Shown here: piece by piece, positions 1 through 64,000 of the stretch
Position numbering within the stretch: the first letter of the stretch is position 1
Layout of the letters: each line of letters opens with the position of its first letter
Source: a virus
Strand: one strand, 5' to 3'
IMG/VR virus record: IMGVR_UViG_3300021963_000077
Coordinates: 25,511 to 89,510 of that record
Length of the DNA stretch: 64,000 bases
Translations under genes and position numbers: made by a program
The notes under the pieces: model-generated
Seen by the model: only the letters and a program-made list of their open reading frames with translations
The model's database searches: none
What the model was told of the DNA's origin: nothing

Positions 1-576
1 GTGTACTCGGTCTTTATCGCCATTGTTTTCTACACTGTGATATCTATTAGTATTGTCTATAATCCAAATCTGACCTGCTTCTAGATTCAGGGATTCTTCT
101 CCTACGCTGAATATACAAAACGGGTTTGTTATCACCGGTATATGTATGCGGTGCGTTTTGGCCGTCAACTGGCCCTTGTCCCTGTGTCTCGGTATAACGG
201 TATGGGCTTTAAGTCGAGTGAGCATTGCTTGTTGTACTTTTACTTCACCAATGTGTTGCCTTGCAAAAAGGACAACCTCGTTTGTGTATGCACTAAACCG
301 CTCATAGTTTTCGTGCAAAATGCCTGAGTTAAGCCGATGCTTTAAGTCGTACATCAAGGGAATTGTGTCGGAGTTATATGATGCTGCTCCTCCCGTCTTT
401 TTGCGGTCTTTATATTTAGACCAGTCTTCTTGCGTTAGGGAAAGGACTTCTTTAAGTAGATCATCAAACGATGGCATATATCCCAAGAATAAAAATGCTT
501 CATTTTTTTCATACTCAACCCTACCCAGAGTGTTTGTGCAACTTTTTATTCCCTTTTTCGGGCTCGTTTGCTTCAC
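1..576 (-). CDS. 2OG-Fe(II) oxygenase, Asp/Asn beta-hydroxylase-like (partial, runs off left edge; start uncertain: GTG 576 or ATG 477)
   Basis: Not in the ORF track; translated by hand: ...AMLTRLKAHTVIPRHRDKG...THRIHIPVITNP...GQIWIIDNTNRYHSVENNGDKDRVH. Shows HxD...H iron ligands and the RxHxP and HxVxNxG...R motifs. Confidence 0.75.
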   Translation of the reverse strand, partial: MKQTSPKKGIKSCTNTLGRVEYEKNEAFLFLGYMPSFDDLLKEVLSLTQEDWSKYKDRKKTGGAASYNSDTIPLMYDLKHRLNSGILHENYERFSAYTNEVVLFARQHIGEVKVQQAMLTRLKAHTVIPRHRDKGQLTAKTHRIHIPVITNPFCIFSVGEESLNLEAGQIWIIDNTNRYHSVENNGDKDRVH

Positions 577-589
577 TAGTTAATCTTTT

Positions 590-1042
590 TTAGCTGCGCT
601 TTTTATTCTGTTTATTGCTCGTTATAGGTCCACCGGCTACCCACGCCCTGCATGTTCTTTGAGCGGCACACTTGAAGTCAAATGCTTCGCAATAACCCAA
701 TTCCCCTGCGGAATCAATCGCACCCCATTCATCCGCACGTTCACCACGAGTTACGCCAGTCTTGATGCACGACTTCATTTCAGGAGTAACAATAAACATG
801 ACGCAGTTGCCACATCTTTGCTTCTTTGCGGACGCAATATCTACGTCCCATTCTTTTGCAATGTCTTGCCAGTAATCACTGTTTGATTCTGCTGGATTGA
901 GCGGACCATACATCGCTGTTTTTATTGCGTTCCCTCTATTTTTGAGGTTTACTGCAATATCCTTAGTTGCTTTTGGACAAGAATCTGCTTCTTTAATATC
1001 AAAAGATACTTGCTGATTGAGGATTAGTTCAGTGAATTTCAT
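590..1042 (-). CDS. Cys-rich phage protein with HiPIP-like cysteine spacing
   Basis: ORF 590..1051, likely start ATG 1042 (MKFTEL). Motifs QRCGNCVMF...GYCEAFDFKCAAQRTCRAW. Confidence 0.6.
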   Translation of the reverse strand: MKFTELILNQQVSFDIKEADSCPKATKDIAVNLKNRGNAIKTAMYGPLNPAESNSDYWQDIAKEWDVDIASAKKQRCGNCVMFIVTPEMKSCIKTGVTRGERADEWGAIDSAGELGYCEAFDFKCAAQRTCRAWVAGGPITSNKQNKKRS

Positions 1043-1065
1043 GCTTAACATTATCTCATAAATGC

Positions 1066-1102
1066 AAAAACCCCGCCCACCCCCGAAGGTGTGAGCGGGG
1101 TT
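1066..1102 (-). terminator. Intrinsic terminator after major capsid gene
   Basis: Minus strand AACCCCGCTCACACC-TTCG-GGGTGGGCGGGGTT followed by a T run, just past the MCP stop. Confidence 0.85.
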
Positions 1103-1116
1103 CCGCTTAGTTGTTA

Positions 1117-2421
1117 TTAGGCTTCTGGAGCGGCGTCAAATGTGACGCTGACAAATGCCTCTGGGCGCTTGACTGCGAGAGCCAGTCTCTGTTCTGCGAG
1201 AACAACGATTGCGTTGCGGACGAAGAAGTCTGCATGCTGTTCGCTCACGCGGATAGTTGCCTGCTCGCGGTCATACAGCTGAGCACCGGTGCCGAAGGCG
1301 CCGACGAGAGCTGTACCCTCTGGCATTGCTGGTGTGTCAATGACCGGAATTCTCCACAGCTTCGGCTCGCCACCCATGGCAACCGAAACAGCGATGAGGT
1401 ACTGGCCGTTGAGGTCCTTGGTCAGCTCGATGTCTTCCCAGTCGTTCGGGTTAAGAACGATACCGGTTGGCTCGTAGTAAGCGAGCAACGACAGCGTAGC
1501 TGCACGACGGAGTGCATCTGCCTTTGTGTCTGGTACTGGAGTTGCTGCGCCATCTGACCAGTCGTAGGTCTGGATGCCAGGTGTCTGAAGAACACCCTGC
1601 AGGTTTTCACCAGTGCCGTCACCGTTGAGGATTTGATCATCCTCTTCAAGGCGCAAGCCGTACATGAGCTCGTTGTCAATGATTGAGCGGAGCTGTGGCT
1701 CGTCAGCAAGGACGTTGCGGTGAGCAGCTTCCCAGTGAGCGAGTGTACGTACAGGAGCCTGCTCACCAACGAAGGTGAACGATGACTGTGGCTTAGCAGT
1801 GAATGCTGCACCAGTGCGCTCTGCTACAGGAGCAGCGTTGTTCGTGAAGCCAGTCATGCGGAAGTACTCAATGACAGCAGCTGTCGTGGTACGAGCCGGG
1901 AACAAGTCACGGACGCGACGTGTGCGCATCGGTGGGATGACAATCGGATCACGCTGAATGGTGCCGAATGAGCCAGGTGTGCCGGTTGGAAGCGCTGAGT
2001 AAACATCCTTCACTCCGTAGGAGGTGATGTTTGAAGCGTTCAAAACGAACGGTGCTGGCATGTTTGCGCCATTCTTGCCACCATTGAGTGACTTGAACTC
2101 TGGTGAATCTACGAATGCCTGACCGACAGACGATTTGTGGACTGGTGCAAAAGACTGACCAGCAGCAAAAGCGGCAGCTGCTGAATCGCCAGCTGGCTGC
2201 GTGCCCCACTCGTCAACCTTCTTCATCTGCTCAAGACCCTCGATGAGGCCCTTGATTTCACGGATGTCTGACATGTTGCGGTCAAAGGCTGACTTCTGAT
2301 CAGCATTGACGATAACGGTGCCATCTTCTACACGGAATGAATCGGCAATTTGCTTATTCTCCGCCATTTTTGAACGAAGCGCGCCCTGGAGCTCACTTAG
2401 TCTTGATTCGTCAAAAGACAT
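1117..2421 (-). CDS. Major capsid protein, HK97 fold, with N-terminal coiled-coil delta domain
   Basis: Start moved to ATG 2421 (MSFDESRL) after AAGGGAG SD. Motifs VRDLFP, TLAHW, QILNGDGTG, VLNPNDW, LWRIPV, FVRNAIVVLAEQRLALAVKRPEAF. Confidence 0.95.
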   Translation of the reverse strand: MSFDESRLSELQGALRSKMAENKQIADSFRVEDGTVIVNADQKSAFDRNMSDIREIKGLIEGLEQMKKVDEWGTQPAGDSAAAAFAAGQSFAPVHKSSVGQAFVDSPEFKSLNGGKNGANMPAPFVLNASNITSYGVKDVYSALPTGTPGSFGTIQRDPIVIPPMRTRRVRDLFPARTTTAAVIEYFRMTGFTNNAAPVAERTGAAFTAKPQSSFTFVGEQAPVRTLAHWEAAHRNVLADEPQLRSIIDNELMYGLRLEEDDQILNGDGTGENLQGVLQTPGIQTYDWSDGAATPVPDTKADALRRAATLSLLAYYEPTGIVLNPNDWEDIELTKDLNGQYLIAVSVAMGGEPKLWRIPVIDTPAMPEGTALVGAFGTGAQLYDREQATIRVSEQHADFFVRNAIVVLAEQRLALAVKRPEAFVSVTFDAAPEA

Positions 2422-2472
2422 TTCTTTCTCCCTTGAGAAAAATTTATGGATTGGTATTTTGAGCGACACAGG

Positions 2473-2496
2473 CGGCTTAGGTAAGCACCCAGCCCT
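2473..2496 (-). promoter_or_regulatory. Hairpin in MCP 5' leader, downstream of a TAGATT -10-like hexamer
   Basis: Minus strand GGCT-GGGT-gctt-ACCT-AAGCC. An upstream 7-bp inverted repeat ACAGACT/AGTCTGT lies at ~2516-2535. Confidence 0.35.
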
Positions 2497-2554
2497 TACG
2501 TCAAATAACAATCTAACAGACTTTATATAGTCTGTAGTGAAAGGTAATAGATAT

Positions 2555-2743
2555 TTATGATGGGAATTCTATAATCTGACCAGATTTCTCTGCTTCGTCA
2601 ATCAAAATCAATGCTTCTTTGAGCAATTGACGATTTTTAGGAGTATCTGGTACTTCAACTTCTTCAAGTGTGTCATCAAACATCGCAGCCATCAATATCT
2701 GCTGGTAGGTGTTGAAATCAACTTCTGATTTTTGATCTTTCAT
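2555..2743 (-). CDS. Small acidic protein, candidate partner/antitoxin of the upstream Zeta-like domain
   Basis: 62 aa; ATGA overlap with the stop of 2740..6345. Confidence 0.55.
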   Translation of the reverse strand: MKDQKSEVDFNTYQQILMAAMFDDTLEEVEVPDTPKNRQLLKEALILIDEAEKSGQIIEFPS

Positions 2744-5700
2744 GGTTCCTCACCTATGCGCATTGTGGTATTTAGGTTACTAGTGCTTAGGTACTGTTTT
2801 GTGCGATCATCAAAGATTTCCACAACCCAATTACCATTAGGACTCATGGCCTTGCGTGCTAGTAGCACTGGTTCACCGTCTGAATCATTAGCCCACAGGC
2901 TGAACTCATTAAAGTTACTCATTTCCATAGCCATAATATTTCGGAGATTTGCTTGAATTATGTCTACGTACTCTTCTGGCACTGATCTTCCAGTTTCTTG
3001 CTTTCTATTTCTTATGCGCGATAGCAAAACATCTCTATCACCAACGAAATAGTGCGCTTCAATTTTGTATCCAGCACGAGTCAGTCTGTCTAAAGTTCCT
3101 GGATCGTTGTTGAATTGACCACTTGAGTCAAAGACAACATCAAGCTCTTTTCTGATGGCTTCCTGGATGGTTGCGAATGCAATGTTTTGAGATTCCGTAT
3201 GTGTTGCACCAGCAGCCGATGAGTTGCCTCTTGATATATAGCCGTTGTACTCAGGTATTAATTGTTTCATTTCGTCAATGTCAACATGAGCTGCTTCACG
3301 ACGAGAAGGAATTCTCCCATCAAAACCATTAAGGCGTTGAGTTGTTTTTCCAGAACCTGGGGCGCCCCCAATGATAATCGCACGCTTTCTTAGCGTTGTC
3401 GGGTCGGTGCTATCTCTTTTCTTTGTTACGTAGTCAGTTATGCCACGCATAATTTCACGCCATACATTGTCGTAGCGCGAATCAGTAACTTTTCTTCCTC
3501 CAGCGCCATACTTTCCCATAGTGTGCTGACCACTCTGGTAGTCGCGTTCACTGAAGGTACTAGGCATCCTCTTGTCAATGTCAAGCATTTCATTGAGTTT
3601 GTAAGACGGCTGTGCCTGCATGGATCCAGATGGCCGACGTCCAGATGGTGTAACTATTGAACCCTTTGGAACAGAGCCACCAATTTTGTCTAGATAAGCC
3701 AGCGCGCTAATTTCTACAGGTGTAATTGACGATGTGCGCGTTCTTGCAGTTGACGCCATTGGCTTACTTGAGTAGTTACGCGTAGACATTGCACCAGATA
3801 TAAATCTGCGATACATGGGGTTATCAAGAAGTGCTTGATCTTGTGCTTTTCTAGCCTGAATAGCTTTTCTGTATTCAGTTGGCGACAGTGCCCTAACCGC
3901 ACCATCTGCTCGTTCCTCTGCGCGCTTGCGCATTTCCTCAAGCTTTGTCTTTTCATCTCTTAGTCTGTCAACTTTGGTATCTAGGCCATGGAATAAACCT
4001 CTTGTGCCACTACCAACTTCAGCATACTCATCAAGTTGCTGAATTAACTTCATAAACGTCGGGTTAGTATCTACTGCCCACTGATACATCCTAAAAGCAA
4101 AATCTTCCGACGACTCCCCATCTCCGCGGACTGGTTTTGTCTCGTAGAGCCAAGATCCAAGAACCATTGCCCGTGTGTATGCACGACGCGAAGCTTGATA
4201 TTCAGCCGATGCTTGATTGCGCGCATTTTTTACTCTGTCAAGCTTCCTATTTAGGCGACGGATCTTTTCATCAATTGCCTTTATTGAGCGAGGAACAGTT
4301 GCTCCTAAAGCATCAATCTCGGCATCAATCTCAGCATTTGCCTTGTTCACCTCATATGCATCACGGCGCTTGATCCATGAACGCTCAGCTGCATTTATTG
4401 CACGTTCAACGTCATCCTTGTCCATTCCGGACTCTTGTCCAGCTTTAAGCAAGGCGCTGCGAAGGATGCTACGTGGTGTTGAATACTCATCAGCTAGCTC
4501 TTGCAACCAAACATCTTCAGATGTGAATTGATTCCACAGATCTGCTCGCTTCTGTTGCGATGCCTTTGACCTTCCACTCCACGCATTTCTAAGTTGCTTG
4601 CGTTTTTCTTGGCTTGTAGAAATCTCGTCCGAGATGTCATCCCATGTTCGGTCATCATCGTCAAGGTCGCTATCAATGGCCGCCAACATTTTGTCCCAGT
4701 CAATTGACTCTGGATCCTTTAATTCTGGTGGCTCCGGTGCATATCTGTTTGGCTGATCCTCTATCCACTCACGCTCAACCCATGTTGGATTTGCAAATGG
4801 TGAGTCTTTCCAAATATCGTATGAATTAATTGCGTCATCAAAGAATGATTCATCGTCTTTAGCGGCTTGCTCGACTGATTCAATTAGCTCTTCATAAGCA
4901 CGCTCGTACTCATCCTCAACCAGACGCTCCAAGGCATCGTCCCATGGATCTTGATCGGAGCTTGGTGGAGGCGTTACCGACATTGCTCCAGCTATGCGAC
5001 GCTTAGACATTGACCCACTGACATTTTTGTTTTTTCGTGGTTCGCGTAGGTCTTCATCTTCATACCGAGCTGCAACCGCATCACCAAACGATTGAGCAAC
5101 AAGGGAGCGCAATGAATTCTTATCGTCTTCACTGAGGTCATATATTGCTGCTAGCTTTGAAAAGCTATCAAAGTCTTCAGGAAGATTAAGTTGACCGCTC
5201 TCTGGATCAAGGTATCCAGAACGTAACTCGTTTATTATTGAATAAAGCTTTGATTGTTGTGCTTTTTGTTGCTCTGGACTTAACGCATCTTCACCATCAG
5301 GATTATCAATCCTTCTAAGACTTGCTCGCATTTCGTCAGGCGTAGCGCTCAATATTTCTTTGGGTGACCTAAAACCAAATACTGCCTCCAACCTAGAAGC
5401 AGGAAGACTTTCAAGTTTTTCAGACGATACAAAACCAATGGCTTCAAATTGGCTCTCTATGTTTTTGAGTTTTCTATTGTCGCCTGGTTTACCGCTAAAA
5501 ATTGATGGCTCATCAATATATGGAGAATGCATCCATACTTCACCCTTTTGCGAATGGGTGATTGTAAAGCCTTGATCAATTGCTTCATTAACCCATTTCT
5601 TAAGCTTTGGATCTTGAATACGTTTCATTGCTTGGGCGGTTGTTTCTGGCTGTGGAGTCGTTCGTGTTCCACGACGCAGCTGTGCAATATCTTCAACCCT

Positions 5701-6345
5701 CAGAGCACCAGATATACGGCGAGGCCGTACCGCTGATGGTATTACTCTTGGCGTTGATGGGCGCTCAAATGCAGTTCCCTCTTGCACTAGACCATCTGAA
5801 TCACCATCAACAGCATTTGGATCATATGGTTCAGTATTTCTAGATATACGGCGAAGCTTTCTTCCCAGTGCTTTAGTATCCTGCGTTTGACCAGACTTTG
5901 AAGATTTGCTCTTCCATGGGTGACCTTCAGGCAGCAGGTCCGAATCTCCAACATAACGAAGATTTGTTGGTTTACCCTTATCAAGCATTTTGAGGAATGC
6001 GTTTACGCGTCCGTATGCCCACTGGTTGCGAGACATGCCTGGTCTGTGTGAGCTTGAATAAGCACCAGCGCCGCGCCTAAATACCGCCTTTAGCGTACCA
6101 ACGCTTGCCATGGCGTGACTTGGCCGGCCAAGTTCAGACATCTTCTTGTTGTGGATACGTACTTTTACCTGAAGTGCTCTAACTATGTCTTGTGACAGAT
6201 CTATATCTTTTGCGCTTGACGCAGAAGACGCTGAACCTCTCTGGTTTTTAGAGGATCCAACGATTCGTTCGGATGGTTTTGATGGGGTTGCAGCTAGGCG
6301 GTCTTTTCTAGCCTTGCGCATTTTTTTGTTATTTTCACTCATCAT
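2740..6345 (-). CDS. Modular polyprotein: N-terminal HRPG/WAYGRV domain, DGD cassette, HicA-like domain, C-terminal Zeta-toxin-like P-loop kinase
   Basis: GGAPGSGKTT, HVDIDEMKQLIPEY, VVFDSS, RIRNRKQETGRSVP (Zeta-like). AIDQGFTITHSQKG...PGDNRKLKNIESQFEAIG (HicA-like). Five SG[AS]M-type linkers. Confidence 0.75.
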   Translation of the reverse strand: MMSENNKKMRKARKDRLAATPSKPSERIVGSSKNQRGSASSASSAKDIDLSQDIVRALQVKVRIHNKKMSELGRPSHAMASVGTLKAVFRRGAGAYSSSHRPGMSRNQWAYGRVNAFLKMLDKGKPTNLRYVGDSDLLPEGHPWKSKSSKSGQTQDTKALGRKLRRISRNTEPYDPNAVDGDSDGLVQEGTAFERPSTPRVIPSAVRPRRISGALRVEDIAQLRRGTRTTPQPETTAQAMKRIQDPKLKKWVNEAIDQGFTITHSQKGEVWMHSPYIDEPSIFSGKPGDNRKLKNIESQFEAIGFVSSEKLESLPASRLEAVFGFRSPKEILSATPDEMRASLRRIDNPDGEDALSPEQQKAQQSKLYSIINELRSGYLDPESGQLNLPEDFDSFSKLAAIYDLSEDDKNSLRSLVAQSFGDAVAARYEDEDLREPRKNKNVSGSMSKRRIAGAMSVTPPPSSDQDPWDDALERLVEDEYERAYEELIESVEQAAKDDESFFDDAINSYDIWKDSPFANPTWVEREWIEDQPNRYAPEPPELKDPESIDWDKMLAAIDSDLDDDDRTWDDISDEISTSQEKRKQLRNAWSGRSKASQQKRADLWNQFTSEDVWLQELADEYSTPRSILRSALLKAGQESGMDKDDVERAINAAERSWIKRRDAYEVNKANAEIDAEIDALGATVPRSIKAIDEKIRRLNRKLDRVKNARNQASAEYQASRRAYTRAMVLGSWLYETKPVRGDGESSEDFAFRMYQWAVDTNPTFMKLIQQLDEYAEVGSGTRGLFHGLDTKVDRLRDEKTKLEEMRKRAEERADGAVRALSPTEYRKAIQARKAQDQALLDNPMYRRFISGAMSTRNYSSKPMASTARTRTSSITPVEISALAYLDKIGGSVPKGSIVTPSGRRPSGSMQAQPSYKLNEMLDIDKRMPSTFSERDYQSGQHTMGKYGAGGRKVTDSRYDNVWREIMRGITDYVTKKRDSTDPTTLRKRAIIIGGAPGSGKTTQRLNGFDGRIPSRREAAHVDIDEMKQLIPEYNGYISRGNSSAAGATHTESQNIAFATIQEAIRKELDVVFDSSGQFNNDPGTLDRLTRAGYKIEAHYFVGDRDVLLSRIRNRKQETGRSVPEEYVDIIQANLRNIMAMEMSNFNEFSLWANDSDGEPVLLARKAMSPNGNWVVEIFDDRTKQYLSTSNLNTTMRIGEEP

Positions 6346-7360
6346 TCAGAACCATTCCAATACTGGTAGAAACAAAGCGCCTACCATCGAGCATCCTTGA
6401 CTGAACCTCAATAAATTGAATTACAGAATTGTTTCTTTGAGACTTTTCTAATATAGCAATACCAGCAGACTTACCACGCATCATTCTTGTGACTCGCCTA
6501 GCAATTCTCTCTTCCGTAGCTCTTTCTCTTCGGTTGCGATCCCTCTGTGCTTGAGGTCCAATTCCTCGCCTACGACGATAATCGGATTCATTTGTGCACG
6601 GCATCCAAGCAACGCCACCACTAGTAGTTGAATATCTACGAATACCAATGCACCCGAGCTCGCGCGACCTCTTCAAGGCCGATGTCTGATTATCAAACAC
6701 ATCAGGATCCCCAGGACGGATTATCATAGGAACACCAAGAGAGTCCTTAACGTTGACAACCGTGCGAGTCGGCCATGCTGATTTCTGCGAACCCCTAGAG
6801 CGCCTATTTGGAAGATTGTCCCTCATTGCATCAAGATGTCGGATGCCTTCAACATCTTGTTCCTTTAGCACTCTGAGTACCGTTCTTAACCTCTTTATGC
6901 CTTCTTCGGTGAAGTTCATTGAGAGAGTTTCATCATCCTTTTTTACTGCGCCAGCTTGCTTGATTGCCGCAATTGCGCGCATCAGTGAGCGCCGGCGTTC
7001 TCGAGACTGGGTTTTGGAGTCTCCATACTCAAATTTCGGATCATTTAGAGCATCTTGCAGATACACCATCATGTCCGTGGAAAACTCATTCCATTCTCGC
7101 ATTGATATTCCAGATACATTAAATGTCTCTGGTTTGGCCGGCGAACGCGAATATAAGTCCTCATCAGGCTCACTATCTAGGTCCAAGTCTCCTAGAGCAT
7201 CACTTAGTTGAGGCTTTGGCGGGTTAAATCTACCCCAAGACATTGCTCCAGAAACTCTTGGTTTAGCAGGTCTTTGAAAAGGGGTTGCATCCTGAACTAG
7301 TCCGTCATTGTCACCATCAATGGCGTTTGGATCATATCTTTCAAAAATGCGACGTTTCAT
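6335..7360 (-). CDS. Protein with N-terminal DGD cassette and LGC...WMPC module
   Basis: MKRRIFERYDPNAIDGDNDGLVQDATPFQRP...RVSGAMS; RELGCIG...WMPC. Confidence 0.7.
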   Translation of the reverse strand: MKRRIFERYDPNAIDGDNDGLVQDATPFQRPAKPRVSGAMSWGRFNPPKPQLSDALGDLDLDSEPDEDLYSRSPAKPETFNVSGISMREWNEFSTDMMVYLQDALNDPKFEYGDSKTQSRERRRSLMRAIAAIKQAGAVKKDDETLSMNFTEEGIKRLRTVLRVLKEQDVEGIRHLDAMRDNLPNRRSRGSQKSAWPTRTVVNVKDSLGVPMIIRPGDPDVFDNQTSALKRSRELGCIGIRRYSTTSGGVAWMPCTNESDYRRRRGIGPQAQRDRNRRERATEERIARRVTRMMRGKSAGIAILEKSQRNNSVIQFIEVQSRMLDGRRFVSTSIGMVLNDE

Positions 7361-7644
7361 TGTTTTTTAGCACCGTTTTGTTTGCCCTTATTGTTGTCTG
7401 GTCTTTTGAGTACACCAGCTGCAATAAGAGTGTCAATATAAAGCTTCCCGACTCCAGCAGGCAATGTTGAAGCAATTTGCTGCACATTCATTATACGCAT
7501 TTGCTCTGATTGCGTGTGGTTTGAGTGGCGCGAGCCAGATTCTGGCCAGTTATTTATTTCATCACATTCTGCAATATTTTGGAAAAATAATTCACGTTTT
7601 TGTGGGTCAAACGAGTTAACTATTTTCATAATTTCTGAGTTCAT
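7357..7644 (-). CDS. Small hypothetical protein
   Basis: Start ATG 7644; ATGA overlaps with both neighbours. Confidence 0.6.
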   Translation of the reverse strand: MNSEIMKIVNSFDPQKRELFFQNIAECDEINNWPESGSRHSNHTQSEQMRIMNVQQIASTLPAGVGKLYIDTLIAAGVLKRPDNNKGKQNGAKKQ

Positions 7645-10394
7645 TTGTACCACCTAAACATTTCTGGAGTTGTTTTTATATATTGAAGTAATTCCGAGTA
7701 CTCGAACATCATTGATAGATTTGCGTCAGTTAGGCCATTCATTCCGGACTGAGCTCCATAGATGAAGTTAATGTGATGGCGGGCTGCCTCAAACCCAAGA
7801 AGCTCAGCGGCAGCTACTCCGTTTCGCCACTCACCATCTCGGTCAAAACTTAAACCAAAAATGAAATGATTGAGGTCGTGTATATGCTCAAATGGAGCTG
7901 CACCACCAGACGAAAGCAACTTAAACTCTGGATCGCGCATCCAGTCAAGAGCGATATCTAGATATGTACCACTGTCGGATATGCCGTATCGTTCCGATGT
8001 TTCTGGCAATCCAAGCTTTTCACGAATAGCCTTAATAATTGGGTTGTAATACTGAGCCAACTCATTCAGTTTATCTGAGTATGCAATTATTGAATCAGTT
8101 TGTTCTTTTGCGAATCGCCCTGCCTCGGTATCCGCAAACTCAATGTCTAAATTATTGAGCAATCCACGAGGCGTTGTGTCGTAGGGCGGATTTTCCTTTA
8201 CGTACCGATCATGCTCTTCCTTGTCATAGACAGGCGTTATTGGGGTTAGATATTTCATAAGAAAGGTCAAACCTATTCCTAGCCGGTCTGACTTTGGTGC
8301 ATTGTTTATTGTGTAGACATCTTCGCCATCTTTTGTTCTTGCTTTTAGAGTCTTACCATCCTTACTTCTTTCGGGTCTCCAAAATTCAGCAAGTTCTGTA
8401 TCTTTTATTACTTGGTTGAGTATGGCTTCGCTAATTTCACGAGCCTCGTCATCATCGGGCTGGAAAACTTCAGTCTTTATCCTGTCACGGTTTGGGCCAA
8501 ATTTATCGGCTAGGCCAGGTATTTCTGGAAGGCTCATAATTACGGACCCAGAAGGGCCTTCAGCTAGCTCAACCTCTGAAATGCGTTGCTCAGGTTTTTC
8601 AAATACTGGAAAAGCTTTTTCAAAAGCATCTTTTTGCTCTTCGTTCAGTTTTGAGAATGCAGACATTGATGCGGTTACCGCTAGTGGTCGTTCAAATGCT
8701 GTTGAGTCTTGAACTAATCCATCACCATCGCCATCTTCAGCATCTTGATCAAAGCGATCCGTTAGTGATTTTTTCTGAAGAGGAAGTTTTCTATCATCTG
8801 GACATGGTCCGGGATTGTCCCAATAATCCAAATGACCGACATAATGCTTTGTATGAGCCCTGTAGCTTTCAATCATGAACCTTACAGAATTGAACTCTTT
8901 ACAAAGACCAAGAACCTGGAGAGATCTTGCCATTTTCCATATACGCGTTCCATAAACCGAGCTTGGTGACTGACCGTTTGCAAAGTCTGGATTATCAATC
9001 CATTCTTCCTTGTCTAGATCCCACGCCAAGGCAGATGTATAAAGTCTGGCAGCTTCAGCTACAGAGTCAGTAAACTCTTTGTTTTTGCGGAGTTTTTTAA
9101 TGTTGGTTTTGGCTAGGTTGTAGCGTTCTCCATACGCTATTGATCCGCGGTCAATGGGAAATGTCCACCAGTCATAATGCTCTGAGTGAAATTTTTTCCA
9201 GTTTGAATTATTAGCATATTCTTTGAATTTAGCAACTTGTGCTTTTTGATCTTTTATTACTGATTCATCTCCACCATATGGAGCATCATTCCAATAGCGT
9301 TTTTTCTTCTTTTTTGCTCTGAACTTAGAGAGCCAGTTTGACCCAGTTTTTTTCCGTTTTGCTGGTGAGGAAGGGCCTTGTGCGCCAAAATCAAGCGTCA
9401 TCTGCACGGGTTTTGATGGACGAGAGTTTGGAGCATCGGCGGAGCCAAGGGAGTCAATAAATGACTCATCTAGCGCTGTCTCCTCGAGCGCATCGTAGTC
9501 TTCCTGTAGTTCTTTTAACTCTTCTATGGATAGACCCGCAAAATGCGGATACATCCTATTGAGCGTATCTTCACTAATAGATGGGTCAAAACGGTCTGAG
9601 ACATAGTCTTCAAAGTCAATCAAGTCATCTGTAGAAAAAGCATCAATCAGCCTGAATGGCTGAGCAAAATCATCAAGCTCATCTGTTCCAAAAGAATCAT
9701 CCGGTAGCAAGTTTCGGTCAAGAATGTAACCGCGCACAAGATCTGCATGCTGTGAGTCTGGAAGACTTGCTAGATTTGGATAGTAATCAGCTAGAGATTC
9801 TCTATTTTCCCCAGATAATATTGCCTCAACATACTCAGGCACTACATCAAAATCGTCTGAATTTAATTTTGATAGTATCTTTTTATATGCTTTTAAGGCT
9901 GACTCATCCTCGTCATTTATTCTTGCCATTGCCCCGACGATGCGCCTATTTGATGAAGGTCTTTTACCCATACGAGGTTTATCTGGTCTTTGCCAAGATG
10001 TTCCATCTTGAACAAAGCCATCTTCATCACCGTCAATAGCATTTGGGTCAAACCGCTGATTCAGGTTCCGTATGCGTGGAAGAGCCTTTCCAGAAACCTC
10101 AGCACTGACTAGTCCTCCACCTGGGAGGGTATCAATACCTAAAGGGCCACGCTCCGAAAGATTCTCCCAGTTGGAACCACGTTTTTTGCGTTTGGTTTTG
10201 CGATATACCTGATCAGGTATATCGTCGGTAGCCTTGTATTCGCGCTTTGGGTTTGACGTTTCAGCTTCGTTTGAGATTCGCTGAAGAGTTTCGTGCGAAT
10301 CGCACGGCATCCAGTTGCCGTCACCGTCTTGGTGAGCACCAGAGCAGCCTAGATACCCTGCAACCTTAAGAGCTTCCTCTTTACTGCTTGCCAT
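7641..10394 (-). CDS. Modular polyprotein: LGC...WMPC module, two DGD cassettes, OGFr/DUF1810-like domain, C-terminal HDxxH domain
   Basis: 917 aa; HYDWWTFPID...RIWKMARSLQVLG; HIHDLNHFIFGLSFDRDGE. Confidence 0.7.
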   Translation of the reverse strand: MASSKEEALKVAGYLGCSGAHQDGDGNWMPCDSHETLQRISNEAETSNPKREYKATDDIPDQVYRKTKRKKRGSNWENLSERGPLGIDTLPGGGLVSAEVSGKALPRIRNLNQRFDPNAIDGDEDGFVQDGTSWQRPDKPRMGKRPSSNRRIVGAMARINDEDESALKAYKKILSKLNSDDFDVVPEYVEAILSGENRESLADYYPNLASLPDSQHADLVRGYILDRNLLPDDSFGTDELDDFAQPFRLIDAFSTDDLIDFEDYVSDRFDPSISEDTLNRMYPHFAGLSIEELKELQEDYDALEETALDESFIDSLGSADAPNSRPSKPVQMTLDFGAQGPSSPAKRKKTGSNWLSKFRAKKKKKRYWNDAPYGGDESVIKDQKAQVAKFKEYANNSNWKKFHSEHYDWWTFPIDRGSIAYGERYNLAKTNIKKLRKNKEFTDSVAEAARLYTSALAWDLDKEEWIDNPDFANGQSPSSVYGTRIWKMARSLQVLGLCKEFNSVRFMIESYRAHTKHYVGHLDYWDNPGPCPDDRKLPLQKKSLTDRFDQDAEDGDGDGLVQDSTAFERPLAVTASMSAFSKLNEEQKDAFEKAFPVFEKPEQRISEVELAEGPSGSVIMSLPEIPGLADKFGPNRDRIKTEVFQPDDDEAREISEAILNQVIKDTELAEFWRPERSKDGKTLKARTKDGEDVYTINNAPKSDRLGIGLTFLMKYLTPITPVYDKEEHDRYVKENPPYDTTPRGLLNNLDIEFADTEAGRFAKEQTDSIIAYSDKLNELAQYYNPIIKAIREKLGLPETSERYGISDSGTYLDIALDWMRDPEFKLLSSGGAAPFEHIHDLNHFIFGLSFDRDGEWRNGVAAAELLGFEAARHHINFIYGAQSGMNGLTDANLSMMFEYSELLQYIKTTPEMFRWYK

Positions 10395-10396
10395 GG

Positions 10397-10786
10397 CTAC
10401 ACCATGAAATTATCTATAACTAAATTGGAACTCTTATTATCTTTGATATAAGCTTTTGTTGCTTCTTCTGGGGATTTGTACCTCGACGCATACATCTCGG
10501 CTTCTGCTATTTCTGTTTCAAGATCCTTCATAAACTTGTCAAGGAAGTTGTCTGAAAATGTTTTGGAACGATTAATAGCTTTTTGTGCATCAGTGATTGC
10601 TTGAACAAATGCTGATCTGATCTTTGACAATTTCTCATCGCCGCCAATTTCATAGTTCAGTGGCGGAAAGTTGGATACTCGATGAAGCTCAGCGAGACGT
10701 GCGTTGAGCTCTGCCTGTTTTTCAAGTTCGTCTTGGCTCAACGATTCTTCTTCAAGCCAGTCTGCTGAAATGTATGTAGCTGCCAT
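10397..10786 (-). CDS. Small acidic helical protein
   Basis: Start ATG 10786, 2 nt after the stop of the 1984-aa ORF. Confidence 0.6.
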   Translation of the reverse strand: MAATYISADWLEEESLSQDELEKQAELNARLAELHRVSNFPPLNYEIGGDEKLSKIRSAFVQAITDAQKAINRSKTFSDNFLDKFMKDLETEIAEAEMYASRYKSPEEATKAYIKDNKSSNLVIDNFMV

Positions 10787-10788
10787 GA

Positions 10789-13700
10789 CTATCTCCAAAC
10801 TCTATCGCCGTTTTCGTCAGCAATTCTAGCCAAGAAATTCGTTATATCTTGATAACTCCGAACACCTGGAATGGTTGCTGCCCCAGTACGATTTAGAATA
10901 ACAACAATATCTCCGTTGCTACCCATATTTACCGATGTAATTGCTTCGGTAAATTGGTCATCAGTAGTTTTATAAGAGTCATCATAAGTTGTCATTGCGT
11001 CAAAACCGCCAAATACTGAAATTGTTGATGCATTTGCGTGCATTATGACCTGTTGGGCCTTGCGGATCTCGTCATTATATTCTGTTTCATCGTCGTTACG
11101 CGGGTTTGGTATTCTTGACATTTCTAACTGTAGCCAGTAATCAACAAACGCGTCAACATAAAGATTTAATCTATTTCTTACTTCATTACTAAAGTTTGTA
11201 TCAAGTTGGTTAGATTTCTTTAAAGAAGCTATTTTGTCTGTAACCGCTTCAAAATCATTAATGTCAAGAGTTTGAGATGCTTGGCTGCCATACCTTCCGC
11301 TTCTTCCAACAGCTTGTTCAAGCTCGCTAACGATTGTTTGTATCGTATTTGAGGCTGCTGTCATTTGGCGATAGTCAGCAAAGCGTGTGTTTCTTGGAAG
11401 AAGAATAACCATGCCAGCTGCGCCGTACCCACTGAGTCCAGGACCCGTAGCGAAATAATCTCCCCAGCCATAAGCTGTTCCGCCCTGACCAGCAGCAAAG
11501 CGTTCACCAGTTTGCCACTGCTGAACCATGTCGTCACCAGTTACTCCGGAAGATGGGCTCATGTAGCGGCTCAGGATTACCCACTTATGTTTCCCATTAT
11601 CGTCTTTTTCAGCAAGCATGTTCGCTGCTTCTTCTTCGGTTACCTGAACAGGAAGGTCGCTGTAGCCGTTGACTGTAAACAAGGCAGCCATCTGAGCTGC
11701 TCCGCCAGAAGAAGCTTCCTTAGTTGATCCCGGCAATTTTTTGGATTCATATGCATCCTTCATCGCAACGAGCAACTTTTTCTCGTCGTCGGTGATGGCT
11801 GGAGTTGGATTTAATGGCGAGACGTCGCTAAATAGTTTTCCAGATTTGTGTTGATCAACTATTTTTGTTATTTCGTCTGGTGTTCTGGTTACATCAGGTA
11901 CAACACCGAGTTCTGTCGGGTCAAGCCCTCCACCGACACGCGATTTGCCAGCTTTTCTGTCAATAGCTTTCTTTATTTGAGTGTTTGACCAATCAACATA
12001 GCTCTTGTATGACTTGCGTGCTGACTTTTGAACTTCTTCAAGAATTTTATCTTCCGAGAAAACTTCAGAAGCAATTTTTTCAAGTGATTCAACAAATTCA
12101 CCATGACGTACTAACTCGCGTTTTTCAGACTCTTTGAACCCAGCCCCGGGTGTTTGGAATCTCTTTATTAAGTTATTCCGCGTTGAGAGTGAAGATGCAT
12201 GAAGTGATTTGAGTTCTTCAAAAGCATCAACATAATCAGTACCGTCGCCAGAAAGGACTGCTTTGTTTATCTTGTTTATCAGTGATCTAAGGGTCATTTC
12301 ACCGTAGTAATTTGATGCATGCTGACCTCGCGGCCCGCGCCAATCGTACAGATTACGCGCGCGTGTGCGAACTATTTGCTTCCACCCAGATGGCAAAATA
12401 ATGTTATTGTCCTTAAATAGTTTATCTAAGTACTCATCAATTGTTTTTGGTGGGTTTGCATCATCCCAAGCGCTGTCTACTGCAGTAGAACTTAGATTGG
12501 CAACTGCAGAAATAGCGTTTGAATATCCAACGTCTGAGATATCAAAGCTAGGCGCATAAGCCAAAACAGTTGGAAGGCTGACACCGCGACCACCTGAACC
12601 AAAAACAAAAGATGTAGCGGCGCCTTTTGATAGCGGTTCATCTTTTGGAAATAGGTATTCAAGCAAATCACCAATTGTGGTTATACCTTTCATGTCATTT
12701 AACCAGCCTGGCCGACTGTAGGCATTTTTGGCTAATTGACTGTCAACTAAAAAGTCTACGGACTCAGACCAGGTCTTAAATGCTGGATTAGAGCTGGTGC
12801 CGACACCTGGGACAAGTGACTGGTTTTTACCATCAACCCTGACAGATGGGTACTTGACCTGACCTGGCCCACGGCTAGAAACTATTTGCGGAAGTGGTTG
12901 AGCTTTTGCAGAAAGCGCAACATCCACCGAGTCAACAACAATTTGATCTGAAACATCAACTGCGAATCCAGTATCTGGGTCAACCCATAGAACCGTACCC
13001 TTCGGATCACCCTTAGGAATCAAGCCAGTTACATCAGCGCCACGCCAGGTAGAAGGTGATCCACTTGCTGGCTTGCGTTGTGCAGGAGGTGCAGGAGGTG
13101 CAGGAGGTTGCGGCGGAGCAACGGGGGTTTTACCCGTAGCCGAAGGCTTTAAAGCCTGTTGTGTAGTTGTTGGTGAGGTCGTTTTCTTATATGTAACCCA
13201 GTTAACAGTCGGGTCATCTTGGCCTGCATCAGCAACTATACGATGAGCAACGAGCTCGTCATTTTCAACGATTCGGTAAGTCCTACCCAGCTTACGATCA
13301 TCTTTTGGACCGTACTCATATTCCCACATTTGAATGTATGTGTCACCAGAATCATTCTTCTTATCAAATATACCAAGAACTGTTACGTCGTCATCTCCAG
13401 CACCTTTTGGAGCAAGTGTTGGAATATTATTTTGTGCCTCATCTGAATCAGTTAGATCGTTCCATCCACCAGTCGCCCGCAGGATTGCTTTAAACCTATC
13501 TTGTAGGTCAGACCATTCAGCAGCGTCAAATAATTCCATTATCACGCTGTCTACGGAATAGCCAAGGCTTTCTGCTTCCGCTGTATCAACAAACCTAAGC
13601 GGGTACGCCCTATTGGCGGGATCTTTCACGGCTTCAGAAACGTCTTGTGTTTCTGGCGTAGCTACGGCGTTGTCTTTTTTCCTATTTGAAACCGATATAA

Positions 13701-16700
13701 ATGCATGCAGCAAATCATCTTCGCTGAGCGGTTCATCGTCATCATCCTTAGGTATGAAAGGAAATACTTTTATTAGGCCAATTTCAACCTCAACCTCAAC
13801 ATCATCTTCATTAAACTGGCTGACCCTAACCAAGTATGCCCGCGACTTCCCACCATTAATGGAATCAAAATCAACCATAATCATGCGCTGATCGGGTGAA
13901 AGCATTACCTTTACTGGCTTTTGTCCATCTTCTGCGTTGGGCGGAACAAGAGCTCCAATAAGCTCATATTCTTGCGGAGTCAAATCCTGTTCGTCGTTGG
14001 AGTTATACGCATCAGTAATATCTTTCCAATATCTCGGAGGTTTTCCAGTCCTAGACATGTCTGCCAGGTCTCTTGTCTCCTGTGCCATCCCATCAAAGTC
14101 ATCATTATCTCTCACGTAATTATTTGATGGTATTGATCCGCCCCTATTGACAAGACTTGAAGATACGCCATTTACTTCAAATGTGCTGTCTTTATCTTTT
14201 ACATACGATTCGCTTAAGAATGGAGTCTTGGCATTGGCCCTAGCTTCTGTGTAGCTTGTCATTATGTCGCCAAAAAACTTTTCAGCTTCTTTATCATCTT
14301 CGTCTGCTGGTGTGGGAGATTTTGGTGTCAGCGCAATAAAGAAATGAGGTAGGTCGCTATCTTTACCAGCGTCTCGTATCGCCATACCGTTTTCATCAAC
14401 TGGAACATCTGGAACGATGCGTAGACCAAGGCGTTCAGTATTGTCAGTTTCATCATATATGTCGTATATGCGTGCTGTCTTTCTATTTCCATCAGCGTCG
14501 TCATACTCGATTACATAGAGATTTATGCCCTTAAGGGTGTTGGCAGCAAGTAGCACCTCACTATTTTTTAGGCGAATTCCGGTAAGTTTTTCAAGTTTAT
14601 CGGTATCGTAAAAATCATCCAACCATTTTGATATTGCTCCGAAGTCTGGATCACGACTTACCTGGGCATCAAAGTCCCTGACACTGTTTTTGAATAAATC
14701 GGTCTCTGGCGAGTAATTGAGTACATCATCAATTTGTAGACCCAAATCGTCTATTGCTGTTTCTGAAATGAAATCAGCAGGATCATACTCTTTATCGGAG
14801 TCTGTATCTTTTGGGGTAGGTGGAGCCGGGGGAGCAGGGGGAGCCGGAGGAGCCTTCGGAGTCCTTGTGGGCTTTGGAGTTGATGGAGCCTGCGGAGCAG
14901 GTGTTTTATTCGCATCGTCATCACTAGTGCTTGTCGCAGAAATGTTAGCTGCATCCAATATTGCTTTACGCAGTTTTGGCTTTATGTCGTTGAACTTGGA
15001 GAAGTCGTCATTCTCCTCTATGTCGCTAAGCACTAAGAAGTTATGGAGATATGTTTTTAAGATCCCAGCCCGTTGACCATCTGTTTTCTCTAGTTCAGCC
15101 AAGAAATCAAGAATTTCGTCTTCGCTGAGTTCATCCTTTTTCTTCTTGCCGAGGCGCTTGCGCCAGCCCTTATCTAGTGAATCTAAAGCAAGAAGCGCCT
15201 CACTCTTAACTGAAGATTTTTGATCATCCGAGAGCGTGTCCCAGTCAGGAAGTAGTTCACCTTTTTGTTTTACTGTCTGCTTATTTGCTGGAAAGAAAAG
15301 CCCGGATCGGTTTGTTTTAGATAGAGCTACCCTGCGACGCCGCGAACGATCAGAGTCTTTTTTGGGTCTGACAAATCTAAAGCGTCTCTTCTTGGGGGCA
15401 TCGGTGGTATCTGGAACATCTACATCAGGAGCATTTGTTGGCGTTGGTGCCTTTGGCTCTGTGTATGTTTCGTCAAGTACTTCTGATGCTGTTTCGCCAA
15501 GGCGCCTAGCAACTCTGTCACGGAGCCTATCGGTATTACGAGGCTTGCGACCCTTAATCTTTCGTTCCTTCTTTACCTTCGGTTCTTTTGGCGGCTTGGG
15601 GGTACGATCTTCAATATCGCGAACCATGTCTCTGGCCAAGCGTCTACGACTCTTTGGTACACGCCTCTTTTCGGCACGATCAACCGCTGGGGGTGTTTCT
15701 GGCTTTGAGCCACGCACTTTGCGAGGGGTTTTGCGCTTACCTCTAGGTAGTTTGGTAACTGAATCTTTGGGAGTCTCTCGTAGCTCTGCGCTACGTACTC
15801 GCCTGCCACGACGACGCTTTTTGGCTGTGGCTTCTATTTCTTGCGTTGCTTCTCTGATGCGCCTCGCTTGACGACGCGACTGACCAGAAGGTTTATCTCC
15901 GATATCTCGCAGCTTGCCCGCTCCGGACTCTAAGCTTTCAGCTATGCGTGATGCGACTATCTGAGTGCGTGTTTTATCAGCGTTTGCAGCCCGACGCGCA
16001 TAACGACGACCATACTTATCAAGTCGCCCCTGTTGTCTACGTTCTCCAGCTGACTCAAGAGTTTGTCCTAGCTTTCCCAGCTTTTGCAGGTCATCCCCAG
16101 AAGCAGCGATTAAGCCACGGCCAATTCTTCTAGTTGCACCCAGTGTGCACCCACGCCCAAATCTGTTTGTAAATTGACCAGCCGTGTCCCCAGCGTTAGG
16201 AGGACATCTCCATCCACCACCTGGCTTGGCATCTGGATCCCAGACTGCACGCACGCCCTTCACATGTAGCAATAGTGAAGAAATGTCCTTATCAAGAATA
16301 AACGCCTTGACTTTGTAGTCAATTAGGTGCTGCTTGTAGGTGACATCTATTGATGCAATTAGTGCATCAGTAACTGGCCACATATCAATTTCGTCGCCGT
16401 CTTCCTCAAACTCGTCATAGATAGACGAAATGAACTCATCGTCTGGAAGACTTTTTGACTCAATTATTAGGACTTTACTTTCTTGGCTATCAACTATTGA
16501 TGTTGGCAAAAAGTTTGAATATTCAGAGTTTGCCGAAGTTACAACTGTCGGCTTAGAGCTAAATAGATGAGATGGCAGAATTGAATCAAGATCACTGATG
16601 TCAATATCTTGATTGTTGAACCACCTAGCAAATGTTTTAGAGCGATCAGTATTGCCATAGGCAACATATTTGTTATTCACATTAAGCAGTACAGCGAATA

Positions 16701-16743
16701 GCGAATCTGATTCAGAATCTCTAATATCAATAACTTTAGCCAT
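10789..16743 (-). CDS. Giant modular protein with RCP..GQFT motif, Arg/Lys-rich tract, internal repeats and C-terminal ADP-ribosyltransferase-like domain
   Basis: 1984 aa; WRCPPNAGDTAGQFTNRFGRGC; PAPPAP linkers; C-terminal GGTAYGWGDYFA...GFDAM...VVILNRT. Confidence 0.65.
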   Translation of the reverse strand: MAKVIDIRDSESDSLFAVLLNVNNKYVAYGNTDRSKTFARWFNNQDIDISDLDSILPSHLFSSKPTVVTSANSEYSNFLPTSIVDSQESKVLIIESKSLPDDEFISSIYDEFEEDGDEIDMWPVTDALIASIDVTYKQHLIDYKVKAFILDKDISSLLLHVKGVRAVWDPDAKPGGGWRCPPNAGDTAGQFTNRFGRGCTLGATRRIGRGLIAASGDDLQKLGKLGQTLESAGERRQQGRLDKYGRRYARRAANADKTRTQIVASRIAESLESGAGKLRDIGDKPSGQSRRQARRIREATQEIEATAKKRRRGRRVRSAELRETPKDSVTKLPRGKRKTPRKVRGSKPETPPAVDRAEKRRVPKSRRRLARDMVRDIEDRTPKPPKEPKVKKERKIKGRKPRNTDRLRDRVARRLGETASEVLDETYTEPKAPTPTNAPDVDVPDTTDAPKKRRFRFVRPKKDSDRSRRRRVALSKTNRSGLFFPANKQTVKQKGELLPDWDTLSDDQKSSVKSEALLALDSLDKGWRKRLGKKKKDELSEDEILDFLAELEKTDGQRAGILKTYLHNFLVLSDIEENDDFSKFNDIKPKLRKAILDAANISATSTSDDDANKTPAPQAPSTPKPTRTPKAPPAPPAPPAPPTPKDTDSDKEYDPADFISETAIDDLGLQIDDVLNYSPETDLFKNSVRDFDAQVSRDPDFGAISKWLDDFYDTDKLEKLTGIRLKNSEVLLAANTLKGINLYVIEYDDADGNRKTARIYDIYDETDNTERLGLRIVPDVPVDENGMAIRDAGKDSDLPHFFIALTPKSPTPADEDDKEAEKFFGDIMTSYTEARANAKTPFLSESYVKDKDSTFEVNGVSSSLVNRGGSIPSNNYVRDNDDFDGMAQETRDLADMSRTGKPPRYWKDITDAYNSNDEQDLTPQEYELIGALVPPNAEDGQKPVKVMLSPDQRMIMVDFDSINGGKSRAYLVRVSQFNEDDVEVEVEIGLIKVFPFIPKDDDDEPLSEDDLLHAFISVSNRKKDNAVATPETQDVSEAVKDPANRAYPLRFVDTAEAESLGYSVDSVIMELFDAAEWSDLQDRFKAILRATGGWNDLTDSDEAQNNIPTLAPKGAGDDDVTVLGIFDKKNDSGDTYIQMWEYEYGPKDDRKLGRTYRIVENDELVAHRIVADAGQDDPTVNWVTYKKTTSPTTTQQALKPSATGKTPVAPPQPPAPPAPPAQRKPASGSPSTWRGADVTGLIPKGDPKGTVLWVDPDTGFAVDVSDQIVVDSVDVALSAKAQPLPQIVSSRGPGQVKYPSVRVDGKNQSLVPGVGTSSNPAFKTWSESVDFLVDSQLAKNAYSRPGWLNDMKGITTIGDLLEYLFPKDEPLSKGAATSFVFGSGGRGVSLPTVLAYAPSFDISDVGYSNAISAVANLSSTAVDSAWDDANPPKTIDEYLDKLFKDNNIILPSGWKQIVRTRARNLYDWRGPRGQHASNYYGEMTLRSLINKINKAVLSGDGTDYVDAFEELKSLHASSLSTRNNLIKRFQTPGAGFKESEKRELVRHGEFVESLEKIASEVFSEDKILEEVQKSARKSYKSYVDWSNTQIKKAIDRKAGKSRVGGGLDPTELGVVPDVTRTPDEITKIVDQHKSGKLFSDVSPLNPTPAITDDEKKLLVAMKDAYESKKLPGSTKEASSGGAAQMAALFTVNGYSDLPVQVTEEEAANMLAEKDDNGKHKWVILSRYMSPSSGVTGDDMVQQWQTGERFAAGQGGTAYGWGDYFATGPGLSGYGAAGMVILLPRNTRFADYRQMTAASNTIQTIVSELEQAVGRSGRYGSQASQTLDINDFEAVTDKIASLKKSNQLDTNFSNEVRNRLNLYVDAFVDYWLQLEMSRIPNPRNDDETEYNDEIRKAQQVIMHANASTISVFGGFDAMTTYDDSYKTTDDQFTEAITSVNMGSNGDIVVILNRTGAATIPGVRSYQDITNFLARIADENGDRVWR

Positions 16744-18758
16744 TACTTTAGTCCAATAACCTTCAAGAACTGTTCTTTTGACTTACCAAGGCGTGTTACG
16801 CGAGATTTGTATATCTGCTCAACAATGGAAAGATGTTGTTTTTCATTTGAACTCAATTCGCCGTCAAACATCAATTTTTTACGGAACTCGTCAAACTGAA
16901 AGTTTTTGGCTCGTTCAAGCAGCCTCTCCAACAACATAATAACATTCCTGCGTTGTAGTGCAGAAAGTTTCTCAAAATGCGCCAATATTTCCTGCTGTCT
17001 TCTGTCAAAGTATTCATTAATGGCACTCATTGAGTCCGAACTAGCTCCTGCTCCATCGGACATATTTGCGACCGCTGTTAGGCGGCCACCACGCCTATAA
17101 ATATCGAGTGACTCCGGGTTTCTGGGCTTTGAGTTCGTCAGGTAATCACTCACGGCTATTGATATAAGGCTTTGTGGATCAACGTCACTAAGTTTTGCAT
17201 CAACTAACTCATCATCATCACCCATTACGGTGCTAGTCGCTTCTGTTAAGTATGGTGCTCTTGGGCCCTGGCCGAGACGCCATGTTCTCGGTGACTTGAT
17301 TCCAAGTGCAGAGTCTAGCTCTGACCTAAACCGCTGATTTACATACTCAAACTGGCTTACTTTTGAGTGCTCAAAATATCTAGCATTAGCTCCACCATCG
17401 TGAAGAATTATTCCATTTTTAATCTTGCCAGTTCTATACAAAGAACTGCGCTTTAAAGCAGCAGCCAATATTAAGGAAGAAACTCTGTCAATTGATCCAC
17501 CGTTGTTTAAGTGGCGGACAGCTGCGGCTAGATCGCTTATCCTTTCACCAAATTCTGGCTCGTTGTTTGAAATTGAACCGCGCTCAATCTTTGGGCGTTT
17601 GCCTCCCTTTGCGCGCAGTAGCGTCTCGTAATACCAGCGACGAATCATTTTCTTATTTTTTGATCCGGGTAGTGAAACTTCAACTAGTTCATTTGGGTTT
17701 GTAATGTTCTTAAAATCTTCTTCATATTTTATGGCGTCGCCCATTTCGGCAGCTATTGCTTTCATTCGTGCTGCTGGGTCAGAAGCCGTGCTAACGCTAT
17801 TGACAGATCTTACAGTTCTGCCTAGTTTCCTACGCTCACCAATCGTTAATGGACGAGCTTTTGAAATAGATAAAGTTGCACCCTTTGGAAGAATGTATTT
17901 TAGTTGCAAAATACCAGTATTGGACAGAAGGCCCAATTCGTCTTCGGGGGCTACATCGCTGAGCGCAACAACGGATGTTATGTATGTTGCGCCTTCCATG
18001 TCTCTATTGTCTGGAACTGTCCTCAGCACTGCAGGAGATACAACTGGTGTCAGAACAAAACCATCACGACGGATCATTCTCGTATTTTTTCCAGGCACAC
18101 CAGCCATAGCTGTTGTTATTGAATCAATTGAACGGCGTGACGCGCGGGAGTTTGATGCTGAAACTTTTGGAATCTGTGGATCACGGACAGATGTAACTTG
18201 TCCCTGTGTTGCAATGCCTCTAACGATTCGTCCAGAAACGCCATCGCCAATACCCCTACGCCTATCTGTTGGGGTAGTTATTTGAGCAATTGACTCTCCA
18301 AGTTGCTTGGCAATTTCAAACAACTTCTTGCCACATGTTGAAAACCGCGAATCAGTGAACCGTCCGCCATATTGATAGCCTTCTGGACACCTGTAGCCTC
18401 GATCTGGTTTTACGAAACCAGCACCAGGGAGATTGCCTCCGCCTGGAGTTAATGCCGATGTTACTCCAGAACGTATGGGGCTTCTGTATTTTGAGATGTT
18501 CCCAGGGGTAATAAATCCACCAAGCGCCTGTACTCCTTGTAGGTAGCGACTTGATGAGCCGGTAAGGCCAACCTTGTAGTAAATGGATTTATGATTTCCA
18601 TTTCTTTTCGCCAGACACTTGTAGTCAATGACGTCTTGAGTTTTGCCAGCAGTATCCAGCGGGAGCTTGTATACCTGCGCTTGCTTTACGGCAAGAGCTG
18701 GCATGTATGTGCGCTTCTTTAGACCACGCGGTTTATCGCAATCTTCACAACATGCCAT
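16743..18758 (-). CDS. Protein with RCP..GGRFT motif and degenerate HipA/PI3-4-kinase-like C-terminus
   Basis: Start ATG 18758 (MACCEDC), just after the upstream TGA. YRCPEGYQYGGRFTDSRFSTC; ALGIKSPRT...VSDYLTNSKPRNPES. Confidence 0.6.
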   Translation of the reverse strand: MACCEDCDKPRGLKKRTYMPALAVKQAQVYKLPLDTAGKTQDVIDYKCLAKRNGNHKSIYYKVGLTGSSSRYLQGVQALGGFITPGNISKYRSPIRSGVTSALTPGGGNLPGAGFVKPDRGYRCPEGYQYGGRFTDSRFSTCGKKLFEIAKQLGESIAQITTPTDRRRGIGDGVSGRIVRGIATQGQVTSVRDPQIPKVSASNSRASRRSIDSITTAMAGVPGKNTRMIRRDGFVLTPVVSPAVLRTVPDNRDMEGATYITSVVALSDVAPEDELGLLSNTGILQLKYILPKGATLSISKARPLTIGERRKLGRTVRSVNSVSTASDPAARMKAIAAEMGDAIKYEEDFKNITNPNELVEVSLPGSKNKKMIRRWYYETLLRAKGGKRPKIERGSISNNEPEFGERISDLAAAVRHLNNGGSIDRVSSLILAAALKRSSLYRTGKIKNGIILHDGGANARYFEHSKVSQFEYVNQRFRSELDSALGIKSPRTWRLGQGPRAPYLTEATSTVMGDDDELVDAKLSDVDPQSLISIAVSDYLTNSKPRNPESLDIYRRGGRLTAVANMSDGAGASSDSMSAINEYFDRRQQEILAHFEKLSALQRRNVIMLLERLLERAKNFQFDEFRKKLMFDGELSSNEKQHLSIVEQIYKSRVTRLGKSKEQFLKVIGLK

Positions 18759-18759
18759 T

Positions 18760-19452
18760 TCAGAATCCCGAGCACTTCCCGCATTCACATTCAGATTGCT
18801 CTGGTTTCCACCACTCATGCGGAACTTCAGTTTCTTCGTCAGCATCACCAATATGTATCCAGTTGCTGTCATCTGCTATGTACATAGCAAATTGCGGCTC
18901 CATTTCAACAAAATCACGCAATACTAGGTTTGCGTGCTCAAAGTCTGCGTCTGTGATCACTGGAACAAACGGCTCGTTTGGTGCAATTACTCCCGACCAC
19001 TCCATCTCTTTACGTCCTTGGCGAGATGTGAGCTTCCTCAGCCTGTCATCAAATTCGCGATCAGACCATACACTGCCCCTCACGACGCCTTTCATTTTGC
19101 GACGGCAGTTCTTCATTCCTGGATGGTGACATCCCTCATTTGGCCATAGTCCAGTAGTCTCGTGGTGTAGCCAGGCGCAAATATTATTCAGGGGGTATAG
19201 CTCTGGGTGGTCAGCAAGAATCACACGACAGCGCCTAAAACCACCTGGCTTTTTCATTATCGGACGCCAATAGCGCAGCAGTCTCTCTAGGTTGCCTCTT
19301 CTTGGGCCATATCCACGAAGCACATCACCAGTAACTGCCTCTTGGGCAACAACATCTATGCCTGAAGCATTCTGTAGAGCGTTTAGCTGAGATGCGCCTG
19401 GCGCTTTTTTAATAACTATATTGTTTATCTCTGCAAAGTGTTCAAATGTCAT
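18760..19452 (-). CDS. Hypothetical protein with Cys/His motif
   Basis: LLRYW...GGFRRC...ICAWLHHETTGLWP; ATGA overlap. Confidence 0.65.
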   Translation of the reverse strand: MTFEHFAEINNIVIKKAPGASQLNALQNASGIDVVAQEAVTGDVLRGYGPRRGNLERLLRYWRPIMKKPGGFRRCRVILADHPELYPLNNICAWLHHETTGLWPNEGCHHPGMKNCRRKMKGVVRGSVWSDREFDDRLRKLTSRQGRKEMEWSGVIAPNEPFVPVITDADFEHANLVLRDFVEMEPQFAMYIADDSNWIHIGDADEETEVPHEWWKPEQSECECGKCSGF

Positions 19453-19853
19453 TGCTCATCCAGTTCTTTCAATAATTTTTCAAGCTGTTTGCGGGAACCA
19501 TCTGGGAGGTTTTTGGCAATTTGGCGCAATTTAGCAAACTGTTCTGGCGATGCTTTTATCGAGTTAAGCTCCGTATTTCTAAGCTCAGAACTTGGACTAA
19601 CTGCGAATACATCTTTTATTCCACTCACTACATTAGCATCTTCAATAATCCCAGAAATGTCAGAAGCAGACATTGGCCTAGATCTCGCGCGATCTGAAAT
19701 TTGTGGCTTGAAGCGATCCATTGAGTCATTGAATCCAGACTTATTAGGCTCGTATCCACCGCTCTTTACGCTCTTTGGCGGCTTAACACTTACCAAGGAG
19801 TCTTTTGAACTAGACAGTTCCTCGTAAAGTTTTTCATGTGCTCTGCTACTCAT
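19449..19853 (-). CDS. Small hypothetical protein
   Basis: Start ATG 19853 in ATGA overlap with the 1445-aa ORF stop. Confidence 0.55.
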   Translation of the reverse strand: MSSRAHEKLYEELSSSKDSLVSVKPPKSVKSGGYEPNKSGFNDSMDRFKPQISDRARSRPMSASDISGIIEDANVVSGIKDVFAVSPSSELRNTELNSIKASPEQFAKLRQIAKNLPDGSRKQLEKLLKELDEQ

Positions 19854-22800
19854 TTGATACCCAACACTTCTATTGCGTCTGGATGAATCGTATTGACCCA
19901 ACGACGACCACGATACGCCCAGTCAAGCCACTTTACAATGTTTTGCTTGACAAGTTCTGGGATCATGTAATCCTTTATGCCGTGGCCCGACATTAGGAGA
20001 GCATGTAGTTCGGCAAATATTTCCTGTGGTTCAATATCGCCTGGCTCAACCATCAGACCGCCATAATACGGTCGTTTTGATCCGTAAGAACTAAATAATT
20101 TAGCTACATCTAATAAAGCCCGGCGATCAATTGGATCAGTAATTCCGTCCCATGTCCTTTGGCTTATTTCCCTGAAAGCTGCGCCTTGATAGCCGTCAAC
20201 TCCTAATTGAGTTGAAGGATCATAGAACATTGCAATGTCAAGATCGTAGCTGTAAGCCTCGTATGAATTTGATGGTGCTAGTTGCACATTTGTAACGGGA
20301 TCATCAGGGAAGAATTCTTTATATATGTCTGATTCACGGATGTCTTCCATGAAAATTGGATCAGTAAGTATTGCCATTACTTCGTCTACAACTCGCTCGT
20401 CGGCAATATTCTTCTTGCCATCTGGACCCATGTCTTTTCCGTAAAGTGAATGATCAGCTTCAAATGGAACAACAGTATAAATAATTTCTGAGTTCATAAT
20501 AAAATCACGCAGATCAATCATATTCCGACCCGTGATTCGTTCTGCTTTTAGATTTGCTAGAGCATTGATGTACTCTGTTCTTTTTTGCTGAAGTGCTTTA
20601 GCGATTGATACATCTTTTGTCTGGCCTAAAGAAACTTCAAGTTTTGCAATCTCTAGTGGCAAATCTAGTATTGCGTCTTCAATCTTGGGAAGCAATGCTT
20701 CATAACGATCCGCTTGAATTTTTATAGTCGGCAGTATTTCTCTAGTAATTGTTCCAGTAAATATTTGTTTAGCATAACGCTTAGCCTTTGATCTAACGGT
20801 ATCAACAATTGCTTTGTCGCGTTCTAGTGCAGTTGTTCCAGACATTGACTCGTCATATGACAGAGATTCGGCCAAAGCATGGGCCATTTCATGGTGTGCA
20901 ATGTTCATGACTGCACCCGTTTGCGCAAGAGAGTGAATTTGACGGCGCTCAGCCTTGCTCATTCCACTATTTCCGGAAGAGTAAGCTGTTTTCATTATCT
21001 GTGTACCAATATTGTCGCTTGTTGAGTCTTTGTTGGATATGTAAACAGGCACAGTTTGTCCTGTTCGCGGGTCTACGTACATACGCATTGAATCACCGGA
21101 ATGCTGACGAACAAGAGCTCCATCTGTGGCCAATTCCATAAGAAGCCACTTTGCTCCAGTTGAAGTGGAGCGATCAACGCCACCACTCCTATCAAACTTG
21201 GAAACATTGGATTCAACAACGCCAGTCACTCCACCAAGAGAATCGCTTTGCTCGCGTATTGCGTAGCCCCAATCCTTTAATTCTGGTACTTGCATTGCTA
21301 CTGAAATAACGCCAGCAAAAGCTGATATTTCTTCATTTGTTAAATCTCGATCATTACTACCAAAACCGGTGAATTTGATTTCTCTAAATATTTGCGCCAA
21401 TGCGCTCTTTGCGTCGCTCACTTTTCGCAGTGGGCCATATTTTGATTCAACGCTTAATATTGTGTCATCAACATATTTTCTGACATTATCAGCAGACATG
21501 CTTGGAGTTTGCTTGATTCTGTCATTATCTGCAATACTCCAATCTTTTATTTTGCCAGTCATTTCATCAATCATGTCGCGCAGTAATTGCTCAATATCGT
21601 TGAATGATGATCCTTCTGATTTTTTAGGTACAGGCCTTGACGTAGAACCTTGCTCAACGTCTCTCAACTTCTCGCTTACCGATGCAACACCTACTGGGCG
21701 CTCAAACTGCGTTGAATCTTGCACCAAGCCGTCGCCATCACCATCTTCAGCTCTTGGATCAAACCTGGCCGTTAAAAGCCTGCCGATGCGACGCATCTTT
21801 CGCGGCATCGCTTTTGCCTCTATCTCAACAAAATGTTCTTTTGTCTGTCCGACATTAAGTCCCATGAGCCTAAATACTTTGTATCTGCCGTCGCGTTTTA
21901 CATCGTTGATTAAGTTCAATTGACCGCTACTCATAAGCCTGTCAAGAATGATCATATTATGAAGATCTGCAGCCCATACACCAAACTGCTTGCCGTCAGT
22001 TTTTTCAAACCCAGCCATGCTGTCTAGGATTTCGTCAATACCAATATTGTCGCCGGCAGACAAACCCATTCGCTGTCTAAAGATCTGCTTAAGTTGACCA
22101 AGGTATGTATCAGCTGCGTCAACTAAAATATCTTTCGCACTATCCTTGAGGCCGATGGTGTCTAGTTCTTGTCCTTTTTCTTTAGGGCTTTGCGGTCTGC
22201 TTGCGTAGAACTCCCCAGTGCGACCATCTTGCCTTACGTTATTTACAGTTGAAATATCTGATGTGTAGTTATTGATCTTTGGTGACCTGTATCTACTGCC
22301 CTGATTTCTGAGTCGTGATTGATCTCTACGCTCAAGTGAATCAGACAAGAGCGCTCCAGCGCGTCTCTTGGCTCTGTTTACACGTCCACCTTGCTGTGGT
22401 GAAAAACGTGGACCACCAAGACTGCGTGGAACTCCATCAGCATCAACTGGAACATTGAAACGATCCGCAAATTCTTGTTGAATTATTTTCTCTAGGGTAT
22501 TTTTATCTACTGCACCGATAAGGCTGGGATCTGCGTCTGCCAGCAATGAGTAGATCATTTTATAAGCTGCATAAAACTCAGCATTTGCTTCTATGCCAAA
22601 ATTGCCACTTTTGTCAGTTGCGTGTGAATATTCCGACCCGACGATGTTGGCAAGGTTTTTAAGATTATCCTGTATCCCTTGGCTTGGATTTACGAGATCG
22701 TATAGCTCACTATATATTGCTTCAACGATTTGCTCACGTTTAGTTTCATCAGTTTCTAGTGGAAGTGCATCCACTAAAGGCTTGATATTGGGATGTGAAC

Positions 22801-24187
22801 TTATATCTAGAACTTTACGATTTACTAGTTCGCCAGTTGCTGTATCAAGAACTTGCATATCCTTGGTTTCAGTGATTCCTGCCTGGTTTAGCTTTGCTCT
22901 AAAGTCAGCAAAATGACCGAACTCATGAGTTCCTACTTCATGTCCAAATGTCCGCATATCTGGAGGTGTTGCAAAAAGGTGCCTAGGATTGTCACCCGAT
23001 ACATATTGATATGTACCTCGTAGTTGCTCTGGTGCCATCAGGAGCCCAAACATTCCATCGCCATCAATTGTTAATTGAGCTAAGTCGCCACCAATCTCCT
23101 GTGCGTCAACTAGCTTCATTGAGCCAAGCATTTGAGACCACTCGCGATTATCGTAGGCTTCTAGTAGAAATGCCTCAATAAAACCCCACCTAAACTTCAC
23201 ATAGTCAGCAACTTCTTCGGCGTCAGAAAATTTTTCCAAAGGAATATTCAGAAAGTCATCTATTTCTTTTTCTGGCACATTAGGAAATGACTCCCTCATT
23301 GCTTTTTTCATCTGACGAGCAGAGCGAAGGCTGCGACGGCCAGAGATTAAGCTGCGTCTTCCAAGACCTTGGTAAGCAGCTTTGCGTCTAAGGGCAGCGC
23401 TTTCCTTGAGAAGCCGTTTGCGTAGGCTCAGCTCTTCGTCACCAACGACCATATCGCCGTTTGGCGTAGTGGCACGTAGACCTACTGCAACAGATCCATT
23501 TATTGATTGTTTTGCGACCCGAGCTGCTCCACGCGCAGCTCCACCAGCAACAGTTCTAGCTGAAGGAATCATGCAATTTGATAACTGTAGGTCAGTGAAC
23601 TGACCGCCGCCTGGGGTTTCCTCTGGACACCTCAAACGCCCTTGATCGTCAAATGGGATGTTCCTTGATCTAGCAATTCGCAGCAACAGGTTGGGGAGTT
23701 TTGAATCATCCCCGAGTGTCATTCCCAAAACGCCTTTAGCGTTAAAAGTCTGACCGTTAACGACAAACTTATCTGGGTCTTTTATTAGGCCATAACCAGT
23801 TTCGTCATTATTTGGGCCGAGGCGACATACGACCATTTTGTGCCCAGGCGGAACTAGTGGTACTGGATCACCTTTTTTGAATGTTGATACAAAGTGATCG
23901 TAGGGGTGTAGTTTTTTTTCTGCCTTAGCTTTTGGCGTGGCATCGGTAATCGTCTTCTCTGGCTGCTTTTCTGCTTTGTGGCGCATGCCAAAGGATGATC
24001 CTTTAGCTGCAAGTATGCGCGATTCGGCCCACCGAGCTGTGTCTACTGCGGTACTTAATTCGCTCGCTTCAAAACTCATTTTTATATGCGAGCCAACAGA
24101 CTTGGTGCTAAGGCGCCAAGCGTCAGTAGACGCCGTGTTGCCATCATTGCTATCCGCCGGCGAGCCCTCATGAATACCATCAGGCAC
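19850..24187 (-). CDS. Modular polyprotein with RCP..GGQFT motif, two HExxH zincin-like domains and one DGD cassette
   Basis: GTG start after GGAGG SD. THEFGH...EANAEFYA and HHEMAH...QEIFAEL. Confidence 0.75.
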   Translation of the reverse strand: MPDGIHEGSPADSNDGNTASTDAWRLSTKSVGSHIKMSFEASELSTAVDTARWAESRILAAKGSSFGMRHKAEKQPEKTITDATPKAKAEKKLHPYDHFVSTFKKGDPVPLVPPGHKMVVCRLGPNNDETGYGLIKDPDKFVVNGQTFNAKGVLGMTLGDDSKLPNLLLRIARSRNIPFDDQGRLRCPEETPGGGQFTDLQLSNCMIPSARTVAGGAARGAARVAKQSINGSVAVGLRATTPNGDMVVGDEELSLRKRLLKESAALRRKAAYQGLGRRSLISGRRSLRSARQMKKAMRESFPNVPEKEIDDFLNIPLEKFSDAEEVADYVKFRWGFIEAFLLEAYDNREWSQMLGSMKLVDAQEIGGDLAQLTIDGDGMFGLLMAPEQLRGTYQYVSGDNPRHLFATPPDMRTFGHEVGTHEFGHFADFRAKLNQAGITETKDMQVLDTATGELVNRKVLDISSHPNIKPLVDALPLETDETKREQIVEAIYSELYDLVNPSQGIQDNLKNLANIVGSEYSHATDKSGNFGIEANAEFYAAYKMIYSLLADADPSLIGAVDKNTLEKIIQQEFADRFNVPVDADGVPRSLGGPRFSPQQGGRVNRAKRRAGALLSDSLERRDQSRLRNQGSRYRSPKINNYTSDISTVNNVRQDGRTGEFYASRPQSPKEKGQELDTIGLKDSAKDILVDAADTYLGQLKQIFRQRMGLSAGDNIGIDEILDSMAGFEKTDGKQFGVWAADLHNMIILDRLMSSGQLNLINDVKRDGRYKVFRLMGLNVGQTKEHFVEIEAKAMPRKMRRIGRLLTARFDPRAEDGDGDGLVQDSTQFERPVGVASVSEKLRDVEQGSTSRPVPKKSEGSSFNDIEQLLRDMIDEMTGKIKDWSIADNDRIKQTPSMSADNVRKYVDDTILSVESKYGPLRKVSDAKSALAQIFREIKFTGFGSNDRDLTNEEISAFAGVISVAMQVPELKDWGYAIREQSDSLGGVTGVVESNVSKFDRSGGVDRSTSTGAKWLLMELATDGALVRQHSGDSMRMYVDPRTGQTVPVYISNKDSTSDNIGTQIMKTAYSSGNSGMSKAERRQIHSLAQTGAVMNIAHHEMAHALAESLSYDESMSGTTALERDKAIVDTVRSKAKRYAKQIFTGTITREILPTIKIQADRYEALLPKIEDAILDLPLEIAKLEVSLGQTKDVSIAKALQQKRTEYINALANLKAERITGRNMIDLRDFIMNSEIIYTVVPFEADHSLYGKDMGPDGKKNIADERVVDEVMAILTDPIFMEDIRESDIYKEFFPDDPVTNVQLAPSNSYEAYSYDLDIAMFYDPSTQLGVDGYQGAAFREISQRTWDGITDPIDRRALLDVAKLFSSYGSKRPYYGGLMVEPGDIEPQEIFAELHALLMSGHGIKDYMIPELVKQNIVKWLDWAYRGRRWVNTIHPDAIEVLGIK

Positions 24188-24204
24188 GTCGCCTCCAGTT
24201 TTAA

Positions 24205-24429
24205 TTACTCAGAAATGATTTCTTCTGATGCAGAGGTTTCTTCTGTAGCAACTTCTTCAACTGCATCCGCAACTTGTGGCTCCGCAACTGCCTCTGCGAC
24301 CGCCTCTTCAACAGCTTCAACCTTAGGTTCACGACGCTTTCTCGTCTTAAATTCCTTTAGTTCTTCTGCCTTATTTTCAACAGCGATCATAAATCCAGCG
24401 GGTCCTGGTTGTGACTTCTTCTTCATCAC
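24205..24429 (-). CDS. Small protein, basic N-terminus and Glu/Ala-rich C-terminus
   Basis: ORF overlapping the upstream stop. Confidence 0.55.
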   Translation of the reverse strand: MMKKKSQPGPAGFMIAVENKAEELKEFKTRKRREPKVEAVEEAVAEAVAEPQVADAVEEVATEETSASEEIISE

Positions 24430-25838
24430 TTCTCCGTTTCGTCAACGCCGTGCTCAGTTGCGAGCATTTCAAATTCCATTAGAGATGCAAGGAAGCTTGC
24501 TTCTTCAGACTTTTCTCCGCCAGAGAACTTCTTCTTAACATCTTCTGGCACCCAATTACTAGGAATGAGTTCGTCAAGACCGAGCGACATGGCTCGCTTC
24601 ATGATGTGAGCCTTCGTGGCTTCTTTGTCCTTTGCGCGGCCATATGCCTGAACTGCGTTCCTAAGGTCGGCTTCATCCTTAATTGGGTATGAACCATCTG
24701 GTAAGGCATAGCCTTGCTTGGCCATTGACATTCTTGACTCTTCGCTGTAAGCACGCTTGAGCGCAATCTCCGCTGCCTCTGCTTCTATTTCTGAAGCTTC
24801 TTCCTGCGTGTACTCGTCGTAACCAAGAATTTCGCCAGACAATGAAACAAAGACATCATATGACTTTCCGTCAATGCCCTCTATCTCAACTGCATAGCTG
24901 TCGTATCCCTCAAAGATGTCTGGCTCAATTGCAACAACATCGCCCATAACGCTCTTTGTTGCGATATCTGCTGCTTCCTCAAAGCCAATCATCTTGTTGC
25001 CCTCAAGGGCCGACTTGACTTGAAGTACATCCTGATTCAAAAGCTGCCATCCGAGGCACTCACCGGTCTCGCCGTCAAAAAATGCCTCAACAGGACGACC
25101 GTCTTTGCGCTCAATGTCAACAACAAATAGGTCAGCCTTGTCGGAGAATCCAGAATCAAGGACTTTGCCACTAAACATATCTTCAGCAATTCCTTCAATT
25201 TCAAGAAGACCAGGCATTGAACCCTCAGATACGCAGCCGCCTGGGCAGTTATCGCAAACCGAGGACCCACCAGGATAAACCTTGCGCTCAAATGCGCACA
25301 TGAAAGCTTCCTCGTCAAAGTCAGCTGACTTATAGCCCATTGAGTTCATACGGCGCATACGCATCTTCTTGCGCATGGCGACCATGTCTACTTCTTCTTC
25401 TTCTTCTTCGTCTTCGTCTTCGTCTTCTTCTGACATTTCATCAGATTCTTCTTCAGACTCGGCATCCATGGACTCGTCGTCCATCTCTTCCTCGTCGTCC
25501 ATCTCGTCTTCGTCTTTTTCGGCCATGAACTCAAGGATCGCTTTTACATAAGCATCATCGTCCATATCTTCATCGTCAAGTTCTTCACCCATGGCCATGT
25601 AGTCTTCAACCATTTTCTTTGGGGTCTTCTTCTTGCGGACTGGAGCCATTGGCATTGCGTCCTCATCGTCCTCGTCTGAGCCCCACATGTATCCACCCTT
25701 GACAGATGTAGCCATAGCTCCGCACTTTCCGCAGACCTTTGCGCCGGGCTCATAGCCACATTCAGATAGATCTAGACCCTTGGCACACTGGATGATTTCA
25801 CCGTCTGCATCTAGTTTGACTATAGCTTTTTCGTCCAT
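24426..25838 (-). CDS. Acidic protein with Cys clusters, two PepSY-like domains and a C-terminal ALPDGSYPI module (DUF6582-like)
   Basis: Start ATG 25838 (TAATG overlap). IGFEEAADIA...GDVVAIE...YAVEIEGIDGKSYDVFVSLSGEILG plus a preceding copy ending FDGETGECLG. Confidence 0.65.
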   Translation of the reverse strand: MDEKAIVKLDADGEIIQCAKGLDLSECGYEPGAKVCGKCGAMATSVKGGYMWGSDEDDEDAMPMAPVRKKKTPKKMVEDYMAMGEELDDEDMDDDAYVKAILEFMAEKDEDEMDDEEEMDDESMDAESEEESDEMSEEDEDEDEEEEEEVDMVAMRKKMRMRRMNSMGYKSADFDEEAFMCAFERKVYPGGSSVCDNCPGGCVSEGSMPGLLEIEGIAEDMFSGKVLDSGFSDKADLFVVDIERKDGRPVEAFFDGETGECLGWQLLNQDVLQVKSALEGNKMIGFEEAADIATKSVMGDVVAIEPDIFEGYDSYAVEIEGIDGKSYDVFVSLSGEILGYDEYTQEEASEIEAEAAEIALKRAYSEESRMSMAKQGYALPDGSYPIKDEADLRNAVQAYGRAKDKEATKAHIMKRAMSLGLDELIPSNWVPEDVKKKFSGGEKSEEASFLASLMEFEMLATEHGVDETEK

Positions 25839-26032
25839 TACGACTCCTTGTATTGCATTGACTTTGTCAGGCAACCTTTGGGATTAGTGCATCCTCCACA
25901 TGGTTGCATTCTTTTTTCGCCTGTAACCATGCAGTGATACTTATGTTGAAGATTGTTTGAACCTATTGGTTTAGAATAACCCATTTGAGCCCCACTCTGT
26001 GGGTACTTTGGTGATTTCTTATTCTTTGCCAT
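25838..26032 (-). CDS. Small Cys-rich protein
   Basis: HCMVTGEKRMQPCGGCTNPKGC. Confidence 0.55.
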   Translation of the reverse strand: MAKNKKSPKYPQSGAQMGYSKPIGSNNLQHKYHCMVTGEKRMQPCGGCTNPKGCLTKSMQYKES

Positions 26033-26076
26033 GTGGATCAAAATCCTAATCTGTATAACGACTGGATCATTTTATA

Positions 26077-27150
26077 CTAACCCGAATACCGTAGCTTTGG
26101 TGGCTTCTTGATCCGAGGTCTAGCTTTTTCAGCATTCCTCAATGCTTCGAGCATTTTGGCTCTGTTGATCTTGACATCCACGATTCGCATACCAAATTTT
26201 TCAGCTGCTTCCGCCTCGGAGTGATTGCTGAGGTAGAGCAAGAAGCTTTTCGCATTGGGTGTCAATACTTGTGGATGATTATTAATTAAATTAATGATTT
26301 CTGTATTAACGCCTTCTAGTTTCTGATCTGCTTCAGTATCAATGATGCGATTGTCTGGAGTGTTGAGATTAAATTCTTCGTTATATCGTTTAATAAATTT
26401 ACCGACTAACGCTTGGCTAACTTTTAAAGCCTCAGCAATTTTTTCGTATGATATTCCGTACTGTGAAAAAGTGTACATTAATTGACCTTTTTCCAGAGAC
26501 GATAAATCACTTAACCCAATGTCAAAATCCCTTACAGATCTGTCCACGGTTGATTTGTCTACACCGAATGCCTTGGAAACTTCATCTTTGCTAAATCCAT
26601 ATTTTCTAGCAACTGAAATAATTTTACGCTTTTGCTTAAAAACGCTTCTAGCAGAAATGTTATTTTTTTTCAAAACGACAGAAACATAGTCGCTTGTCAC
26701 TCCAACATCCTGCGCAATTTGATTTGGCCCAATGCCGAGTCTTGCCTGTCTTACGATTTCTTTGATGCGCCCGCTGCGATCCACATTTGAAGTGCTTACA
26801 TTTCCTAGCTTTTGTTTATTACGTGAGGCGCGCCTAACGGTCGCAATGCTTACTCCATATTTCTTAGCTAGGGCTTTTGCTATCTCGGCTCGCTCTTTTG
26901 GAGTTTTGCCTTTGGCTATTTCTTCGGCCATTTCGTTGCTTCTACGCTCAAATTCAGCTACAGAAGATGCTTGGTTTACAGTTCTTCCCACTCCTGTAGT
27001 CATGCTTCCGGAGACCGCGCGACGAACTGAGGGTCGTTCAAACTGTGTTGCGTCTTGAATTAGGCCGTCGCCGTCACCATCAAATGCGTTTGAATCAAAC
27101 CTATCGGTAAGGCGCCCTAGGCGGCGTGCGTCGCCTGTGCGCCTCAGGCT
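26077..27150 (-). CDS. Multi-HTH protein; -1 frame extension carrying a DGD cassette (likely expressed as a frameshift fusion with 27144..27503)
   Basis: Five HTH-like repeats (e.g. LAKKYGVSIATVRR, IAQDVGVTSDYV). The frame is open for 49 codons upstream of ATG 27003, back to the slippery site, with no ATG/GTG/TTG in that stretch. Confidence 0.7.
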   Translation of the reverse strand, partial: SLRRTGDARRLGRLTDRFDSNAFDGDGDGLIQDATQFERPSVRRAVSGSMTTGVGRTVNQASSVAEFERRSNEMAEEIAKGKTPKERAEIAKALAKKYGVSIATVRRASRNKQKLGNVSTSNVDRSGRIKEIVRQARLGIGPNQIAQDVGVTSDYVSVVLKKNNISARSVFKQKRKIISVARKYGFSKDEVSKAFGVDKSTVDRSVRDFDIGLSDLSSLEKGQLMYTFSQYGISYEKIAEALKVSQALVGKFIKRYNEEFNLNTPDNRIIDTEADQKLEGVNTEIINLINNHPQVLTPNAKSFLLYLSNHSEAEAAEKFGMRIVDVKINRAKMLEALRNAEKARPRIKKPPKLRYSG

Positions 27151-27156
27151 TTTAAA
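27110..27156 (-). other. Programmed -1 ribosomal frameshift signal (T TTA AAA plus GC-rich stem-loop)
   Basis: Heptamer 27156-27150 is in frame; 5-nt spacer; AGGCGC (27144-27139) pairs with GCGCCT (27115-27110), with an inner GGCG/CGCC stem. Confidence 0.7.
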
Positions 27157-27503
27157 TCAAGACCGCTAGCAACAGACTTGACTACAGCACTAATTGCATC
27201 TATTGCGTCTTCGTCCAGGTAATCCATATCCTCGATAACTAAAGACTTTGTTTCCTGCTGTATGGAAACACCGTAGTAATCAAGCACGGGCTCAAGAAAA
27301 GATTTAGCCCCCATCAGGGCCTCGTCGTCGCCAGTAATCACAAGGTTTACCTTGTTCTTGCCGCCATCAGATGAATCTATGACTTCCGCCAAAAGCTCTA
27401 AGGCTTGTCTTAATTTGCCCATATTCCTGTTGCTAATAACGCGACCACTCTTTACGTCAATGTCGTTTCCATATGGTGTTGAAAGAAAAATTTTAGTTTC
27501 CAT
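27144..27503 (-). CDS. Head-module protein with KSGRVISxxN motif
   Basis: Start ATG 27503 (TAATG overlap with protease stop). VKSGRVISNRNMGKLRQAL resembles the KAGRVLS motif seen in C-terminal extensions of HK97-type proteases. Confidence 0.65.
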   Translation of the reverse strand: METKIFLSTPYGNDIDVKSGRVISNRNMGKLRQALELLAEVIDSSDGGKNKVNLVITGDDEALMGAKSFLEPVLDYYGVSIQQETKSLVIEDMDYLDEDAIDAISAVVKSVASGLDLKA

Positions 27504-30460
27504 TATCGCCTGTTCCCATAATCTCGCCATAACTGTTGAAGTCTGTTTAAATCAGCTGTTGATATTTGACCATTGTCAAAGCGCTCTAAAATTCTCTGAA
27601 CTATTTGAAATCCGCGATTTTTCCTAGCCCAATCAATTGATTGATTCTGCTGTCTTGTGAGAACCCTTTTGCCTATTTTTCCACTTTGCAGTTGCTTAAG
27701 CATGTCGTCTAGCCCTTGGCCAGATCTGGCCCCAAACTGTTTTGCGGTGTCATAGTCGAGTTCATACTGCTCAACACTGCCATCACCCATATTGAATATG
27801 ACGCGGTTTGTCTGTGGGTCATATGCGGCATCCGATACTCGCCTGCTACCTCGAGTATCAAACTTCATTAAATAACTAGGAATTGCTGGCCTGTCTGGAT
27901 TATCTTGACCCGATCCAGTCATTGACCCAGACACGGAGCGCTTGTTCTTGCGACTACGAAGAACGTCTAGGAAATCTTCCACGGCATTGGCTGGGCGAGG
28001 CTCCAAAACTGAGTTTGCGTGGATCCTCTCAGCTTCGCTTTCGCTAACTTTATGTTCTTCCGTCCTACCATTAATCAATGTAAAACGAGCAGTACCAGAC
28101 TCTTTGTCGTAGGTAGCGTCTTTTAGGATTCTTGAACCACGCGTGTCAAATGATGGAGTTTTGTTATCTTTGCTCCATCCAAACTTTTCTAGGTGTTTTC
28201 TAGCCTCTTCGCTAAACCCTGAATATTGCGGCTTGGGGCGATTTGAAATAGATCCAGATACGCGAGGAGTTTTATCTTTTGGGTTATCACCCTCAGTACG
28301 ACGTTTCATAGAGGCAATTCGCATTTCAATTTGCCTAACTTGAGCACGTGTCATATTCATGCGTTGCGATACGTCATCGAGCGACATACCGTCCTCTGTG
28401 CGCATTTTCCAAATTTGATCACGAATTTTCTTGGCTTGGCGCATTTCAGATTGTCTCACCTCTTCACGCGTGATGCCAAAATTCTTCGCAACTTCATCCA
28501 GCGACATGCCGCCTTCTGTGCGCATTTTCCAAATCTTCTCTGGTGTCGGCTTGCCCTTTGCCATTGAACCAGATATCCGCGACCCAACTGGTACTGGTCT
28601 TTCTGGCCGTGGCCCAGGCGTTGGCGTTGGTGCAGGGCTAGGAACCGATGGTCTGACTGGTGGGCGAATTGGCTCTCTTGCTGGCTCCGGAACCTTTCGC
28701 GGTGGATTCATTGGGGGCATCATGCGAGGCGCATTTGGGCGCTCAAATGATGTGCTGTCTTGCACTAAACCGTCTTCGTCCCCATCAATTGCATTAGGAT
28801 CAAAACGATCTGTTGCCATTCTCCCCATACGTCTGAGTTTGCGACCAACAGCCTTCTCTTCTAAGAAGTTAATTGCCGTCAGTAGCGCCTCGTAGCCCTC
28901 TTCTGACATGGAGTCACTGTTTGGAACAACAAGACCATCTTCAAGACTCTTGACATCAAATCCATGATATTTAGCTACAGCACTAGCTACCTCTAGCAAT
29001 TCATCAATTTCGCTTTCGGATTGGATAAATAGATGAATTCCAGGGTTTTCACTCTTGAAAGCATCCCATGACGGCATGTCATCAATGACATATGATTTCC
29101 CACCACCACATCCACAACCACAATCATCCTTAGCCGGCTTCATGGCCACTCCGCCAAATGCCGCTCCAAAGTCATCATTGTCGTCGCCTACATATGCATT
29201 TCCTGGAGCGCTTTGTGGCTTGCCAACAGGCATGTAAATTGTCTCTGGCTTCACCGTTTCAGCATTTCCAAACATGAATTCGCCATCTTCGTAGTGATAG
29301 CCGACTCGGATTGTCTGCATATCTCCGAAGTCGTTCATGAGGTCAAAAATAACCATGTTTTTATCTGCTGTACGGATTTTTACTTTGCCGCCAAACCGTT
29401 GAGAAATAGCCTTGGCAAGGTCGTTAACACGCCCAAATGCTGGATTCATCTCCTCGTCGCCAGTATAGATACGGGATGTGTCGTAGCTAGGGTGGCCTTT
29501 TTTCTTCACATTCTGGTATCTCTCAAGGAGTCGCCGGCCTTTAGCTGCAAGCTCTGCTGCATCGGATGCATTTTTAGGAACTGGTTCACCCCATGCAGCG
29601 GCAGCTAGCGCTAGACGAGTCGGCTTGCCATTTTTGCCGACAAGTGGGCCAGATGGGTTTGTATAGAATCGCGTCAAGAACGAGCCTTTACGACGCATTT
29701 TCTCTGGTGTGTCAGCTGGGCCCTTGACGCCTGGCTTTAGATTTGCGCCTTCCTTCTGCTTAAAGTACTTGCGCCCTGCTGGCGTCAGGCCACCCTTTGG
29801 ATCCCTCAAATTTGCTGATTTGCCTTCAGGCTCAGAAGGCACGCAATTTGGCACCATTTTGCCGTTTTTGCCCTTCTTCATTCCTACCTGCTGGTAACCG
29901 GGCCAGCAAGGACTACCTGCCTTGCTTTCCGGATCGTCGGATTTGATTGAAATTGTGCCAGTCAGCTGATTGGCTCCGTGGAGAACTGGGGAAACCTCAT
30001 AGAGTTCAACCTCTTTAAGGAGATTTGCTTGCTGAACTGGGTCAAATACTGCGTCAAGGGTCTTGTAACCAATTGACCACTCTTGCTCTTCGCCAAAGAA
30101 GGCAACATTATTGAAAGCCTCACGACCACGCTCAGAACGCAAATTAAATTGCACTCTTGCATAAAGTCCACCAATTCCGGCTTTTTTCATCTTTAGCGGT
30201 AGGCGTGGATCATTCGGTGGCACCTCATATATTTCCAGAACCTTACCGATTGGCTCATTCCAGTTATGACCCCAAACAACTCTCGGCTTACGTCTTTTAA
30301 GACTTGCTCCAAAACAGTTCGGGAGGCAAATATCGCCAACAGAATCTTTATTGCCGATGCCAGCAACGAAGCATTCAACGATGCCCTGCGCTTCGTCAAC
30401 CCCGATTTGAGCTGGAATTGACTTGTATTCTGTTGCAAATAGCGATGATTGGTCAGACAT
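27503..30460 (-). CDS. HK97-family prohead protease fused to CWPGY module, GGLT..GR module (DUF6321-like), DGD cassette, 2x sigma70-region-4-like HTH and 2x KTSC-like domains
   Basis: GNKDSVGD, VVWGHNWNEPIGKV, WSIGY, LKEVELYEVSPVLHGAN (His/Ser protease motifs) in the first ~175 aa. Confidence 0.9.
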   Translation of the reverse strand: MSDQSSLFATEYKSIPAQIGVDEAQGIVECFVAGIGNKDSVGDICLPNCFGASLKRRKPRVVWGHNWNEPIGKVLEIYEVPPNDPRLPLKMKKAGIGGLYARVQFNLRSERGREAFNNVAFFGEEQEWSIGYKTLDAVFDPVQQANLLKEVELYEVSPVLHGANQLTGTISIKSDDPESKAGSPCWPGYQQVGMKKGKNGKMVPNCVPSEPEGKSANLRDPKGGLTPAGRKYFKQKEGANLKPGVKGPADTPEKMRRKGSFLTRFYTNPSGPLVGKNGKPTRLALAAAAWGEPVPKNASDAAELAAKGRRLLERYQNVKKKGHPSYDTSRIYTGDEEMNPAFGRVNDLAKAISQRFGGKVKIRTADKNMVIFDLMNDFGDMQTIRVGYHYEDGEFMFGNAETVKPETIYMPVGKPQSAPGNAYVGDDNDDFGAAFGGVAMKPAKDDCGCGCGGGKSYVIDDMPSWDAFKSENPGIHLFIQSESEIDELLEVASAVAKYHGFDVKSLEDGLVVPNSDSMSEEGYEALLTAINFLEEKAVGRKLRRMGRMATDRFDPNAIDGDEDGLVQDSTSFERPNAPRMMPPMNPPRKVPEPAREPIRPPVRPSVPSPAPTPTPGPRPERPVPVGSRISGSMAKGKPTPEKIWKMRTEGGMSLDEVAKNFGITREEVRQSEMRQAKKIRDQIWKMRTEDGMSLDDVSQRMNMTRAQVRQIEMRIASMKRRTEGDNPKDKTPRVSGSISNRPKPQYSGFSEEARKHLEKFGWSKDNKTPSFDTRGSRILKDATYDKESGTARFTLINGRTEEHKVSESEAERIHANSVLEPRPANAVEDFLDVLRSRKNKRSVSGSMTGSGQDNPDRPAIPSYLMKFDTRGSRRVSDAAYDPQTNRVIFNMGDGSVEQYELDYDTAKQFGARSGQGLDDMLKQLQSGKIGKRVLTRQQNQSIDWARKNRGFQIVQRILERFDNGQISTADLNRLQQLWRDYGNRR
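28381..28534. repeat. 120-bp-period tandem duplication encoding two sigma-R4-like HTH units
   Basis: gcgacataccgtcctctgtgcgcattttccaaat at 28381 and gcgacatgccgccttctgtgcgcattttccaaat at 28501. Confidence 0.8.
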
Positions 30461-30553
30461 TTTTCCTCCGAGTCATAGTAAATAATAACTAAGCAAACAC
30501 TGGCCTAGCGGAAGTTTATGATGAGTTTTATTAAAGTCTACTGATGACTTTTA

Positions 30554-32794
30554 TTAATCTCTGTCAAAACGCAACTTACATCTGCAATTGATTGTCAAAT
30601 GTGGCGGTGCAATGGGGTCTCCTGGGAAGCGGAGCGTATTGTTCCCCACCTCAAATTCTTCAAGCAAATCAATCGTCTTGCCTTGGAGTATTAGATGTTC
30701 TGGTCGTACACGCGTATCTTTGCGTGTAACCCAAGTCTTTGTCATTCCGCCAACTTGCTTTCCAGCAAAGTATGTTCCTGCGTTAAAAGCTGTTTGAGAC
30801 TCGTGTTCAGCAATGACCCTACGGCGCTTCATAAGAAGATTAATAAATATTGCTGCAAGAGCTGCTTTGAGCATGCCCGAGCGATCCTCATCTTCCGAAA
30901 GCGCCAGCGCTATGAGAACTGCAGCTGCGATTTCTTCTTTTGTCGTCGCATTTATTTTCTGCATTCGCTTTATTTGTTCATCAAGGTATTCATTTACTTC
31001 TTCATCATCAAGCTCAGCAGGCATGTTGGCCTTTTGCGAAGCCAAAGATGCTGCATCAGAAATTATTCCTTGAATGACAGGGCGCATGTCGTCTGATAGT
31101 TGCTTGTCCCATACTTCCGAGTCAAAGATTGCATCTATGTCCAGAGATCCAGACTGCAGGCCTTTCTTAGCCTTTGCCCCACTTGATTTTTCTAAAACGA
31201 CACGCTGTTGACGCTCAATAAATCGCTCAAGGCTACGATCAAGAATTTCTGCCCATCTATTCGAGCTTTCGTCAGCCTTAACTTCCCACTCGTCGTCCAT
31301 TTTATTTTCAGACTTGAATTGCATACCACCGTCGTATGCCGACAACAGTCCCTCTGGAGATGGTGGCATTGCTGTTTCAACTGGTGGCGCACCAGCTTCT
31401 GCTGCAAGGGCTGCAGTCATGCCCTCTTGTGGCATAGGTGGCATACCTGCTTGGCCAGCTAATGGCTGCTGAGGTGTAACCATTTGCTCGGTTCCAGGAA
31501 TCATTCCTGGTATTGCACCAGGGGCACCCATCATGTCAATTTGCTGTTGCTGCGTTGAGTCAAATGGCTTATTCGTGTAACCAATTGGCGTCAGGTTTGG
31601 ATTGGCAAGCATTGCATCCATTAAGTCGGACTCAACTGCTTTCTTACCAGTTCCTTTGCGATATTCGTTGCCACTTATGAGGCCATTTTGGAACTCATCA
31701 AGCAAGTAACGCTCTCTTTCCTGCTTATATAGAATCAGTACAGGAACGTCTGATGTATCAAAGTCAATGTAGTATTGCTCATCAAGCTCGTCCAGTCCGC
31801 GCGCCAAAGAGTCAAGATGTGGAAGCATTGTTTCGTTCCAGAAAACGCGTAATTCTTCATTTGCGTTATTAAATGTGCGGCCAGCTGCGTTGCCTATGAC
31901 TGACTCAGGAACGCCAAATGCTGCAAGGATTTCTTCTTTTGTTATTTGGCGCATCTGTATGTAGTTAGCGTCACGCGGCGATGAGCCAGTGTCTACGAAG
32001 TCAACACCCTCATCTGAGGAAAGTACAGTTACAGCTCCAGCCCTATTGAGGTTGCCACGGAATCTGTTTCTAATTTCGTCTTTATCGTCATCATCAACTT
32101 CGCCACGTAGAACTATTAATCCACCTGGACGACCGTCATTAAGCAAAAAGTTTCTGTTATATACCTTCGCCAAGTTTTCAATTTCAATTGCTATGCCAGC
32201 AGCTTCCATTGGCGTAAGTGATAGATATGGGTCTAGTGGGTGTGGACGCCTAACCCAAATGACATCCTGAGGCTTCAGTAAGACTTTTGTGCCGTTGCGC
32301 ATGTCAACTTCAAAGCCAGATACAAATGTTCTAGGATCTGGTATTGGCGCCGTGTGTTGTGGCGGTAGCAACTGAAGAGCAATTACTTTTCCATTACGCC
32401 CGCGTACCTTTTCAATGAAAGCACCACGGCTCGACATCAAAAGTTGTGATGAAAGCCTGTATCTGAATATGAACGAGTTTTCGCCCATGTTCGCTTTCGT
32501 ATTAAGTATTCTGAGCAGGTCGTTATCGCTACTGCGTAAAATCTGACCGTCTGGCGAATTGTTCTTGCGCAACATGGCTGGCAGCCGTGCTTGGTTGCCG
32601 GCGATAGCGTCAATGCAGCGATTAACCCATGTTACTTTTTGAAAGCCTTCGCGGTATGCGCGCTCAATGTCCCACGAGTCCTTGTACGGCTTTCCAGCAA
32701 GACCAGGATTGAAGGCAATTGGTGCACCAGGGGTCAGGATTGACTTGGCCTCTGGTGAATACAAAGACTTATTATCAGATGAGTTCCAAGGCAT
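30554..32794 (-). CDS. Portal protein (HK97 family) fused to C-terminal MuF head-morphogenesis domain
   Basis: Portal: WVNRCIDAIA, SLTPMEAA, NDGRPGG, EEILAAFGVP, NEYR. MuF: KTWVTRKDTRVRPEH...LRFPGDP...INCRC. Confidence 0.92.
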   Translation of the reverse strand: MPWNSSDNKSLYSPEAKSILTPGAPIAFNPGLAGKPYKDSWDIERAYREGFQKVTWVNRCIDAIAGNQARLPAMLRKNNSPDGQILRSSDNDLLRILNTKANMGENSFIFRYRLSSQLLMSSRGAFIEKVRGRNGKVIALQLLPPQHTAPIPDPRTFVSGFEVDMRNGTKVLLKPQDVIWVRRPHPLDPYLSLTPMEAAGIAIEIENLAKVYNRNFLLNDGRPGGLIVLRGEVDDDDKDEIRNRFRGNLNRAGAVTVLSSDEGVDFVDTGSSPRDANYIQMRQITKEEILAAFGVPESVIGNAAGRTFNNANEELRVFWNETMLPHLDSLARGLDELDEQYYIDFDTSDVPVLILYKQERERYLLDEFQNGLISGNEYRKGTGKKAVESDLMDAMLANPNLTPIGYTNKPFDSTQQQQIDMMGAPGAIPGMIPGTEQMVTPQQPLAGQAGMPPMPQEGMTAALAAEAGAPPVETAMPPSPEGLLSAYDGGMQFKSENKMDDEWEVKADESSNRWAEILDRSLERFIERQQRVVLEKSSGAKAKKGLQSGSLDIDAIFDSEVWDKQLSDDMRPVIQGIISDAASLASQKANMPAELDDEEVNEYLDEQIKRMQKINATTKEEIAAAVLIALALSEDEDRSGMLKAALAAIFINLLMKRRRVIAEHESQTAFNAGTYFAGKQVGGMTKTWVTRKDTRVRPEHLILQGKTIDLLEEFEVGNNTLRFPGDPIAPPHLTINCRCKLRFDRD

Positions 32795-32806
32795 CTTTAC
32801 TCATTT

Positions 32807-33013
32807 TTACTCTAGTCCCAGAAGGAAGCCGAAAAGACCGCATGTAACGCCGGCGATGAGAAAACCCACCGCTGGAGCTATCATAAAACCGCCAATTGAT
32901 GTCATAATTATAAATGAAAGCATCATTGTATTGGCGGTTGAGCGCCTATTAATGCGCCCACGAACAATTGCCAATGGCGATCTGCGTTTTTGTTTGTCAT
33001 CGTTTGTAGCCAT
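32807..33013 (-). CDS. Small membrane protein preceding portal
   Basis: Two hydrophobic segments. Confidence 0.7.
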   Translation of the reverse strand: MATNDDKQKRRSPLAIVRGRINRRSTANTMMLSFIIMTSIGGFMIAPAVGFLIAGVTCGLFGFLLGLE

Positions 33014-33079
33014 ATTTTCCTATACAACCATAGCCGATAAAGGCATACTAGTGTATGAGCACTCGAAGTGAGCAGGTTT

Positions 33080-34384
33080 ATGACTGATTGGAACAAAGTT
33101 CTTGAATACTTACAGCCAAAGGTTCCTCCATACTGCCCTGAGGAACCTTCTATTACCCAAAAAGTATTTCTGAGGACATACGGACTAGAAGCTCTATTTG
33201 GCGGAGCTGCTGGTGGTGGTAAATCTTCTGCACTTCTAATGTCGGCGCTTCAGTATGTTGATATCCCTGGATACTCAGCAATTCTTTTCCGTAGAACCTA
33301 CGCAGACTTGTCCCTCCCCGGTGCCCTAATGGATCGTTTTAGGGAATGGATGAAGAATTATGACGAAGTTAGTTGGAACAATAATAGCTATACAGCTACA
33401 TTTCCTTCAGGTGCAAGAATTTCTTTTGGATATTTGAATAATACAAACGACTATTTGCGCTACAAGGGTTCCGAGTTCCAGTTCATAGGAATGGACGAAG
33501 TTACGGAAATCCGCGAACAGGACTATCGCTACCTTTTCTCCCGCTTGAGACGCCCCTCCAACGGAGAACTAGCAACCGTTCCGTTGAGAATGAGATGCGC
33601 CTCAAACCCTGCTCCGAACTGGGTTAGGCAGAGATTTATAGTTGAAGGACTTGAGTCTGGCCGAGTATTTGTTCCATCCCTACTAACCGACAACCCTGGA
33701 ATTGATGCCGACTCGTACCGTCTGGCACTGGCTGCCCTTGATCCAGTTGAGAGAAGAAGGCTCGAAGAAGGCGATTGGTGGAGCACAACTCTGGGAACGC
33801 TCTTTGACAGGACTTCTTTTGTGCTCATTGATCCTGTTGAGGTTCCTCAAGTTACTGGCTCCGCTAGAGCAGTTAGGTTTTGGGACTTGGCGGCGACTGA
33901 GCCATCATCAACAAACCCAGATCCAGACTGGACGGTTGGCACATTGATGCTTTTTGACCAAGGCATTGCTTATGTTCTTGATGTCAGAAAAGCCCGTGTC
34001 AAGGGAGACAAGGTAGAACACCTGATTGCGCAGACAGCCGCAGAGGATGGGCATGCCGTGGCGATAAGAATGGAGCAGGAGCCTGGTTCCTCAGGAAAGG
34101 CTTTAGTGGATCAATATGCTAGGTATATTCTTCCTGGCTATGATTTTAGTGGAATAAGGTCAACTGGAGATAAGTTGACCAGGGCACGCCCATTTGCCGC
34201 TGCCGTGGCCAACGGCAATGTTCGCGTAGTTAGAGGATCGTGGTTAAGCGATTGGCTAGACGAGTTCTCATCATTCCCGGAAGCATGTAATCACGACGAC
34301 CAAGTTGACTCTGCAGTAAGTGCATTTACACATTTAGCTGGATTGGGCTTGCCACAACGCAGACCACTTGCTATTTTAGTTTGA
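33080..34384 (+). CDS. terL: Terminase large subunit
   Basis: Walker A GGAAGGGKS, Walker B IGMDE, coupling motif ASNP, nuclease WDLA and HDDQVD. Start ATG 33080 or GTG 33068. Confidence 0.93.
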   Translation: MTDWNKVLEYLQPKVPPYCPEEPSITQKVFLRTYGLEALFGGAAGGGKSSALLMSALQYVDIPGYSAILFRRTYADLSLPGALMDRFREWMKNYDEVSWNNNSYTATFPSGARISFGYLNNTNDYLRYKGSEFQFIGMDEVTEIREQDYRYLFSRLRRPSNGELATVPLRMRCASNPAPNWVRQRFIVEGLESGRVFVPSLLTDNPGIDADSYRLALAALDPVERRRLEEGDWWSTTLGTLFDRTSFVLIDPVEVPQVTGSARAVRFWDLAATEPSSTNPDPDWTVGTLMLFDQGIAYVLDVRKARVKGDKVEHLIAQTAAEDGHAVAIRMEQEPGSSGKALVDQYARYILPGYDFSGIRSTGDKLTRARPFAAAVANGNVRVVRGSWLSDWLDEFSSFPEACNHDDQVDSAVSAFTHLAGLGLPQRRPLAILV

Positions 34385-34411
34385 CAAAACTAACTACTGC
34401 TAGGAGAACAA

Positions 34412-34921
34412 TTGAATAACAGTAACTGGCCCGATCTTGTTGACGCTTTGGCCAAGGCCATGGCTGACATTGATGCTGCTATTTATGAAATCAAAGGGTC
34501 AGATGACCCGGAGACTGCGTGCGCAAAACTTGTTGACATCCATCGCCTGAAAGGCGATATGGCAATGGTTTATGATTCCGCAACAAACGCCGTATCTGAA
34601 GTGATGCGCGAAATGAGTGAAGTTTCGCTTTCAAATGGTATGCGCATTGAGAAGAAGACTGCGTCCTCTCGTAAAACATGGAATCACAAAGATCTTGCGA
34701 ATGTCGTCGCAAAGCGCATCGTTGAATCATCCGTTGACCTTGGAACTGGAGAGGTTGTTCTGTCCACGGAGCAGATGATTGAGAACATGCTCGTTTATGT
34801 TCAGCCGTCATATTGGCGTGTCAAGGAACTCTCCGCTATCGGAATTAACGCAGATAGGTTCTGCGAAGTTGACGAACCAAAAACCAGCATCATTGTACGA
34901 AAGGGATCAAACAATGGCTAA
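34412..34921 (+). CDS. Hypothetical phage protein
   Basis: TTG start after AGGAG SD. Confidence 0.7.
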   Translation: MNNSNWPDLVDALAKAMADIDAAIYEIKGSDDPETACAKLVDIHRLKGDMAMVYDSATNAVSEVMREMSEVSLSNGMRIEKKTASSRKTWNHKDLANVVAKRIVESSVDLGTGEVVLSTEQMIENMLVYVQPSYWRVKELSAIGINADRFCEVDEPKTSIIVRKGSNNG

Positions 34922-35588
34922 ATCAACAGAATCAGCAGAAATGAAAGCTCTTTACGAGCCGTTTCCACCAGAGATGGAGCGCACCCTCACTAAAGGTGGA
35001 GCTGCCCTCACATATATTCCTGTCAGCGAAGTCATCAATCGTCTTAACAAGGTAATTGGCCTTGATAAATGGAGCTTCGTAATTAATTACTGCGAGCGCG
35101 ACAAGACGGATACAGACTTCATTGTTGCGCATGTTACATTCACCGCAACATTCGGAACCGGTGAAGATGAGCGGAAGATCTCGCGCGATGGAATCGGCGG
35201 TCAGAAGATCAAACGTACACGCGCTGGAGACATTGTTGATCTCGGTGATGAGATGAAGGGTGCTGTTTCTGACGCACTTAAAAAAGCAGCTCAGACTCTC
35301 GGCATCGGCCTCTATCTTGCTAGGTCAGAAGAGGCCATGGAGGTTGAGGTTGCTAGTGAAATTCCACAAGTTAGCCCTGAGATTGAAACTCTTTGGAATA
35401 ACTTCGTTGGCCTTTCAAAGAGCCTGAATGCAACTGCAAAAGGTATCCTCAACGATCATTGGGTTGAATTTTCTGGCGGTAGGCCAAAGCCAACCAAAAC
35501 AACCGCAACAGTCCAGGATCTGGAAGCACTGATTGCAAAATGTGTTGAACTTAAGTTCACCGACACAGACAGCGGAACAAATGACTGA
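34914..35588 (+). CDS. Rad52/Sak-like single-strand annealing protein
   Basis: LTYIPVSEVINRLNKVIG..W, KGAVSDALKKAAQTLGIGLYL. Confidence 0.85.
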   Translation: MAKSTESAEMKALYEPFPPEMERTLTKGGAALTYIPVSEVINRLNKVIGLDKWSFVINYCERDKTDTDFIVAHVTFTATFGTGEDERKISRDGIGGQKIKRTRAGDIVDLGDEMKGAVSDALKKAAQTLGIGLYLARSEEAMEVEVASEIPQVSPEIETLWNNFVGLSKSLNATAKGILNDHWVEFSGGRPKPTKTTATVQDLEALIAKCVELKFTDTDSGTND

Positions 35589-36354
35589 GCTCAAACCGCC
35601 TGATTATCTCTCACCTTCGTCAATTTCTACATTCCAGCAATGCCCGTTACGGTTCAAGCTGAGTCGTATTGACAAAATGGAAGAATTACCAACAGAAGCA
35701 ACTCTGCTTGGCAACTTTGTTCACGATGTTCTTGAGCTGCTCTATAAGGTGCCAGCCGAGGATCGGAGCTTAGGAGTTGCCAGAAGCCTCAGCACAACAG
35801 TGTGGAATGAGAGTGGCTGGGAAGAAAAAGTTCAGCCATTCCTCAAGAGCTACACCATGAATACATTTAGATGGAACGCATGGTGGTGTATTGAGAATCT
35901 TTTTGGCATGGAGGATCCGCGTCTCGTGAATCCAAATGGGGTTGAGCACGAGCTGAACGGCAAAATTGGTGGAGTCCAGATGCGAGGCTTCATTGACCGT
36001 TGGTCAGTAAACAACAATGACGAAATTGTCATCTCCGACTACAAAACTGGCAAGTCACCAGCGCCACGCTTTGCCGGATCAAAGTTTTTCCAGTTAACTG
36101 TTTATGCTCATTTGCTGGCTCAGGAAAAGCAACAACCTGTTGGCTACCTTGAATTACTCTTTCTCAAAGAAGGAGTACGTCTTGATAAGCATCCGACACC
36201 GTCTGATTTTTCTCAAGTTGAGGAAGTTGTGGTCACAGTAAAGCAAAATATTGACAAATTGTGCTCTGGAGGCGAGTGGGAAGCTGTGCCAACGAGGCTT
36301 TGTGACTGGTGTTCATACAAAAAAACTATTTGTAGCTATTGGAGCAGTAAATGA
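35581..36354 (+). CDS. PD-(D/E)XK exonuclease (RecB/AddB/Cas4-like, four Cys)
   Basis: LSPSSISTFQQCP, GNFVH, RGFIDR, SDYKTG, QLTVY, CDWCSYKKTIC. Confidence 0.88.
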   Translation: MTELKPPDYLSPSSISTFQQCPLRFKLSRIDKMEELPTEATLLGNFVHDVLELLYKVPAEDRSLGVARSLSTTVWNESGWEEKVQPFLKSYTMNTFRWNAWWCIENLFGMEDPRLVNPNGVEHELNGKIGGVQMRGFIDRWSVNNNDEIVISDYKTGKSPAPRFAGSKFFQLTVYAHLLAQEKQQPVGYLELLFLKEGVRLDKHPTPSDFSQVEEVVVTVKQNIDKLCSGGEWEAVPTRLCDWCSYKKTICSYWSSK

Positions 36355-36863
36355 ATGATGATGTATTTGCCCGTCTTGTTGCGGAAGATGTGAAGAACAA
36401 AACCTCGCATACTCAGAGAAAGATTCTTCGTCAGCCGCAGAACTATGATCGCTGGAAACGTGCTCTTCTTGCTCTTTTGCGTAATGTTGAAGAACAGATT
36501 GATGACATCAAATACGACATGAATGCCGACTGTGGGCGCTATGAAGCCCTGGGTGGCGATGGCAAGGCACTGTTAGAGCACGCAAGGAATGATTACGAGG
36601 CCAGGCTCAAAAAGATTGAGCGCTTCAAGTTCCATGTGTCAAAGCGCCTTGATGAGGTTGCAACAATGATTGAAGAGGATGATCAAGGCGGATCAATTGA
36701 TCTTGATGCCGACATTCTTGCGTCTGCAATCAGGAAGCATAAGGCAATGATGATTGAAATGGATATGGAGGCAACGCCAATTGACAAGGCTCTGTGGTCA
36801 GTCTTGGAAAATGAGTGGCTCTTTGATTCAATCAGCCAAGACGAGCTTGCTTCATACCAGTGA
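36351..36863 (+). CDS. Hypothetical coiled-coil protein
   Basis: ORF coupled to both neighbours. Confidence 0.7.
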   Translation: MNDDVFARLVAEDVKNKTSHTQRKILRQPQNYDRWKRALLALLRNVEEQIDDIKYDMNADCGRYEALGGDGKALLEHARNDYEARLKKIERFKFHVSKRLDEVATMIEEDDQGGSIDLDADILASAIRKHKAMMIEMDMEATPIDKALWSVLENEWLFDSISQDELASYQ

Positions 36864-37186
36864 GACACCGCTCCAAGAAGAAAGAAGCTGAGTACAGGCT
36901 CCGGCGACCACTTGTGGAGCGTCTTCTTGGTGAACGGCCATGGTGTGAAGCGTGTCCAGTGTTTGCGCAGCATGATGGTGTATTTACATATACGCGAAAT
37001 CAATCCGTTGATGTTCACGAGTTGGTAAGACGATCTCAAGGCGGATCAATACTTGAAGAGTCAAACCTGATGTGCGTGTGTAGGAAGTGCCATACAAGAA
37101 TCGGGAACCATCCAGCATTAGCATTTGATTTAGGGCTTGCGAAACGCGGGTGGGAGGGCAGATCAAATGATAACAATGGGAATTGA
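36860..37186 (+). CDS. HNH endonuclease
   Basis: CEAC...DVHE...GG...NL..VCRKCH. Confidence 0.8.
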   Translation: MRHRSKKKEAEYRLRRPLVERLLGERPWCEACPVFAQHDGVFTYTRNQSVDVHELVRRSQGGSILEESNLMCVCRKCHTRIGNHPALAFDLGLAKRGWEGRSNDNNGN

Positions 37187-37697
37187 TCCGTCGCTCACGT
37201 CAACCGGGATCTCACAGAATGGTAAAACTGGCGTAATAACAACTAAACTGACTGGCATTCCGCGCCTTGACTTTATATCAGGGGTTATAGTTGAGTTTGT
37301 TAACGTAAACCATGTTGAGTGCGTCTCTATTGAAGGTTATTCCTTTGCTTCAAAGAACTCACAAGCTCACAGTATTGGTGAGCTCGGTGGCGTGATTCGC
37401 CATGGGCTGTGGAAAATGGGCATTCCAATAATAGAAATACCACCAACAAGTAGAGCCAAGTTCGCTACCGGGCGAGGCAATGCCAGTAAAGGCGAAGTCA
37501 TATCTGCTATTTCTGCAAGGACTGGAATAGTTTTTGCTGGAGGTGGAGGAAATGACGAATGTGATGCATGGGTAATAGAAGAAATGCTGAGATACAAACT
37601 AGGTCAAAGCATCATTGAATGGCCAAAATCATCAACTGATGCATTAGACAAGATTGACTGGTCTCCTTTAGAAAGGGCTACTAATGAATGTAAATAG
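37167..37697 (+). CDS. ruvC: RuvC-like Holliday junction resolvase
   Basis: MGIDPSLTSTG, VSIEG, KFATGRGNASK, NDECDA. Confidence 0.85.
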   Translation: MITMGIDPSLTSTGISQNGKTGVITTKLTGIPRLDFISGVIVEFVNVNHVECVSIEGYSFASKNSQAHSIGELGGVIRHGLWKMGIPIIEIPPTSRAKFATGRGNASKGEVISAISARTGIVFAGGGGNDECDAWVIEEMLRYKLGQSIIEWPKSSTDALDKIDWSPLERATNECK

Positions 37698-38037
37698 AAC
37701 GCAACCAATTAGTCAAGTTGATGTTGAGAATGAGCTTATGCGCCTTCTCTCAATTCTTGAAGAGGAAACCGAAGCCTACGAATCGCTGGCTGAAGACGCG
37801 GCAAAAAAGGAAGCTCTGTATAAATCAAATTGGGCCAAGGAGTACCTTTCCGCAAAGGGTTCAATCAAGGAGCGCGAAGCGTGGGCGGACTACAAACTGT
37901 CCGAAGAGATTTTTGATCATAAAATTGCCGAGGCAATGGTTAAGTCAAAAAGAGAGTTGCTCACATCGCTGAGAACTAGTATTGACGCCCTTAGAACGCT
38001 TAATGCAAACATTAGATTCCAGGTTGGTAACTCATGA
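37684..38037 (+). CDS. Helical protein, possibly UvsY-like recombination mediator
   Basis: Long amphipathic helices; position in the recombination cluster. Confidence 0.45.
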   Translation: MNVNRTQPISQVDVENELMRLLSILEEETEAYESLAEDAAKKEALYKSNWAKEYLSAKGSIKEREAWADYKLSEEIFDHKIAEAMVKSKRELLTSLRTSIDALRTLNANIRFQVGNS

Positions 38038-38783
38038 AAATACACCCAAGTTTAATCGAGTTTGAAATTGAAGTAGACCTGCTTGTCCCTCTGCCAGGTA
38101 ATCCCCGAGTTGGCAATGTGGACGCAATCATGGCTTCATATTCTGAATTCGGGCAGGTAAAACCGATAGTAATTAAAGACAACGGCGATGGTTCTTTTAC
38201 GGTAATTGCTGGAAATCACCAACTTGAAGCTGCACGGCGTCTTGGGTGGCAAAGAATTGCTGCGGTGAAGCTTGATGCAGATGATTCGCGAGCAATTGCA
38301 TTTGCCCTTGCTGATAACAGAACAATGGAGCTCGGACACACTGAGCCAGATTTATTGAATGAAATGCTTTCTCAGGTTACTGATTTTTATCCAGAGTTAA
38401 TGGAAGACCTTGGGTGGGACGATTTTGAGATGGCCGCAATAAACGAGCAAGTTAAGCGTTTGTCTGCTAGCGATATTCTTTCAGAAGGTTATGTCCCACC
38501 GCAGATCATAAATCCATTCATACCAGAATCTGATGATGAGGATATTAAGCCAAAAGCCGAGAGACAGACAATGTCCATTGATGCAGCTTCAAGAGGAGCT
38601 GCCGCTGCTGGAGTAGCTCCTGGCGCAAAAGCAGTTGTTCAATACACGCTCATGTTTGACGATGCTGATCAGCAACGTCATTGGTACGACTTTATTCGTT
38701 ACCTGAAAAACTCAACTGTCTACGAAGGAGACACAACCGCTCAACGGTTGATGATGTTTATAGATGCACACACAGAAATATAA
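38034..38783 (+). CDS. ParB/sulfiredoxin N-terminal domain protein
   Basis: PGNPR, FGQVKPIVI, VIAGNHQLEAARRLG, ALADNRT. Confidence 0.85.
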   Translation: MKIHPSLIEFEIEVDLLVPLPGNPRVGNVDAIMASYSEFGQVKPIVIKDNGDGSFTVIAGNHQLEAARRLGWQRIAAVKLDADDSRAIAFALADNRTMELGHTEPDLLNEMLSQVTDFYPELMEDLGWDDFEMAAINEQVKRLSASDILSEGYVPPQIINPFIPESDDEDIKPKAERQTMSIDAASRGAAAAGVAPGAKAVVQYTLMFDDADQQRHWYDFIRYLKNSTVYEGDTTAQRLMMFIDAHTEI

Positions 38784-39003
38784 CTACGACAACAATTTTA
38801 ATAGCTATACAGATTTGGAAAACTACAAGAAATGGGCGTCAAATCACGGACTCCGCATAATTGTAGAGTTTGAGGAAAGCAATGGCTGGTCTTGTTGCTT
38901 TTGTATAGATACAGAATGCATTGGGCATAGTTATGGAGATGTATTAAATACATCAATATACGAAGCTTATGCTCAAGCAAAGAAAGATCCACGACTGGCA
39001 TGA
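38764..39003 (+). CDS. Small hypothetical protein
   Basis: Fills the gap; ATGA overlap with the next gene. Confidence 0.5.
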   Translation: MHTQKYNYDNNFNSYTDLENYKKWASNHGLRIIVEFEESNGWSCCFCIDTECIGHSYGDVLNTSIYEAYAQAKKDPRLA

Positions 39004-40163
39004 CACGACAAAGAATGTTTTTAGATATGTCATGCGTAGATGCTGCGCGTGAGCGCATGAGGCACATTTACGACACATTTGATACCGTCTGCGTGCAATT
39101 TTCTGGCGGTAAAGACAGCACGGCAATCCTCTACTTGGCCAAGGAAATACATGAGGAGCGAGGACTTGGGCCAGTGAAGGTCATCTTCAGAGACGAGGAG
39201 ATGGTTAGCCCTGTTGTGATTAAGTTTATTGAGGAAGTACGTAATTACGACTGGGTTGACATGGAGTGGTACTGCCTGCCCCAGGGTCAGGAAATATGGG
39301 TTCTTGGGCGAAGGGAATACTGTCTTCTCTGGTCCGAGAAGCGCCGCAAGCAAAAACGGCTCATTAGAGATATACCGAAGTGGGCAATCAGGGCAGAACA
39401 TTTTGGACTTGATCCGAACAAGCCAATTCCTCAATCAATTGACTACTACACGATGCAGGGAAAGAAAGGGCGAGTTGCCTACATAACTGGCGTTAGGGCA
39501 AATGAGTCAATGATTCGCTACAGGTCGTGCGTACAAAAACTTCACGAGAATTATATAGTAATTCCCTATAAAATGAAGTCAAATATACCGTTGCGCTTTG
39601 CAAAGGTAATATACGACTGGACAACCGATGATGTTCTCAAATTTATTACAGAAGAGCATAAAGCGAGTTACTGCGAATATTACGACTTGGCCAGTCTTAC
39701 GGGAAGTAATACTCGCGTTGGTATTCCACTCCATGCTGTTGCGGTTAGGCGAATCGGTGACGTCGTGGTCACGGAGCCAGAGTTCTACGACAGACTCGTA
39801 GAATGCTTTCCACAGGTTGACGCACAGCGCCGCTGGTGGCCAGACTTTGACATTGAAAAAGTCATCATGACATACGCCAAGGAAGAATGGAGTGGCGTAA
39901 AGCGTTGCATTGAAGAGAATGTTCTTACACCCGGCCTCAACCAGCGGGCAATGGCGTTTGCTTCGGAGTTCCGCAAGAAGCATAGAAAAGATCCACGCTC
40001 ATACCCAATCCATTGGTTAATTAGAAACATTTTATTAAATGAGTTCAGCATGACATCTGTTAGCCCAATTGGGCCAGGAACGCGGGCGTACAACATTGAA
40101 ATGCAACAAATACAGGAAATGGCCGAATTAGATTCGCTCGATTATCAGGATGATTCACGATGA
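39000..40163 (+). CDS. PAPS-reductase/PP-loop family protein (IbrA/DndC-like)
   Basis: VQFSGGKDST, IFRDEE, ITGVRANESMIR, IYDWTTDDV. Confidence 0.85.
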   Translation: MTRQRMFLDMSCVDAARERMRHIYDTFDTVCVQFSGGKDSTAILYLAKEIHEERGLGPVKVIFRDEEMVSPVVIKFIEEVRNYDWVDMEWYCLPQGQEIWVLGRREYCLLWSEKRRKQKRLIRDIPKWAIRAEHFGLDPNKPIPQSIDYYTMQGKKGRVAYITGVRANESMIRYRSCVQKLHENYIVIPYKMKSNIPLRFAKVIYDWTTDDVLKFITEEHKASYCEYYDLASLTGSNTRVGIPLHAVAVRRIGDVVVTEPEFYDRLVECFPQVDAQRRWWPDFDIEKVIMTYAKEEWSGVKRCIEENVLTPGLNQRAMAFASEFRKKHRKDPRSYPIHWLIRNILLNEFSMTSVSPIGPGTRAYNIEMQQIQEMAELDSLDYQDDSR

Positions 40164-40714
40164 AAATTGAATATGTGAAGTGGGATTCAATAAAACCAGC
40201 TCCGTGGAGGGCAACGCACTGCCTGAAGGTTGACCTTCAAGTAATAGCTGACTCTCTTAATGACTACGGCTGGTTTGCTCCAATCATTGTTAAAAAAGAC
40301 TCATCAGAGATTATTGATGGCTTCCACCGTTGGGTATGCGCCCAAACAGACAAACGCATTCTCAAAAGAGACAAAAAACTTGTACCTGTAATTTTTGAAG
40401 ATGTTGATACAGCTGACGCAATGTTAATGCACCTGCGCCTTAATAGAGGAAGAGGTATTATTCTTGCTCAATATATGTCGCAAATTGTTCGTGAGTTATT
40501 TCACTCGCGCAAATACTCTCCTGACGAGATCAAAGATATGCTCAATATGAGCTATGCCGAAATCACTTTAATGATGGACGGTTCTGTGCTCAAAACAAGG
40601 AATGTGAAGGAGCATAAATACTCACGGGCTTGGGTGCCGGTTGAAGCTCCACCAGGCACCATTGAGCAACCCGAAGATACCGTTATTGAGCGGCCACCGA
40701 ATAAGGACAGATAA
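40160..40714 (+). CDS. ParB/Srx domain protein (IbrB-like)
   Basis: GWFAPIIV, IIDGFHRW, RLNRGRG. Confidence 0.82.
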   Translation: MKIEYVKWDSIKPAPWRATHCLKVDLQVIADSLNDYGWFAPIIVKKDSSEIIDGFHRWVCAQTDKRILKRDKKLVPVIFEDVDTADAMLMHLRLNRGRGIILAQYMSQIVRELFHSRKYSPDEIKDMLNMSYAEITLMMDGSVLKTRNVKEHKYSRAWVPVEAPPGTIEQPEDTVIERPPNKDR

Positions 40715-40775
40715 ATATAGACAGCCTACAAAGATGATAATCTGATTATGTTTAGATTCGCATCTGGAGGATGCA

Positions 40776-40976
40776 ATGGTCACACCTAATGATGTTGAAG
40801 ATATTGAGCTAGATGGCGAGCAGAAGCCATCCTGGTGGCGACGAGCAGTTGCTTATACACTGCGACGTATAGCCGACCGCCTACAGTATGGTCGTGGTCA
40901 GCGCGTAAGAACACAGCAGGGTCAGGGTCGTGCGCTCGCAAGAGAAGGTCGCGAGAACCTTACGCGTCGTGGCTAA
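40776..40976 (+). CDS. Small Arg-rich protein
   Basis: GGAGG SD; basic C-terminal two-thirds. Confidence 0.6.
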   Translation: MVTPNDVEDIELDGEQKPSWWRRAVAYTLRRIADRLQYGRGQRVRTQQGQGRALAREGRENLTRRG

Positions 40977-41000
40977 ATCCATAATTGAGGGTGGTGCATA

Positions 41001-41624
41001 ATGCTAGTTAGCATTGCTGAATTAAAAACCTACATGGATATTAGCCTGACGAACCGGCAGGAAGATGCCGCAGAGTTGGTACTTGAAGGTTTGCAGAGCG
41101 AACTTGAGATGTTCTTGGGCAGACCAATTGAGGTACAAACATTCACTGAAGATCATGTGATTACTGCCGAATTCCAAGGAGTTCCAGCTGCATCTTTTTT
41201 TTACGACTACAGCCTTGACTCAACTGGAGATGTGCTTCCATATATTCAGCCACCAGCAGCTGTTTACCTAAGAAATACACCAGTTATTTCAGTTGATTCA
41301 GTAACGATCCGCAATCCAGAAGGATCACCAGTAGTTCAAGTCGCTGAAAGAGACTACATAGTCCGTCGCTACGGCTTGGAGCTATATAGGGCGTTTCCAA
41401 ACGACATTGTTACAGTTGAGTATGACGGTGGTCTAGATGGCTCATCAATTAAAGCCTTCAAGTTAATGATTTTGCGTGCTGCAACTAGAGAAATGCAGAA
41501 CATGCATGATGATGTTGTTGGTGTGAAGGATCTAAATCCACGTAATGTTGCGCCACTTGAGACTGGTTTCTTGGAAAAAGAGCTTATGGCTGTTAAGGGA
41601 TATAAGCGCAGAAGGATTGCGTAA
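41001..41624 (+). CDS. Head-tail adaptor protein
   Basis: MLVSIAELKTYM N-terminus, VTVEYDGG, C-terminal YKRRR; position. Confidence 0.75.
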   Translation: MLVSIAELKTYMDISLTNRQEDAAELVLEGLQSELEMFLGRPIEVQTFTEDHVITAEFQGVPAASFFYDYSLDSTGDVLPYIQPPAAVYLRNTPVISVDSVTIRNPEGSPVVQVAERDYIVRRYGLELYRAFPNDIVTVEYDGGLDGSSIKAFKLMILRAATREMQNMHDDVVGVKDLNPRNVAPLETGFLEKELMAVKGYKRRRIA

Positions 41625-42082
41625 TGCCAGTAAGAATTAACGCATCAATGGATGCGTCAAGAGCGTATAAAAAACTTTTTGCCATGGAGGCAAGAAGCAA
41701 GAACTTCATGCCCGTCTTTGAGAAGGCAAGACTTGAACTACAGGCTGCAAATGCGGCTAACTTTGCATTAGGTGGACTTCCTGCTGGTGGATGGAAGCCA
41801 CTAGATGCTTCCTATGCAGCGTGGAAGGCAATTAACTTCCCTGGATCTCCTCCAATGGTTAGAACTGGAAGACTTTTCAGAAGCCTCACTGATTTGCGCG
41901 GTCCAGCAAATAGCATTAGGCCAACCAGCGCAACATTCGGAACAGATGTTGAGTATGCGAAGTTCCATCAATATGGAACTACAAAGATGGCTAAGCGTCA
42001 AATTATTTTTGAACCAATAGGTTTTGCCAAGAAAACATCCGAAAACTTAGCTGCGTGGATAGCCGATGGGGAGGTTGTCTAA
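41624..42082 (+). CDS. Virion morphogenesis / tail completion protein (Mu gpG / P2 gpS-like)
   Basis: WKPL, MVRTGRLFRSL, FGTDVEYAKFHQYGT..MAKR. Confidence 0.8.
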   Translation: MPVRINASMDASRAYKKLFAMEARSKNFMPVFEKARLELQAANAANFALGGLPAGGWKPLDASYAAWKAINFPGSPPMVRTGRLFRSLTDLRGPANSIRPTSATFGTDVEYAKFHQYGTTKMAKRQIIFEPIGFAKKTSENLAAWIADGEVV

Positions 42083-42672
42083 TGTCTGCTGAGTTGATGT
42101 ACGGACCACATTTTGCAAAGCAGTATGTCAATGATTATTTGAAAATTGATATTCCAGCTCGCTTAGTTAGGTATCGCAACGGATGGAATATTGACGACTA
42201 CAAGCTTCCAGATCCAGAGGAATACTTGACATATGAGCCGCTGGCGCTTGATCACTGGCCAACTTTGATAACTGTTGCAATATCAACAAAAAGCTTTAAT
42301 CGCATCGGATTTGTGGCAACCGATCCTGCTTATGATGTTGTTTATGGCATGAGAACATACATTTGGGTGCGCACAGAGGGTTCAGAAGATGTAACCATTA
42401 TGCGCGACAGACTTACAACCGTTGTTAGATCGGCAATACTTGACCGACCGTGCCTAAATAGGGCGCATGAAGGCAGAGATTCATACATAGATGAATCAAC
42501 AATTTCCGAAGAGTATTCAGATTTGACTTTATTAAAAGGCGACCGTGTCCTGGCCGGCGCATACATAGCGTATGATTTAAGATTACAAGAGGTTGTTGCT
42601 CGAGAAAACATTGGCGCTGTGGCTGAAATAGACACAGAAGTCATGACAATGAACGAATTGGCATCGGAGTAG
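42082..42672 (+). CDS. Putative tail terminator
   Basis: TAATG-coupled; position upstream of the sheath gene. Confidence 0.55.
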   Translation: MSAELMYGPHFAKQYVNDYLKIDIPARLVRYRNGWNIDDYKLPDPEEYLTYEPLALDHWPTLITVAISTKSFNRIGFVATDPAYDVVYGMRTYIWVRTEGSEDVTIMRDRLTTVVRSAILDRPCLNRAHEGRDSYIDESTISEEYSDLTLLKGDRVLAGAYIAYDLRLQEVVARENIGAVAEIDTEVMTMNELASE

Positions 42673-42674
42673 TT

Positions 42675-43055
42675 ATGGAAATGTTTATATCAATCGGAAC
42701 GCGTGAGCCACAGTCTGGCTCTGAGTATGCTGGAATGACTCAAGTTGTCAATGTTTCAAATAAAACTGTGTTAGTTTCCGAAAACGGTAAATACATGCGT
42801 CCCCGCGAAGTTGCAATGGTGTTTAGTAGAAGCATTGTTCTGCAGGCATGCATTAAAAAAGGCTGGCTCAAAGTAATAACAGAAGTACCAGAATCATCTG
42901 GCGATCAGTCTGCTCCTAGCCAGAAGAAGAAAAAATCAACAACACCAGTTGAGCAGGAACAGACAACAGAAGAGGTTCAACCAGAAATTGAACAGCAGCC
43001 ATCCGAAGAATTGGCTACTGAGGTTGCGCCTACAGAGCCAGAAGAATCACTATAA
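42675..43055 (+). CDS. Hypothetical protein with acidic tail
   Basis: ORF track. Confidence 0.6.
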   Translation: MEMFISIGTREPQSGSEYAGMTQVVNVSNKTVLVSENGKYMRPREVAMVFSRSIVLQACIKKGWLKVITEVPESSGDQSAPSQKKKKSTTPVEQEQTTEEVQPEIEQQPSEELATEVAPTEPEESL

Positions 43056-43108
43056 TCAATTAGGTTTTAAGTGCGCCTATTCCTTATAAAAGGGAGCGGA
43101 GGAAAGAA

Positions 43109-44572
43109 ATGCCAGGCATAGTAATCAGTACAGCGGTCAGAACTGGACCAACGACCGCAAACCTCACGCCAACAGCAACAGCTTTTTTTGCTGGTGTTGC
43201 TGAGCGTGGGCCGTCTGGTACGGCGCAGCTAATTTCTAGCTTCGCTGACTACGAATCAATTTATGGCGACTTCGTCGCTAGCGGTTATCTGCATCAGTCC
43301 GTGAAGACCTTCTTTGAAGAGGGTGGCGCACGTTGCTATGTATCACGCGTTGTCGCAGACGGTTCAGATGCAGCTACCAAGGCTCTTCTGGATGCGACGC
43401 CAGAGACAGTTATGACACTAACTGCTTCTGGTGTTGGCGAATGGGCAAACACTGGTGGATTGACCGTTCAGGTTATCAACAATGTTTCAACATTCAGAAT
43501 CATCATCCGCCTAAATGGATCAGTTGTCTACACATCTTCCTACCACTCCACAGTGGCTGCGATGGTCAACGAGATCAACAACAGCTCAACCGCCGCCCTT
43601 TATGTGACTGCAACAGATGCTGGTGAGTCAACTCTTCCAGCAACTCTCGCCGCATCCAACTTCAGCGGTGGCGATGATGGATCAACTGTTGACGGCGACA
43701 ATGTTGTTACTGCTTTGACGGCTTTCATTTCCGACCTTGGCCCAGGTTGTGTATGTGCGCCTGGATTCACTGATGCATCAACATATTCTGGCCTGATTGC
43801 ACATGCTTCTACGCATAACAGAATTGCAATCATGGGATTTGAGGCTGAGTCAAGCGTTGGCGATGCCACGACGACCGCAGCTACATACATCGGTGAGGAA
43901 TCAGGCGAAGAGTACGCAGCATTCTTCCATCCGTGGGTAAAAGTTCCGTCATCAGTATCTTCTGCTCTTACGGAAACAATTCCATGCGATGGTTTTGTTG
44001 CTGCAAAGCGTGCTTCAGTTCAGAACTCATTTGGGGCATGGTACCCATACGCAGGCGAACAATCATCGGCAAAGTATGTTGTTGGACTTGAGTCATCAAC
44101 ATCAAAAGATGATATAAATACGCTTTATGACGGCTATGTAAATGGATTGCGCGTTATTAACGGCGCTGTTCGTGTTTATGGAGCCAGAACCATCTCAACA
44201 GATGAAGCTAACTACAAGTTCCTCAATGCTCGTGAAACTCTCAACTTGATAGTTGACGAAGCGGAGCGCTCACTTGAAAGTTTCTTGTTCAAGCCGATTG
44301 ATGGCCGTGGAACTATCTTCGCTGAAGTCGCATCACGTCTTGGCGGAATCATGGAAAGACTTCGTAGTGCTGGTGGGCTTTATGAGCTCATTGACTCAAG
44401 TGGCAACGTCGTTGACCCTGGTTACTCTGTAATAGTCAGTGATGCACTCAACCCACTCACCCAGATTGCCGAGGGAATCGTCAGGGCGAAGGTTGGCGCA
44501 CGCGTATCAGCAATTGGTGAGAGAATTGAACTCGAGATCACCAAGTCAACACTAACGGCCACACTCGTTTAG
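43109..44572 (+). CDS. Contractile tail sheath protein
   Basis: MPGI, FAGVAERGP, FFEEGGARCYVSRV, FFHPWVKV, VRVYGART, LFKPID. Confidence 0.92.
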   Translation: MPGIVISTAVRTGPTTANLTPTATAFFAGVAERGPSGTAQLISSFADYESIYGDFVASGYLHQSVKTFFEEGGARCYVSRVVADGSDAATKALLDATPETVMTLTASGVGEWANTGGLTVQVINNVSTFRIIIRLNGSVVYTSSYHSTVAAMVNEINNSSTAALYVTATDAGESTLPATLAASNFSGGDDGSTVDGDNVVTALTAFISDLGPGCVCAPGFTDASTYSGLIAHASTHNRIAIMGFEAESSVGDATTTAATYIGEESGEEYAAFFHPWVKVPSSVSSALTETIPCDGFVAAKRASVQNSFGAWYPYAGEQSSAKYVVGLESSTSKDDINTLYDGYVNGLRVINGAVRVYGARTISTDEANYKFLNARETLNLIVDEAERSLESFLFKPIDGRGTIFAEVASRLGGIMERLRSAGGLYELIDSSGNVVDPGYSVIVSDALNPLTQIAEGIVRAKVGARVSAIGERIELEITKSTLTATLV

Positions 44573-44584
44573 TAGGGAGACATA

Positions 44585-45046
44585 ATGGCAACAATAGCAA
44601 CTAGAAAATATATCGCCCAGCGTCAAGTGCTGGCGAAGATAACAAAGCTCGCTGGTCAGACCCTAGGTGCAGATTTCACTGAGTATTTTGCCCAGGTATC
44701 TGGAGGTGAAGTCACTGCGTCTGTTGAGAGAATCTATGTCGGCGGAGAAAAATTCCCATTTGTTCTATGTGCGCCGGCAGAAATTGGCGACATTACGATT
44801 ACGGCTCATTACTCCGAAGACGACACAGGAAAACTCAAACTATGGAGAGCGGCTGTTGGTAAGACCTATTACCAGATAGACATTTATGATTTAGACTGTG
44901 ATTTTGTTGCAACTCCAACACGTCAGCGCCAGTACCCAAAGGCTTTGCTTGTTGGACTAACTGAGCCAGAAGGCGATTCTTCGTCTGGTGCACCGACAAC
45001 ATTTACGCTCACATTTGCAATTTCTGGCGAACCTTCGTCAAGCTGA
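44585..45046 (+). CDS. Tail tube protein
   Basis: Directly after sheath; FAQVSGG, GDITIT, DSSSG...TLTFAI. Confidence 0.8.
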   Translation: MATIATRKYIAQRQVLAKITKLAGQTLGADFTEYFAQVSGGEVTASVERIYVGGEKFPFVLCAPAEIGDITITAHYSEDDTGKLKLWRAAVGKTYYQIDIYDLDCDFVATPTRQRQYPKALLVGLTEPEGDSSSGAPTTFTLTFAISGEPSSS

Positions 45047-45071
45047 TTAAAAAAACAATAGTTACTAATTA

Positions 45072-45103
45072 GAAATGGGGGCTACTACCGTGGCCCCCAT
45101 TTC
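45072..45103 (+). terminator. Hairpin/terminator after tail tube
   Basis: GAAATGGGGGCTAC-tacc-GTGGCCCCCATTTC stem-loop. Confidence 0.7.
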
Positions 45104-45123
45104 CTATGCTAGGGTTCTGCTTT

Positions 45124-45618
45124 ATGAGCGATTCAATGTATTCAGTAAATAACGACGGATCAGACAACGGGATTAGTGTTCTTTCTCAGTTGAAAGAAAT
45201 CGTCAACAAAAAAGTTAAGCGTGATGATGTTTTCATTGAGGTTCCAGAGCGCAATGGCGTAAAGATCTTGATCAGCCCAAACATCACTCAGCAACAGCTC
45301 AAGTCTTGGCAGCGTCTTGCTGGAGCAGAAACAAAGAACGGCATTGATGCAACTAAGTTTGCCTGTCTCGTTGTTGCAAACACAACAACTGGCATCTACC
45401 TGAATGGTAGAGAGGCTCTTGATGAAGGCGGAAATCCTATTGGATTTGCGTCGGCAGAAATGCTTGAGATGACCAGTAGTGGCCGTGCAATTGAGGCCGT
45501 TGTTGCTTTCTTTGGTCTTGACCCGCATGTTGAGGCAGCGGCTTTGGCGATTCTTGACGCCGCGGGCTACGGTGACACGATTGAGACAATCAAGGAAAAC
45601 CCTACGAATCAGTCCTAG
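45124..45618 (+). CDS. Tail assembly chaperone (G-like)
   Basis: Between tube and tape measure; start ATG 45124. Confidence 0.75.
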   Translation: MSDSMYSVNNDGSDNGISVLSQLKEIVNKKVKRDDVFIEVPERNGVKILISPNITQQQLKSWQRLAGAETKNGIDATKFACLVVANTTTGIYLNGREALDEGGNPIGFASAEMLEMTSSGRAIEAVVAFFGLDPHVEAAALAILDAAGYGDTIETIKENPTNQS

Positions 45619-45788
45619 AGGAGCTGATAGAGGATCCTCGGATCCAAACAGCTGCCCGGCTTGGCAAAGCCTTTGGGACTGATCCAATTCAAATACTTAA
45701 TAGCTCAGACGATGAATGGCTCATTCGGTATGCCTGTGCTAAAGTTATTGAGGCTGATATGGAACAGGAAGCCCGAAATATGGGCTGA
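45594..45788 (+). CDS. Tail assembly chaperone -1 frameshift extension (GT-like)
   Basis: G GAA AAC at 45594-45600. The -1 frame reads PYESVLEELIEDPRIQTAARLGKAFGTDPIQILNSSDDEWLIRYACAKVIEADMEQEARNMG* (stop ends 45788). Confidence 0.8.
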   Translation, partial: GKPYESVLEELIEDPRIQTAARLGKAFGTDPIQILNSSDDEWLIRYACAKVIEADMEQEARNMG

Positions 45789-45823
45789 TTTAAGGCAGGC
45801 CTTCATTCAGGGGTTAGTAATCT

Positions 45824-48800
45824 ATGGCTGAGCGCGTAACAATAACTATTGACGTTGATGCCAAGACAGCTGAAATTGGTAAAACGATTGCAAGCCTTAA
45901 GACCCTTGACGCAACTGTTAATAGGCTAAATACAAGAACAAGACGTCTATCTGGTTCACTAAACAACCAAAATAAATCTCTTAAAGATCTTAATAAGAAT
46001 TTTGATGCCTACAACAAGCAGTTAGCCAGGGCATACAGGGGCGGAAGCAGGTTTAACTCAGTTGCCCGCCTAATGCTATTTACCGTAATTGGCCTTGGTA
46101 TTGAGTTTGCAGCCGTTGCACTGTCTCTTGTTAGCGTAAACGCAGCTTTCAATATAGGCAAGCTTGCCGTAAAGGGTTATCACGCCGCCTTAGCTGGCAT
46201 AGCTGGAGTTGTGGCGGCTATTGGTGTTGGATTAGCAACCGCAGCCGCAGCACAGCGTGAATACAATGCCTCACTTTATGCATTCCGCATGAAATCATTC
46301 CCAGCACTTGGCAAGGGACTTAATCAGTCAATGGGTATGCTACGCAACCTAACGACCGACGCCACAATGGCATCGTTTGGCATGCAGGCACTAAACCAAG
46401 CATTTGCGAGCGTTTCCAGAAGCTCTGAATTTACTGGACGGAGCCTGCAGGTTCTAAGATCGCTAGCTGACTTCTCCTATGCAGGCGGAGATCCTTCAAA
46501 GAACCTTGCCGCAGCTGCTGAGTTTGTTGGACTATTGCAAAAAGAAGGCAAAGTAACAGCAGAAGTAACCGCCGCTGCAAAAGCAATGGGCCCAGAGTTT
46601 GAAAAGTCTTTCAAGAAACTTGGCGCTGGCAAAAAGAATGCAGAGGATATTTTTGGCCTAATCACGAGCGGCGCGCTAGCCAAAGATGCTGGCGTACTTG
46701 GTCAAGCTGGAGTAGTTGGCGACACTTTGATTGGGACATTTAAGGCTTCCATAACAAGGATGCAGGCACTATTTGCTGACTTTGGTCAGCAATTCTTGGA
46801 GCCATTCCGAACAGTATTGCTCACAATTGAAGGTTTATTTAGAAGAACATTTGAGAAGGTTGGCCCAGACCTACGTAAATTTGCCGAGGGCCCATTACTC
46901 AGATTCATTACTGATGGCGCTGAAAATATTCTTAATCTGTCAATCACTCTTTTCCGTAAATACCTACCATTACTAGATGGGTTTGGTACAAAAGTAGGAA
47001 AATTTGCTGACTCATTTGTTAGATCATTTCGTCAACTAAGAGATGCACTAGAGCCACTGCGTAAAGGTGGATCTATTGTAATTGATACATTTGGAAAGCC
47101 TATTCTTGAGCTGTTCAAAGGCTTGGGCCGGAATGTTAAATCATTTGCGAATATGGCAGAAAAGAACCAGGATAAGTTTCTTGCGTTTGGTGATTCGCTG
47201 AAAAATCTTGTTGCCAGCGTTCTTGATTTTGCTGATGCGTTTAAAGAAGCTTTTACTAAGGCGCTACCCGTAATTACATCAATAGTTAATGGCTTGAGCG
47301 CAATCGTGAAGCTGTTTGCCACGATATTAAGAGGTGTAGCTTCTCTTGGAACATTTGGTGCAGCTCTCGGAATGGGTGGTCTTGCATACGGAGCAATGCG
47401 CGGACGTAGATCGGCACAAATCAGGTCAGGACGGCGCTCTAGGAATCCACAAGCTGCAGCTAATGCGCAGTTCTATGCCGACAACGGTGGGATCGGCATA
47501 CCGCTCACTCCGAGTTCTTCAATGTCGCAAACTGCTGCGTTTGGGCAGTCTGGATTCCTCCCATTCGGCGCACTGTCTAGTCCCTATGGTCGTCGTCAAA
47601 GCCTTGGACAATTAAAGGCAAAAGCAGCAGCAACTGGAGCATCAAAGTCTTCTGCGTATAAAAAATACGCAATGCAACGCATGAGTGTTGCTGGGATTGC
47701 TTCTGGCATGGCAATGGCGGAACTTGGACCCAGAATCTTTGGGGAAGAAAGCTCTACGGCAATGCAAATAGGCGGTGCAGTATCAGCGTTTAGCCCATTT
47801 GTAGGTGCTGGCGTCGGACTTCTTGGGGCAGGGTACAGCGCACGAACTGAAAAGGGCGGGAAGTACCTTGGGGCTGCGGGCGGCGCAATGCTTGGCGCAA
47901 AGATCGGTTCAATGACTGGAAATCCATGGGGAATCGCTGCTGGCATCATCATTGGTGGCGTTGCAGGGGCAATAATGGGAAAGCTCCGCGGTGGCTCGGC
48001 GGAACGTAAATTAGCCAAAAGCATCGGTGGAAAAGTTCAGTCATCAGTGCTTCAAAATGTTGCATCAGCGCTTGTATCTGGAGATACCGGAACAGCTAGG
48101 CAGATGATTAGTGAAGCGTCCAAAAAGGCAAAAGAATACGATCGCGCAGACGATGAGGGAAGAAAGAAGATTATTAGGTCGCTAGGAGCTTCAGGACTGC
48201 TCACTCCAGAAGAGATGAAGGCAGCTTCAAAGCACTTAGATAACTTCGGTAAGGGTTTCAAAGATCTTCAGTCAAATCTTCGGAAGGCCATGGATGGCCC
48301 AATGAAGAATTTTGATGAGTTGATTAGGGGCGTAGGATCTGCAAGCGGTCTAGCGAAGGAAGAGATAGTTGACCTTGCTCGCAAGATGAATGTCAACCTC
48401 TACGATCCGACACTAAAGTTACAGGATGCTATAGCAGCACTTGGTGTCGGAATGGTTAAAACAGCAGCCGAGCTTAAAGTGGCAATGCGTGATGTGCTCA
48501 TTGACTCAATGTCCGTATTTGATGAGATTCGCAAAATTGACGATACCGTTACTGCGCTAGCAGAAGCTGGAGAAAGATTTAGAACTGGAAGTGTTGGGGA
48601 CTTCGTTAAGGATGATTTCCTAGACCTTCTTGAAACAAGCGTTTCGTTTGTCACGCAAGAATTTCCAAACGACCCCCTCAAGAGCCTTCGTGCGATGATT
48701 GAAATGTATGGTGGGCCTGGAGGTACGGCATTTACAGCAGGTGCTGGCCCGCTTGGCAGACCTGGGATGTATGATGCGTTTGTAAATACTGGTGGATTCT

Positions 48801-49801
48801 CTGCTTTCAAACAGTACGCAAACACGGCATTAGGTGGATTAGGTGCCGAAGCATTTGGCAATGTTGGCGCACAGCTAGCCAACCAAGGTCTTGTATTCCA
48901 AGATCCTGCGATGCTACAGACATTAACGAAGCGCCTAACAGATATTGGCGCAACTGATCCATTGAAAGCAATTGACATTCTCAGTCAATTGCAAAATATA
49001 AATATTGATAAACGGTTTGGTAAAACACGTGCTGGCGTTCGTGGAATACCAGCAGAACTGCTCAATTTCCTAAAAGACCAGGGTATTGATATAGGCGGCA
49101 TTGGCATCAGAACGTCTTCTGCTGGAATCAACACAACAACTGACCCATCTCTTCAGCCATTGCAAGAAAGTATTATCTCTGCAATCAATACAGGATTTGA
49201 CGCAAAGCCAGAATGGTGGGAAGGCTATCCAGATTGGTGGACTGGTACACGACCGGGCGCAAGTGCGCCAGGAGCAAGACCTGGACAACCTGGATATGTA
49301 TCTCCTCTTGGCCCGCAACTTGATCCCAATAACGATGGTATTCCAGGCGGCGGCGATACTCGGACTTCTCGTTTGATGCGGACAATGTCTTCTCATAAGC
49401 GCTTTGATTCAGCTATAGCAGGCAAACGCTCAGTCACATCTTCGTTGCGTGATTTTAATCTTGGATCACCGAGCTCAGATCATGCAACCGGAAATGCTTA
49501 TGACCTAACTGGTCAGAACCTTGGCCTATATGCCACAATGATTAAGGGATCTGGTGGTTTTGCCGAGTTCCATGGAGGCGGCGCATCTCGTCATCTGCAC
49601 GTCGTTCCTCCGTCTGCACCAATGGGTGACAGGACAAATCCAGTAAGAGTTGCGCCATCTTCGCAGTCTGGTGGCTCTTCTGTGGGTGGAAATGTAACGC
49701 TTAATATTTACGGATCTGAGAATCAGAATGTTAAAGAGCTGGCGCGTATCGTGATTAACGAAATAGATAAAACACAGCGTTCATCGAGGGAGCGCAGATA
49801 A
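45824..49801 (+). CDS. Tape measure protein with C-terminal M15/LAS-type peptidase motif
   Basis: 1325 aa, Ala/Gly-rich helical with hydrophobic stretches; SDHATGNAYDL...HLHV. Confidence 0.88.
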   Translation: MAERVTITIDVDAKTAEIGKTIASLKTLDATVNRLNTRTRRLSGSLNNQNKSLKDLNKNFDAYNKQLARAYRGGSRFNSVARLMLFTVIGLGIEFAAVALSLVSVNAAFNIGKLAVKGYHAALAGIAGVVAAIGVGLATAAAAQREYNASLYAFRMKSFPALGKGLNQSMGMLRNLTTDATMASFGMQALNQAFASVSRSSEFTGRSLQVLRSLADFSYAGGDPSKNLAAAAEFVGLLQKEGKVTAEVTAAAKAMGPEFEKSFKKLGAGKKNAEDIFGLITSGALAKDAGVLGQAGVVGDTLIGTFKASITRMQALFADFGQQFLEPFRTVLLTIEGLFRRTFEKVGPDLRKFAEGPLLRFITDGAENILNLSITLFRKYLPLLDGFGTKVGKFADSFVRSFRQLRDALEPLRKGGSIVIDTFGKPILELFKGLGRNVKSFANMAEKNQDKFLAFGDSLKNLVASVLDFADAFKEAFTKALPVITSIVNGLSAIVKLFATILRGVASLGTFGAALGMGGLAYGAMRGRRSAQIRSGRRSRNPQAAANAQFYADNGGIGIPLTPSSSMSQTAAFGQSGFLPFGALSSPYGRRQSLGQLKAKAAATGASKSSAYKKYAMQRMSVAGIASGMAMAELGPRIFGEESSTAMQIGGAVSAFSPFVGAGVGLLGAGYSARTEKGGKYLGAAGGAMLGAKIGSMTGNPWGIAAGIIIGGVAGAIMGKLRGGSAERKLAKSIGGKVQSSVLQNVASALVSGDTGTARQMISEASKKAKEYDRADDEGRKKIIRSLGASGLLTPEEMKAASKHLDNFGKGFKDLQSNLRKAMDGPMKNFDELIRGVGSASGLAKEEIVDLARKMNVNLYDPTLKLQDAIAALGVGMVKTAAELKVAMRDVLIDSMSVFDEIRKIDDTVTALAEAGERFRTGSVGDFVKDDFLDLLETSVSFVTQEFPNDPLKSLRAMIEMYGGPGGTAFTAGAGPLGRPGMYDAFVNTGGFSAFKQYANTALGGLGAEAFGNVGAQLANQGLVFQDPAMLQTLTKRLTDIGATDPLKAIDILSQLQNINIDKRFGKTRAGVRGIPAELLNFLKDQGIDIGGIGIRTSSAGINTTTDPSLQPLQESIISAINTGFDAKPEWWEGYPDWWTGTRPGASAPGARPGQPGYVSPLGPQLDPNNDGIPGGGDTRTSRLMRTMSSHKRFDSAIAGKRSVTSSLRDFNLGSPSSDHATGNAYDLTGQNLGLYATMIKGSGGFAEFHGGGASRHLHVVPPSAPMGDRTNPVRVAPSSQSGGSSVGGNVTLNIYGSENQNVKELARIVINEIDKTQRSSRERR

Positions 49802-50577
49802 TGGCAAAGCAAGAATCTAGGCTGTATCCAAAAAATAAACAGATTGCTTCAGTATTTATAAGCCTTCCTTCAGAGTTGACTAGTCAGGCGCGGGCAAGGC
49901 TTCCACAAGGCACAGACAACGAACCACGACGACGCATGATCCAGACTGGTGAACCATACGCAGTATTTGAATTTGGTACACCACCTAACCAAATTAGTTT
50001 TGAAGGCATCGCAGCTGAGTATACAGAATTGCCTCGCCCGCTTATGAGCCCAGCAGTTGATGTTAAAAACTCTAGGTCATACAGGGTTAGTTTTGAATTC
50101 TTAGTTGCGCATATTGAAACAATTAACGGTGGAAAGTTAGTTGATGGAATGTATGTTCCAGTGCACGACAAACTAAAAACTCTTGAGTTAATGGCAAATA
50201 GGCCCGTCCCAGTTCGGTTTGAAAACTTTGATCCAATGATGACTGGGAATACTTGGTATATAAGTGAAATGACATTTAATGCAGTGAGATACAACACTGC
50301 AGGTGAAATAACATCCTGTCAAGTATCAATAAACCTTATAAGTTTCCAGCAACAGACATCAAGATTCGTTTCAATGCCCAAAATCTCATATAGGCCAGCG
50401 GTTAAAAAAGATAGTTCTTCTAAAGATAAAAAAGGTTCACCACCTACTGAAATTCCTCTTGACGAGCTAATGCGACTTCAAGTTGCAGCACTAACAAACA
50501 TCCATGCTGCGCAACGGCTTCTTGAAATCAAGGCCGGCATACAGTCTGGCAAAGTAACCGTAGCTGTCCCCAAGTAA
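49801..50577 (+). CDS. Tail tube initiator / baseplate protein
   Basis: Position after tape measure; WYISEM...GEITSCQVSINL. Confidence 0.6.
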   Translation: MAKQESRLYPKNKQIASVFISLPSELTSQARARLPQGTDNEPRRRMIQTGEPYAVFEFGTPPNQISFEGIAAEYTELPRPLMSPAVDVKNSRSYRVSFEFLVAHIETINGGKLVDGMYVPVHDKLKTLELMANRPVPVRFENFDPMMTGNTWYISEMTFNAVRYNTAGEITSCQVSINLISFQQQTSRFVSMPKISYRPAVKKDSSSKDKKGSPPTEIPLDELMRLQVAALTNIHAAQRLLEIKAGIQSGKVTVAVPK

Positions 50578-50592
50578 CGAGCGCAATGTTTT

Positions 50593-52329
50593 ATGGCGAC
50601 AACATACACCTACAACTCACCAGAAGAGTTTTTTAACGACATAGCAAACTTTTCACTCGGAAAAGGCTCACAGTTTGTTGAATTTGATTTCACACCAAAA
50701 GTACCTGGAAATATAGATCTCTTCAATAGGCCAGTTGTTAAAGATGCTGCTGGGAATATTGCAACAGTACAGTCAATAACTATTTCTGAAGACAATTACT
50801 TTGTTCTCATACCTACTGTGCTGGAAATGCCAAGCAAAAAAGGCATGATTGTAAGTAATTCTGATGCAATAAAGCATTATAAGAGAACTGGAAAACATTT
50901 AGGAAAGTTCGCCTCGCAGGCACATGCTGACACGTATGCAAAAGCTTTGTCAAAACAGCAAGGAATCGTATACTCACCCAAATATGCCCAAACGCTAGAG
51001 AAAATACGCAAAGGTGAAAAAGTCCAAGACGGCGTCATTAACTTGAGCGGAGCAACTCAATACTATTCAACTCTTTCGGATTTTATGATGGCGTTTAATG
51101 TCAACTACTCCATGGATTCATCAAGCCAAATAACGATGGAATTTTTTGATCCTGAGTACAAAATGGCAGAGTCTAATTTTTTTCAAATAAGACAAGAATT
51201 CCAATATAGAGGAATGGCATTTGAAATAGCCTCAGTTGAGTTTGGCCCTGGCCCAGGTGGGTCGCCATCTGTAAAGATTGAAGCTCGTAATGCTGCAATA
51301 CAAAAGATGAAGCGCAATAAGGACACAACATCCATATCTGGATCGTCCGGATACGAGTATGCCCGTAATGTGGCCGCTAAATACGGGTTACGTTTTCTTG
51401 GTGAGCAGTCCCCAAATCAAAAAAATATCGTTCACCCAAGATCTTCAGACAAAGATGCATCGGTTTGGACAGTGCTGCAGCAAGTGGCTTCCGAGAATCA
51501 ATTCGTTGTTTTTGAAGTTGATGGATTGCTTGTTTATGCATCTCAGCCGTTTCTAATGTGGAGACTAGGTGTTCAAACGCGCATTAAAACGACTACATCT
51601 AAGAAAAAAGCCGGAAGCGGAACAACCCCAGTCAAAAAGTCAACAATTCAGCGGTTTAATAAGCTTTTCTTTGAAACAGACCTCGATACTGTTCAGTCAT
51701 CTCTCGAGTACTCTGACAAAGCAATAGACATCGCAACTGCGCAATCCACGGTTATTGCAAATGTTGAGGCAACTATTGACTTGATTACTTACTATATTGC
51801 TTCTAGGGGCCTATCCAGAACATCCCCGCTCGCATACGAATATTCTGATGGCAAGTATGTAGTGCTGATCCCGAGCATCACGTTAACTGGTATTTTTGAG
51901 ACACGCATAGATGCTATAAAGCGTTACAAAAACAGTGGATATCATTTTGGCAAGTTTTTGGCGAAAGGTGCAGTAACTGCATCAAAGCGCGCCTCAATTC
52001 ATTTAGCTCACATAAATGCACAGTATGGAAAATTAAGAGCTCTTGGAGATGGGTTGTATACATCTGTTCCTGCATTTGAGGTTGTCACATACCCAATTTT
52101 CAGAAGGTCAGATAATGATCCACTGGAAGGCGATGGTGGTGTAGTTGTACGCAAGCCAAACGGTCAACTGCTTAGACCCGGGCAGACTGCATTTGTGGGC
52201 CCAAAGCCAACTCGCATGAAGGGTGGATATCTCATAACAGAAGTGTCATATGATGAGCTAACACCAGATCCGGTGCAGGTAACATTCAGAACACCGATAA
52301 AGCCAGAAGAACAAGACACTCCAGAGTAG
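50593..52329 (+). CDS. Baseplate hub protein with two inserted VLIP..H[LF]GKF domains
   Basis: SVWTVLQQVASENQFVVFEVDGLLVY, GGYLITEVSY. Confidence 0.65.
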   Translation: MATTYTYNSPEEFFNDIANFSLGKGSQFVEFDFTPKVPGNIDLFNRPVVKDAAGNIATVQSITISEDNYFVLIPTVLEMPSKKGMIVSNSDAIKHYKRTGKHLGKFASQAHADTYAKALSKQQGIVYSPKYAQTLEKIRKGEKVQDGVINLSGATQYYSTLSDFMMAFNVNYSMDSSSQITMEFFDPEYKMAESNFFQIRQEFQYRGMAFEIASVEFGPGPGGSPSVKIEARNAAIQKMKRNKDTTSISGSSGYEYARNVAAKYGLRFLGEQSPNQKNIVHPRSSDKDASVWTVLQQVASENQFVVFEVDGLLVYASQPFLMWRLGVQTRIKTTTSKKKAGSGTTPVKKSTIQRFNKLFFETDLDTVQSSLEYSDKAIDIATAQSTVIANVEATIDLITYYIASRGLSRTSPLAYEYSDGKYVVLIPSITLTGIFETRIDAIKRYKNSGYHFGKFLAKGAVTASKRASIHLAHINAQYGKLRALGDGLYTSVPAFEVVTYPIFRRSDNDPLEGDGGVVVRKPNGQLLRPGQTAFVGPKPTRMKGGYLITEVSYDELTPDPVQVTFRTPIKPEEQDTPE

Positions 52330-52337
52330 GCATTGGT

Positions 52338-53099
52338 ATGGAAAATCAAATCTTTACAAACCCTACCAAGGCATCATCTAAGCCCCTTGGGTCAGTTGGT
52401 ACATACCTAGGGAAGGTAGTGCGCATTGCTGATAACGGAGATTTGTTCGTAAAAATCCCACACCTATCAACTAAGCGCGTATTCGGGCCATGTAAAAACT
52501 TTGCAGGTCATGCTCCTGTTGACATATATGTAATTGTGTCATTTCTTGACTCACGCCTAGATGAGCCAGTTGTAACTGGTGTTGAAACAAGCGTCAGGTA
52601 CAAAGTTGGCGACACTGGTCCTGGTGGTGGAATTATATTTTATGTTGACAGATTTGGTGAATATACAGTTCTTGATTTTGGATACCTTGAAGTATCAGCA
52701 TCACACGCCGACACATCGCGAACTTGGGCTCAGGCCTCAAAACAGACCAGTAGCGTGAGTGGCGCCTTCGGCAAAGGGCTGGGGCGCGGTTATCAGAATA
52801 CGATTGACATCGTTGAACAGGGAAATACCAGCGCAGCTACATGTGCGGCAACATATTGTTCAGAATTTGCAGATCAAGGGATCAGCGACTGGTATCTGCC
52901 GAGTCTTGGCGAACTTGGGTTGCTGAGGACGAGTATTCAGCTAGGCCTAGATGAAGGATCTTTCTGGAACGCTCAGTATTGGAGCTCAACTCAATACACA
53001 AACGCAAACGCTTATACCCAAGACTTCATAACAGGAACAGTTACCACGCCGTCAAAGGCTATGAATTTACGCACGCGACCTATCCGACGCTTCAAGTAA
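52338..53099 (+). CDS. Baseplate spike-like N-terminus fused to DUF1566/Lcl C-type-lectin-fold domain
   Basis: YLGKVV...VKIP...GPC; VGDTGPGGGIIFY, DWYLPSLGEL, YWSST, RPIRRF. Confidence 0.72.
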   Translation: MENQIFTNPTKASSKPLGSVGTYLGKVVRIADNGDLFVKIPHLSTKRVFGPCKNFAGHAPVDIYVIVSFLDSRLDEPVVTGVETSVRYKVGDTGPGGGIIFYVDRFGEYTVLDFGYLEVSASHADTSRTWAQASKQTSSVSGAFGKGLGRGYQNTIDIVEQGNTSAATCAATYCSEFADQGISDWYLPSLGELGLLRTSIQLGLDEGSFWNAQYWSSTQYTNANAYTQDFITGTVTTPSKAMNLRTRPIRRFK

Positions 53100-53125
53100 C
53101 CTATACTTAAAATGGAGACTTCGCT

Positions 53126-53419
53126 ATGGATACAATAAAATTTCCAATTTCTTTCAAAAATGGTGTCACCGAGAAGCTATCCGAGGACACGGATCAGTAC
53201 TGGGCGCAATTCTTAGCCATGCTCGTAAGGGTTGAAACAGGTGAAATGCTCCTAGAGCCGACATACGGCATAAATGATCCAACATTTTCAAAACTTGACA
53301 CAGGAAGAGTTAAACTTGTTGCGCGCCGTTTCTACCCTGAAATTGAAATAAATAGCGTAGATGCTCAACGTCCATCTGGCGATGGGGCGCAGAAGATTAA
53401 GATCTCATACTCGTATTGA
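53126..53419 (+). CDS. Baseplate wedge subunit, gp25-like
   Basis: IKFP, GEMLLEPTYG, FYPEI. Confidence 0.75.
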   Translation: MDTIKFPISFKNGVTEKLSEDTDQYWAQFLAMLVRVETGEMLLEPTYGINDPTFSKLDTGRVKLVARRFYPEIEINSVDAQRPSGDGAQKIKISYSY

Positions 53420-53430
53420 TAGGTTGACAA

Positions 53431-55017
53431 ATGGCTTCTCCTGATTTTTCACAATATATTGACCTAACAGTCAATGATCTACAGCCTACAGATCTCTACA
53501 CGGCGGCTACAGACTATGCGCGCATAGCATTGCCAGAATTTGAGCCACGAGTTGGTTCGGTTGAAGATGCGTTATTGCAAGCTGTTTCAACAGTTGGCGC
53601 AATAAACCTTGCGGCAATAAACAGACTGCCAAATGGTCTAATGGAAGGCGTTTTACGACTCCTTGGCCTAGAGAGACGTGAGGCATCGTCATCAACAGTT
53701 CAGGTTCAATTTGAGCTACTCAATGCAGGATCAACTGTTCCTGCAAACTTCACAGTTGTTTACGAAGTTACATCAAACGATCAGGTATTTCAGTACCCAT
53801 TTGTTTTGCAGTCATCTGTTACGGCGCCCGCTGAAAGCACTACCGTAGATGCCACTCTTGTATGTTCCGTGGTTGGAACAATACCCACGATAACTGTTGG
53901 TACAGATCTTGAACTAGCAACGACATCATCAAATGTTTTTGGTTGCACAACTACTGCAATAGTTGCACAAGGCCTAGACGCAGAGACAGACACTGAATTT
54001 CTAAGCCGCGGAACAACATACCTCGCTTCACTGAGTCGCACCCTTAATACCGCTCGTCAAATAGAGAGCTACATTCTTGCCACATATCCAGAAGTTGGCC
54101 GATGCAAGGTTTACGATCTTGCTTACTCGGTATCTAATATAACAACTCCTGCAACCTCCTCGATATCGTCTGACGGTACAGAGGTTTCTCTTTACACAAC
54201 AATTACAAATCAGTCATCAGGCAACCCTTATGCAGACATATCGCCCGTATCTATATGGCGAGTAATTTTGCCACCGTTCTACGGCATAGCCGAAACTGAT
54301 GGGCTTAATGATCCAAATACTGAAGCATGGGCAAGCGGTCTTTTTACTGGCCTCGACTGGGGCGAGTTCGGTGCAGATGAAGGACAAATGGGAACAATGT
54401 CGTTTATCCCAGCCAATACATTTGATCCGACCACAATTGAAGATGTTGATTTTATTGAATTCATCTTGTGTAATGGACTGCAGAAAAGCACATACAACAC
54501 ATATCCGGTTCCAGGATCATTCACTATTGTGATTCTTGGTCAGAATGGAATACCAGTTTCGCGGGATGTAAAGCTTGCGATATATGAAGACATAGTCAGC
54601 AGGACAACGCCAGGAATGCTTGTATCCGTCATATCGGCATTTCCGTACAATATTGACATAGCAGTAGCCGTTGTCTTAGAAGCTGGCTACTCTGGTGTCA
54701 CAATAGAAGATGAAGTCAAGACTTTATTAGAGGAATACTACTCAATGGAGTCGTTCCCGTACTGGTCTGATCCTATTGGCTATAACCAAATTGCATCCCT
54801 TGCTGGCTCTGTAACTGGTGTTAAAAGCGTTCATTCGGTTACCGCAACAATTCCTACATACGGCTCGGATGGAATAGCGCGGAGCATCTATAACTTGAAC
54901 GATGGATCCGTTTCTATAAGCACAATCGGTGGTGTTGACTATATAAATCCAGAGTTTTATGGAACTCTTCCATCAGCGCTCGTGACGGTAACTTCTTCAA
55001 CAGAAATACCAGTATAA
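53431..55017 (+). CDS. Baseplate J-like protein
   Basis: LRLLGLERREA, GLDAETDTEFLSR, VTGVKSV. Confidence 0.85.
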   Translation: MASPDFSQYIDLTVNDLQPTDLYTAATDYARIALPEFEPRVGSVEDALLQAVSTVGAINLAAINRLPNGLMEGVLRLLGLERREASSSTVQVQFELLNAGSTVPANFTVVYEVTSNDQVFQYPFVLQSSVTAPAESTTVDATLVCSVVGTIPTITVGTDLELATTSSNVFGCTTTAIVAQGLDAETDTEFLSRGTTYLASLSRTLNTARQIESYILATYPEVGRCKVYDLAYSVSNITTPATSSISSDGTEVSLYTTITNQSSGNPYADISPVSIWRVILPPFYGIAETDGLNDPNTEAWASGLFTGLDWGEFGADEGQMGTMSFIPANTFDPTTIEDVDFIEFILCNGLQKSTYNTYPVPGSFTIVILGQNGIPVSRDVKLAIYEDIVSRTTPGMLVSVISAFPYNIDIAVAVVLEAGYSGVTIEDEVKTLLEEYYSMESFPYWSDPIGYNQIASLAGSVTGVKSVHSVTATIPTYGSDGIARSIYNLNDGSVSISTIGGVDYINPEFYGTLPSALVTVTSSTEIPV

Positions 55018-55019
55018 TT

Positions 55020-56291
55020 ATGCCAGCAGTAAGAAATCGCATACCAGATGCACTTGCAAAGTTTGAAACGATAGGAACTTCTGCCTCGTGGCAGGTGTAT
55101 AACGGAGTTGCGTCAAAAGCTGGAAGATCTGCTTTTCTAGCGACGCATCAGACTCTACGTATAACACCATCAACTAGCGGAACTCCAATAATACTAGAAA
55201 CGTCGTTTTATGCAGACTCAGCTGATCTTGCGCGCGCAATGTTATTTTCTGCTTTTGTTAGGTGCCATGTTGGAGCAACGGTTACTACTCTTTTATGTGA
55301 TGCTCTCAGCCCAATGCCTCCATATTCAAATGGTTCACAAATTGCCATAGAAAAAAGCATTCCACGATCAGAACATGGGACATTGGCGACAGGTGGATGG
55401 ACTGTAATTAGGTCAAATAGCTATACGCCACCAAACACTGGCTCACAGCCAAAACTTAAAATGTCCATGCGCATATCTGTTGCTGATCATAGTGCTCTAG
55501 TTAATTCAGCAGAGCCATATGTTTATGTTTCAATACCTGCGTGCTATGGTGAATATGATTTTCAGAATAATCAATCGGCACTGTATTCATTTTTTGGACT
55601 ACCCCAGGTATTCCGCGATTACGAAAAATCAAGCACGCCAGATTGGCCTATTTTTAGAATGCTAGATGTGCTTAATTTTGGGACTGGAGTATCAGACGAT
55701 TATGCAGATGAGTGGACATACGTTGATTACCTAGATGGCTTTGATGGCACATCAGCCACCAGAAGCAAGCTGGTTGATCCAGTAGTTGCCCCAATTACGG
55801 TACTTCCATGGTTGAATCAGTTTGTAGGAAGCAAGAACGTCGCTGGAACAGCAACACGTACGCCATGGGCCTCAATTCCTGCCACTTGGGGGCTTATTGA
55901 CAGCGAAATGGACGACAACGCAGACGGAACTCTTGAGTGGGACGAATTTGAAGCATATAGTCCGTCATTCGCAAATAGCGAAAATTCCCTAAGGTGGCAG
56001 GCCAGCACCGGTTTTGCTGGTTACGCTGCAGGATCATACGAGGCCATTGAGGCAGCCGTAAAGTTTGTTTTAACAGGAACAAAATGGGTAGATATCTCAA
56101 TAATGGGATTTACGGTGGAAACTGCGCCTTCCAAGATAGTTCCAACATGGACACTGACCGTTACAACATATGTTGAAGAGACTCCAGATGTTACTGATAT
56201 TTCCGATACGAGCGCTTTGGTCGAGGGTATTATTGATGATGTTAAGCCAATCGGCATAAAGGTTATACATCAACTGATAGCAATGCCGTAA
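55020..56291 (+). CDS. Baseplate wedge / tail protein I-like
   Basis: LPQVFR, LPWLNQFVG, GSYEAI, VKPIGI. Confidence 0.7.
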   Translation: MPAVRNRIPDALAKFETIGTSASWQVYNGVASKAGRSAFLATHQTLRITPSTSGTPIILETSFYADSADLARAMLFSAFVRCHVGATVTTLLCDALSPMPPYSNGSQIAIEKSIPRSEHGTLATGGWTVIRSNSYTPPNTGSQPKLKMSMRISVADHSALVNSAEPYVYVSIPACYGEYDFQNNQSALYSFFGLPQVFRDYEKSSTPDWPIFRMLDVLNFGTGVSDDYADEWTYVDYLDGFDGTSATRSKLVDPVVAPITVLPWLNQFVGSKNVAGTATRTPWASIPATWGLIDSEMDDNADGTLEWDEFEAYSPSFANSENSLRWQASTGFAGYAAGSYEAIEAAVKFVLTGTKWVDISIMGFTVETAPSKIVPTWTLTVTTYVEETPDVTDISDTSALVEGIIDDVKPIGIKVIHQLIAMP

Positions 56292-56327
56292 AACTTTTGC
56301 GTAATCTTTTACTTAGATAGGTGAATC

Positions 56328-57158
56328 ATGACAGCCGTACAGGGAGATAGATTCGGGATATACACATGGACGCAGGACTCAGACGAGTTCACGCGTGTGC
56401 AGATGAATACCTCCCATGACGCCATAGAGGACTACGGAGCAAAATTTTTTACTGGGTCAGATGCTCCCCCATCACCTGGAACAGAGGAGCATGTAGGGGC
56501 TGTTTACTACAGGACTTCCAATGGTGTTCTTTACTGGTATACGGGTTCAATCAATTTAGGAACTGGTGTATTCACATCTGGCGAATGGCTGCCCCTCAAC
56601 CAGTACGGAGTTGTTGGCGATATTCAGTCAATAACTGCAGGAGGCTCTTCTTCTGCTGGAGTTTCATCAAGCCTAGCTAGGGCCGATCATACACACGCTC
56701 TTTCAGCATCAACAACGCCATCATCGGTCGGCACTACGGCAGCTGTTGGATCTAGTGCGCAGGTAGCTAGAGCTGACCATGTTCATGTTCTTTCTAGCGG
56801 TTCAATTAATTCATCCGCCTTTTTTACTGCTGGCATAGTTGACGAAAGCGCAATAGGGTCAGCTGCTGTAACATCTGCAAAAATAAAGAGTAGTGGCTCG
56901 GTTGATGCTGACAGAACAATTGAATCTAACCACATAAAGAATAACGCTGTTATAGAACGAGCAATAAATACTGCAGCTGTGTCAAAAGACAAAATTGCTT
57001 CAGACAGTATTGTAAAAGTCAAAGTACATACAGGCGTAGCTGGTGGTCCAGGAGTTTATTTTAACGCCACGGCTTCTGGTGGTGGAGCAATCACATATGG
57101 AACAGCTGCTGTCTCTGGAACAGCAAACGATGGTGACATATACCTAAGGTATATCTAG
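56328..57158 (+). CDS. Tail fibre-like protein
   Basis: ARADHxH repeats, VTSAKI repeats, C-terminal GDIYL. Confidence 0.7.
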   Translation: MTAVQGDRFGIYTWTQDSDEFTRVQMNTSHDAIEDYGAKFFTGSDAPPSPGTEEHVGAVYYRTSNGVLYWYTGSINLGTGVFTSGEWLPLNQYGVVGDIQSITAGGSSSAGVSSSLARADHTHALSASTTPSSVGTTAAVGSSAQVARADHVHVLSSGSINSSAFFTAGIVDESAIGSAAVTSAKIKSSGSVDADRTIESNHIKNNAVIERAINTAAVSKDKIASDSIVKVKVHTGVAGGPGVYFNATASGGGAITYGTAAVSGTANDGDIYLRYI

Positions 57159-57171
57159 TAGGTCGTTAACG

Positions 57172-59292
57172 ATGCCAGCTGAACAACAGTCACACATATA
57201 CGTCAATGGTGCTTGGCGAACCATTGATGAGGTGTTTGTTTACACTGACGGTGCATGGAAGCGCGTAAATCAAGCCCATGTAAGGCATTCTGGAGTCTGG
57301 CGTAGATGGTACGCCTATGACGCAACAGCTCCTACTGTTTCCTCTTTTAATCTAAGTGGATTGACCGCAGGAGCCACATATGGGCCATCTCAGACATCTG
57401 CTACATATTTGCTTACATTCTCTGAAGCTGTAACTGGCCTAGCGATTGGAGATTTATCCTTCGTTGGCACATCAACTGGATGGACAATTGGAACGCCAAC
57501 AAATCCGTCTGGTGATGAAAAGACATATCAAATACCATTAACTGCAACATCGCCTACTAGTGGAACTGTTCAGATACGGCTCGCAAACAGTTCAGTTTCG
57601 GACTTAATAGATGGCTCACCATATAATGTTTTCAGTTCTGGGCCAGCAAATTCTCAATCTTTTATAATTGATTCTGGCGCACCTTCTGTCGTGGCCTTCT
57701 CAAGTAATACTTCCAGCACAGCTAGAACAGTTGTTTTCAACTTGACATTTTCCGAGCCAGTAACCGGTCTTACAACATCAGACATACAGGTTGGGTCTGG
57801 TACATCAACTGGTTGGCAAGTATCTTCAGTGGCTGGTTCTGGAGCTGCCTACACAGTTACATTCACAGAAACATCAACTGGATCAACCATTGATGGAACT
57901 TTAATTCCACGACTACTAGCCAATGGGGTTACTGATTTACATGGCAATACTGGGCCAACCGCAAACGCAACAGCAACATCTTTCGCTGTTGTCAGAAAGC
58001 CACCCACGCCTTCCATAACCACAAACACATCGGTTAATACAAGTCTCCATAACCGCAGGATTGACACAACAGCATCAATGCCGGCAAGCCTTACATCCGT
58101 TGATACCGTATATGCGTATTACTACGATTCAAACGATAACTATATTGCAAGTAGCGTTTTAACAAATAGCGTTACAGCTACAACAAGTGCTTTCACATCA
58201 CCTTTCGCAAAAGATGTTGGTCGTAATCCAGGAACTAAATATTATGTCCGTATCCAGACCAAGAATACAGATGGACTATTTAGCGATGTCTCGGCACGGT
58301 CTGAAATAACAACTGGAGCAGATCAGACTCCACCAACCGTTGCGACGCCGACGATTGATAGACCAACATCTTTCGGAGATCCAGGCTATCCAGGGAGGTC
58401 TTCAAACTCCCGCGATCTTCGGATTAACTGGAATTACTCTGGCTTAACAAATGAGGTTGGTTCAATAACTGTCTATTTAGCTGGAAGCAGCTGGGACATT
58501 ACCAAGCCAGCTGGTGGATGGGGAACCGGTGGTGACTCCAGAACAGCAACCGGCCTCACTTGGGGTACTTCTTATTCTGGTTTTATACGCTCACATGATA
58601 TATATGGTGGAGTAAACAGTACGGCAGACTCTGGAAGCGCAAGTGGCTCAACTCAAGCTGCTGGATCAAGGGATCAGGCCAATTACTCACTCTCAATAGA
58701 CAATAACTACACTTACGAGGGTTGGGGATCGGATGAAGCGTTCACGAACTGGGGTAGTGCCGTCGGAACGCCTGGTTTGGCAAATGACGGAAGCCTATTA
58801 ACGGTTTGGGTTTCAAACAGTAATACTGGTGGTTGGACTGGATGGACGGGTCATTACAGCATTTTAAACACCCAACCAGTTGGTGGAGTATTTGAAGATG
58901 GCGCTTACCTAACTGGAGTAACTATAAGCACAGGCTTGCTTCACGAAACCGTTTATCTTGGCGTTTACACAGCATACAGTGGTAATTATATTGATTTACC
59001 AGACGGATATGGAAATGATCCAGCCTACGGAAGTCCTGTTATTTCACACATGCGATCTAATGGTGGTGGCGCCGCTTCCGCATTCTCCATGCCTCAAGAA
59101 TTCAAAATCAGAGATGCAGGTAATTCTGGCAGTGGATCGGTTGGACCTGGTCACTTTAGGCTAAGACTCGTTGCGACTGCGCGCAATTATGCAGGTAACT
59201 ACGGCGTTACTGGAACAACCCCTCGTTTCGGATTAATAGAAGTAAACTTTACTGTGGTCTGTCGTCGTTATACTCCTGCTTATAACTGGTAA
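57172..59292 (+). CDS. Virion protein with two Ig-like repeats and FN3-like domains
   Basis: LTFSE[AP]VTGL x2; PGTKYYVRIQT; LTWGTSYS; Ser/Thr/Gly-rich. Confidence 0.72.
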   Translation: MPAEQQSHIYVNGAWRTIDEVFVYTDGAWKRVNQAHVRHSGVWRRWYAYDATAPTVSSFNLSGLTAGATYGPSQTSATYLLTFSEAVTGLAIGDLSFVGTSTGWTIGTPTNPSGDEKTYQIPLTATSPTSGTVQIRLANSSVSDLIDGSPYNVFSSGPANSQSFIIDSGAPSVVAFSSNTSSTARTVVFNLTFSEPVTGLTTSDIQVGSGTSTGWQVSSVAGSGAAYTVTFTETSTGSTIDGTLIPRLLANGVTDLHGNTGPTANATATSFAVVRKPPTPSITTNTSVNTSLHNRRIDTTASMPASLTSVDTVYAYYYDSNDNYIASSVLTNSVTATTSAFTSPFAKDVGRNPGTKYYVRIQTKNTDGLFSDVSARSEITTGADQTPPTVATPTIDRPTSFGDPGYPGRSSNSRDLRINWNYSGLTNEVGSITVYLAGSSWDITKPAGGWGTGGDSRTATGLTWGTSYSGFIRSHDIYGGVNSTADSGSASGSTQAAGSRDQANYSLSIDNNYTYEGWGSDEAFTNWGSAVGTPGLANDGSLLTVWVSNSNTGGWTGWTGHYSILNTQPVGGVFEDGAYLTGVTISTGLLHETVYLGVYTAYSGNYIDLPDGYGNDPAYGSPVISHMRSNGGGAASAFSMPQEFKIRDAGNSGSGSVGPGHFRLRLVATARNYAGNYGVTGTTPRFGLIEVNFTVVCRRYTPAYNW

Positions 59293-59295
59293 GCC

Positions 59296-59619
59296 ATGGA
59301 ACAAGTATTGATCGCCGTAGCAACTGTACTAACTGCCATTATTTCAAGCGCAGCAATAATGCGTGGGCAACGCCGGCAAAGTGCGCAACACGAAGCTGAC
59401 AATAATACTGTTCAAATTCAAACAATTTTTGATGGATATAGTCGTATTGTTGCTGACCTACATGCAGAGGTTCAGAGGCTACACTCTGTAGTGGACGCGC
59501 TCCACAAGGAACAGGAGGCATGCGAAGAGCGAAATGTTGCTCTGGAGCAAGAAATTGAAAACCTGCAAAGCAGGATATGCCGACTGGAGGAGACCAGCAA
59601 TGGAGCCGGAAGAGACTAA
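59296..59619 (+). CDS. Membrane-anchored coiled-coil protein (possible lysis accessory)
   Basis: N-terminal hydrophobic helix followed by a heptad pattern. Confidence 0.6.
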   Translation: MEQVLIAVATVLTAIISSAAIMRGQRRQSAQHEADNNTVQIQTIFDGYSRIVADLHAEVQRLHSVVDALHKEQEACEERNVALEQEIENLQSRICRLEETSNGAGRD

Positions 59620-59839
59620 TAACACATTTCTTGACATAGTTAAAAAAGCGATGCCAGATAAAATAATTGCAAATTTTGTAGTTGTCGCTGAAATGGTTGA
59701 TGGAACAAATACCGAATTGTCAATTTTTGTTAGTGAATCAATGACTCCGTGGCTGGCTAGTGGAATGCTACAAGCAGCCATGGATCTGGTTGCCGATGGC
59801 CAGCAGTCAATAATTGAAGATGATGACGACGATGAGTGA
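59600..59839 (+). CDS. Small acidic hypothetical protein
   Basis: Start ATG 59600. Confidence 0.55.
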   Translation: MEPEETNNTFLDIVKKAMPDKIIANFVVVAEMVDGTNTELSIFVSESMTPWLASGMLQAAMDLVADGQQSIIEDDDDDE

Positions 59840-59889
59840 CAGAATCATCATCTGCAGCCCATTAAAAATAAGTAAACTATAAAGACTGG

Positions 59890-60267
59890 TTGGAGGCCAA
59901 GGTGATTGCGGGTATATACAACATCCTATGCGAACAAGGAACAACATTTGGTCGCGTCTTGGATTTGCAGTACCCCGACCCTGTTGATCCAGAAATTTAC
60001 CATCCTTTTGACTTGCAAAACTTTACAGCAAGAATGCAAGTGAGAAGAACTATGGACTCTAGCTCTACGCTTGTTGAGCTAACCACTGCAAATGGTCGGA
60101 TAATACTAAATGAAGAGCCAGGACGAATTCGGCTCTCGATGAGTGATGAAGTTACCGCCGGCATAACCACCAGTGGGGTCTATGACTTAGAAATCATTGA
60201 CGCTGGGGGCTTTGTCTCTAGGGTGGTTCAGGGCAACTTCACCCTGTCACAGGAGGTGACAAGGTGA
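59890..60267 (+). CDS. Virion structural protein (beta-rich)
   Basis: EQGTTF, TARMQVR, GVYDLEI; start may be GTG 59902 after GGAGG. Confidence 0.65.
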   Translation: MEAKVIAGIYNILCEQGTTFGRVLDLQYPDPVDPEIYHPFDLQNFTARMQVRRTMDSSSTLVELTTANGRIILNEEPGRIRLSMSDEVTAGITTSGVYDLEIIDAGGFVSRVVQGNFTLSQEVTR

Positions 60268-60578
60268 GCGCTGGGCCATTGCCAAACCAAGTCAATATCT
60301 ATCAAGACACTCCAAATCAAGTAATAATTGATCAGGATGCTGAAAATAGAGTAATTGTCCGAAGCCTGTCTGGAGCTGGTAACACCAGACGCCATGTCCA
60401 CTCTCAGGCCAGCCCACAGACGACTTGGACTATAAACCATACGCTTGGCGGAAAACCTTCTGTAATGGTTGTGGATTCTGCAGATACAGTCGTTATTGGT
60501 GAGGTAACATATATTAGCAATACTCAGGTGCAGGTGTCTTTTACAGCAGCTTTTTCTGGATATGCGTACTTAACATAA
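60264..60578 (+). CDS. Small virion protein with WTINHxLG module
   Basis: TWTINHTLGGKPSV...FSGYAYL. Confidence 0.65.
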   Translation: MSAGPLPNQVNIYQDTPNQVIIDQDAENRVIVRSLSGAGNTRRHVHSQASPQTTWTINHTLGGKPSVMVVDSADTVVIGEVTYISNTQVQVSFTAAFSGYAYLT

Positions 60579-60588
60579 GGCAGGGCCA

Positions 60589-62070
60589 ATGGCAACACGT
60601 TTTGTAACAAATCTTGACCTCGTACAAAATCAAATTCTTAATGGTCGCTTTGAATCAGTAGCTAGCGATCCAAATACGAATAACTTCGAGGGTCGGTTAA
60701 TTTACAACACCACCGAAGACACCATCAAGGTGTGGACTGGTTCAGCATGGCGCAAGATGCTCCATGGCATTACTTCGTCTGGTACAGCTTCTGAAGCTCT
60801 GACCATAAGCGAAACCAATGGTGCTGTAACAATCACGCCGAATCTGGCAACTAGCACCGATGACGGTGTTATGTCTGCTTCCGACAAAAGCAAACTTGAT
60901 GCAGCGACAGCTTCTGATGGTGTCAGCACACTTGTCATGCGTGATGCGTCTGGCCGTTTTCAGGCTGCAACGCCTTCTGCTGGTCTAGATGTCGCGAACA
61001 AAGCGTATGTTGATTCAGCCAGAACTGGACTTGATGTTAAAGCCTCTGTAAAGGTTGCAACAACTGGGCCAATAACTCTGTCAACTGGCCTAGAGGCTGG
61101 TGACACGATTGATGGCTACACGCTAGTAGCTGGTGATCGCGTTCTTGTTAAGAACCAAGACACGGCTTCAGAAAATGGCATTTATGTTGTTGCTGAAACT
61201 GGTGCCCCAAGCCGCGCCACCGACGCTGACTCTTCACTTGAGGTCAGCCCAGGAATGTTCACATTCGTTGAACAGGGCACCATAAACGCCGACTCTGGCT
61301 GGGTGCTCATTACAGATGGCACCATCAACCTTGGAACAACCGGTCTCGAGTTCTCGCTGTTCTCTGTTGCTGGAAATATCCTTGCTGGTGATGGTCTTCT
61401 CAAAACTGGTGACGTTCTATCTGTTCGGGTAGACGACAACGCAGCGAGCCCTACTCTTGAAATATCAAGCGACAGACTGAGAATTGCATCAACCGCTGCT
61501 GGAAGTGGTCTTGGCGGCGGTGGGGCTAGCCCACTCTCGGTAAATGTAGCCGCTGCTGGTGGTATAGAAATATCTTCAGACAACCTTCAAATCAAGGTTG
61601 ATGGAGCTGTAAGCGGTCTGGAAACAACGTCTGATGGCCTGCACCTGAAGTCAAACATTGCCGGCACTGGCCTGACTTTCACTGCTGGCGTACTGTCAGT
61701 TAATGCGATTGATCTCGATTCGTCAAGTGGCGGCGGTGTAACTGGAATACTTCCGATTGCCAACGGTGGCACGAATGCTTCCACTGAGTCTCAAGCACGT
61801 ACAAATCTTGCGGCGACATCACCAACTGGTGCAAACACATCAACCCCAGTTCTTGCACGTGTTGCAAATAAGGTAATCGGTGATGGTGCATCTACATCCT
61901 TCACAGTTACTCATAATTTTGGGACAAGGGCAGTAGTTGTTCAAGTATTTGACTCTTCTTCTTACGACACAGTTATAGCTGATGTTGTTCGCACAACAAC
62001 AGATTCGGTAACTGTTTCATTCTCTGTTGCTCCAGCAAGCAACGCATTTACAGTCGTCGTAACAGGTTAG
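60589..62070 (+). CDS. Tail fibre-like structural protein
   Basis: ANKAYVD, GDRVLVKNQ..SENGIY, AGxGL repeats, LPIANGGT, THNFGT. Confidence 0.75.
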   Translation: MATRFVTNLDLVQNQILNGRFESVASDPNTNNFEGRLIYNTTEDTIKVWTGSAWRKMLHGITSSGTASEALTISETNGAVTITPNLATSTDDGVMSASDKSKLDAATASDGVSTLVMRDASGRFQAATPSAGLDVANKAYVDSARTGLDVKASVKVATTGPITLSTGLEAGDTIDGYTLVAGDRVLVKNQDTASENGIYVVAETGAPSRATDADSSLEVSPGMFTFVEQGTINADSGWVLITDGTINLGTTGLEFSLFSVAGNILAGDGLLKTGDVLSVRVDDNAASPTLEISSDRLRIASTAAGSGLGGGGASPLSVNVAAAGGIEISSDNLQIKVDGAVSGLETTSDGLHLKSNIAGTGLTFTAGVLSVNAIDLDSSSGGGVTGILPIANGGTNASTESQARTNLAATSPTGANTSTPVLARVANKVIGDGASTSFTVTHNFGTRAVVVQVFDSSSYDTVIADVVRTTTDSVTVSFSVAPASNAFTVVVTG

Positions 62071-62078
62071 GAGCCACG

Positions 62079-62273
62079 ATGAAACTAACAGAAGCACAAA
62101 AGGCAATGATTGCGTCATACGGACGTAGCGTCCTTGGCGCAGGCGTTGCCACATGGGTGTCAACCCAAGACTGGAAACTAACTGCTAACGCTCTTTGGGC
62201 AGCCGCACTTCCGGTTATCATGCGTTACCTAAACCCGAAGGACACAGCTTTCGGTAAGGGTTCTAGCAAGTAA
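62079..62273 (+). CDS. Small membrane protein, holin-like
   Basis: Two short hydrophobic segments, RYLNPKDTAFG. Confidence 0.55.
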   Translation: MKLTEAQKAMIASYGRSVLGAGVATWVSTQDWKLTANALWAAALPVIMRYLNPKDTAFGKGSSK

Positions 62274-62328
62274 GATCAACATACCGCCTCGAGGGGCGCA
62301 CAAGTAGAAGACAGTTGAGGCTGTATTC

Positions 62329-64000
62329 ATGACACGATTTGTAGGCACACCCCTACGCGGAATAGAGTTCGCTACACCAAGTGACGAGGCTATATCTGCG
62401 CGTGTTGTGAATGATGCCCATCCGCGCCTCAGAATTGACGCTGGTGGTCGCCTCACATGGTCTGGTGGTTCAGCTACCGGAGATGTAACTCTTTATCGCG
62501 ACTCAGCAAATGTACTGAAGTCCGATGACCTTCTACAGGCCCTCGGTGGAATAGCTACAGTCACGACAAACGGAGCACCAACAGCAAGCTCTCCTGACGG
62601 AACAATCGCTGTTGATACTACTAACGATGCATTTTATTTCCGCAGTGGCGGTGAATGGCTCCAGGTTTCATCAGGGGCTAATGTCACAATCTCCAGCACT
62701 GAACCAGCTGGCGCAGAATCCGGCGATCTTTGGTTTGATTCAGACACGCTCGTCCTTTACATACTCAACGGAGCCTCATGGGTCGGCGTAAGTGGATCAC
62801 TAACCCTTGCTGAACTTGACGATGTATCAATTCCAAGTCCACAAGCCGGCGACATACTTGCCTACGATGGAACAAACTGGATTGCTTCTCTTGGAAATAA
62901 CCCAAAATATGCAGTTGCTGAGATAGTTGGCGATGAGTTTGAAACCGAATTCACCATTACCCATAACTTTGGATCACGCGATGTTTTAGTTGTTGCGCGA
63001 AATAATGCCTCCCCATACGAGAACATAGAAATTGCATGGGAGGCAACAGACGAAAATACAGTTGATATTCTTTTTAGCTCCGCTCCAGGCGTGAATGGCG
63101 CACGTATCAATGTTTTATATACAGGTGCCACCACCTTCAACGGAACTTTTATGCAGACGATTGGCGATGGCACATCACTTTCGTATGTCATCACCCACGA
63201 TTTTGATACACGAGATATCAATGTTGTATGTCGCGAAGCTTCAAGCCCATATGGTGTAGTTGATGTTGCGTGGGAGGCGACTACAGCCAATACGGTGACG
63301 CTATATTTTTCAGAAGCCCCAAGCGTTAATGAAATACGAGCAATTGTTTATTCATCTGAAATATTCTTCAGTCGCGTCGGAGCTCGGTTCCTCGATGAAC
63401 TGGATGACACGATTGTTACGGCTGCCACATCTGGTCAAGTACTGCAATTTAATGGTTCTAACTGGGTAAATAGCAATATAACCCTCAATGAAATATCAAA
63501 TGTCAATGTAACTGGCGCAACAACAGGACAGTTCTTGAAGTTTGATGGAACAAACTGGATACCTGGGTCGGTTACTGGATTTGCAACAGAGGGATATGTA
63601 AATACCGCTATTAGCAACCTTGTTGATTCTGCACCACCAGCTCTAGATACCCTCAATGAGCTAGCTGCAGCACTAAATGACGATGAAAGCTTCTCCACAA
63701 CAGTCACAAATGCCCTATCTGCCAAGGCTCCGCTTGCGTCACCCGCCCTCACCGGCACCCCAACAGCACCAACAGCAACTCTCGGAACCGATACAACTCA
63801 AATAGCAACAACTGAATTTGTTCAAGATGCAATCGGAAGTTTTGCAACCAACTTAGATGGTTTATCTGATGTAGTTATAACTTCTCCTGAAGAATTCCAA
63901 ACACTTGAATACAATGGCACCAACTGGGTTAATGCTTATTCTTCTGTTGTCTCCAATGTCCGCAATGCCGAATCAACAACAATTACAACAGGAACTGTCG
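62329..64000 (+). CDS. Tail fibre protein (partial, runs off right edge)
   Basis: Not in the ORF track; translated by hand: MTRFVGTPLRG...GDLWFDSD...LDDVSI...YDGTNW, THNFG repeats, LVDSAPPALDTLNELAAAL, KAPLASPALTGTPTAPT. Confidence 0.8.
   Translation, partial: MTRFVGTPLRGIEFATPSDEAISARVVNDAHPRLRIDAGGRLTWSGGSATGDVTLYRDSANVLKSDDLLQALGGIATVTTNGAPTASSPDGTIAVDTTNDAFYFRSGGEWLQVSSGANVTISSTEPAGAESGDLWFDSDTLVLYILNGASWVGVSGSLTLAELDDVSIPSPQAGDILAYDGTNWIASLGNNPKYAVAEIVGDEFETEFTITHNFGSRDVLVVARNNASPYENIEIAWEATDENTVDILFSSAPGVNGARINVLYTGATTFNGTFMQTIGDGTSLSYVITHDFDTRDINVVCREASSPYGVVDVAWEATTANTVTLYFSEAPSVNEIRAIVYSSEIFFSRVGARFLDELDDTIVTAATSGQVLQFNGSNWVNSNITLNEISNVNVTGATTGQFLKFDGTNWIPGSVTGFATEGYVNTAISNLVDSAPPALDTLNELAAALNDDESFSTTVTNALSAKAPLASPALTGTPTAPTATLGTDTTQIATTEFVQDAIGSFATNLDGLSDVVITSPEEFQTLEYNGTNWVNAYSSVVSNVRNAESTTITTGTV

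Follow-up and report, generated by a model that had tools for sequence, protein, structure and literature searches.

An undescribed acidic-loop cassette in polyproteins of an HK97-type phage head module: a possible head-loading tag

The capsid targeting sequence (CTS) of the T4 proteins IPI-III and Alt and the propeptides of SPN3US/phiKZ-type phages are short peptides shared by proteins that have no other relationship and are taken up into the prohead; in the passages of PMC7411985 devoted to them these proteins are processed by the prohead protease and ejected with the DNA. The T4 CTS is an N-terminal propeptide of 10-20 aa that a T4-type protease removes by a cut on its C-terminal side. In HK97, the capsid protein is cut between K103 and S104, with L105 next (according to a passage of PMC10275583), in agreement with the Lys/Ser cut that an earlier note on this DNA had quoted. 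Polyvalent proteins (Iyer et al. 2017, PMC5512222) are presented, in the passages of that paper that define them, as multi-domain proteins whose genes adjoin those of the virion and which, by prediction, are packaged, cut by proteases and delivered along with the DNA, with Zeta-toxin-like kinases fused to MuF in phages; these passages mention no shared addressing cassette, and the word "calcium" occurs 0 times in the main text.

Seven cassette copies in one head module

Six-frame regular-expression scanning of the window (the whole 64-kb stretch of DNA analysed here) returned seven matches to DGD.DG, all on the minus strand. They form the core of a cassette of ~40 aa, present in seven copies in six proteins; the genes of all six run on the minus strand and lie between those of the portal and the capsid protein. 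Each copy is laid out as K-[AS]-[LVM], a basic run and then [FY]DPNAxDGDxDGLVQ[DE]xTxFERP. Running a profile built from the seven window copies over the whole 89,510-bp virus record retrieved the same seven (E 1.6e-30 to 1.3e-23) and no eighth copy anywhere in the record; scan and profile together confirmed that, as previously noted, the motif occurs seven times in six proteins and nowhere else in the window. The full motif proposed earlier was recovered at 28736-28807, 27031-27102, 21695-21766, 9984-10055, 8685-8756 and 7268-7339, but in the seventh copy, carried by the 1201-aa protein, P-Y-D replaces R-[FY]-D and the remainder is intact. The genes concerned, with the codons of each DGD.DG core, are the following.

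33068-34384, terminase
30554-32794, minus strand, portal protein of 746 aa with a C-terminal MuF-like domain (Phage_portal E 7.3e-50, Phage_Mu_F E 1.9e-9, Pfam)
27503-30460, minus strand, prohead protease polyprotein of 985 aa (Peptidase_S78 E 3.1e-9, DUF6321 E 1.2e-27, Sigma70_r4 E 2.2e-10, Pfam)
28736-28855, minus strand, cassette copy 1, in the protease (K-A-V-G-R-K-L-R-R ... F-E-R-P; profile E 1.6e-30; core 28769-28786)
27144-27530, minus strand, p128, a 128-aa ORF, free-standing version of the p128-like domain and zero frame of the predicted frameshift
26077-27156, minus strand, 359-aa open frame with cassette copy 2 (27031-27153; core 27064-27081), then an HTH array (HTH_23 E 8.5e-16 and others, Pfam)
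24426-25874, minus strand, acidic protein of 482 aa (synteny in relatives; weak PepSY match)
19850-24187, minus strand, 1445-aa protein with cassette copy 3 at 21695-21814 (profile E 2.5e-27; core 21728-21745)
7641-10394, minus strand, 917-aa protein with N-terminal DUF3721 and cassette copies 4 (9984-10088; core 10017-10034) and 5 (8685-8771; core 8718-8735)
6335-7360, minus strand, 341-aa protein with cassette copy 6 at its native N-terminus (7268-7360; core 7301-7318)
2740-6345, minus strand, 1201-aa protein with cassette copy 7 at 5758-5874 (core 5791-5808; Zeta_toxin E 2.4e-22, DUF5824 E 2.3e-6, Pfam)
1117-2424, minus strand, HK97-type major capsid protein (MCP) with an N-terminal scaffold (delta) domain (Phage_capsid E 3.5e-47, Pfam)

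The portal gene is the upstream border of the cassette module, and polyprotein genes take up about 25 kb between the protease and capsid genes. Alongside the S78 protease, the module encodes a capsid protein of the HK97 fold that has a scaffold domain at its N-terminus (E ~1e-58 against the PDB chains of HK97 gp5), in an uncultured aquatic phage with a contractile tail and a MuF-portal fusion. In the 985-aa protease, whose match to the NCBIfam model proheadase_HK97 (E 2.1e-10) lies under the model cut-off, the S78 domain (residues 27-170) is followed by DUF6321 (219-290), a p128-like domain and the cassette (536-575), and then by two sigma-70 region 4 HTHs and two further repeats. The 1445-aa protein, which matched no Pfam family, is divided by copy 3 into two halves, both containing an HExxH motif (22913-22927 and 20879-20893); in three relatives (L006, L010 and L026) the halves are separate genes, the second opening with a ~20-aa leader, K-A-L and then the cassette. 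The native N-terminal copy M-K-R-R-I-F-E-R, reported earlier, was found again in the 341-aa protein (ATG at 7360), where R-V-S-G-A-M comes after the copy and DUF3721 lies at residues 222-258. The 1201-aa protein runs from DUF5824 (81-136) through the cassette and a long linker region to a Zeta-toxin-like kinase (981-1138), and relatives, too, have such an X-cassette-Zeta protein encoded immediately upstream of the capsid gene. Conserved as well is the position of the very acidic 482-aa protein, a candidate scaffold or receptor, right behind the protease/p128 genes.

The domains downstream of the cassette vary, as had been expected, and include a Zeta-like kinase, sigma-4/HTH arrays and HExxH modules, with NUDIX or UvrD helicase domains in relatives. 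BLASTP among 11 flanking segments gave no match at E<=1e-3, consistent with the earlier claim that the sequences after the copies are unrelated; two of these regions, however, both carry HTH/sigma-70 region 4 domains (Pfam). Single polypeptides combine at least two unrelated effector-type domains (S78 with DUF6321 and Sigma70_r4; DUF5824 with Zeta_toxin). Like polyvalent proteins, these multi-domain cassette polypeptides are encoded among the virion genes of a portal-terminase phage, whereas their processing would be carried out by the prohead protease, itself fused to some of the cargo.

With the T4 CTS the cassette shares its occurrence in proteins with unrelated partners. It differs in being ~40 aa long, an acidic metal-loop hairpin by prediction, mostly internal and also present on the protease; its conserved candidate cut is on the N-terminal side, the protease is of the S78 (HK97) type, and a native or nearly native N-terminal position is seen in only 1 of 7 window copies and 71 of 343 overall. 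The likeness to HK97 lies in the S78 protease, the gp5-like MCP with its N-terminal scaffold domain and the K-[ST]-L at the domain boundary. HK97, in contrast, has no cargo genes between the protease and capsid genes and no cassette, and the protease is extended here to 985 aa and in relatives to up to 3188 aa. Duda and colleagues reportedly found in 2013 that the C-terminal part of HK97 gp4 targets gp4 to the capsid.

Spread of the cassette and its loop

The cassette is a real, widespread and undescribed module. At least 504 confirmed stretches of IMG/VR encode it, and 810 representatives of protein clusters match at E<=1e-3 (131 at E<=1e-10). In 76 IMG/VR loci, 87 of 104 further copies lie in or adjoining head-module genes, supporting the proposed confinement to head modules: 31 are in S78 polyproteins, where the cassette sits after the catalytic domain, 38 have head genes on both sides, 14 on one side, and four are in p1445-like proteins. 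Another four lie just downstream of the capsid gene, and the remaining 13 are at loci without a recognised head gene, in giant ORFs of 1900-3400 aa near WhiB and helicase genes. Five other long records carry 4-7 copies each, and in a complete 137-kb record four of five copies fall within 68-91 kb, the last one beside the capsid gene. Three confirmed matches came from 185,579 prokaryote genomes, all three in the same head module. The cassette was absent from 50,697 deposited phage records (tblastn, two queries), and neither these records nor Pfam, NCBIfam or the literature searched gave it a name, in keeping with the suspicion that it belongs to no described family. The closest cultured relatives are Gordonia phages, whose MCP is ~47% identical and whose capsid gene lies directly behind the protease; the one Gordonia phage record searched gave 0 cassette matches, suggesting that the tag is dispensable for this capsid type.

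The loop D-G-D-x-D-G-h-h-Q-[DE] has the same spacing as the Excalibur loop, DXDXDGXXCE as defined in a passage of PMC8391695. D1, D3, D5 and Q9 are invariant in a 77-row alignment of cassettes; position 9 is Gln, never Cys, in the cassette copies, and G6 and D/E at position 10 are present in 7 of 7 window copies, with G6 variable in a few relatives. The Excalibur family PF05901 had no match at E<=0.01 among the 17 window proteins scanned and gave weak matches at E<=1 to 4 of 77 isolated cassettes (best 0.0041), while Excalibur-annotated bacterial proteins match the cassette profile through the loop only. Despite the identical spacing D-x-D-x-D-G-x-x-(C/Q)-(E/D), we rejected the identification of the cassette as an Excalibur domain, as the Pfam threshold is not reached, Gln stands for Cys, the flanks F-D-P-N-A and T-x-F-E-R-P are unrelated, and the setting is an intracellular head module, not secreted proteins. 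AF2 modelled the loop-hairpin at pLDDT 86-87 with the 77-row alignment; with 20 rows the cassette was a low-confidence coil (pLDDT 51-58), and Foldseek found no structural analogue of the cassette. In the favoured reading, this module of an HK97-like myophage is made up of a basic helix and, behind it, an acidic loop-hairpin with Excalibur-type spacing. Free Ca2+ is low in the cytoplasm, so that a Ca2+-dependent assembly step is not obvious.

Candidate cut sites and a predicted -1 frameshift

K-[AGS]-[LIVM] was present 7-40 aa upstream of 216 of 343 non-redundant copies compared with 138 of 1258 control windows, with G at +3 of the motif in 144 of 213. Another 71 of the 343 copies are within 40 aa of the ORF start, at a start-to-loop distance about that of the predicted neo-N-termini. 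The upstream motif mirrors the K-[ST]-L of the MCP and K103/S104-L105 of HK97. At the scaffold/shell boundary of the MCP, E-F-K-[ST]-L is invariant (22 of 22 aligned relatives), and the candidate maturation site E-F-K/S-L of the window MCP is at 2086-2100 (K111/S112); as K111 is ~29 residues farther from the aligned shell domain than K103 of HK97, the capsid cut site is uncertain. Linkers of the form R/K-x-[IVPA]-[STVA]-G-[AS]-[MLI] were found 12 times on the minus strand (3619 to 28579), 11 of them at domain borders of five cassette proteins, and the strict version, [IVL][ST]G[AS]M, is present six times in four cassette proteins versus 0 in the other 17 long frames listed. Examples are given here.

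28562-28579, 28247-28264, 27920-27943, 27001-27024, 9927-9950 and 7241-7264, minus strand, linker motifs
5701-5721, 5008-5031, 4981-5004, 3787-3810 and 3619-3639, minus strand, further linker motifs

The K-[AS]-[LVM] and Arg-rich leaders of the copies read as quoted before, except that LKSLRR is found in no single frame, because L-K-S-L needs a -1 shift out of the upstream 128-aa ORF. Two elements mark the predicted site.

27150-27156, minus strand, slippery heptamer T_TTA_AAA in the p128 frame, with GCC and then the TGA stop remaining
27108-27146, minus strand, G+C-rich hairpin starting 3 nt after the heptamer (MFE -22.1 kcal/mol, z -2.45)

Slipping by -1 at the heptamer continues as ...L-K-S-L-R-R... 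into the frame of copy 2, which opens with F-K-S-L-R-R right behind the stop and has no ATG, GTG or TTG before the cassette; its first ATG is at 27003. We observed, in other words, an in-frame X_XXY_YYZ heptamer and a -1 frame open without a start codon of its own, and in-frame heptamers of this type (Y=A/T) are rare (46 of 18,735 codon positions). The heptamer is identical in two relatives (L002 and L011), and contigs of three independent runs span it with 0 gaps; it is conserved and not an assembly error. In a second lineage the heptamer is A_AAA_AAA, found in L069 at the same position in the protein, and L071-L073 share the ORF layout of L069; in both lineages the frameshift sites are exactly at the K/S-L junction. 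The window hairpin is matched in folding by 5 of 200 shuffles (16 of 200 for that of L069, z -1.52), and it is kept in L002 and L011, where C>T changes keep or improve the pairing. Copy 2 and the HTH array are thus predicted to be reachable only via the -1 frameshift. In retroviral Gag-Pol expression and other -1 frameshift extensions of virion proteins, the bulk product is the structural or assembly protein, and a minor -1 product brings extra domains into the particle, to be released there by the viral protease; the shift predicted here would instead join a small head-module domain to the tag and an HTH array, in a tailed phage. The zero-frame product, p128, had no Pfam, PHROG or NCBIfam match; it aligns along the p128-like domain in the proteases of 18 relatives, with jackhmmer matches too, and in 21 distinct protease segments this domain lies ahead of the cassette.

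Head loading and its alternatives

Taking the evidence together, we give a probability of roughly 0.55 to the cassette being a tag for head loading, common to these proteins and with a protease cut site next to it, where loading and cleavage are inferred from sequence and by analogy. Late in infection, the cassette would bind one common receptor inside the assembling procapsid, for which the MCP scaffold domain, the acidic 482-aa protein, p128 and portal-MuF are candidates. Protease and cargo would in this way be co-assembled into the head, a step proposed by analogy with the T4 CTS and with the targeting regions at the C-terminus of other prohead proteases. Mean identity of the MCP is 64.5% in the scaffold domain versus 83.1% in the shell domain, so that the former shows no special sign of a shared receptor. 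The conservation of the motif suggests that the S78 protease would then cut at the K/[AS]-[LVM] immediately preceding each cassette, in the way expected for the MCP at E-F-K/S-L, and in this lineage the R-x-[IV]-S-G-[AS]-M linkers are probably cut too. Such cuts would release the Zeta-like kinase, sigma-4/HTH and HExxH modules individually. The pieces may exit together with the DNA and act at an early stage in a host that is probably an actinobacterium; the HTH-array cargo would be made solely as a minor, Gag-Pol-like -1 extension of p128. The earlier note had supposed that cleavage at K/[AS] exposes a tag that packages, anchors or ejects the proteins. Since the prohead protease acts in the already assembled procapsid, a tag exposed by cleavage cannot load and must work before the cut; loading by this route was abandoned, while anchoring or ejection afterwards could occur.

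We propose more tentatively, and with somewhat less confidence, that the cassette is a general cargo-loading signal of the HK97-fold capsid, encapsulin-like, with polyproteins loaded, cut and injected and some of them dosed by frameshifting. If so, an entire clade of myophages that are abundant in water and probably infect actinobacteria would use it to stock their heads with 4-7 polyproteins comprising kinases, sigma-like DNA binders, peptidases, helicases and NUDIX enzymes; this cargo would be dismantled at K/[AS]-L by the protease loaded along with it, the pieces would be injected as a ready-made takeover kit, and -1 frameshifting at the tag boundary would set the dose of some of them. If the cassette is a loading tag, head-delivered proteins could be listed by a simple rule from sequence in hundreds of genomes of uncultured aquatic phages without virion proteomics, and the cassette could serve as a portable peptide that brings foreign proteins into HK97-type capsids. 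Such a role would also mean that HK97-like phages, with their textbook "minimal" capsid, can carry tens of kilobases of cargo genes between the protease and capsid genes, and would link capsid targeting, polyprotein processing and programmed frameshifting, usually studied apart. Even without a loading role, a large protein module represented by these 810 clusters is unmodelled by Pfam and NCBIfam.

We consider it unlikely that the cassette is instead a protease-recognition (exosite) or processing module, recruiting the S78 protease and fixing its cut at K/[AS]-L, with loading left to other parts such as the p128-like domain, N-terminal domains or MuF. K-[AGS]-[LIVM]-G does accompany the cassette even behind a leader of only ~20 aa, the protease's own cassette could serve autoprocessing, and p128, being both the zero-frame product and a domain placed before the cassette in those 21 protease segments, could be an assembly domain. 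Most cassette proteins, however, are without a p128-like domain, which would leave no shared loading element, the 71 copies at native N-termini need no upstream cut, and an exosite need not be so long or so conserved.

Somewhat less probable again is an ejection or post-ejection signal, whereby the fragments after the cut, all starting with the basic helix and metal loop, would be led by the cassette first through portal and tail, or would fold or anchor in the Ca2+-richer host envelope. The similar distance of native and predicted neo-N-termini from the loop agrees with this, as do the contractile tail and MuF-portal fusion of this phage and the description, in a passage of PMC8391695, of Excalibur-type loops from extracellular bacterial proteins; yet the cassette is also carried by the protease, which is not expected to be ejected, and no tag would remain on the domains ahead of the cassette, among them DUF5824 and the N-terminal half of the 1445-aa protein.

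Very improbable is a generic Ca2+-binding linker or structural repeat with no addressing role, found in head modules incidentally to their giant genes: the 13 copies away from recognised head genes and the looser D-G-D-G-D-G-h-h-x-D-G-T repeats, present 3-4 times in each of three giant proteins inspected, would fit it, but the cassette, besides its absence from the 50,697 deposited phage records, is tied to one head-module type, is carried by the protease, and has a conserved K-[AS]-L leader with recoding at its border.

The cassette in the window and its predicted fold

A six-frame pattern scan found seven DGDxDG cores, all on the minus strand, reproducing the coordinates of an earlier note made from sequence without database searches. 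The full motif proposed there matches six of the seven copies of the cassette (a peptide of about 40 aa in which K-[AS]-[LVM] and a basic run precede the loop), the copy in the 1201-aa protein having P-Y-D instead of R-[FY]-D, and the leaders quoted before the copies were correct except that one of them, LKSLRR, exists solely across a frameshift. A profile of the seven copies (A1), run over the whole source record, recovered exactly these seven (E 1.6e-30 to 1.3e-23). Profile E values of 1e-23 to 1e-30, together with the size of the family, rule out an origin by chance or low complexity. Recent internal duplication was rejected as well, because the window paralogues (53-63% identical to copy 1) are far more divergent than the orthologous copies in related contigs (84-98%) and their flanks lack BLASTP similarity. 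The sequences downstream of the copies, described earlier as unrelated, indeed have nothing in common by BLASTP, but HTH domains occur in two of these regions.

In an alignment of 77 family cassettes (A4), D, D, D, Q and R are invariant, F-D-P-x-A and R-P are nearly so, and the consensus reads K-x-L-G-x3-R-R-x2-R-x4-R-F-D-P-N-A-x-D-G-D-x-D-G-L-V-Q-E-G-T-x-F-E-R-P. AlphaFold2 on A4 predicted the loop and a short beta bridge at pLDDT 86-87, with a preceding basic helix at lower confidence. When the cassette was modelled from 20 rows together with the p128-like domain that precedes it in relatives' proteases, this domain was predicted as a helix followed by beta-alpha-beta-beta-alpha (pLDDT about 80), and the cassette reached only 51-58. 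Foldseek against the PDB gave no match at E<=0.001 for the cassette model (mean pLDDT 71.1) or for the p128-like+cassette model (mean pLDDT 62.7), and no conclusion was drawn from weak KH-like and ring-building-motif-like rows. In its spacing the loop follows the Excalibur motif DXDXDGXXCE, whose three Asp and position-10 Glu bind Ca2+ (PMC8391695); however, position 9 of the cassette is Gln, and a weak Pfam match was found in only 4 of 77 copies. Membership of the Excalibur family was rejected on the Pfam results, and by its sequence the cassette is Excalibur-like in the loop and outside that family.

Head module, relatives and host

The source record is 89.5 kb long with a CheckV completeness of 60% (the window being its bases 25511-89510). 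From 33 kb on, the genes for terminase, tail sheath, tape measure and fibre point rightward, and the head module is transcribed leftward, with portal-MuF first and the HK97-type capsid protein last.

Head module of the window, in order of transcription
30554-32794, leftward: portal fused to MuF, head module gene 1
27503-30460, leftward: S78 prohead protease polyprotein, 985 aa, head module gene 2
After the protease, leftward: p128 (128-aa ORF), then an HTH-repeat frame, then an acidic 482-aa protein
Between the acidic protein and the capsid gene, leftward: proteins of 1445, 150, 230, 709, 1984, 133, 917, 98, 341 and 1201 aa, in this order
1117-2424, leftward: HK97-type capsid protein, head module end

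An IMG/VR pattern search with the cassette profile matched at least 597 stretches, at least 504 of which were confirmed, and 76 loci were retrieved. In these loci an HMM search gave 104 further copies, most of them in or near head-module genes.

Location of the 104 further copies (counted as copies and not as independent events, because some loci are near-duplicates)
In S78 polyproteins: 31/104
Head-module genes on both sides: 38/104
Head-module genes on one side: 14/104
In p1445-like proteins: 4/104
Just downstream of the capsid gene: 4/104
In loci without a recognised head gene: 13/104

Profiles seeded with the window head proteins revealed a conserved gene order in relatives: portal-MuF, S78 protease polyprotein (with or without DUF6321), p128, acidic protein, p1445-like protein, p230, p709, p1984, cassette proteins, an X-cassette-Zeta kinase protein and the capsid protein. 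The relatives' protease itself is laid out as S78, optional DUF6321, p128-like domain, cassette and a variable tail, which can reach about 2600 aa and carries UvrD-type helicase or sigma-4 domains. Two such polyproteins of 2924-3188 aa (L030:1095-9866 and L041:8288-17851) have the prohead protease at the N-terminus and a UvrD/REP-type helicase after the cassette. Five other long records carry 4-7 copies each, and a complete 137-kb record has four of its five copies within 68-91 kb.

Of the 13 orphan copies, most tag the N-terminus of a giant ORF (1900-3400 aa). In six such loci (L044, L046, L047, L058, L061 and L074) the cassette lies near the N-terminus of an ORF mostly without Pfam domains, and in four of them (L044, L047, L058 and L061) the giant ORF adjoins WhiB, sigma and AAA_25 helicase genes and not the head module. 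Giant ORFs of relatives also bear HTH arrays. In three giants of 1682-3015 aa (P0144, P0147 and P0158) we observed a looser repeat, D-G-D-G-D-G-h-h-[YH]-D-G-T-x-x-x-R-P, present 3-4 times per protein and often preceded by K-A or T-K, which is probably a distant branch of the cassette module.

An exhaustive HMMER search against 1.84 billion cluster representatives retrieved 810 proteins at E<=1e-3, of which 131 reached <=1e-10 and 2 reached <=1e-30, and 197 of 7155 candidates matched when longer proteins were searched with word seeding. Precomputed Pfam domains among the 120 matches listed included S78, DUF6321, Zeta_toxin, DUF3721, DUF5824, NUDIX and several HTH families; bacterial DUF1524+Excalibur proteins were also returned, via the loop D-G-D-x-D-G-V-V-C-E only, at 9-14 bits per stretch. 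With a narrower pattern and one genome per species, 185,579 prokaryote species gave 40 matching stretches and 3 confirmed loci, all three being MAG contigs with the same head module. Among deposited phages, megablast of window 2555-27500 gave no match, nor did tblastn of a 47-aa cassette (E<=0.01) or of residues 1-165 of the 917-aa protein (E<=1); the low-complexity filter of BLAST may hide the loop. In Gordonia phage Chidiebere (capsid protein 47% identical), the capsid gene directly follows the protease and there is no cassette. The cassette is unnamed in Pfam, NCBIfam and PHROGs, a single local match linking the cassette core in the 917-aa protein to phrog_7924 (function unknown, E 6.9e-9), and no description of the cassette was found in the titles and abstract openings of PubMed Central open papers and bioRxiv.

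Left of the window (G000:C1:2555-5532 of the source record, L077) lie WhiB-like, AAA_25 helicase-like and sigma-70 region 4 genes, and beyond them an AdoMet decarboxylase-like gene and a ribonucleotide reductase. WhiB is described as an indicator of actinophages in PMC10202952, and the nearest deposited phages infect Gordonia and Brevibacterium; on both grounds the host is likely an actinobacterium. Between packaging genes and tail genes, positions 39000-40163 of the plus strand hold a PAPS-reductase-like gene (phrog_2302, E 1.4e-72).

Candidate cut sites and a putative docking tag

Of 343 non-redundant copies with scores of 30 bits or more, 216 have K-[AGS]-[LIVM] at a distance of 7-40 residues before the first loop Asp; in control windows of those proteins the pattern is present in 138 of 1258. 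Another 71 of the 343 lie within 40 residues of the open-frame start. The consensus around the Lys is [ED]-[ILTV]-x-x-K-[AS]-[LI]-G-[RG]-x-[IL]. In relatives with a split 1445-aa protein, the second gene encodes a leader of about 20 aa and then K-A-L and the cassette. In 22/22 relatives the capsid protein carries E-F-K-[ST]-L where its scaffold domain ends, and HK97 capsid cleavage is placed at K103/S104, followed by L105, in PMC10275583. Equivalence of the window capsid site at K111 is plausible, not proven, since the distance from K111 to the aligned shell domain exceeds that of HK97 K103 by about 29 residues. A PDB sequence search with capsid residues 85-175 gave 0 matches at E<=10, and the HK97 cut site could not be placed on the window protein by alignment; the best PDB match of the capsid protein, 9lbm, on which no paper was found in PubMed Central open papers or bioRxiv, has a similar S-F-K-A-M stretch. 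Scaffold-domain conservation was uninformative as a sign of a common receptor.

A further motif, R-x-[IV]-S-G-[AS]-M, occurs six times in its strict form, in cassette proteins only; the looser R/K-x-[IV]-S-G-[AS]-M has 12 sites (window 3619-28579, minus strand), and 11 of the 12 fall on domain borders within five cassette proteins. As enrichment of this motif across the family is only mild (43/343 versus 41/1258 controls), this linker is, by these counts, a lineage feature, which may serve as a second processing site. We infer that [AS]-[LMIV] after the putative scissile bond is common to both motifs.

We propose, with a probability of roughly 55%, that the cassette is a shared procapsid-docking tag with an adjacent processing site. 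This reading fits best because one conserved peptide is found on the protease and on four to seven unrelated polyproteins, in a single head-module type, with a conserved, protease-like cut motif at its N-terminal edge. Parallels are offered by the T4 CTS and SPN3US propeptides (PMC7411985) and by polyvalent proteins that are packaged and processed (Iyer et al., PMC5512222). The earlier note had cleavage at K/[AS] expose a tag that packages, anchors or ejects the effectors; this wording is corrected here, since the protease is active within the assembled procapsid and the putative tag must act before cleavage. A cut motif beside the cassette could also suit an exosite for the protease, which itself carries a copy, and we regard this as possible but improbable. 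A role as an ejection signal on the same polyproteins seems less probable still, and a generic metal-binding linker is very improbable for a peptide so tied to one head-module type.

Candidate frameshifting and other possible shared elements

In the frame of the cassette at 27031-27153, the first start codon comes only after the cassette. The p128 ORF before it ends in GAT TTA AAA GCC TGA, which contains the canonical -1 slippery heptamer T_TTA_AAA, and a stop in the -1 frame lies just before the heptamer.

Candidate -1 frameshift sites
27105-27156, minus strand, window: T_TTA_AAA, then TGA and a hairpin
9950-10030 of related locus L069: A_AAA_AAA, then TGA and a hairpin

The window hairpin folds at -22.1 kcal/mol (z -2.45), the site is identical in the related contigs L002 and L011, and contigs of three independent runs span it without any indel. 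Heptamers of this kind are found at 46 of the 18,735 in-frame positions of window genes. In L069, which belongs to another lineage, the protease-DUF6321-p128-like ORF ends in GAA AAA AAA GTC TGA, and a -1 slip on A_AAA_AAA leads into a 978-aa frame opening with K-K-S-L and the cassette. The L069 hairpin is weaker (z -1.52), and the near-identical contigs L071-L073 have the same ORF layout. Because two different slippery sites share one protein position, exactly at K/S-L, we argue for programmed -1 frameshifting at this junction, which would give a minor p128-tag-cargo product. A second candidate, T_TTA_AAC at 27545-27551 (minus strand), which would join protease and p128, lies 49 nt before the protease stop, exactly where the p128 frame opens. 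It was rejected and judged to be due to chance, since L001, L002 and L011 read C_TTA_AAC and the downstream fold reaches only -6 kcal/mol.

The 1445-aa protein has an HExxH motif on either side of its cassette (22913-22927 and 20879-20893, minus strand). Pfam has no family for the regions holding these motifs, which may be metallopeptidase-like domains. A Cys-flanked motif, R-C-P-x(n)-G-(G/Q/R)-(Q/R)-F-T, is common to the 1445-, 709- and 1984-aa proteins, the three large proteins of the head module that lack a cassette at the N-terminus.

Sites of the R-C-P...F-T motif
23594-23632, minus strand
18354-18392, minus strand
Near the N-terminus of 10789-16743, minus strand

This motif may be a second shared element, and jackhmmer cross-links p1984 with the N-terminal half of p1445.

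Follow-up and report, generated by a model that had tools for sequence, protein, structure and literature searches.

A lineage-specific junction tag as a putative module delimiter in the cargo proteins of an uncultured phage family with HK97-type heads

The window analyzed here, a 64-kb stretch of an 89.5-kb viral genome, carries an array of cargo genes that is flanked by genes encoding a portal plus Mu F fusion and the major capsid protein (Table 1). Cargo proteins in the array bear a DGD cassette, of which the window contains seven copies and which has 485 relatives among viral contigs. Pfam searches identified at least two unrelated effector-type domains per polypeptide in the 1201-aa protein (DUF5824 and Zeta_toxin) and in the 985-aa protein (which also contains Sigma70_r4/HTH), and relatives add NUDIX and HTH arrays. 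Residues 1 to 573 of the 985-aa protein are common to relatives, with divergence beyond that point. Most of the cargo has no Pfam family; for this reason, domain borders could be fixed with Pfam only for the Zeta_toxin and HTH domains.

Table 1. Features of the window considered in this analysis
Feature	Position	Strand	Remarks
Major capsid protein	1117..2511	-	Junction between delta domain and mature part lacks tag
1201-aa cargo protein	2740..6345	-	Cassette, five tags, C-terminal Zeta-toxin-type kinase domain
RPSGSMQ tag (PSGSMQ)	3616..3636	-	About 70 residues ahead of Pfam Zeta_toxin match
FISGAMS tag	3784..3804	-	1201-aa protein
NVSGSMS and RIAGAMS, tandem pair	4978..5025	-	1201-aa protein; NVSGSMS at 5005-5025, RIAGAMS at 4978-4998
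RISGALR variant tag (RISGAL)	5698..5718	-	Follows cassette of 1201-aa protein; RVSGSLT in relative L004
RVSGAMS tag	7238..7258	-	Follows N-terminal cassette of 341-aa protein; same letters in L004
AVTASMS weak variant (VTASMS)	8661..8681	-	Follows cassette 2 of 917-aa protein; kept in L004
RIVGAMA variant tag	9924..9944	-	Follows cassette 1 of 917-aa protein
1445-aa protein	19850..24187	-	Two HExxH motifs; N-domain (about residues 60-560) is candidate reader
AVSGSMT tag	26998..27018	-	Immediately after cassette, ahead of multi-HTH protein
985-aa protein	27503..30460	-	S78 prohead protease, DUF6321, mid region, cassette, tag-delimited cargo; Pfam PF04586, PF19846
SVSGSMT tag	27917..27937	-	Separates two repeat units
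RVSGSIS variant tag	28244..28264	-	HTH pair on one side, first beta-rich repeat unit on the other
RISGSMA tag	28559..28579	-	985-aa protease-headed protein; after cassette and Pro-rich linker, before HTH pair
DGD cassette of 985-aa protein	28736..28852	-	
Six other cassettes (D-G-D-x-D-G cores)	27064-27081, 21728-21745, 10017-10034, 8718-8735, 7301-7318, 5791-5808		
Portal plus Mu F fusion	30554-32794		
RRLSGSLN tag-like site	45941..45964	+	Tape measure protein (phrog_167), residues 40-47; Leu for Met

A preliminary description of this DNA had listed about 12 copies of a motif, given as [RK]-[IV]-S-G-[SA]-M-[STA], and proposed that it delimits effector domains as a second processing code. A position check found all 12 on the minus strand, no more than a few bases from where they had been placed, and each lies in a cassette-bearing protein with one of the seven DGD cassettes upstream of it, as had been claimed. 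The full pattern proved too strict, fitting only 2 of the 12 sites; its core, SG[SA]M, fits 7, with each of the remaining 5 differing from it by one residue. Several sites in the window (VTASMS, RISGAL, and RVSGSIS) are degenerate. The counterpart of RISGSMA is RTSGSMA in three close relatives, and that of RVSGSIS in relatives is RVSG[SA]IS. The first ATG of a 308-aa HTH open reading frame comes only after AVSGSMT, which is therefore translatable only via a -1 frameshift joining that frame to one of 128 aa; in the close relatives L002 and L012 the AVSGSMT position reads SGGV, with the Met gone. Among 38 nonredundant tag instances in relatives, the alternating Ser/Thr position is occupied by Ser in 31 and Thr in 7, and the shared flanks comprise P at -6, R/K/G at -3 and -2, L/I/V at -1, and a small residue past the Met. 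A consensus with R/K at -2/-3, L/I/V at -1, and [ST]-G-[SA]-M-[SGA], or in fuller form [RKG]-[LIV]-[ST]-G-[SA]-M-[SGA], fits the sites better.

Enrichment of the motif over the rest of the proteome, which the preliminary description had left to be computed, was found. A six-frame scan of the 64-kb window yielded seven SG[SA]M, all in cargo reading frames and none in any noncargo frame. Across the whole genome, [ST]G[SA]M occurs seven times within the 9,368 aa of the cargo region, whereas 500 shuffles that preserved the composition of each protein gave 0.34 on average and 3 at most, with none reaching 7; the remaining 19,987 aa contain none, against 0.74 expected, and there is no SG[SA]M in the portal and capsid proteins. 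The Ser codons vary among tag copies (TCT, AGT, and TCC included), which argues for conservation at the protein level rather than copies of one DNA repeat. In nonredundant cassette-bearing proteins, none of 119 tags falls upstream of the first cassette, where 20% of the residues lie. S, G, R, and K abound in the linkers, which makes short S/G words somewhat likelier there, and a tag without function could have arisen by compositional chance or by inheritance from one duplicated linker; we consider this scarcely credible in view of the shuffles, the varied codons, the persistence of the tag in nonhomologous proteins of divergent relatives, and the lineage exclusivity of the dialects described below.

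The sites had been placed before HicA-like, Zeta-like, HTH, and KTSC-like units. Pfam confirmed the Zeta toxin and HTH domains but returned nothing at E <= 0.1 for the KTSC-like and HicA-like segments. AlphaFold2 models of the 1201-aa and 985-aa proteins, both with a mean pLDDT of 39, are too poor to fix domain borders, and only their secondary-structure pattern was used, as weak evidence. Seven of eight modeled sites fall in segments without predicted secondary structure. In the 1201-aa model, RPSGSMQ and the NVSGSMS/RIAGAMS pair (model residues 279 to 316) lie in coil, as does RISGALR, directly after which a helix starts; in the 985-aa model, there is no predicted secondary structure at residues 540 to 639, around RISGSMA, and RVSGSIS and SVSGSMT lie in coil at 723 to 750 and 836 to 877, respectively. 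The sole exception, FISGAMS, sits at a helix end in a low-confidence model.

Conservation in homologues, also left to be checked, was evident. Of 76 related viral loci, all of which were retrieved through the cassette, so that the sample is biased toward cassette-bearing phages, 12 share the SG[SA]M tag. Inserted modules in these 12 loci each open with it. In relatives whose capsid protein is 74 to 81% identical, differently composed cargo proteins also carry the tag, and the protease tails of L003, L005, L011, and L031 carry one, two, three, and four modules, each preceded by a tag. That different inserted modules are bordered by one and the same motif in related phages bears out the delimiter role first proposed, and these comparisons support a genuine module delimiter under protein-level selection, in linker-like sequence downstream of the cassette. 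The motif recurs in cassette-bearing head-module proteins, which are presumably packaged.

Other lineages have their own versions of the tag, namely, G[LM]RS, GFAS/GLAS, GLSSG, and GSKS, typed by simple patterns and thresholds of our own. Long open reading frames of the 12 SG[SA]M-type loci contained no G[LMI]RS and no GFAS, and the 64 other loci contained five [ST]G[SA]M in total. The other dialects are represented by 68 nonredundant G[LMI]RS, 32 GFAS, and 19 to 20 GLSS/LSSG (0.42 expected). From a library of 1.84 billion proteins, 145 protease-headed proteins were drawn, of which 46 could be typed (21 [LF]SSG, 12 G[LMI]RS, 6 GFAS, 5 GLAS, and 2 SG[SA]M); both protein searches behind this sample retrieved family members exclusively, none of them below 68% identity. 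All of the dialects have G-x-x-S in common. The giant head proteins, whether protease headed or cassette bearing, are punctuated by one short tag that changes between related lineages, and it appears in the tape measure protein as well. There, the relative L081 has LSGSM at the place equivalent to RRLSGSLN, and other lineages have their genome's own dialect; among 11 tape measure sequences, 4 carry the exact genome dialect at the same place, 2 (the window included) a near form, and 5 none. An apparent clean switch between GLAS and GFAS in the near-identical tape measure N termini of L088 and L089 was withdrawn, as the tag is a degenerate G-[FLM]-[AS]-S in both of these genomes.

The best reading of these patterns is that SG[SA]M is this lineage's dialect, a rarer one, of a junction tag used in a large uncultured phage family with HK97-type heads. 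Searches of isolated phages with the portal, protease, and capsid proteins found distant relatives only, namely, Gordonia, Brevibacterium, and Streptomyces phages at 40 to 57% identity. With the capsid protein, no isolated phage reached 60% identity, and no cultured member of the family was found. In Gordonia phage Hanem, genes resembling cargo lie between those for the portal and the protease, but the phage lacks a cassette and shows no enrichment of the tag. A tblastn search of isolated phages with the cassette gave no match, for which the low-complexity filter was probably responsible.

In phage HK97, the S78 protease gp4 matures the capsid protein gp5 between Lys and Ser. The window is similar in having an S78 protease and a capsid protein in which the delta domain is followed by K|SSVGQ; it differs in that the tag is another sequence in other proteins and in that the Lys is not kept in the nearest relative. 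The tag had been described as distinct from K/[AS], and it is indeed distinct from the capsid maturation junction: a dialect tag is absent from the delta/mature junction in all 21 aligned sequences, from six dialect groups. The companion rule fits the window, but the closest relative reads QR-QS, and Q, G, Y, N, or T occurs in place of the Lys elsewhere, so K|S was rejected as a capsid rule. The residue after the putative capsid junction is Ser or Thr.

The prohead protease itself might read the tag. Its S78 match (PF04586, residues 27 to 170) scored 37.6 bits against a cutoff of 21, and it shares 40 to 42% identity with Gordonia phage proteins annotated as capsid maturation proteases. Such a protease could cut in the procapsid, recognizing a generic Gly and a small residue (mostly Ser) three positions on, with the lineage-specific residues drifting via module duplication. 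The arrangement of cassette first and tags after would suit targeting followed by in-head cutting, the protease is physically fused to cargo, and the shared G-x-x-S, the Ser/Thr after the capsid junction, and the Lys-Ser within the GSKS dialect (compare K|S in the window) are all compatible with this reading. Published accounts of SPN3US provide a precedent, in that gp245 cleaves nine head proteins after AXE, at 14 sites in all (PMC10052503). However, the absence of the tag from the capsid junction in any lineage counts against S78 as the tag reader, and the tag is found on the tape measure, a nonhead protein. Drift via module duplication does not explain why one dialect extends across the different proteins of a genome, the orthologous tape measure site included. 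The S78 domains of tag-using lineages are 74 to 87% identical to that of the window, and the domain barely differs between dialects: identity reaches 93 to 97% between dialects and falls to 74% within one, and only one residue of the domain is specific to the SG[SA]M group. Given this similarity between dialects, S78 is unlikely to be a specific tag reader, and cutting by it under the generic rule seems quite improbable.

Two genes past the prohead protease is the 1445-aa protein, a candidate zincin that is syntenic in every lineage examined and in which H362, E363, H366, and E474 are invariant in 11 sequences. Full-length similarity to it is confined to the SG[SA]M group; because every lineage has a syntenic protein with an RCP..QFT..C block and an HExxH, zincin presence or absence does not discriminate between dialects and was dropped as a discriminator. 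The protein had no match among Pfam, PHROG, and solved-structure families. Between L019 and L072, the zincins are 34% identical and the portals 72%; fast divergence is equally expected of any cargo-type protein. A complex prediction of the zincin N-domain with a 40-residue tag peptide, run without controls, scored 0.02 against a mark of 0.32, which bears on binding in neither direction. By exclusion and synteny, we favor this conserved head-module zincin, with its HExxH and downstream Glu, as the putative tag reader; an encoded zincin was one of the two enzymes suggested in the preliminary description.

Two further explanations bear on the need for a phage-encoded reader. In staphylococcal phage 80alpha, the host protease Prp trims the capsid and scaffold proteins at a sequence that mimics the site in ribosomal protein L27. 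A host enzyme, the other suggestion of the preliminary description, might likewise cut the tags after ejection, the dialects then mirroring different hosts; cargo and tape measure both enter the host. This is very unlikely, as at least five dialects occur among phages with S78 domains 74 to 97% identical, which would demand equally varied host enzymes, and a conserved phage zincin is at hand. The tag could instead be an uncut docking or handling motif, making contact with the capsid interior, DNA, or a packaging or ejection chaperone, or serving as a spacer that keeps modules unfolded for tail passage. A short linear motif in linker-like, basic sequence would be in keeping with this, as would its occurrence in both cargo and tape measure, which exit by way of the tail, and the alternation of Ser and Thr would suit a modified or hydrogen-bonding residue. 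Such a motif would have no need to stand exactly at every module border or solely downstream of the cassette, and dialect turnover implies a fast-coevolving partner, for which the zincin is the only evident candidate; docking is an unlikely explanation on these grounds.

The reading that we put forward is that the tag is a protease recognition site, representing a cleavage code separate from capsid maturation, with the zincin as the favored enzyme; from the comparisons available, we regard its chances as evenly balanced. We infer the cutting itself, its timing, the enzyme, and the role of the cassette as follows. A cargo protein consists, in this order, of an optional conserved N-terminal part, one DGD cassette, and a series of exchangeable modules, each preceded by a tag within a flexible, basic, Pro/Ser/Gly-rich linker. 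The cassette would serve as the signal for entry into the procapsid. A phage protease with a lineage-specific taste, the conserved zinc protease domain rather than the S78 prohead protease, would cut the series of modules into separate proteins at the tags and would also trim the tape measure N terminus. Cutting would have to follow packaging, either in the filled head or in the host after ejection, because modules would otherwise lose the cassette before loading. More tentatively, and in our judgment doubtful as a whole, the zinc protease may be packaged and ejected with its substrates and cut cargo and tape measure only in the host, with protease and tag coevolving as a private, rapidly switching code (SG[SA]M, G[LM]RS, GF/LAS, LSSG, and GSKS).

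The proposed principle is that of RNA virus polyproteins, in which the modules of one translation product are separated by a repeated protease site (e.g., of the 3C type); the enzymes and genome type are unrelated, and the modules here would be virion cargo rather than replication machinery. Among phages, the internal proteins of T4 (IPI-III and Alt) combine a capsid targeting sequence with cleavage by gp21, whose code is L/I-x-E. The head and ejection proteins of phiKZ and SPN3US are described as cut by gp175 and gp245, respectively, after AXE (PMC10052503; PMC9026906; PMC5694885). The window resembles these three systems in that a short recurrent peptide, here a putative cut site, marks capsid-interior proteins, with a targeting element first and many substrates per rule. 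Unlike them, the window phage has an HK97/S78-type head, and its tag is absent from the capsid junction, sets off many modules inside a protein instead of a single N-terminal propeptide, occurs also on the tape measure, and varies among close lineages that have much the same prohead protease.

Closer in makeup are the polyvalent proteins of phages and conjugative elements, described as giant multidomain proteins encoded beside portal/MuF genes (Iyer, Burroughs, Anand, de Souza, and Aravind 2017, PMC5512222). Their zincin-like metallopeptidase domains are predicted in that paper to release the other domains, in the head or after injection, and its main text, supplementary files aside, names no linker or cleavage motif (the word "linker" occurs 0 times). 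The window cargo shares the giant multidomain form and the portal/MuF context, and it includes a candidate zincin-like domain (HExxH plus Glu); compared with the polyvalent proteins as the main text presents them, the window family has in addition a defined tag, a positional rule relative to the cassette, and dialects. According to the same text, DdrB of phage P1 undergoes processing ahead of packaging or in the course of it, presumably through the metallopeptidase domain at its own C terminus (PMC5512222). The proposals are alike in casting a zinc protease domain of a head-packaged protein as processor, whereas DdrB, as described there, is a single protein with one cut and no tag common to several proteins. 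A literature search found no paper describing such a tag; the supplementary files of Iyer et al. 2017 and of the SPN3US papers may bear on it.

If the tags are cut sites, a few genes would give rise to dozens of separate proteins, including kinase-type toxins, DNA-binding proteins, NUDIX enzymes, and many of unknown function, under a simple grammar of targeting cassette, then tag, module, tag, and module. It would then become possible to mark off cargo modules automatically across thousands of phage genomes from metagenomes. A defined substrate would open the processing predicted for polyvalent proteins in 2017 to testing, and the dialects would represent a set of naturally orthogonal protease/site pairs. 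The case also cautions that the cargo of a capsid may be processed by an enzyme other than the capsid protease. Were the code indeed private, related phages would process only their own cargo, and hosts would be hard put to block or mimic the step.

Cargo proteins of this phage family share a short junction peptide, here called the tag (core SG[SA]M in the window), which is under selection, position-specific and module-delimiting, exists in lineage-specific versions or dialects, and is common to the cargo proteins and the tape measure protein. The head module that encodes the cargo runs along the minus strand of the window, between about 32.8 and 1.1 kb (see table), and contains all seven DGD cassettes found in the window, with a consensus of roughly K-x-x-G-R-K-L-R-R-x-G-R-x(4)-R-F-D-P-N-A-x-D-G-D-x-D-G-L-V-Q-D-x-T-x-F-E-R-P.

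Features of the head module and tape measure gene, with window coordinates
Feature	Position (nt)	Strand	Remark
Portal	30554-32794	minus	Fused to Mu F-like domain
985-aa protein	27503-30460	minus	N-terminal S78 (HK97-type) prohead protease and DUF6321
29-residue insertion	28330-28500		In tail of 985-aa protein
128-aa ORF		minus	Next after 985-aa protein gene
End of 128-aa ORF	27144-27160	minus	GAT TTA AAA GCC TGA
Multi-HTH protein	26077-27156	minus	Cassette-bearing N-terminal extension open in -1 frame
Acidic 482-aa protein	24426-25874	minus	Head module
1445-aa protein	19850-24187	minus	Two HExxH motifs; after acidic 482-aa protein
RCP block of 1445-aa protein	23590-23610 region		Also in L003, L011, L019, L020, L022, L035, L038, L062, L072
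Proteins of 709, 1984, 917, 341 and 1201 aa		minus	In this order after 1445-aa protein; 1201-aa protein has C-terminal Zeta-toxin-type kinase domain
62-aa acidic ORF	2555-2743		Overlaps end of Zeta-toxin-type kinase protein gene; adjoins capsid gene
Major capsid protein	1117-2511	minus	End of head module
Tape measure protein, 1325 aa	45824-49801		phrog_167
Near form of tag, R-R-L-S-G-S-L-N	45941-45964	plus	Tape measure residues 40-47

The nearest isolated phages infect Gordonia (Bendigovirus), Brevibacterium and Streptomyces, a relationship that hints at an actinobacterial host, although their portal, protease and capsid protein sequences are only 40 to 57% identical to those of the window. 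The acidic 482-aa protein has a Cys cluster at its N terminus and a C-terminal half that is 73 to 96% conserved across the phage family; it has no family match except a weak one to PepSY, and its place in the gene order suggests a role as a scaffold or in the head core. The 62-aa acidic ORF could encode an antidote-like partner. The 128-aa ORF ends with the heptamer T TTA AAA immediately before its stop codon, followed downstream by a GC-rich stretch. Past the heptamer the -1 frame reads F-K-S-L-R-R and continues through the cassette and the tag to the multi-HTH protein; upstream of the tag, this protein lacks a start codon of its own. The arrangement resembles a programmed -1 frameshift site, which would attach cargo to a small head protein.

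The preliminary description had listed 12 occurrences of the motif, all of which are present at the listed positions, and had placed them downstream of a DGD cassette, which holds for every tag in the window. A six-frame scan found seven instances of SG[SA]M, each in a cargo frame. The motif is enriched relative to the rest of the proteome: the cargo region has 7 instances of [ST]G[SA]M versus 0.34 expected, a number reached in none of 500 shuffles that preserved the amino acid composition of each protein, whereas the remaining 19,987 aa encoded by the genome contain none (0.74 expected). A looser pattern gave 10 instances in the cargo region (0.33 expected) and 2 elsewhere (1.29 expected). 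Codon choice differs between copies (Ser as TCT, AGT, or TCC; Gly as GGT, GGG, or GGA), and it is therefore the peptide that is conserved, not a DNA repeat. The proposed location of tags at domain boundaries agrees with seven of the eight tags modeled with AlphaFold2, although two runs with shallow alignments and a mean pLDDT of 39 constitute weak evidence. In the 985-aa protein, none of the stretches that hold the three tags has predicted secondary structure, and they lie between blocks predicted to be helical (HTH) or beta-rich; the same holds for four of the five tags in the 1201-aa protein, the exception being FISGAMS, which the model places at a helix end. PSGSMQ is some 70 residues upstream of the Pfam Zeta_toxin match.

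When viral contigs were scanned with an alignment of the cassette, 485 relatives were confirmed, and 76 loci from these were retained. They form one large phage group with a shared gene order, S78 domains 75 to 98% identical and capsid proteins 70 to 94% identical to those of the window. Complete genomes of the group are estimated (CheckV-type estimates) at near 137 to 150 kb, so the 89.5-kb record, of which the window covers 64 kb, may be partial. At least two instances of [ST]G[SA]M in long plus-strand ORFs were found in 12 of the 76 loci (L001 to L005, L011, L012, L015, L021, L031, L032, and L055). Four of these are near-identical relatives (89 to 97% identity); in the other eight, the portal is 71% and the capsid protein 74 to 81% identical, and the cargo content is largely different. 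The 46 tags of these loci reduce to 38 nonredundant instances, in which the four core positions were fixed by the search pattern and the flanking positions were free. The flanks nevertheless agree, with Pro at -6 (13/38), Arg or Gly at -3, Arg, Lys, or Gly at -2 (28/38), Leu, Ile, or Val at -1 (34/38), and Ser, Gly, or Ala after the Met (33/38); P, R, K, S, G, D, and N abound in the surroundings.

In the protease-headed proteins, approximately the first 570 residues, through the cassette, are conserved, whereas all downstream sequence differs. Past a Pro-rich stretch, the tails carry one (L003), two (L005), three (L011), or four (L031) modules, each opening with R-x-[LV]-SG[SA]M-[SG], and the tag is kept on modules held in common. 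Compared with L001, L002, and L012, which are otherwise about 89% identical to it over the whole protein, the window's own protein has 29 additional residues in its tail, an insertion that duplicates one HTH unit; no tags lie at the bounds of this indel. Among nonredundant cassette-bearing ORFs of five dialect groups, none of 119 tags lies upstream of the first cassette, a region that accounts for 13,793 of 69,524 residues (probability under uniform placement, ~4e-12). ORFs without a detectable cassette also bear tags (59 instances, counted redundantly), including the zincin proteins (counterparts of the 1445-aa protein) of the eight more distant SG[SA]M relatives, in which tags begin past residue 760.

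In loci other than those of the SG[SA]M type, 4-mer enrichment identified G[LMI]RS (68 nonredundant instances, often G-G-[LM]-R-S-[RS]-R), GFAS (32 instances, often R-G-F-A-S-[SR]), R-G-L-S-S-G (19 to 20 versus 0.42 expected), G-S-K-S-[ST]-T (9 versus 0.63 expected), and a degenerate G-[FLM]-[AS]-S. The dialects are nearly exclusive per locus: the long ORFs of the 12 SG[SA]M loci contain neither G[LMI]RS nor GFAS, and the 64 other loci contain five instances of [ST]G[SA]M in total. When the S78 domain served as query in a profile-free search of 1.84 billion protein representatives, 150 proteins were obtained; 145 of them, ranging from 368 to 5,358 aa, were examined. With thresholds that we set ourselves, a dialect could be typed in 46 (21 [LF]SSG, 12 G[LMI]RS, 6 GFAS, 5 GLAS, and 2 SG[SA]M), making SG[SA]M a minor dialect; the 99 untyped proteins are mostly short or lack any of the searched patterns. 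In relatives, the tails fused to the S78 protease extend the whole protein to a maximum of 5,358 residues, and the largest number of tags in a single protein is 21 (P0180). Across L006 to L076 and the protease-headed proteins P0087 to P0231, the other tags are G[LM]RS, GFAS/GLAS, GLSSG, and GSKS[ST].

The tag recurs about 40 to 50 residues from the N terminus of the tape measure protein. Among 11 sequences (the window and ten N termini of relatives), four have the exact tag of their own genome at this position (LSGSM in L081, SGMRS in L084, GLAS in L088, and GFAS in L089), two have a near form (the window and, as TFAS, L085), and five have none. The GLAS and GFAS of L088 and L089 were considered as a dialect switch, which was rejected since both genomes use the degenerate tag. 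These positions suggest that the reader of the cargo tags also removes or handles a short N-terminal piece of the tape measure protein.

In the capsid protein, a conserved x-[ST]-[VIL]-G-[QDE]-x-F comes after the N-terminal delta domain; by analogy with HK97, we take this to be the position cut by S78. This junction is K|S in the window (PVHK|SSVGQ) and PVQR-QSVGQ in the closest relative, L004 (93% identical), and in other lineages the Ser or Thr is preceded by Q, G, Y, N, T, or S. Because the Lys is replaced in L004, it is doubtful that the prohead protease obeys K/[AS] strictly. The tag, as had been proposed, is distinct from this junction, where no lineage has its own tag. The S78 domain does not follow dialect: identity reaches 93% between G[LM]RS and GFAS and 96 to 97% among GFAS, GLAS, and LSSG, and falls to 74% within a single dialect; a single residue within it, N/H117, is specific to SG[SA]M loci. 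Because the tag is uniform per genome, differs between genomes, and occurs in a tail protein too, its reader should be variable and act beyond the procapsid. Immediately after the gene for the acidic 482-aa protein, every lineage examined has a gene for a large protein that combines an RCP..QFT..C block with HExxH. H362, E363, H366, and E474 do not vary among 11 aligned N-domains of this protein, which represent several dialects, and we read this pattern as that expected for a Glu-type zincin; the protein had no match to any known family. Its best-conserved part in all lineages is the block R-C-P-x-G-T-P-A-A-N-Q-F-T-D-x(5-6)-C, about 160 to 240 residues from the N terminus. The zincin proteins of L019 and L072 are 34% identical, compared with 72% for their portals and about 93% for their S78 domains. 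By exclusion and synteny alone, this putative zincin is the best candidate for the reader of the tag.

A literature search, with supplementary files outside its scope, found no paper describing such a tag. The system works in like manner to the T4 internal proteins with gp21 and to the head proteins of phiKZ and SPN3US with their AXE rule, but differs in head type, in the absence of the tag from the capsid protein, in its internal repetition, in the tape measure site, and in dialect turnover. It also fits what has been predicted for polyvalent proteins, namely the release of other domains by metallopeptidase domains. We consider it fairly probable that the tags are cut at all, and give about even chances to the joint proposal that a phage-encoded, dialect-specific protease, with the zincin favored, is what cuts them. 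The cassette would bring the whole cargo chain into the procapsid, and the chain would later be cut at its tags by the dialect-matched phage protease, probably the zincin. Such a cut would take place inside the head once it is filled, or following ejection, since a cut made before packaging would part the modules from their cassette.

Follow-up and report, generated by a model that had tools for sequence, protein, structure and literature searches.

Gene layout and slip signal

The site lies in the head module, on the minus strand of the window (the whole 64,000-nt stretch of phage DNA that was analysed), downstream of the portal gene and between the genes for the S78 prohead protease (30460..27503) and the major head protein (2511..1117; phrog_10, E 4e-70). 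The protease gene encodes a 985-aa polyprotein, with an N-terminal Peptidase_S78 domain, DUF6321, and HTHs by Pfam and PHROG, plus one DGD module (at 28786). Its TAA stop overlaps the ATG of the next, much shorter frame (TAATG), designated ORF-A, which runs from 27503 to 27144 and specifies 119 aa plus stop, ending in ...GLDLKA; an alternative ATG at 27530 would lengthen this zero-frame product to 128 aa.

ORF-A matched no family in Pfam or PHROG. A phmmer search of 1.84 billion representatives returned 46 matches, and an HMM of the ORF-A domain located it 0-23 aa from the stop in 47 of 58 distinct junctions, mostly ORFs of 460-1072 aa, with a few cut by the contig start. Homology extended to the C-terminal ~100 aa of Peptidase_S78 proteins; among the ORF-A-domain proteins, Peptidase_S78 was Pfam-confirmed only in loci L108, L012, and L061, and a protease-like N-terminal sequence was read in L007. 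By this homology, ORF-A, originally described as a small head protein, is a detached counterpart of the domain that ends S78 prohead proteases. The homologue listing for ORF-A comprised seven entries, two of them the window's own protein; five homologues, at 67-91% identity, were all 119 aa long and all ended in [DN]LK[AV] at the protein level. The proteins P0002 and P0011, which end in LKA, retrieved no relative as single queries in IMG/VR. A phmmer search of the 89.5-kb record gave no ORF-A paralogue (next best E-value 5.2), the ORF-A alignment found no relative among GTDB genomes, and hence no prophage or host lead, and scores in the ESM Atlas were at most 0.77, below lead level. The AlphaFold2 model of ORF-A (39 sequences) was poor, with a mean pLDDT of 58, and only residues 51-113 (beta-alpha-beta-beta-alpha) reached about 66-80. 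Judged from its position, the domain putatively binds the procapsid interior and carries fused proteins in.

The zero frame around the end of ORF-A reads ...GGT CTT GAT TTA AAA GCC TGA, as originally reported, and contains the heptamer T_TTA_AAA (27156..27150), an X_XXY_YYZ slippery sequence in register with ORF-A. The zero-frame TGA (27146..27144) follows one codon past the heptamer, and overlaps a CTG of the -1 frame (CTGA). The -1 frame itself is closed by a TGA at 27159..27157, then open from TTT at 27156 to a stop at 26077, for a total of 359 codons. The original prediction of a startless frame opening at the heptamer after TGA was borne out, except that the recounted stretch without ATG, GTG, or TTG is 51 codons rather than 49; the earliest such codon is the ATG at 27003, codon 52. 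An X_XXY_YYZ heptamer in the phase of ORF-A is thus paired with a long -1 ORF that begins no later than this heptamer and lacks a canonical start near its opening. The conceptual -1 fusion would consist of 118 + 357 = 475 residues, joined as ...GLDLK/SLRR..., in agreement with the predicted length of ~475 aa and LK/SL junction. No clear Shine-Dalgarno-like stimulator was seen upstream of T_TTA_AAA. An in-frame X_XXY_YYZ heptamer by itself is no rarity in this DNA (42 in 15,292 codons of 22 long ORFs); what goes beyond chance is the location and conservation of this heptamer.

The startless part of the -1 product (27150..27004), whose translation matched the originally quoted peptide exactly, comprises a linker, SLRRTGDARRLGRL, followed by a DGD module (about 27102..27031) and an SGSM motif. 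The module, of ~35 aa, occurs in six ORFs of the window, the extension and five others, and the codons of its copies vary at third positions. The remainder (27003..26077; 308 codons plus stop) is a multi-HTH part, presumed to be the DNA-binding cargo. Pfam matches of HTH type, from families that include HTH_23, HTH_28, and Sigma70_r4_2, were found at five stretches of the -1 product (93-117, 132-164, 176-214, 218-261, and 305-330), which agrees with the description of a DGD-tagged, five-HTH protein.

Conservation of the signal and colinearity with in-frame relatives

The arrangement was compared among five split loci: the window, L004, L005, L011, and L012, which are independent contigs from different samples. 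These fall into two clades, with ORF-A identity down to 55%. GAT TTA AAA GCC T(G/A)A was kept in all five, the stop being TAA in L011 and TGA in the others, and all five are devoid of canonical starts from the preceding -1 stop up to the heptamer. Further downstream, the earliest ATG, GTG, or TTG of the -1 frame is also at codon 52 in L004 and L005 (GTG), and at codon 71 in L012; the L011 sequence stops 21 nt past the ORF-A stop, and its module is therefore not seen. The ATG at 27003 is not a conserved start: L004 and L005 have GTG instead, and L012 lacks it. Relatives thus keep the heptamer, the stop, and the startless -1 frame, and no continuous ORF was found at such loci; those refutation tests of the original prediction that were run all favoured its reading.

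The slip site is the best-kept stretch between the two clades. The window and L012 are 50.5% identical in nucleotide sequence over 1357 nt, and their longest identical run, 18 nt from 27158, falls on the slip site, followed by runs of 11, 10, and 9 nt. The nearby in-frame T_TTA_AAN heptamers taken as controls (27557..27551 and 26428..26422) were both lost in L004 and L005. The heptamer and its layout are therefore conserved beyond what the encoded residues need, with the caveat that L061 has T_TTA_AAA at the end of its ORF-A next to the true ATG of the following gene, in an ATGA overlap, so that heptamer conservation could have another cause.

The -1 frame is intact over 359 codons in the window and L004, and over 368 homologous codons in L012, where the encoded ORF matched HTH_58, HTH_23, and Mor. 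Between the window and L004, the startless extension differs by 13 synonymous and seven non-synonymous changes, giving a pN/pS of 0.19 in the -1 frame, compared with 0.12 for ORF-A and 0.14 for the HTH part (pS about 0.33); both other frames of the extension contain stops. Because of this ratio, and because the DGD module recurs in five other ORFs, the startless stretch is coding and under purifying selection. When the -1 product was queried in IMG/VR, only two contigs matched, both already in the comparison set.

A G+C-rich, two-tier hairpin (27146..27108) is the candidate frameshift stimulator, and the originally noted GC stem-loop 5 nt past the heptamer was confirmed as a strong G-C stem at that spacing. 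In the window, it folds with a dG of -22.1 kcal/mol (45-nt piece; z -2.45), a value equalled by 5 of 200 shuffles, and its z of -2.1 to -2.45 makes it only moderately better than shuffled sequence. Those of L004 (dG -25.6, z -3.78) and L005 (dG -25.9, z -4.17) stand out more, whereas that of L012 (dG -18.2, z -0.7 to -1.32) is no better than shuffles. A hairpin is present at a like location in the window, L004, L005, and L012. A consensus fold of these four sequences from two clades reached -22.29 kcal/mol (covariation term -0.31), with 14 pairs in this hairpin and one compensatory pair. Rfam gave no match for 26800..27400 at E up to 1.

In-frame relatives display the same domains in one piece. 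In eight of 13 fetched homologues (P0010, P0024, P0025, P0043, P0027, and P0041, with P0046 and P0019 assigned by eye only), the ORF-A domain is followed, without a change of frame, by K[SAG][LI], then a G/R linker and a module of DGD type. A script alignment of six in-frame homologues revealed that the slip-site lysine aligns with the invariant K of K[SAG][LI], and the 475-aa conceptual fusion has exactly their domain order: domain, K[SAG][LI], basic linker, DGD module, and cargo. In a further lineage, L108, an ORF with protease and ORF-A domain ends in an A8 run plus TAA, after which the -1 frame runs for 990 aa and includes a DGD-like module; this A8 run could also be a homopolymer error. 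Among 50,697 phage records, blastn in distant mode found nothing that matched 26000..30500.

Two other candidate frameshifts were rejected. For a slip from the protease ORF into ORF-A at T_TTA_AAC (27557..27551), where the ORF-A frame opens, L004 and L005 were found to have GAC, and L011 and L012 to have no heptamer. For a slip from the 64-aa Cys-rich ORF (26032..25838) into the next ORF, suggested by the fusion of the two in L007, the latter was found to have its own AAGGAG and ATG at 25838, in a TAATG overlap.

Competing explanations and proposed mechanism

We favour, with a probability of about 65%, the reading of this site as a programmed -1 ribosomal frameshift in an aquatic phage that joins ORF-A to a DNA-binding passenger. 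The original prediction of real recoding is supported by the agreement of all five loci, by purifying selection, and by colinearity with the in-frame homologues; translation from the CTG, which is kept in four of the five loci, stays a rival.

This rival holds that, after the TGA of ORF-A, coupled re-initiation at the CTG (27147..27145, in CTGA) yields an unfused protein of ~356 aa, module plus HTH part, starting just upstream of the DGD module. It is unlikely, though the main rival. ATGA and TAATG overlaps are the rule in the same operon, and a hairpin that masks the start until upstream translation opens it would also fit coupling. The 341-aa ORF at 7360, which overlaps a 98-aa ORF by ATGA, opens with its own ATG directly at its DGD module, indicating that cargo can begin with the module, and L061 has TTTAAAATGA, a true ATG at the corresponding place. 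However, L011 has CTA, which is no start codon, so that the originally proposed check of a start near 27147 spoke against it in one locus and left the CTG standing in four. No Shine-Dalgarno sequence precedes the CTG, and two clades have diverged without any ATG, GTG, or TTG arising there, even though one base change suffices. On this reading, the heptamer would arise incidentally, from the conservation of an Asp-Leu-Lys end or from a coupling context rich in A/U. The fixed synonymous sites of GAT, TTA, and AAA are then left unexplained (given D-L-K, this codon choice has a probability of 0.039 by window codon usage, per independent lineage), and there is no account of why an untranslated TTT AAA AGC should recreate the K-S-L found in the in-frame homologues.

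An inherited frameshift mutation, in which a 1-nt indel split an ancestral gene for ORF-A, module, and HTH part, and left the downstream remnant decaying or accidentally translated, would account for the continuous versions in relatives and for the few lineages from which the split form is known. It is very improbable, as the downstream 359 (window and L004) or 368 (L012) codons are intact, with pN/pS of 0.14-0.19 at a pS of about 0.3, and the split is common to clades only half identical in DNA. An intact, selected -1 frame and a split in both clades require continued translation, that is, recoding.

Transcriptional slippage, in which RNA polymerase transcribes the T3A4 run with one base too many or too few and some mRNAs thereby encode the fusion in frame, would have the same outcome, and the run in L108 has the length, A8, at which such slippage is known. 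Runs of three T and four A fall short of the homopolymer lengths known to slip, and the downstream hairpin and exact X_XXY_YYZ register are features of ribosomal rather than polymerase slipping, which leaves this explanation with a slim chance. Transcriptional slippage is among the topics named in the title and abstract of a review (Atkins 2016, PMC5009743). No RNA dataset was listed among 24 sequencing runs.

An assembly or sequencing error, with one base missing or extra near 27150 in the short A and T run of a single metagenome contig record, can be practically dismissed, since the same layout is present in five independent contigs from different samples, and Logan contigs of runs X5 and X9, from two other studies, span 27144..27156 gap-free (X5, 27023..27267, no differences and no gaps; X9, 27110..27531, one difference and no gaps), with no indel in X1 either (depth 52.6). 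The originally suggested indel check at 27150-27156 thus came out negative at the contig level, at which rare read-level indel variants are invisible.

Under the favoured programmed frameshift, most ribosomes would read GAT TTA AAA GCC and stop at TGA, releasing the free 119-aa ORF-A product. A minority, paused by the hairpin, would slip back one base on T_TTA_AAA into the -1 frame, and synthesize the 475-aa product: ORF-A, K/SL, the Arg-rich linker, the DGD module, and the five-HTH DNA-binding part. A low slip rate would set a low ratio of fusion to free ORF-A. Through its ORF-A part, the fusion could carry cargo into the procapsid, the role that this domain would play for the protease, and the prohead protease may then cut after the slip-site lysine (K/S), freeing a cargo with the DGD module at its start. 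A point against the slip is that U_UUA_AAA does not figure among the best motifs listed for E. coli, whose efficient heptamers include U_UU.A_AA.G (Sharma 2014, PMC4066793).

These steps would together amount to a loading device resembling Gag-Pol, in which a freed protease docking domain is made in abundance, and a conserved -1 frameshift links a fixed share of it to a DNA-binding passenger that is built into the procapsid, cut at the Lys-Ser bond written by the slip, and enters the host with the DNA. We put this forward tentatively, as a possibility short of even odds. If true, recoding would recur at the boundary that follows the ORF-A domain (by T_TTA_AAA in two or three lineages, by A8 in L108), and phages could tune the number of copies of each injected passenger per head. 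A conserved frameshift linking a protease-derived head domain to a passenger would be a new phage use of recoding, and would provide stoichiometric control, and perhaps addressing, of head-packed proteins injected with the DNA. For annotation, gene callers will place the cargo start at an internal Met, Val, or Leu, losing the DGD module, and ORF-A will be labelled as a small hypothetical protein. From so short a cassette, clear predictions follow, namely the junction peptide and a mature N-terminus of Ser-Leu-Arg-Arg versus Met-Arg-Arg, so that it is directly testable.

Comparison with known systems

In tailed phages, programmed frameshifting is known chiefly from the genes for tail chaperones, and from a few for capsid proteins. 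The literature covered on frameshifts tied to a prohead protease, scaffold, or packaged proteins does not describe the present arrangement; subscription journals and supplements were mostly outside that scope, so that its unpublished status is unproven. The G/GT -1 frameshift of the tail assembly chaperone occurs in lambda and most long-tailed phages (Levin 1993; Xu, Hendrix, Duda 2004, via the accessible text of Atkins 2016, PMC5009743). As that text presents G/GT, the two have in common, on the reading proposed here, infrequent -1 slipping close to the 3′ end of a short ORF of a structural module, with the ratio fixed by recoding, a longer product that has the N-terminal part of an abundant short protein but acquires a second function, and a position that is kept while the heptamer may differ by lineage (here T_TTA_AAA, and A_AAA_AAA in L108). 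However, neither the G/GT position nor chaperone-family partners were found: the present site lies in the head module, between the prohead protease and major capsid genes, rather than between the major tail and tape-measure genes, its partners are unrelated, and its extension is a 357-aa DNA-binding passenger instead of a chaperone domain.

A further comparison is with the capsid-gene frameshifts, of which gene 10A/10B of T7/T3 yields about 10% extended capsid protein by a -1 slip (accessible part of review PMC3185693), and another -1 frameshift occurs in the major head protein of Lactobacillus phage A2 (cited as B145/B146 in PMC5009743). Each is a -1 frameshift in a tailed-phage head gene that gives a minor, C-terminally extended structural protein. 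As far as these sources describe them, those systems lengthen the capsid shell protein with a short or decorative tail, whereas the upstream partner here is protease-derived, and the extension is a large multi-HTH part behind a recurrent module. The -1 cassettes of dnaX and IS3/IS911 combine, as proposed here, a heptamer with a downstream structure, but use mostly A_AAA_AAG or A_AAA_AAA in place of T_TTA_AAA, which here has no clear Shine-Dalgarno-like stimulator; in IS elements, low-efficiency motifs serve where a low ratio is wanted (accessible part of Sharma 2014, PMC4066793).

The proposed cargo resembles the polyvalent head-packaged proteins, which are large multidomain passengers encoded beside head genes (portal-MuF fusion, HTH, and others). 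These probably undergo processing and travel with the DNA, and an MPTase domain within them is discussed as the processing protease (Iyer et al. 2017, PMC5512222). In the text of PMC5512222, 'frameshift' and 'S78' have no occurrences, and 'prohead' has one, in the reference list. In one known prohead protease system, the C-terminal part is also made separately and in greater abundance, there by an internal in-frame start; here, the domain is encoded by an ORF of its own with TAATG/ATGA coupling, and a change of frame would additionally join it to cargo.

A similar logic is known from Gag/Gag-Pol in retroviruses and totiviruses, where a rare -1 fusion of an abundant assembly protein to an enzyme or cargo is built into the particle and freed by the particle protease, and U_UUA_AAN heptamers are typical of eukaryotic viruses. 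The present site would share this fusion logic, with packaging and cleavage as proposed here, and the same class of signal, in a different virus realm, fold, and host translation system.

The ORF-A junction and its relatives

The window is part of an IMG/VR virus record of 89,510 bases, rated ~60% complete by CheckV. Its minus-strand genes run from a portal-MuF fusion (32794..30554) to a 985-aa protein with an N-terminal Peptidase_S78 prohead protease (30460..27503), ORF-A (27503..27144), a startless stretch continuing into a 308-codon HTH ORF (down to 26077), further large ORFs over about 23 kb, and the major head protein gene (2511..1117; phrog_10, E 4e-70). The portal and protease genes are ~25 kb apart from the major head protein gene, with large ORFs between them (window 1117-32794, minus strand), several of which carry an internal copy of the recurrent DGD module (985, 1445, 917, and 1201 aa).

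ORF-A ends GAT TTA AAA GCC TGA. In the -1 frame, a TGA directly precedes TTT 27156 and 359 open codons follow, the first ATG, GTG, or TTG being the ATG at 27003. A two-tier G+C-rich hairpin is predicted at 27146..27108 (dG -22.1 kcal/mol, z -2.45). Re-reading of the window reproduced exactly the heptamer, stop, startless -1 frame, and hairpin of the original prediction. That prediction had left room for an indel or assembly error, which was looked for and not found: two related loci, L004 (94% identical in ORF-A and assembled from a different sample) and L005, have an identical heptamer, stop, and startless frame; Logan contigs from two other studies span the site with 0 gaps (X5, 27023..27267; X9, 27110..27531); and X1, a possible source run (depth 52.6), has no indel there at the contig level, at which rare variants are invisible.

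The expected conservation in related phages extends to a second clade, found by a metagenome scan, in which ORF-A identity falls to 55%. Both members, L011 and L012, read CAC GAT TTA AAA GCC, followed by TAA or TGA, respectively. The L012 -1 frame comprises 368 codons encoding K-S-L, linker, DGD module, and HTH domains, with its first ATG, GTG, or TTG at codon 71, within the first HTH; the L011 contig stops 21 nt past its stop codon, before the module position. In all five split loci, the interval from the preceding -1 stop to the heptamer is free of canonical starts. The window and L012 share 50.5% identity over 1357 aligned nt, and their longest identical run, 18 nt from 27158, falls on the slip site (the next are 11, 10, and 9 nt). 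Given Asp-Leu-Lys, the codons GAT-TTA-AAA have a probability of 0.039 under window codon usage. The hairpin position is common to both clades, with one compensatory pair only, and in L012 the hairpin does not stand out significantly from shuffles. At the protein level, all five further homologues at 67-91% identity (five of seven returned rows, the other two being the window's own protein) have 119 aa and end in [DN]LK[AV], and P0002 and P0011 end in LKA.

In-frame X_XXY_YYZ heptamers are common in the window (42 in 15,292 codons), and TTTAAAA occurs only three times on both strands, compared with 17.06 +/- 4.14 in dinucleotide shuffles. The two nearest in-frame heptamers, T_TTA_AAC at 27557 and T_TTA_AAA at 26428, have already given way to synonymous, non-slippery codons in L004 and L005. 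The former (27551-27557, minus strand) lies among the final 17 codons of the protease ORF, where the ORF-A frame opens, and is immediately preceded by a -1 frame TGA, so that it resembles a second cassette; it was rejected as such and is probably a chance occurrence, judging from its loss in L004 and L005 (GAC TTA AAC) and the absence of a heptamer in L011 and L012. The latter (26422-26428, minus strand) lies inside the HTH ORF, where a -1 slip would terminate after two codons, and reads GCC TTG AAG in L004 and L005.

The startless stretch and domain layouts

The startless stretch holds the module [RK]-rich, [FY]D..A.DGD.DGL[VI]Q..T.[FW][EQ]RP, which a pattern search located in six window ORFs (at 28786, 27081, 21745, 8735, 7318, and 5808). 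Four copies aligned as DNA differ at third positions, indicating that the conserved entity is the protein. Across the 51 startless codons, comparison of the -1 frame with L004 revealed 13 synonymous and seven non-synonymous differences (pN/pS 0.19, pS 0.33), compared with pN/pS values of 0.12 for ORF-A and 0.14 for the HTH part, and stops are present in both other frames. By these substitution patterns, the stretch is coding. When it is read through the slip, K[AS][LMV] precedes all five internal DGD modules of the window. No ORF-A-like domain was found in the DGD-bearing passenger ORFs of the window; the common element is therefore the DGD module, not ORF-A. A 341-aa ORF (6335-7360, minus strand) begins right at the module with its own ATG at 7360, so this operon does contain a module-first protein; the 98-aa ORF that overlaps it by ATGA (7357-7653, minus strand) has no PHROG match and no similarity to ORF-A.

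ORF-A belongs to no Pfam or PHROG family, and phmmer returned 46 matches among 1.84 billion representatives. These matches, together with 80 IMG/VR and 18 metagenome loci, gave 58 distinct junction sequences and three layouts. The ORF-A domain lies 0-23 aa from the stop in 47 junctions (mostly in ORFs of 460-1072 aa, a few cut by the contig start), is followed by >50 aa in frame in four, and is split at T_TTA_AAA in four; one is another standalone form (L061) and two run off the contig. Pfam confirmation of Peptidase_S78 is limited to L108, L012, and L061, and L007 was assigned by its protease-like N-terminal sequence. In eight of 13 representative proteins, the reading frame extends past the domain through K[SAG][LI], a Gly/Arg-rich linker, and a DGD-type module (P0010, P0024, P0025, P0043, P0027, and P0041, with P0046 and P0019 by eye only). 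In a script alignment, the conceptual -1 fusion is colinear throughout with six in-frame homologues; the slip-site Lys aligns with their single invariant Lys and is followed by S-L, as in P0024 and P0027. In loci with an in-frame continuation of the domain, heptamers also occur in frame within the Gly/Lys-rich linker (G_GGA_AAA in L017, L018, and L021, ~40-49 nt past the domain; A_AAA_AAA in L027); these heptamers may be mere linker composition.

Probable frameshifting and its alternatives

The comparisons support well the assignment of the site as a programmed -1 frameshift, to which a probability of about 0.65 was given. The main alternative, distinctly less probable, is coupled re-initiation at the -1 frame CTG overlapping the stop (CTGA), an overlap that parallels the ATG in ATGA junctions of the same operon; however, L011 has CTA at this position, and no Shine-Dalgarno precedes the CTG. 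The DGD-first ORF at 7360 does have its own ATG in an ATGA overlap. Two further points speak against re-initiation: neither split clade has acquired a canonical start, and K-S-L would be recreated accidentally by untranslated codons. Transcriptional slippage, an inherited lesion, and error jointly share the small remaining probability.

A third lineage also bears on re-initiation. In L061, a standalone 112-aa ORF-A homologue ends TAT TTA AAA TGA (L061:3327-3378), the ATG of the next gene, encoding a small Cys-rich protein, lies in an ATGA overlap with it, and a 10-bp G+C-rich hairpin follows 7 nt downstream (dG -20.6, z -3.96, 0/200 shuffles as good). Either the frameshift cassette is older than the cargo, or the coupling is hairpin-gated; in the second case, a heptamer can persist beside ordinary coupling. 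L108 is possibly a fourth lineage of frameshift junction. Its 462-aa ORF, Peptidase_S78 plus the ORF-A domain, ends in an A8 run, CAA AAA AAA TAA (L108:3263-3330), and its -1 frame has 990 open codons, of which the fifth is TTG, with a DGD-like module ~50 codons in; a weak hairpin lies 6 nt downstream. The run may be a site of frameshifting or transcriptional slippage, or else a homopolymer error. If real, it would mean that this junction can carry another slippery sequence; tail chaperone frameshifts likewise differ in slippery sequence at one position.

A 64-aa Cys-rich ORF (25838-26032, minus strand; HC..C..C) and the next large acidic ORF (24426-25838, minus strand) were also considered as a frameshift pair. 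The acidic ORF has its own start, AAGGAG and an ATG at 25838, in a TAATG overlap with the Cys-rich ORF. The two are separate in the window, L004, and L012 and form a single 465-aa ORF in L007, which indicates fission or fusion of the genes rather than a frameshift.

Proposed mechanism and known systems

Under the frameshift model, most of the product would be ORF-A, and a rare slip would yield a small share of a 475-aa fusion of ORF-A, module, and HTH protein. The C-terminal part of prohead proteases and protease-scaffold fusions provide a model for procapsid docking, and by analogy the ORF-A domain may dock to the procapsid. The S78 protease might then cut after the slip-site Lys; the HK97 protease reportedly cleaves its own capsid protein at a Lys-Ser bond. 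In E. coli, according to one study, U_UU.A_AA.G is an efficient motif, U_UUA_AAA falls outside the top class, and genes dependent on frameshifting often have weak motifs (PMC4066793).

No description of a frameshift joining a prohead-protease-derived domain to a packaged passenger was found in the literature searched, which was partially covered; in the polyvalent-protein paper (PMC5512222), the word "frameshift" occurs 0 times. The tail chaperone G/GT (PMC5009743) and T7 10A/10B capsid extension (PMC3185693) frameshifts differ from the window site in place and partners. The signal itself belongs to a known class, the heptamer-type -1 frameshift sites, and the system closest to it in logic is Gag/Gag-Pol.
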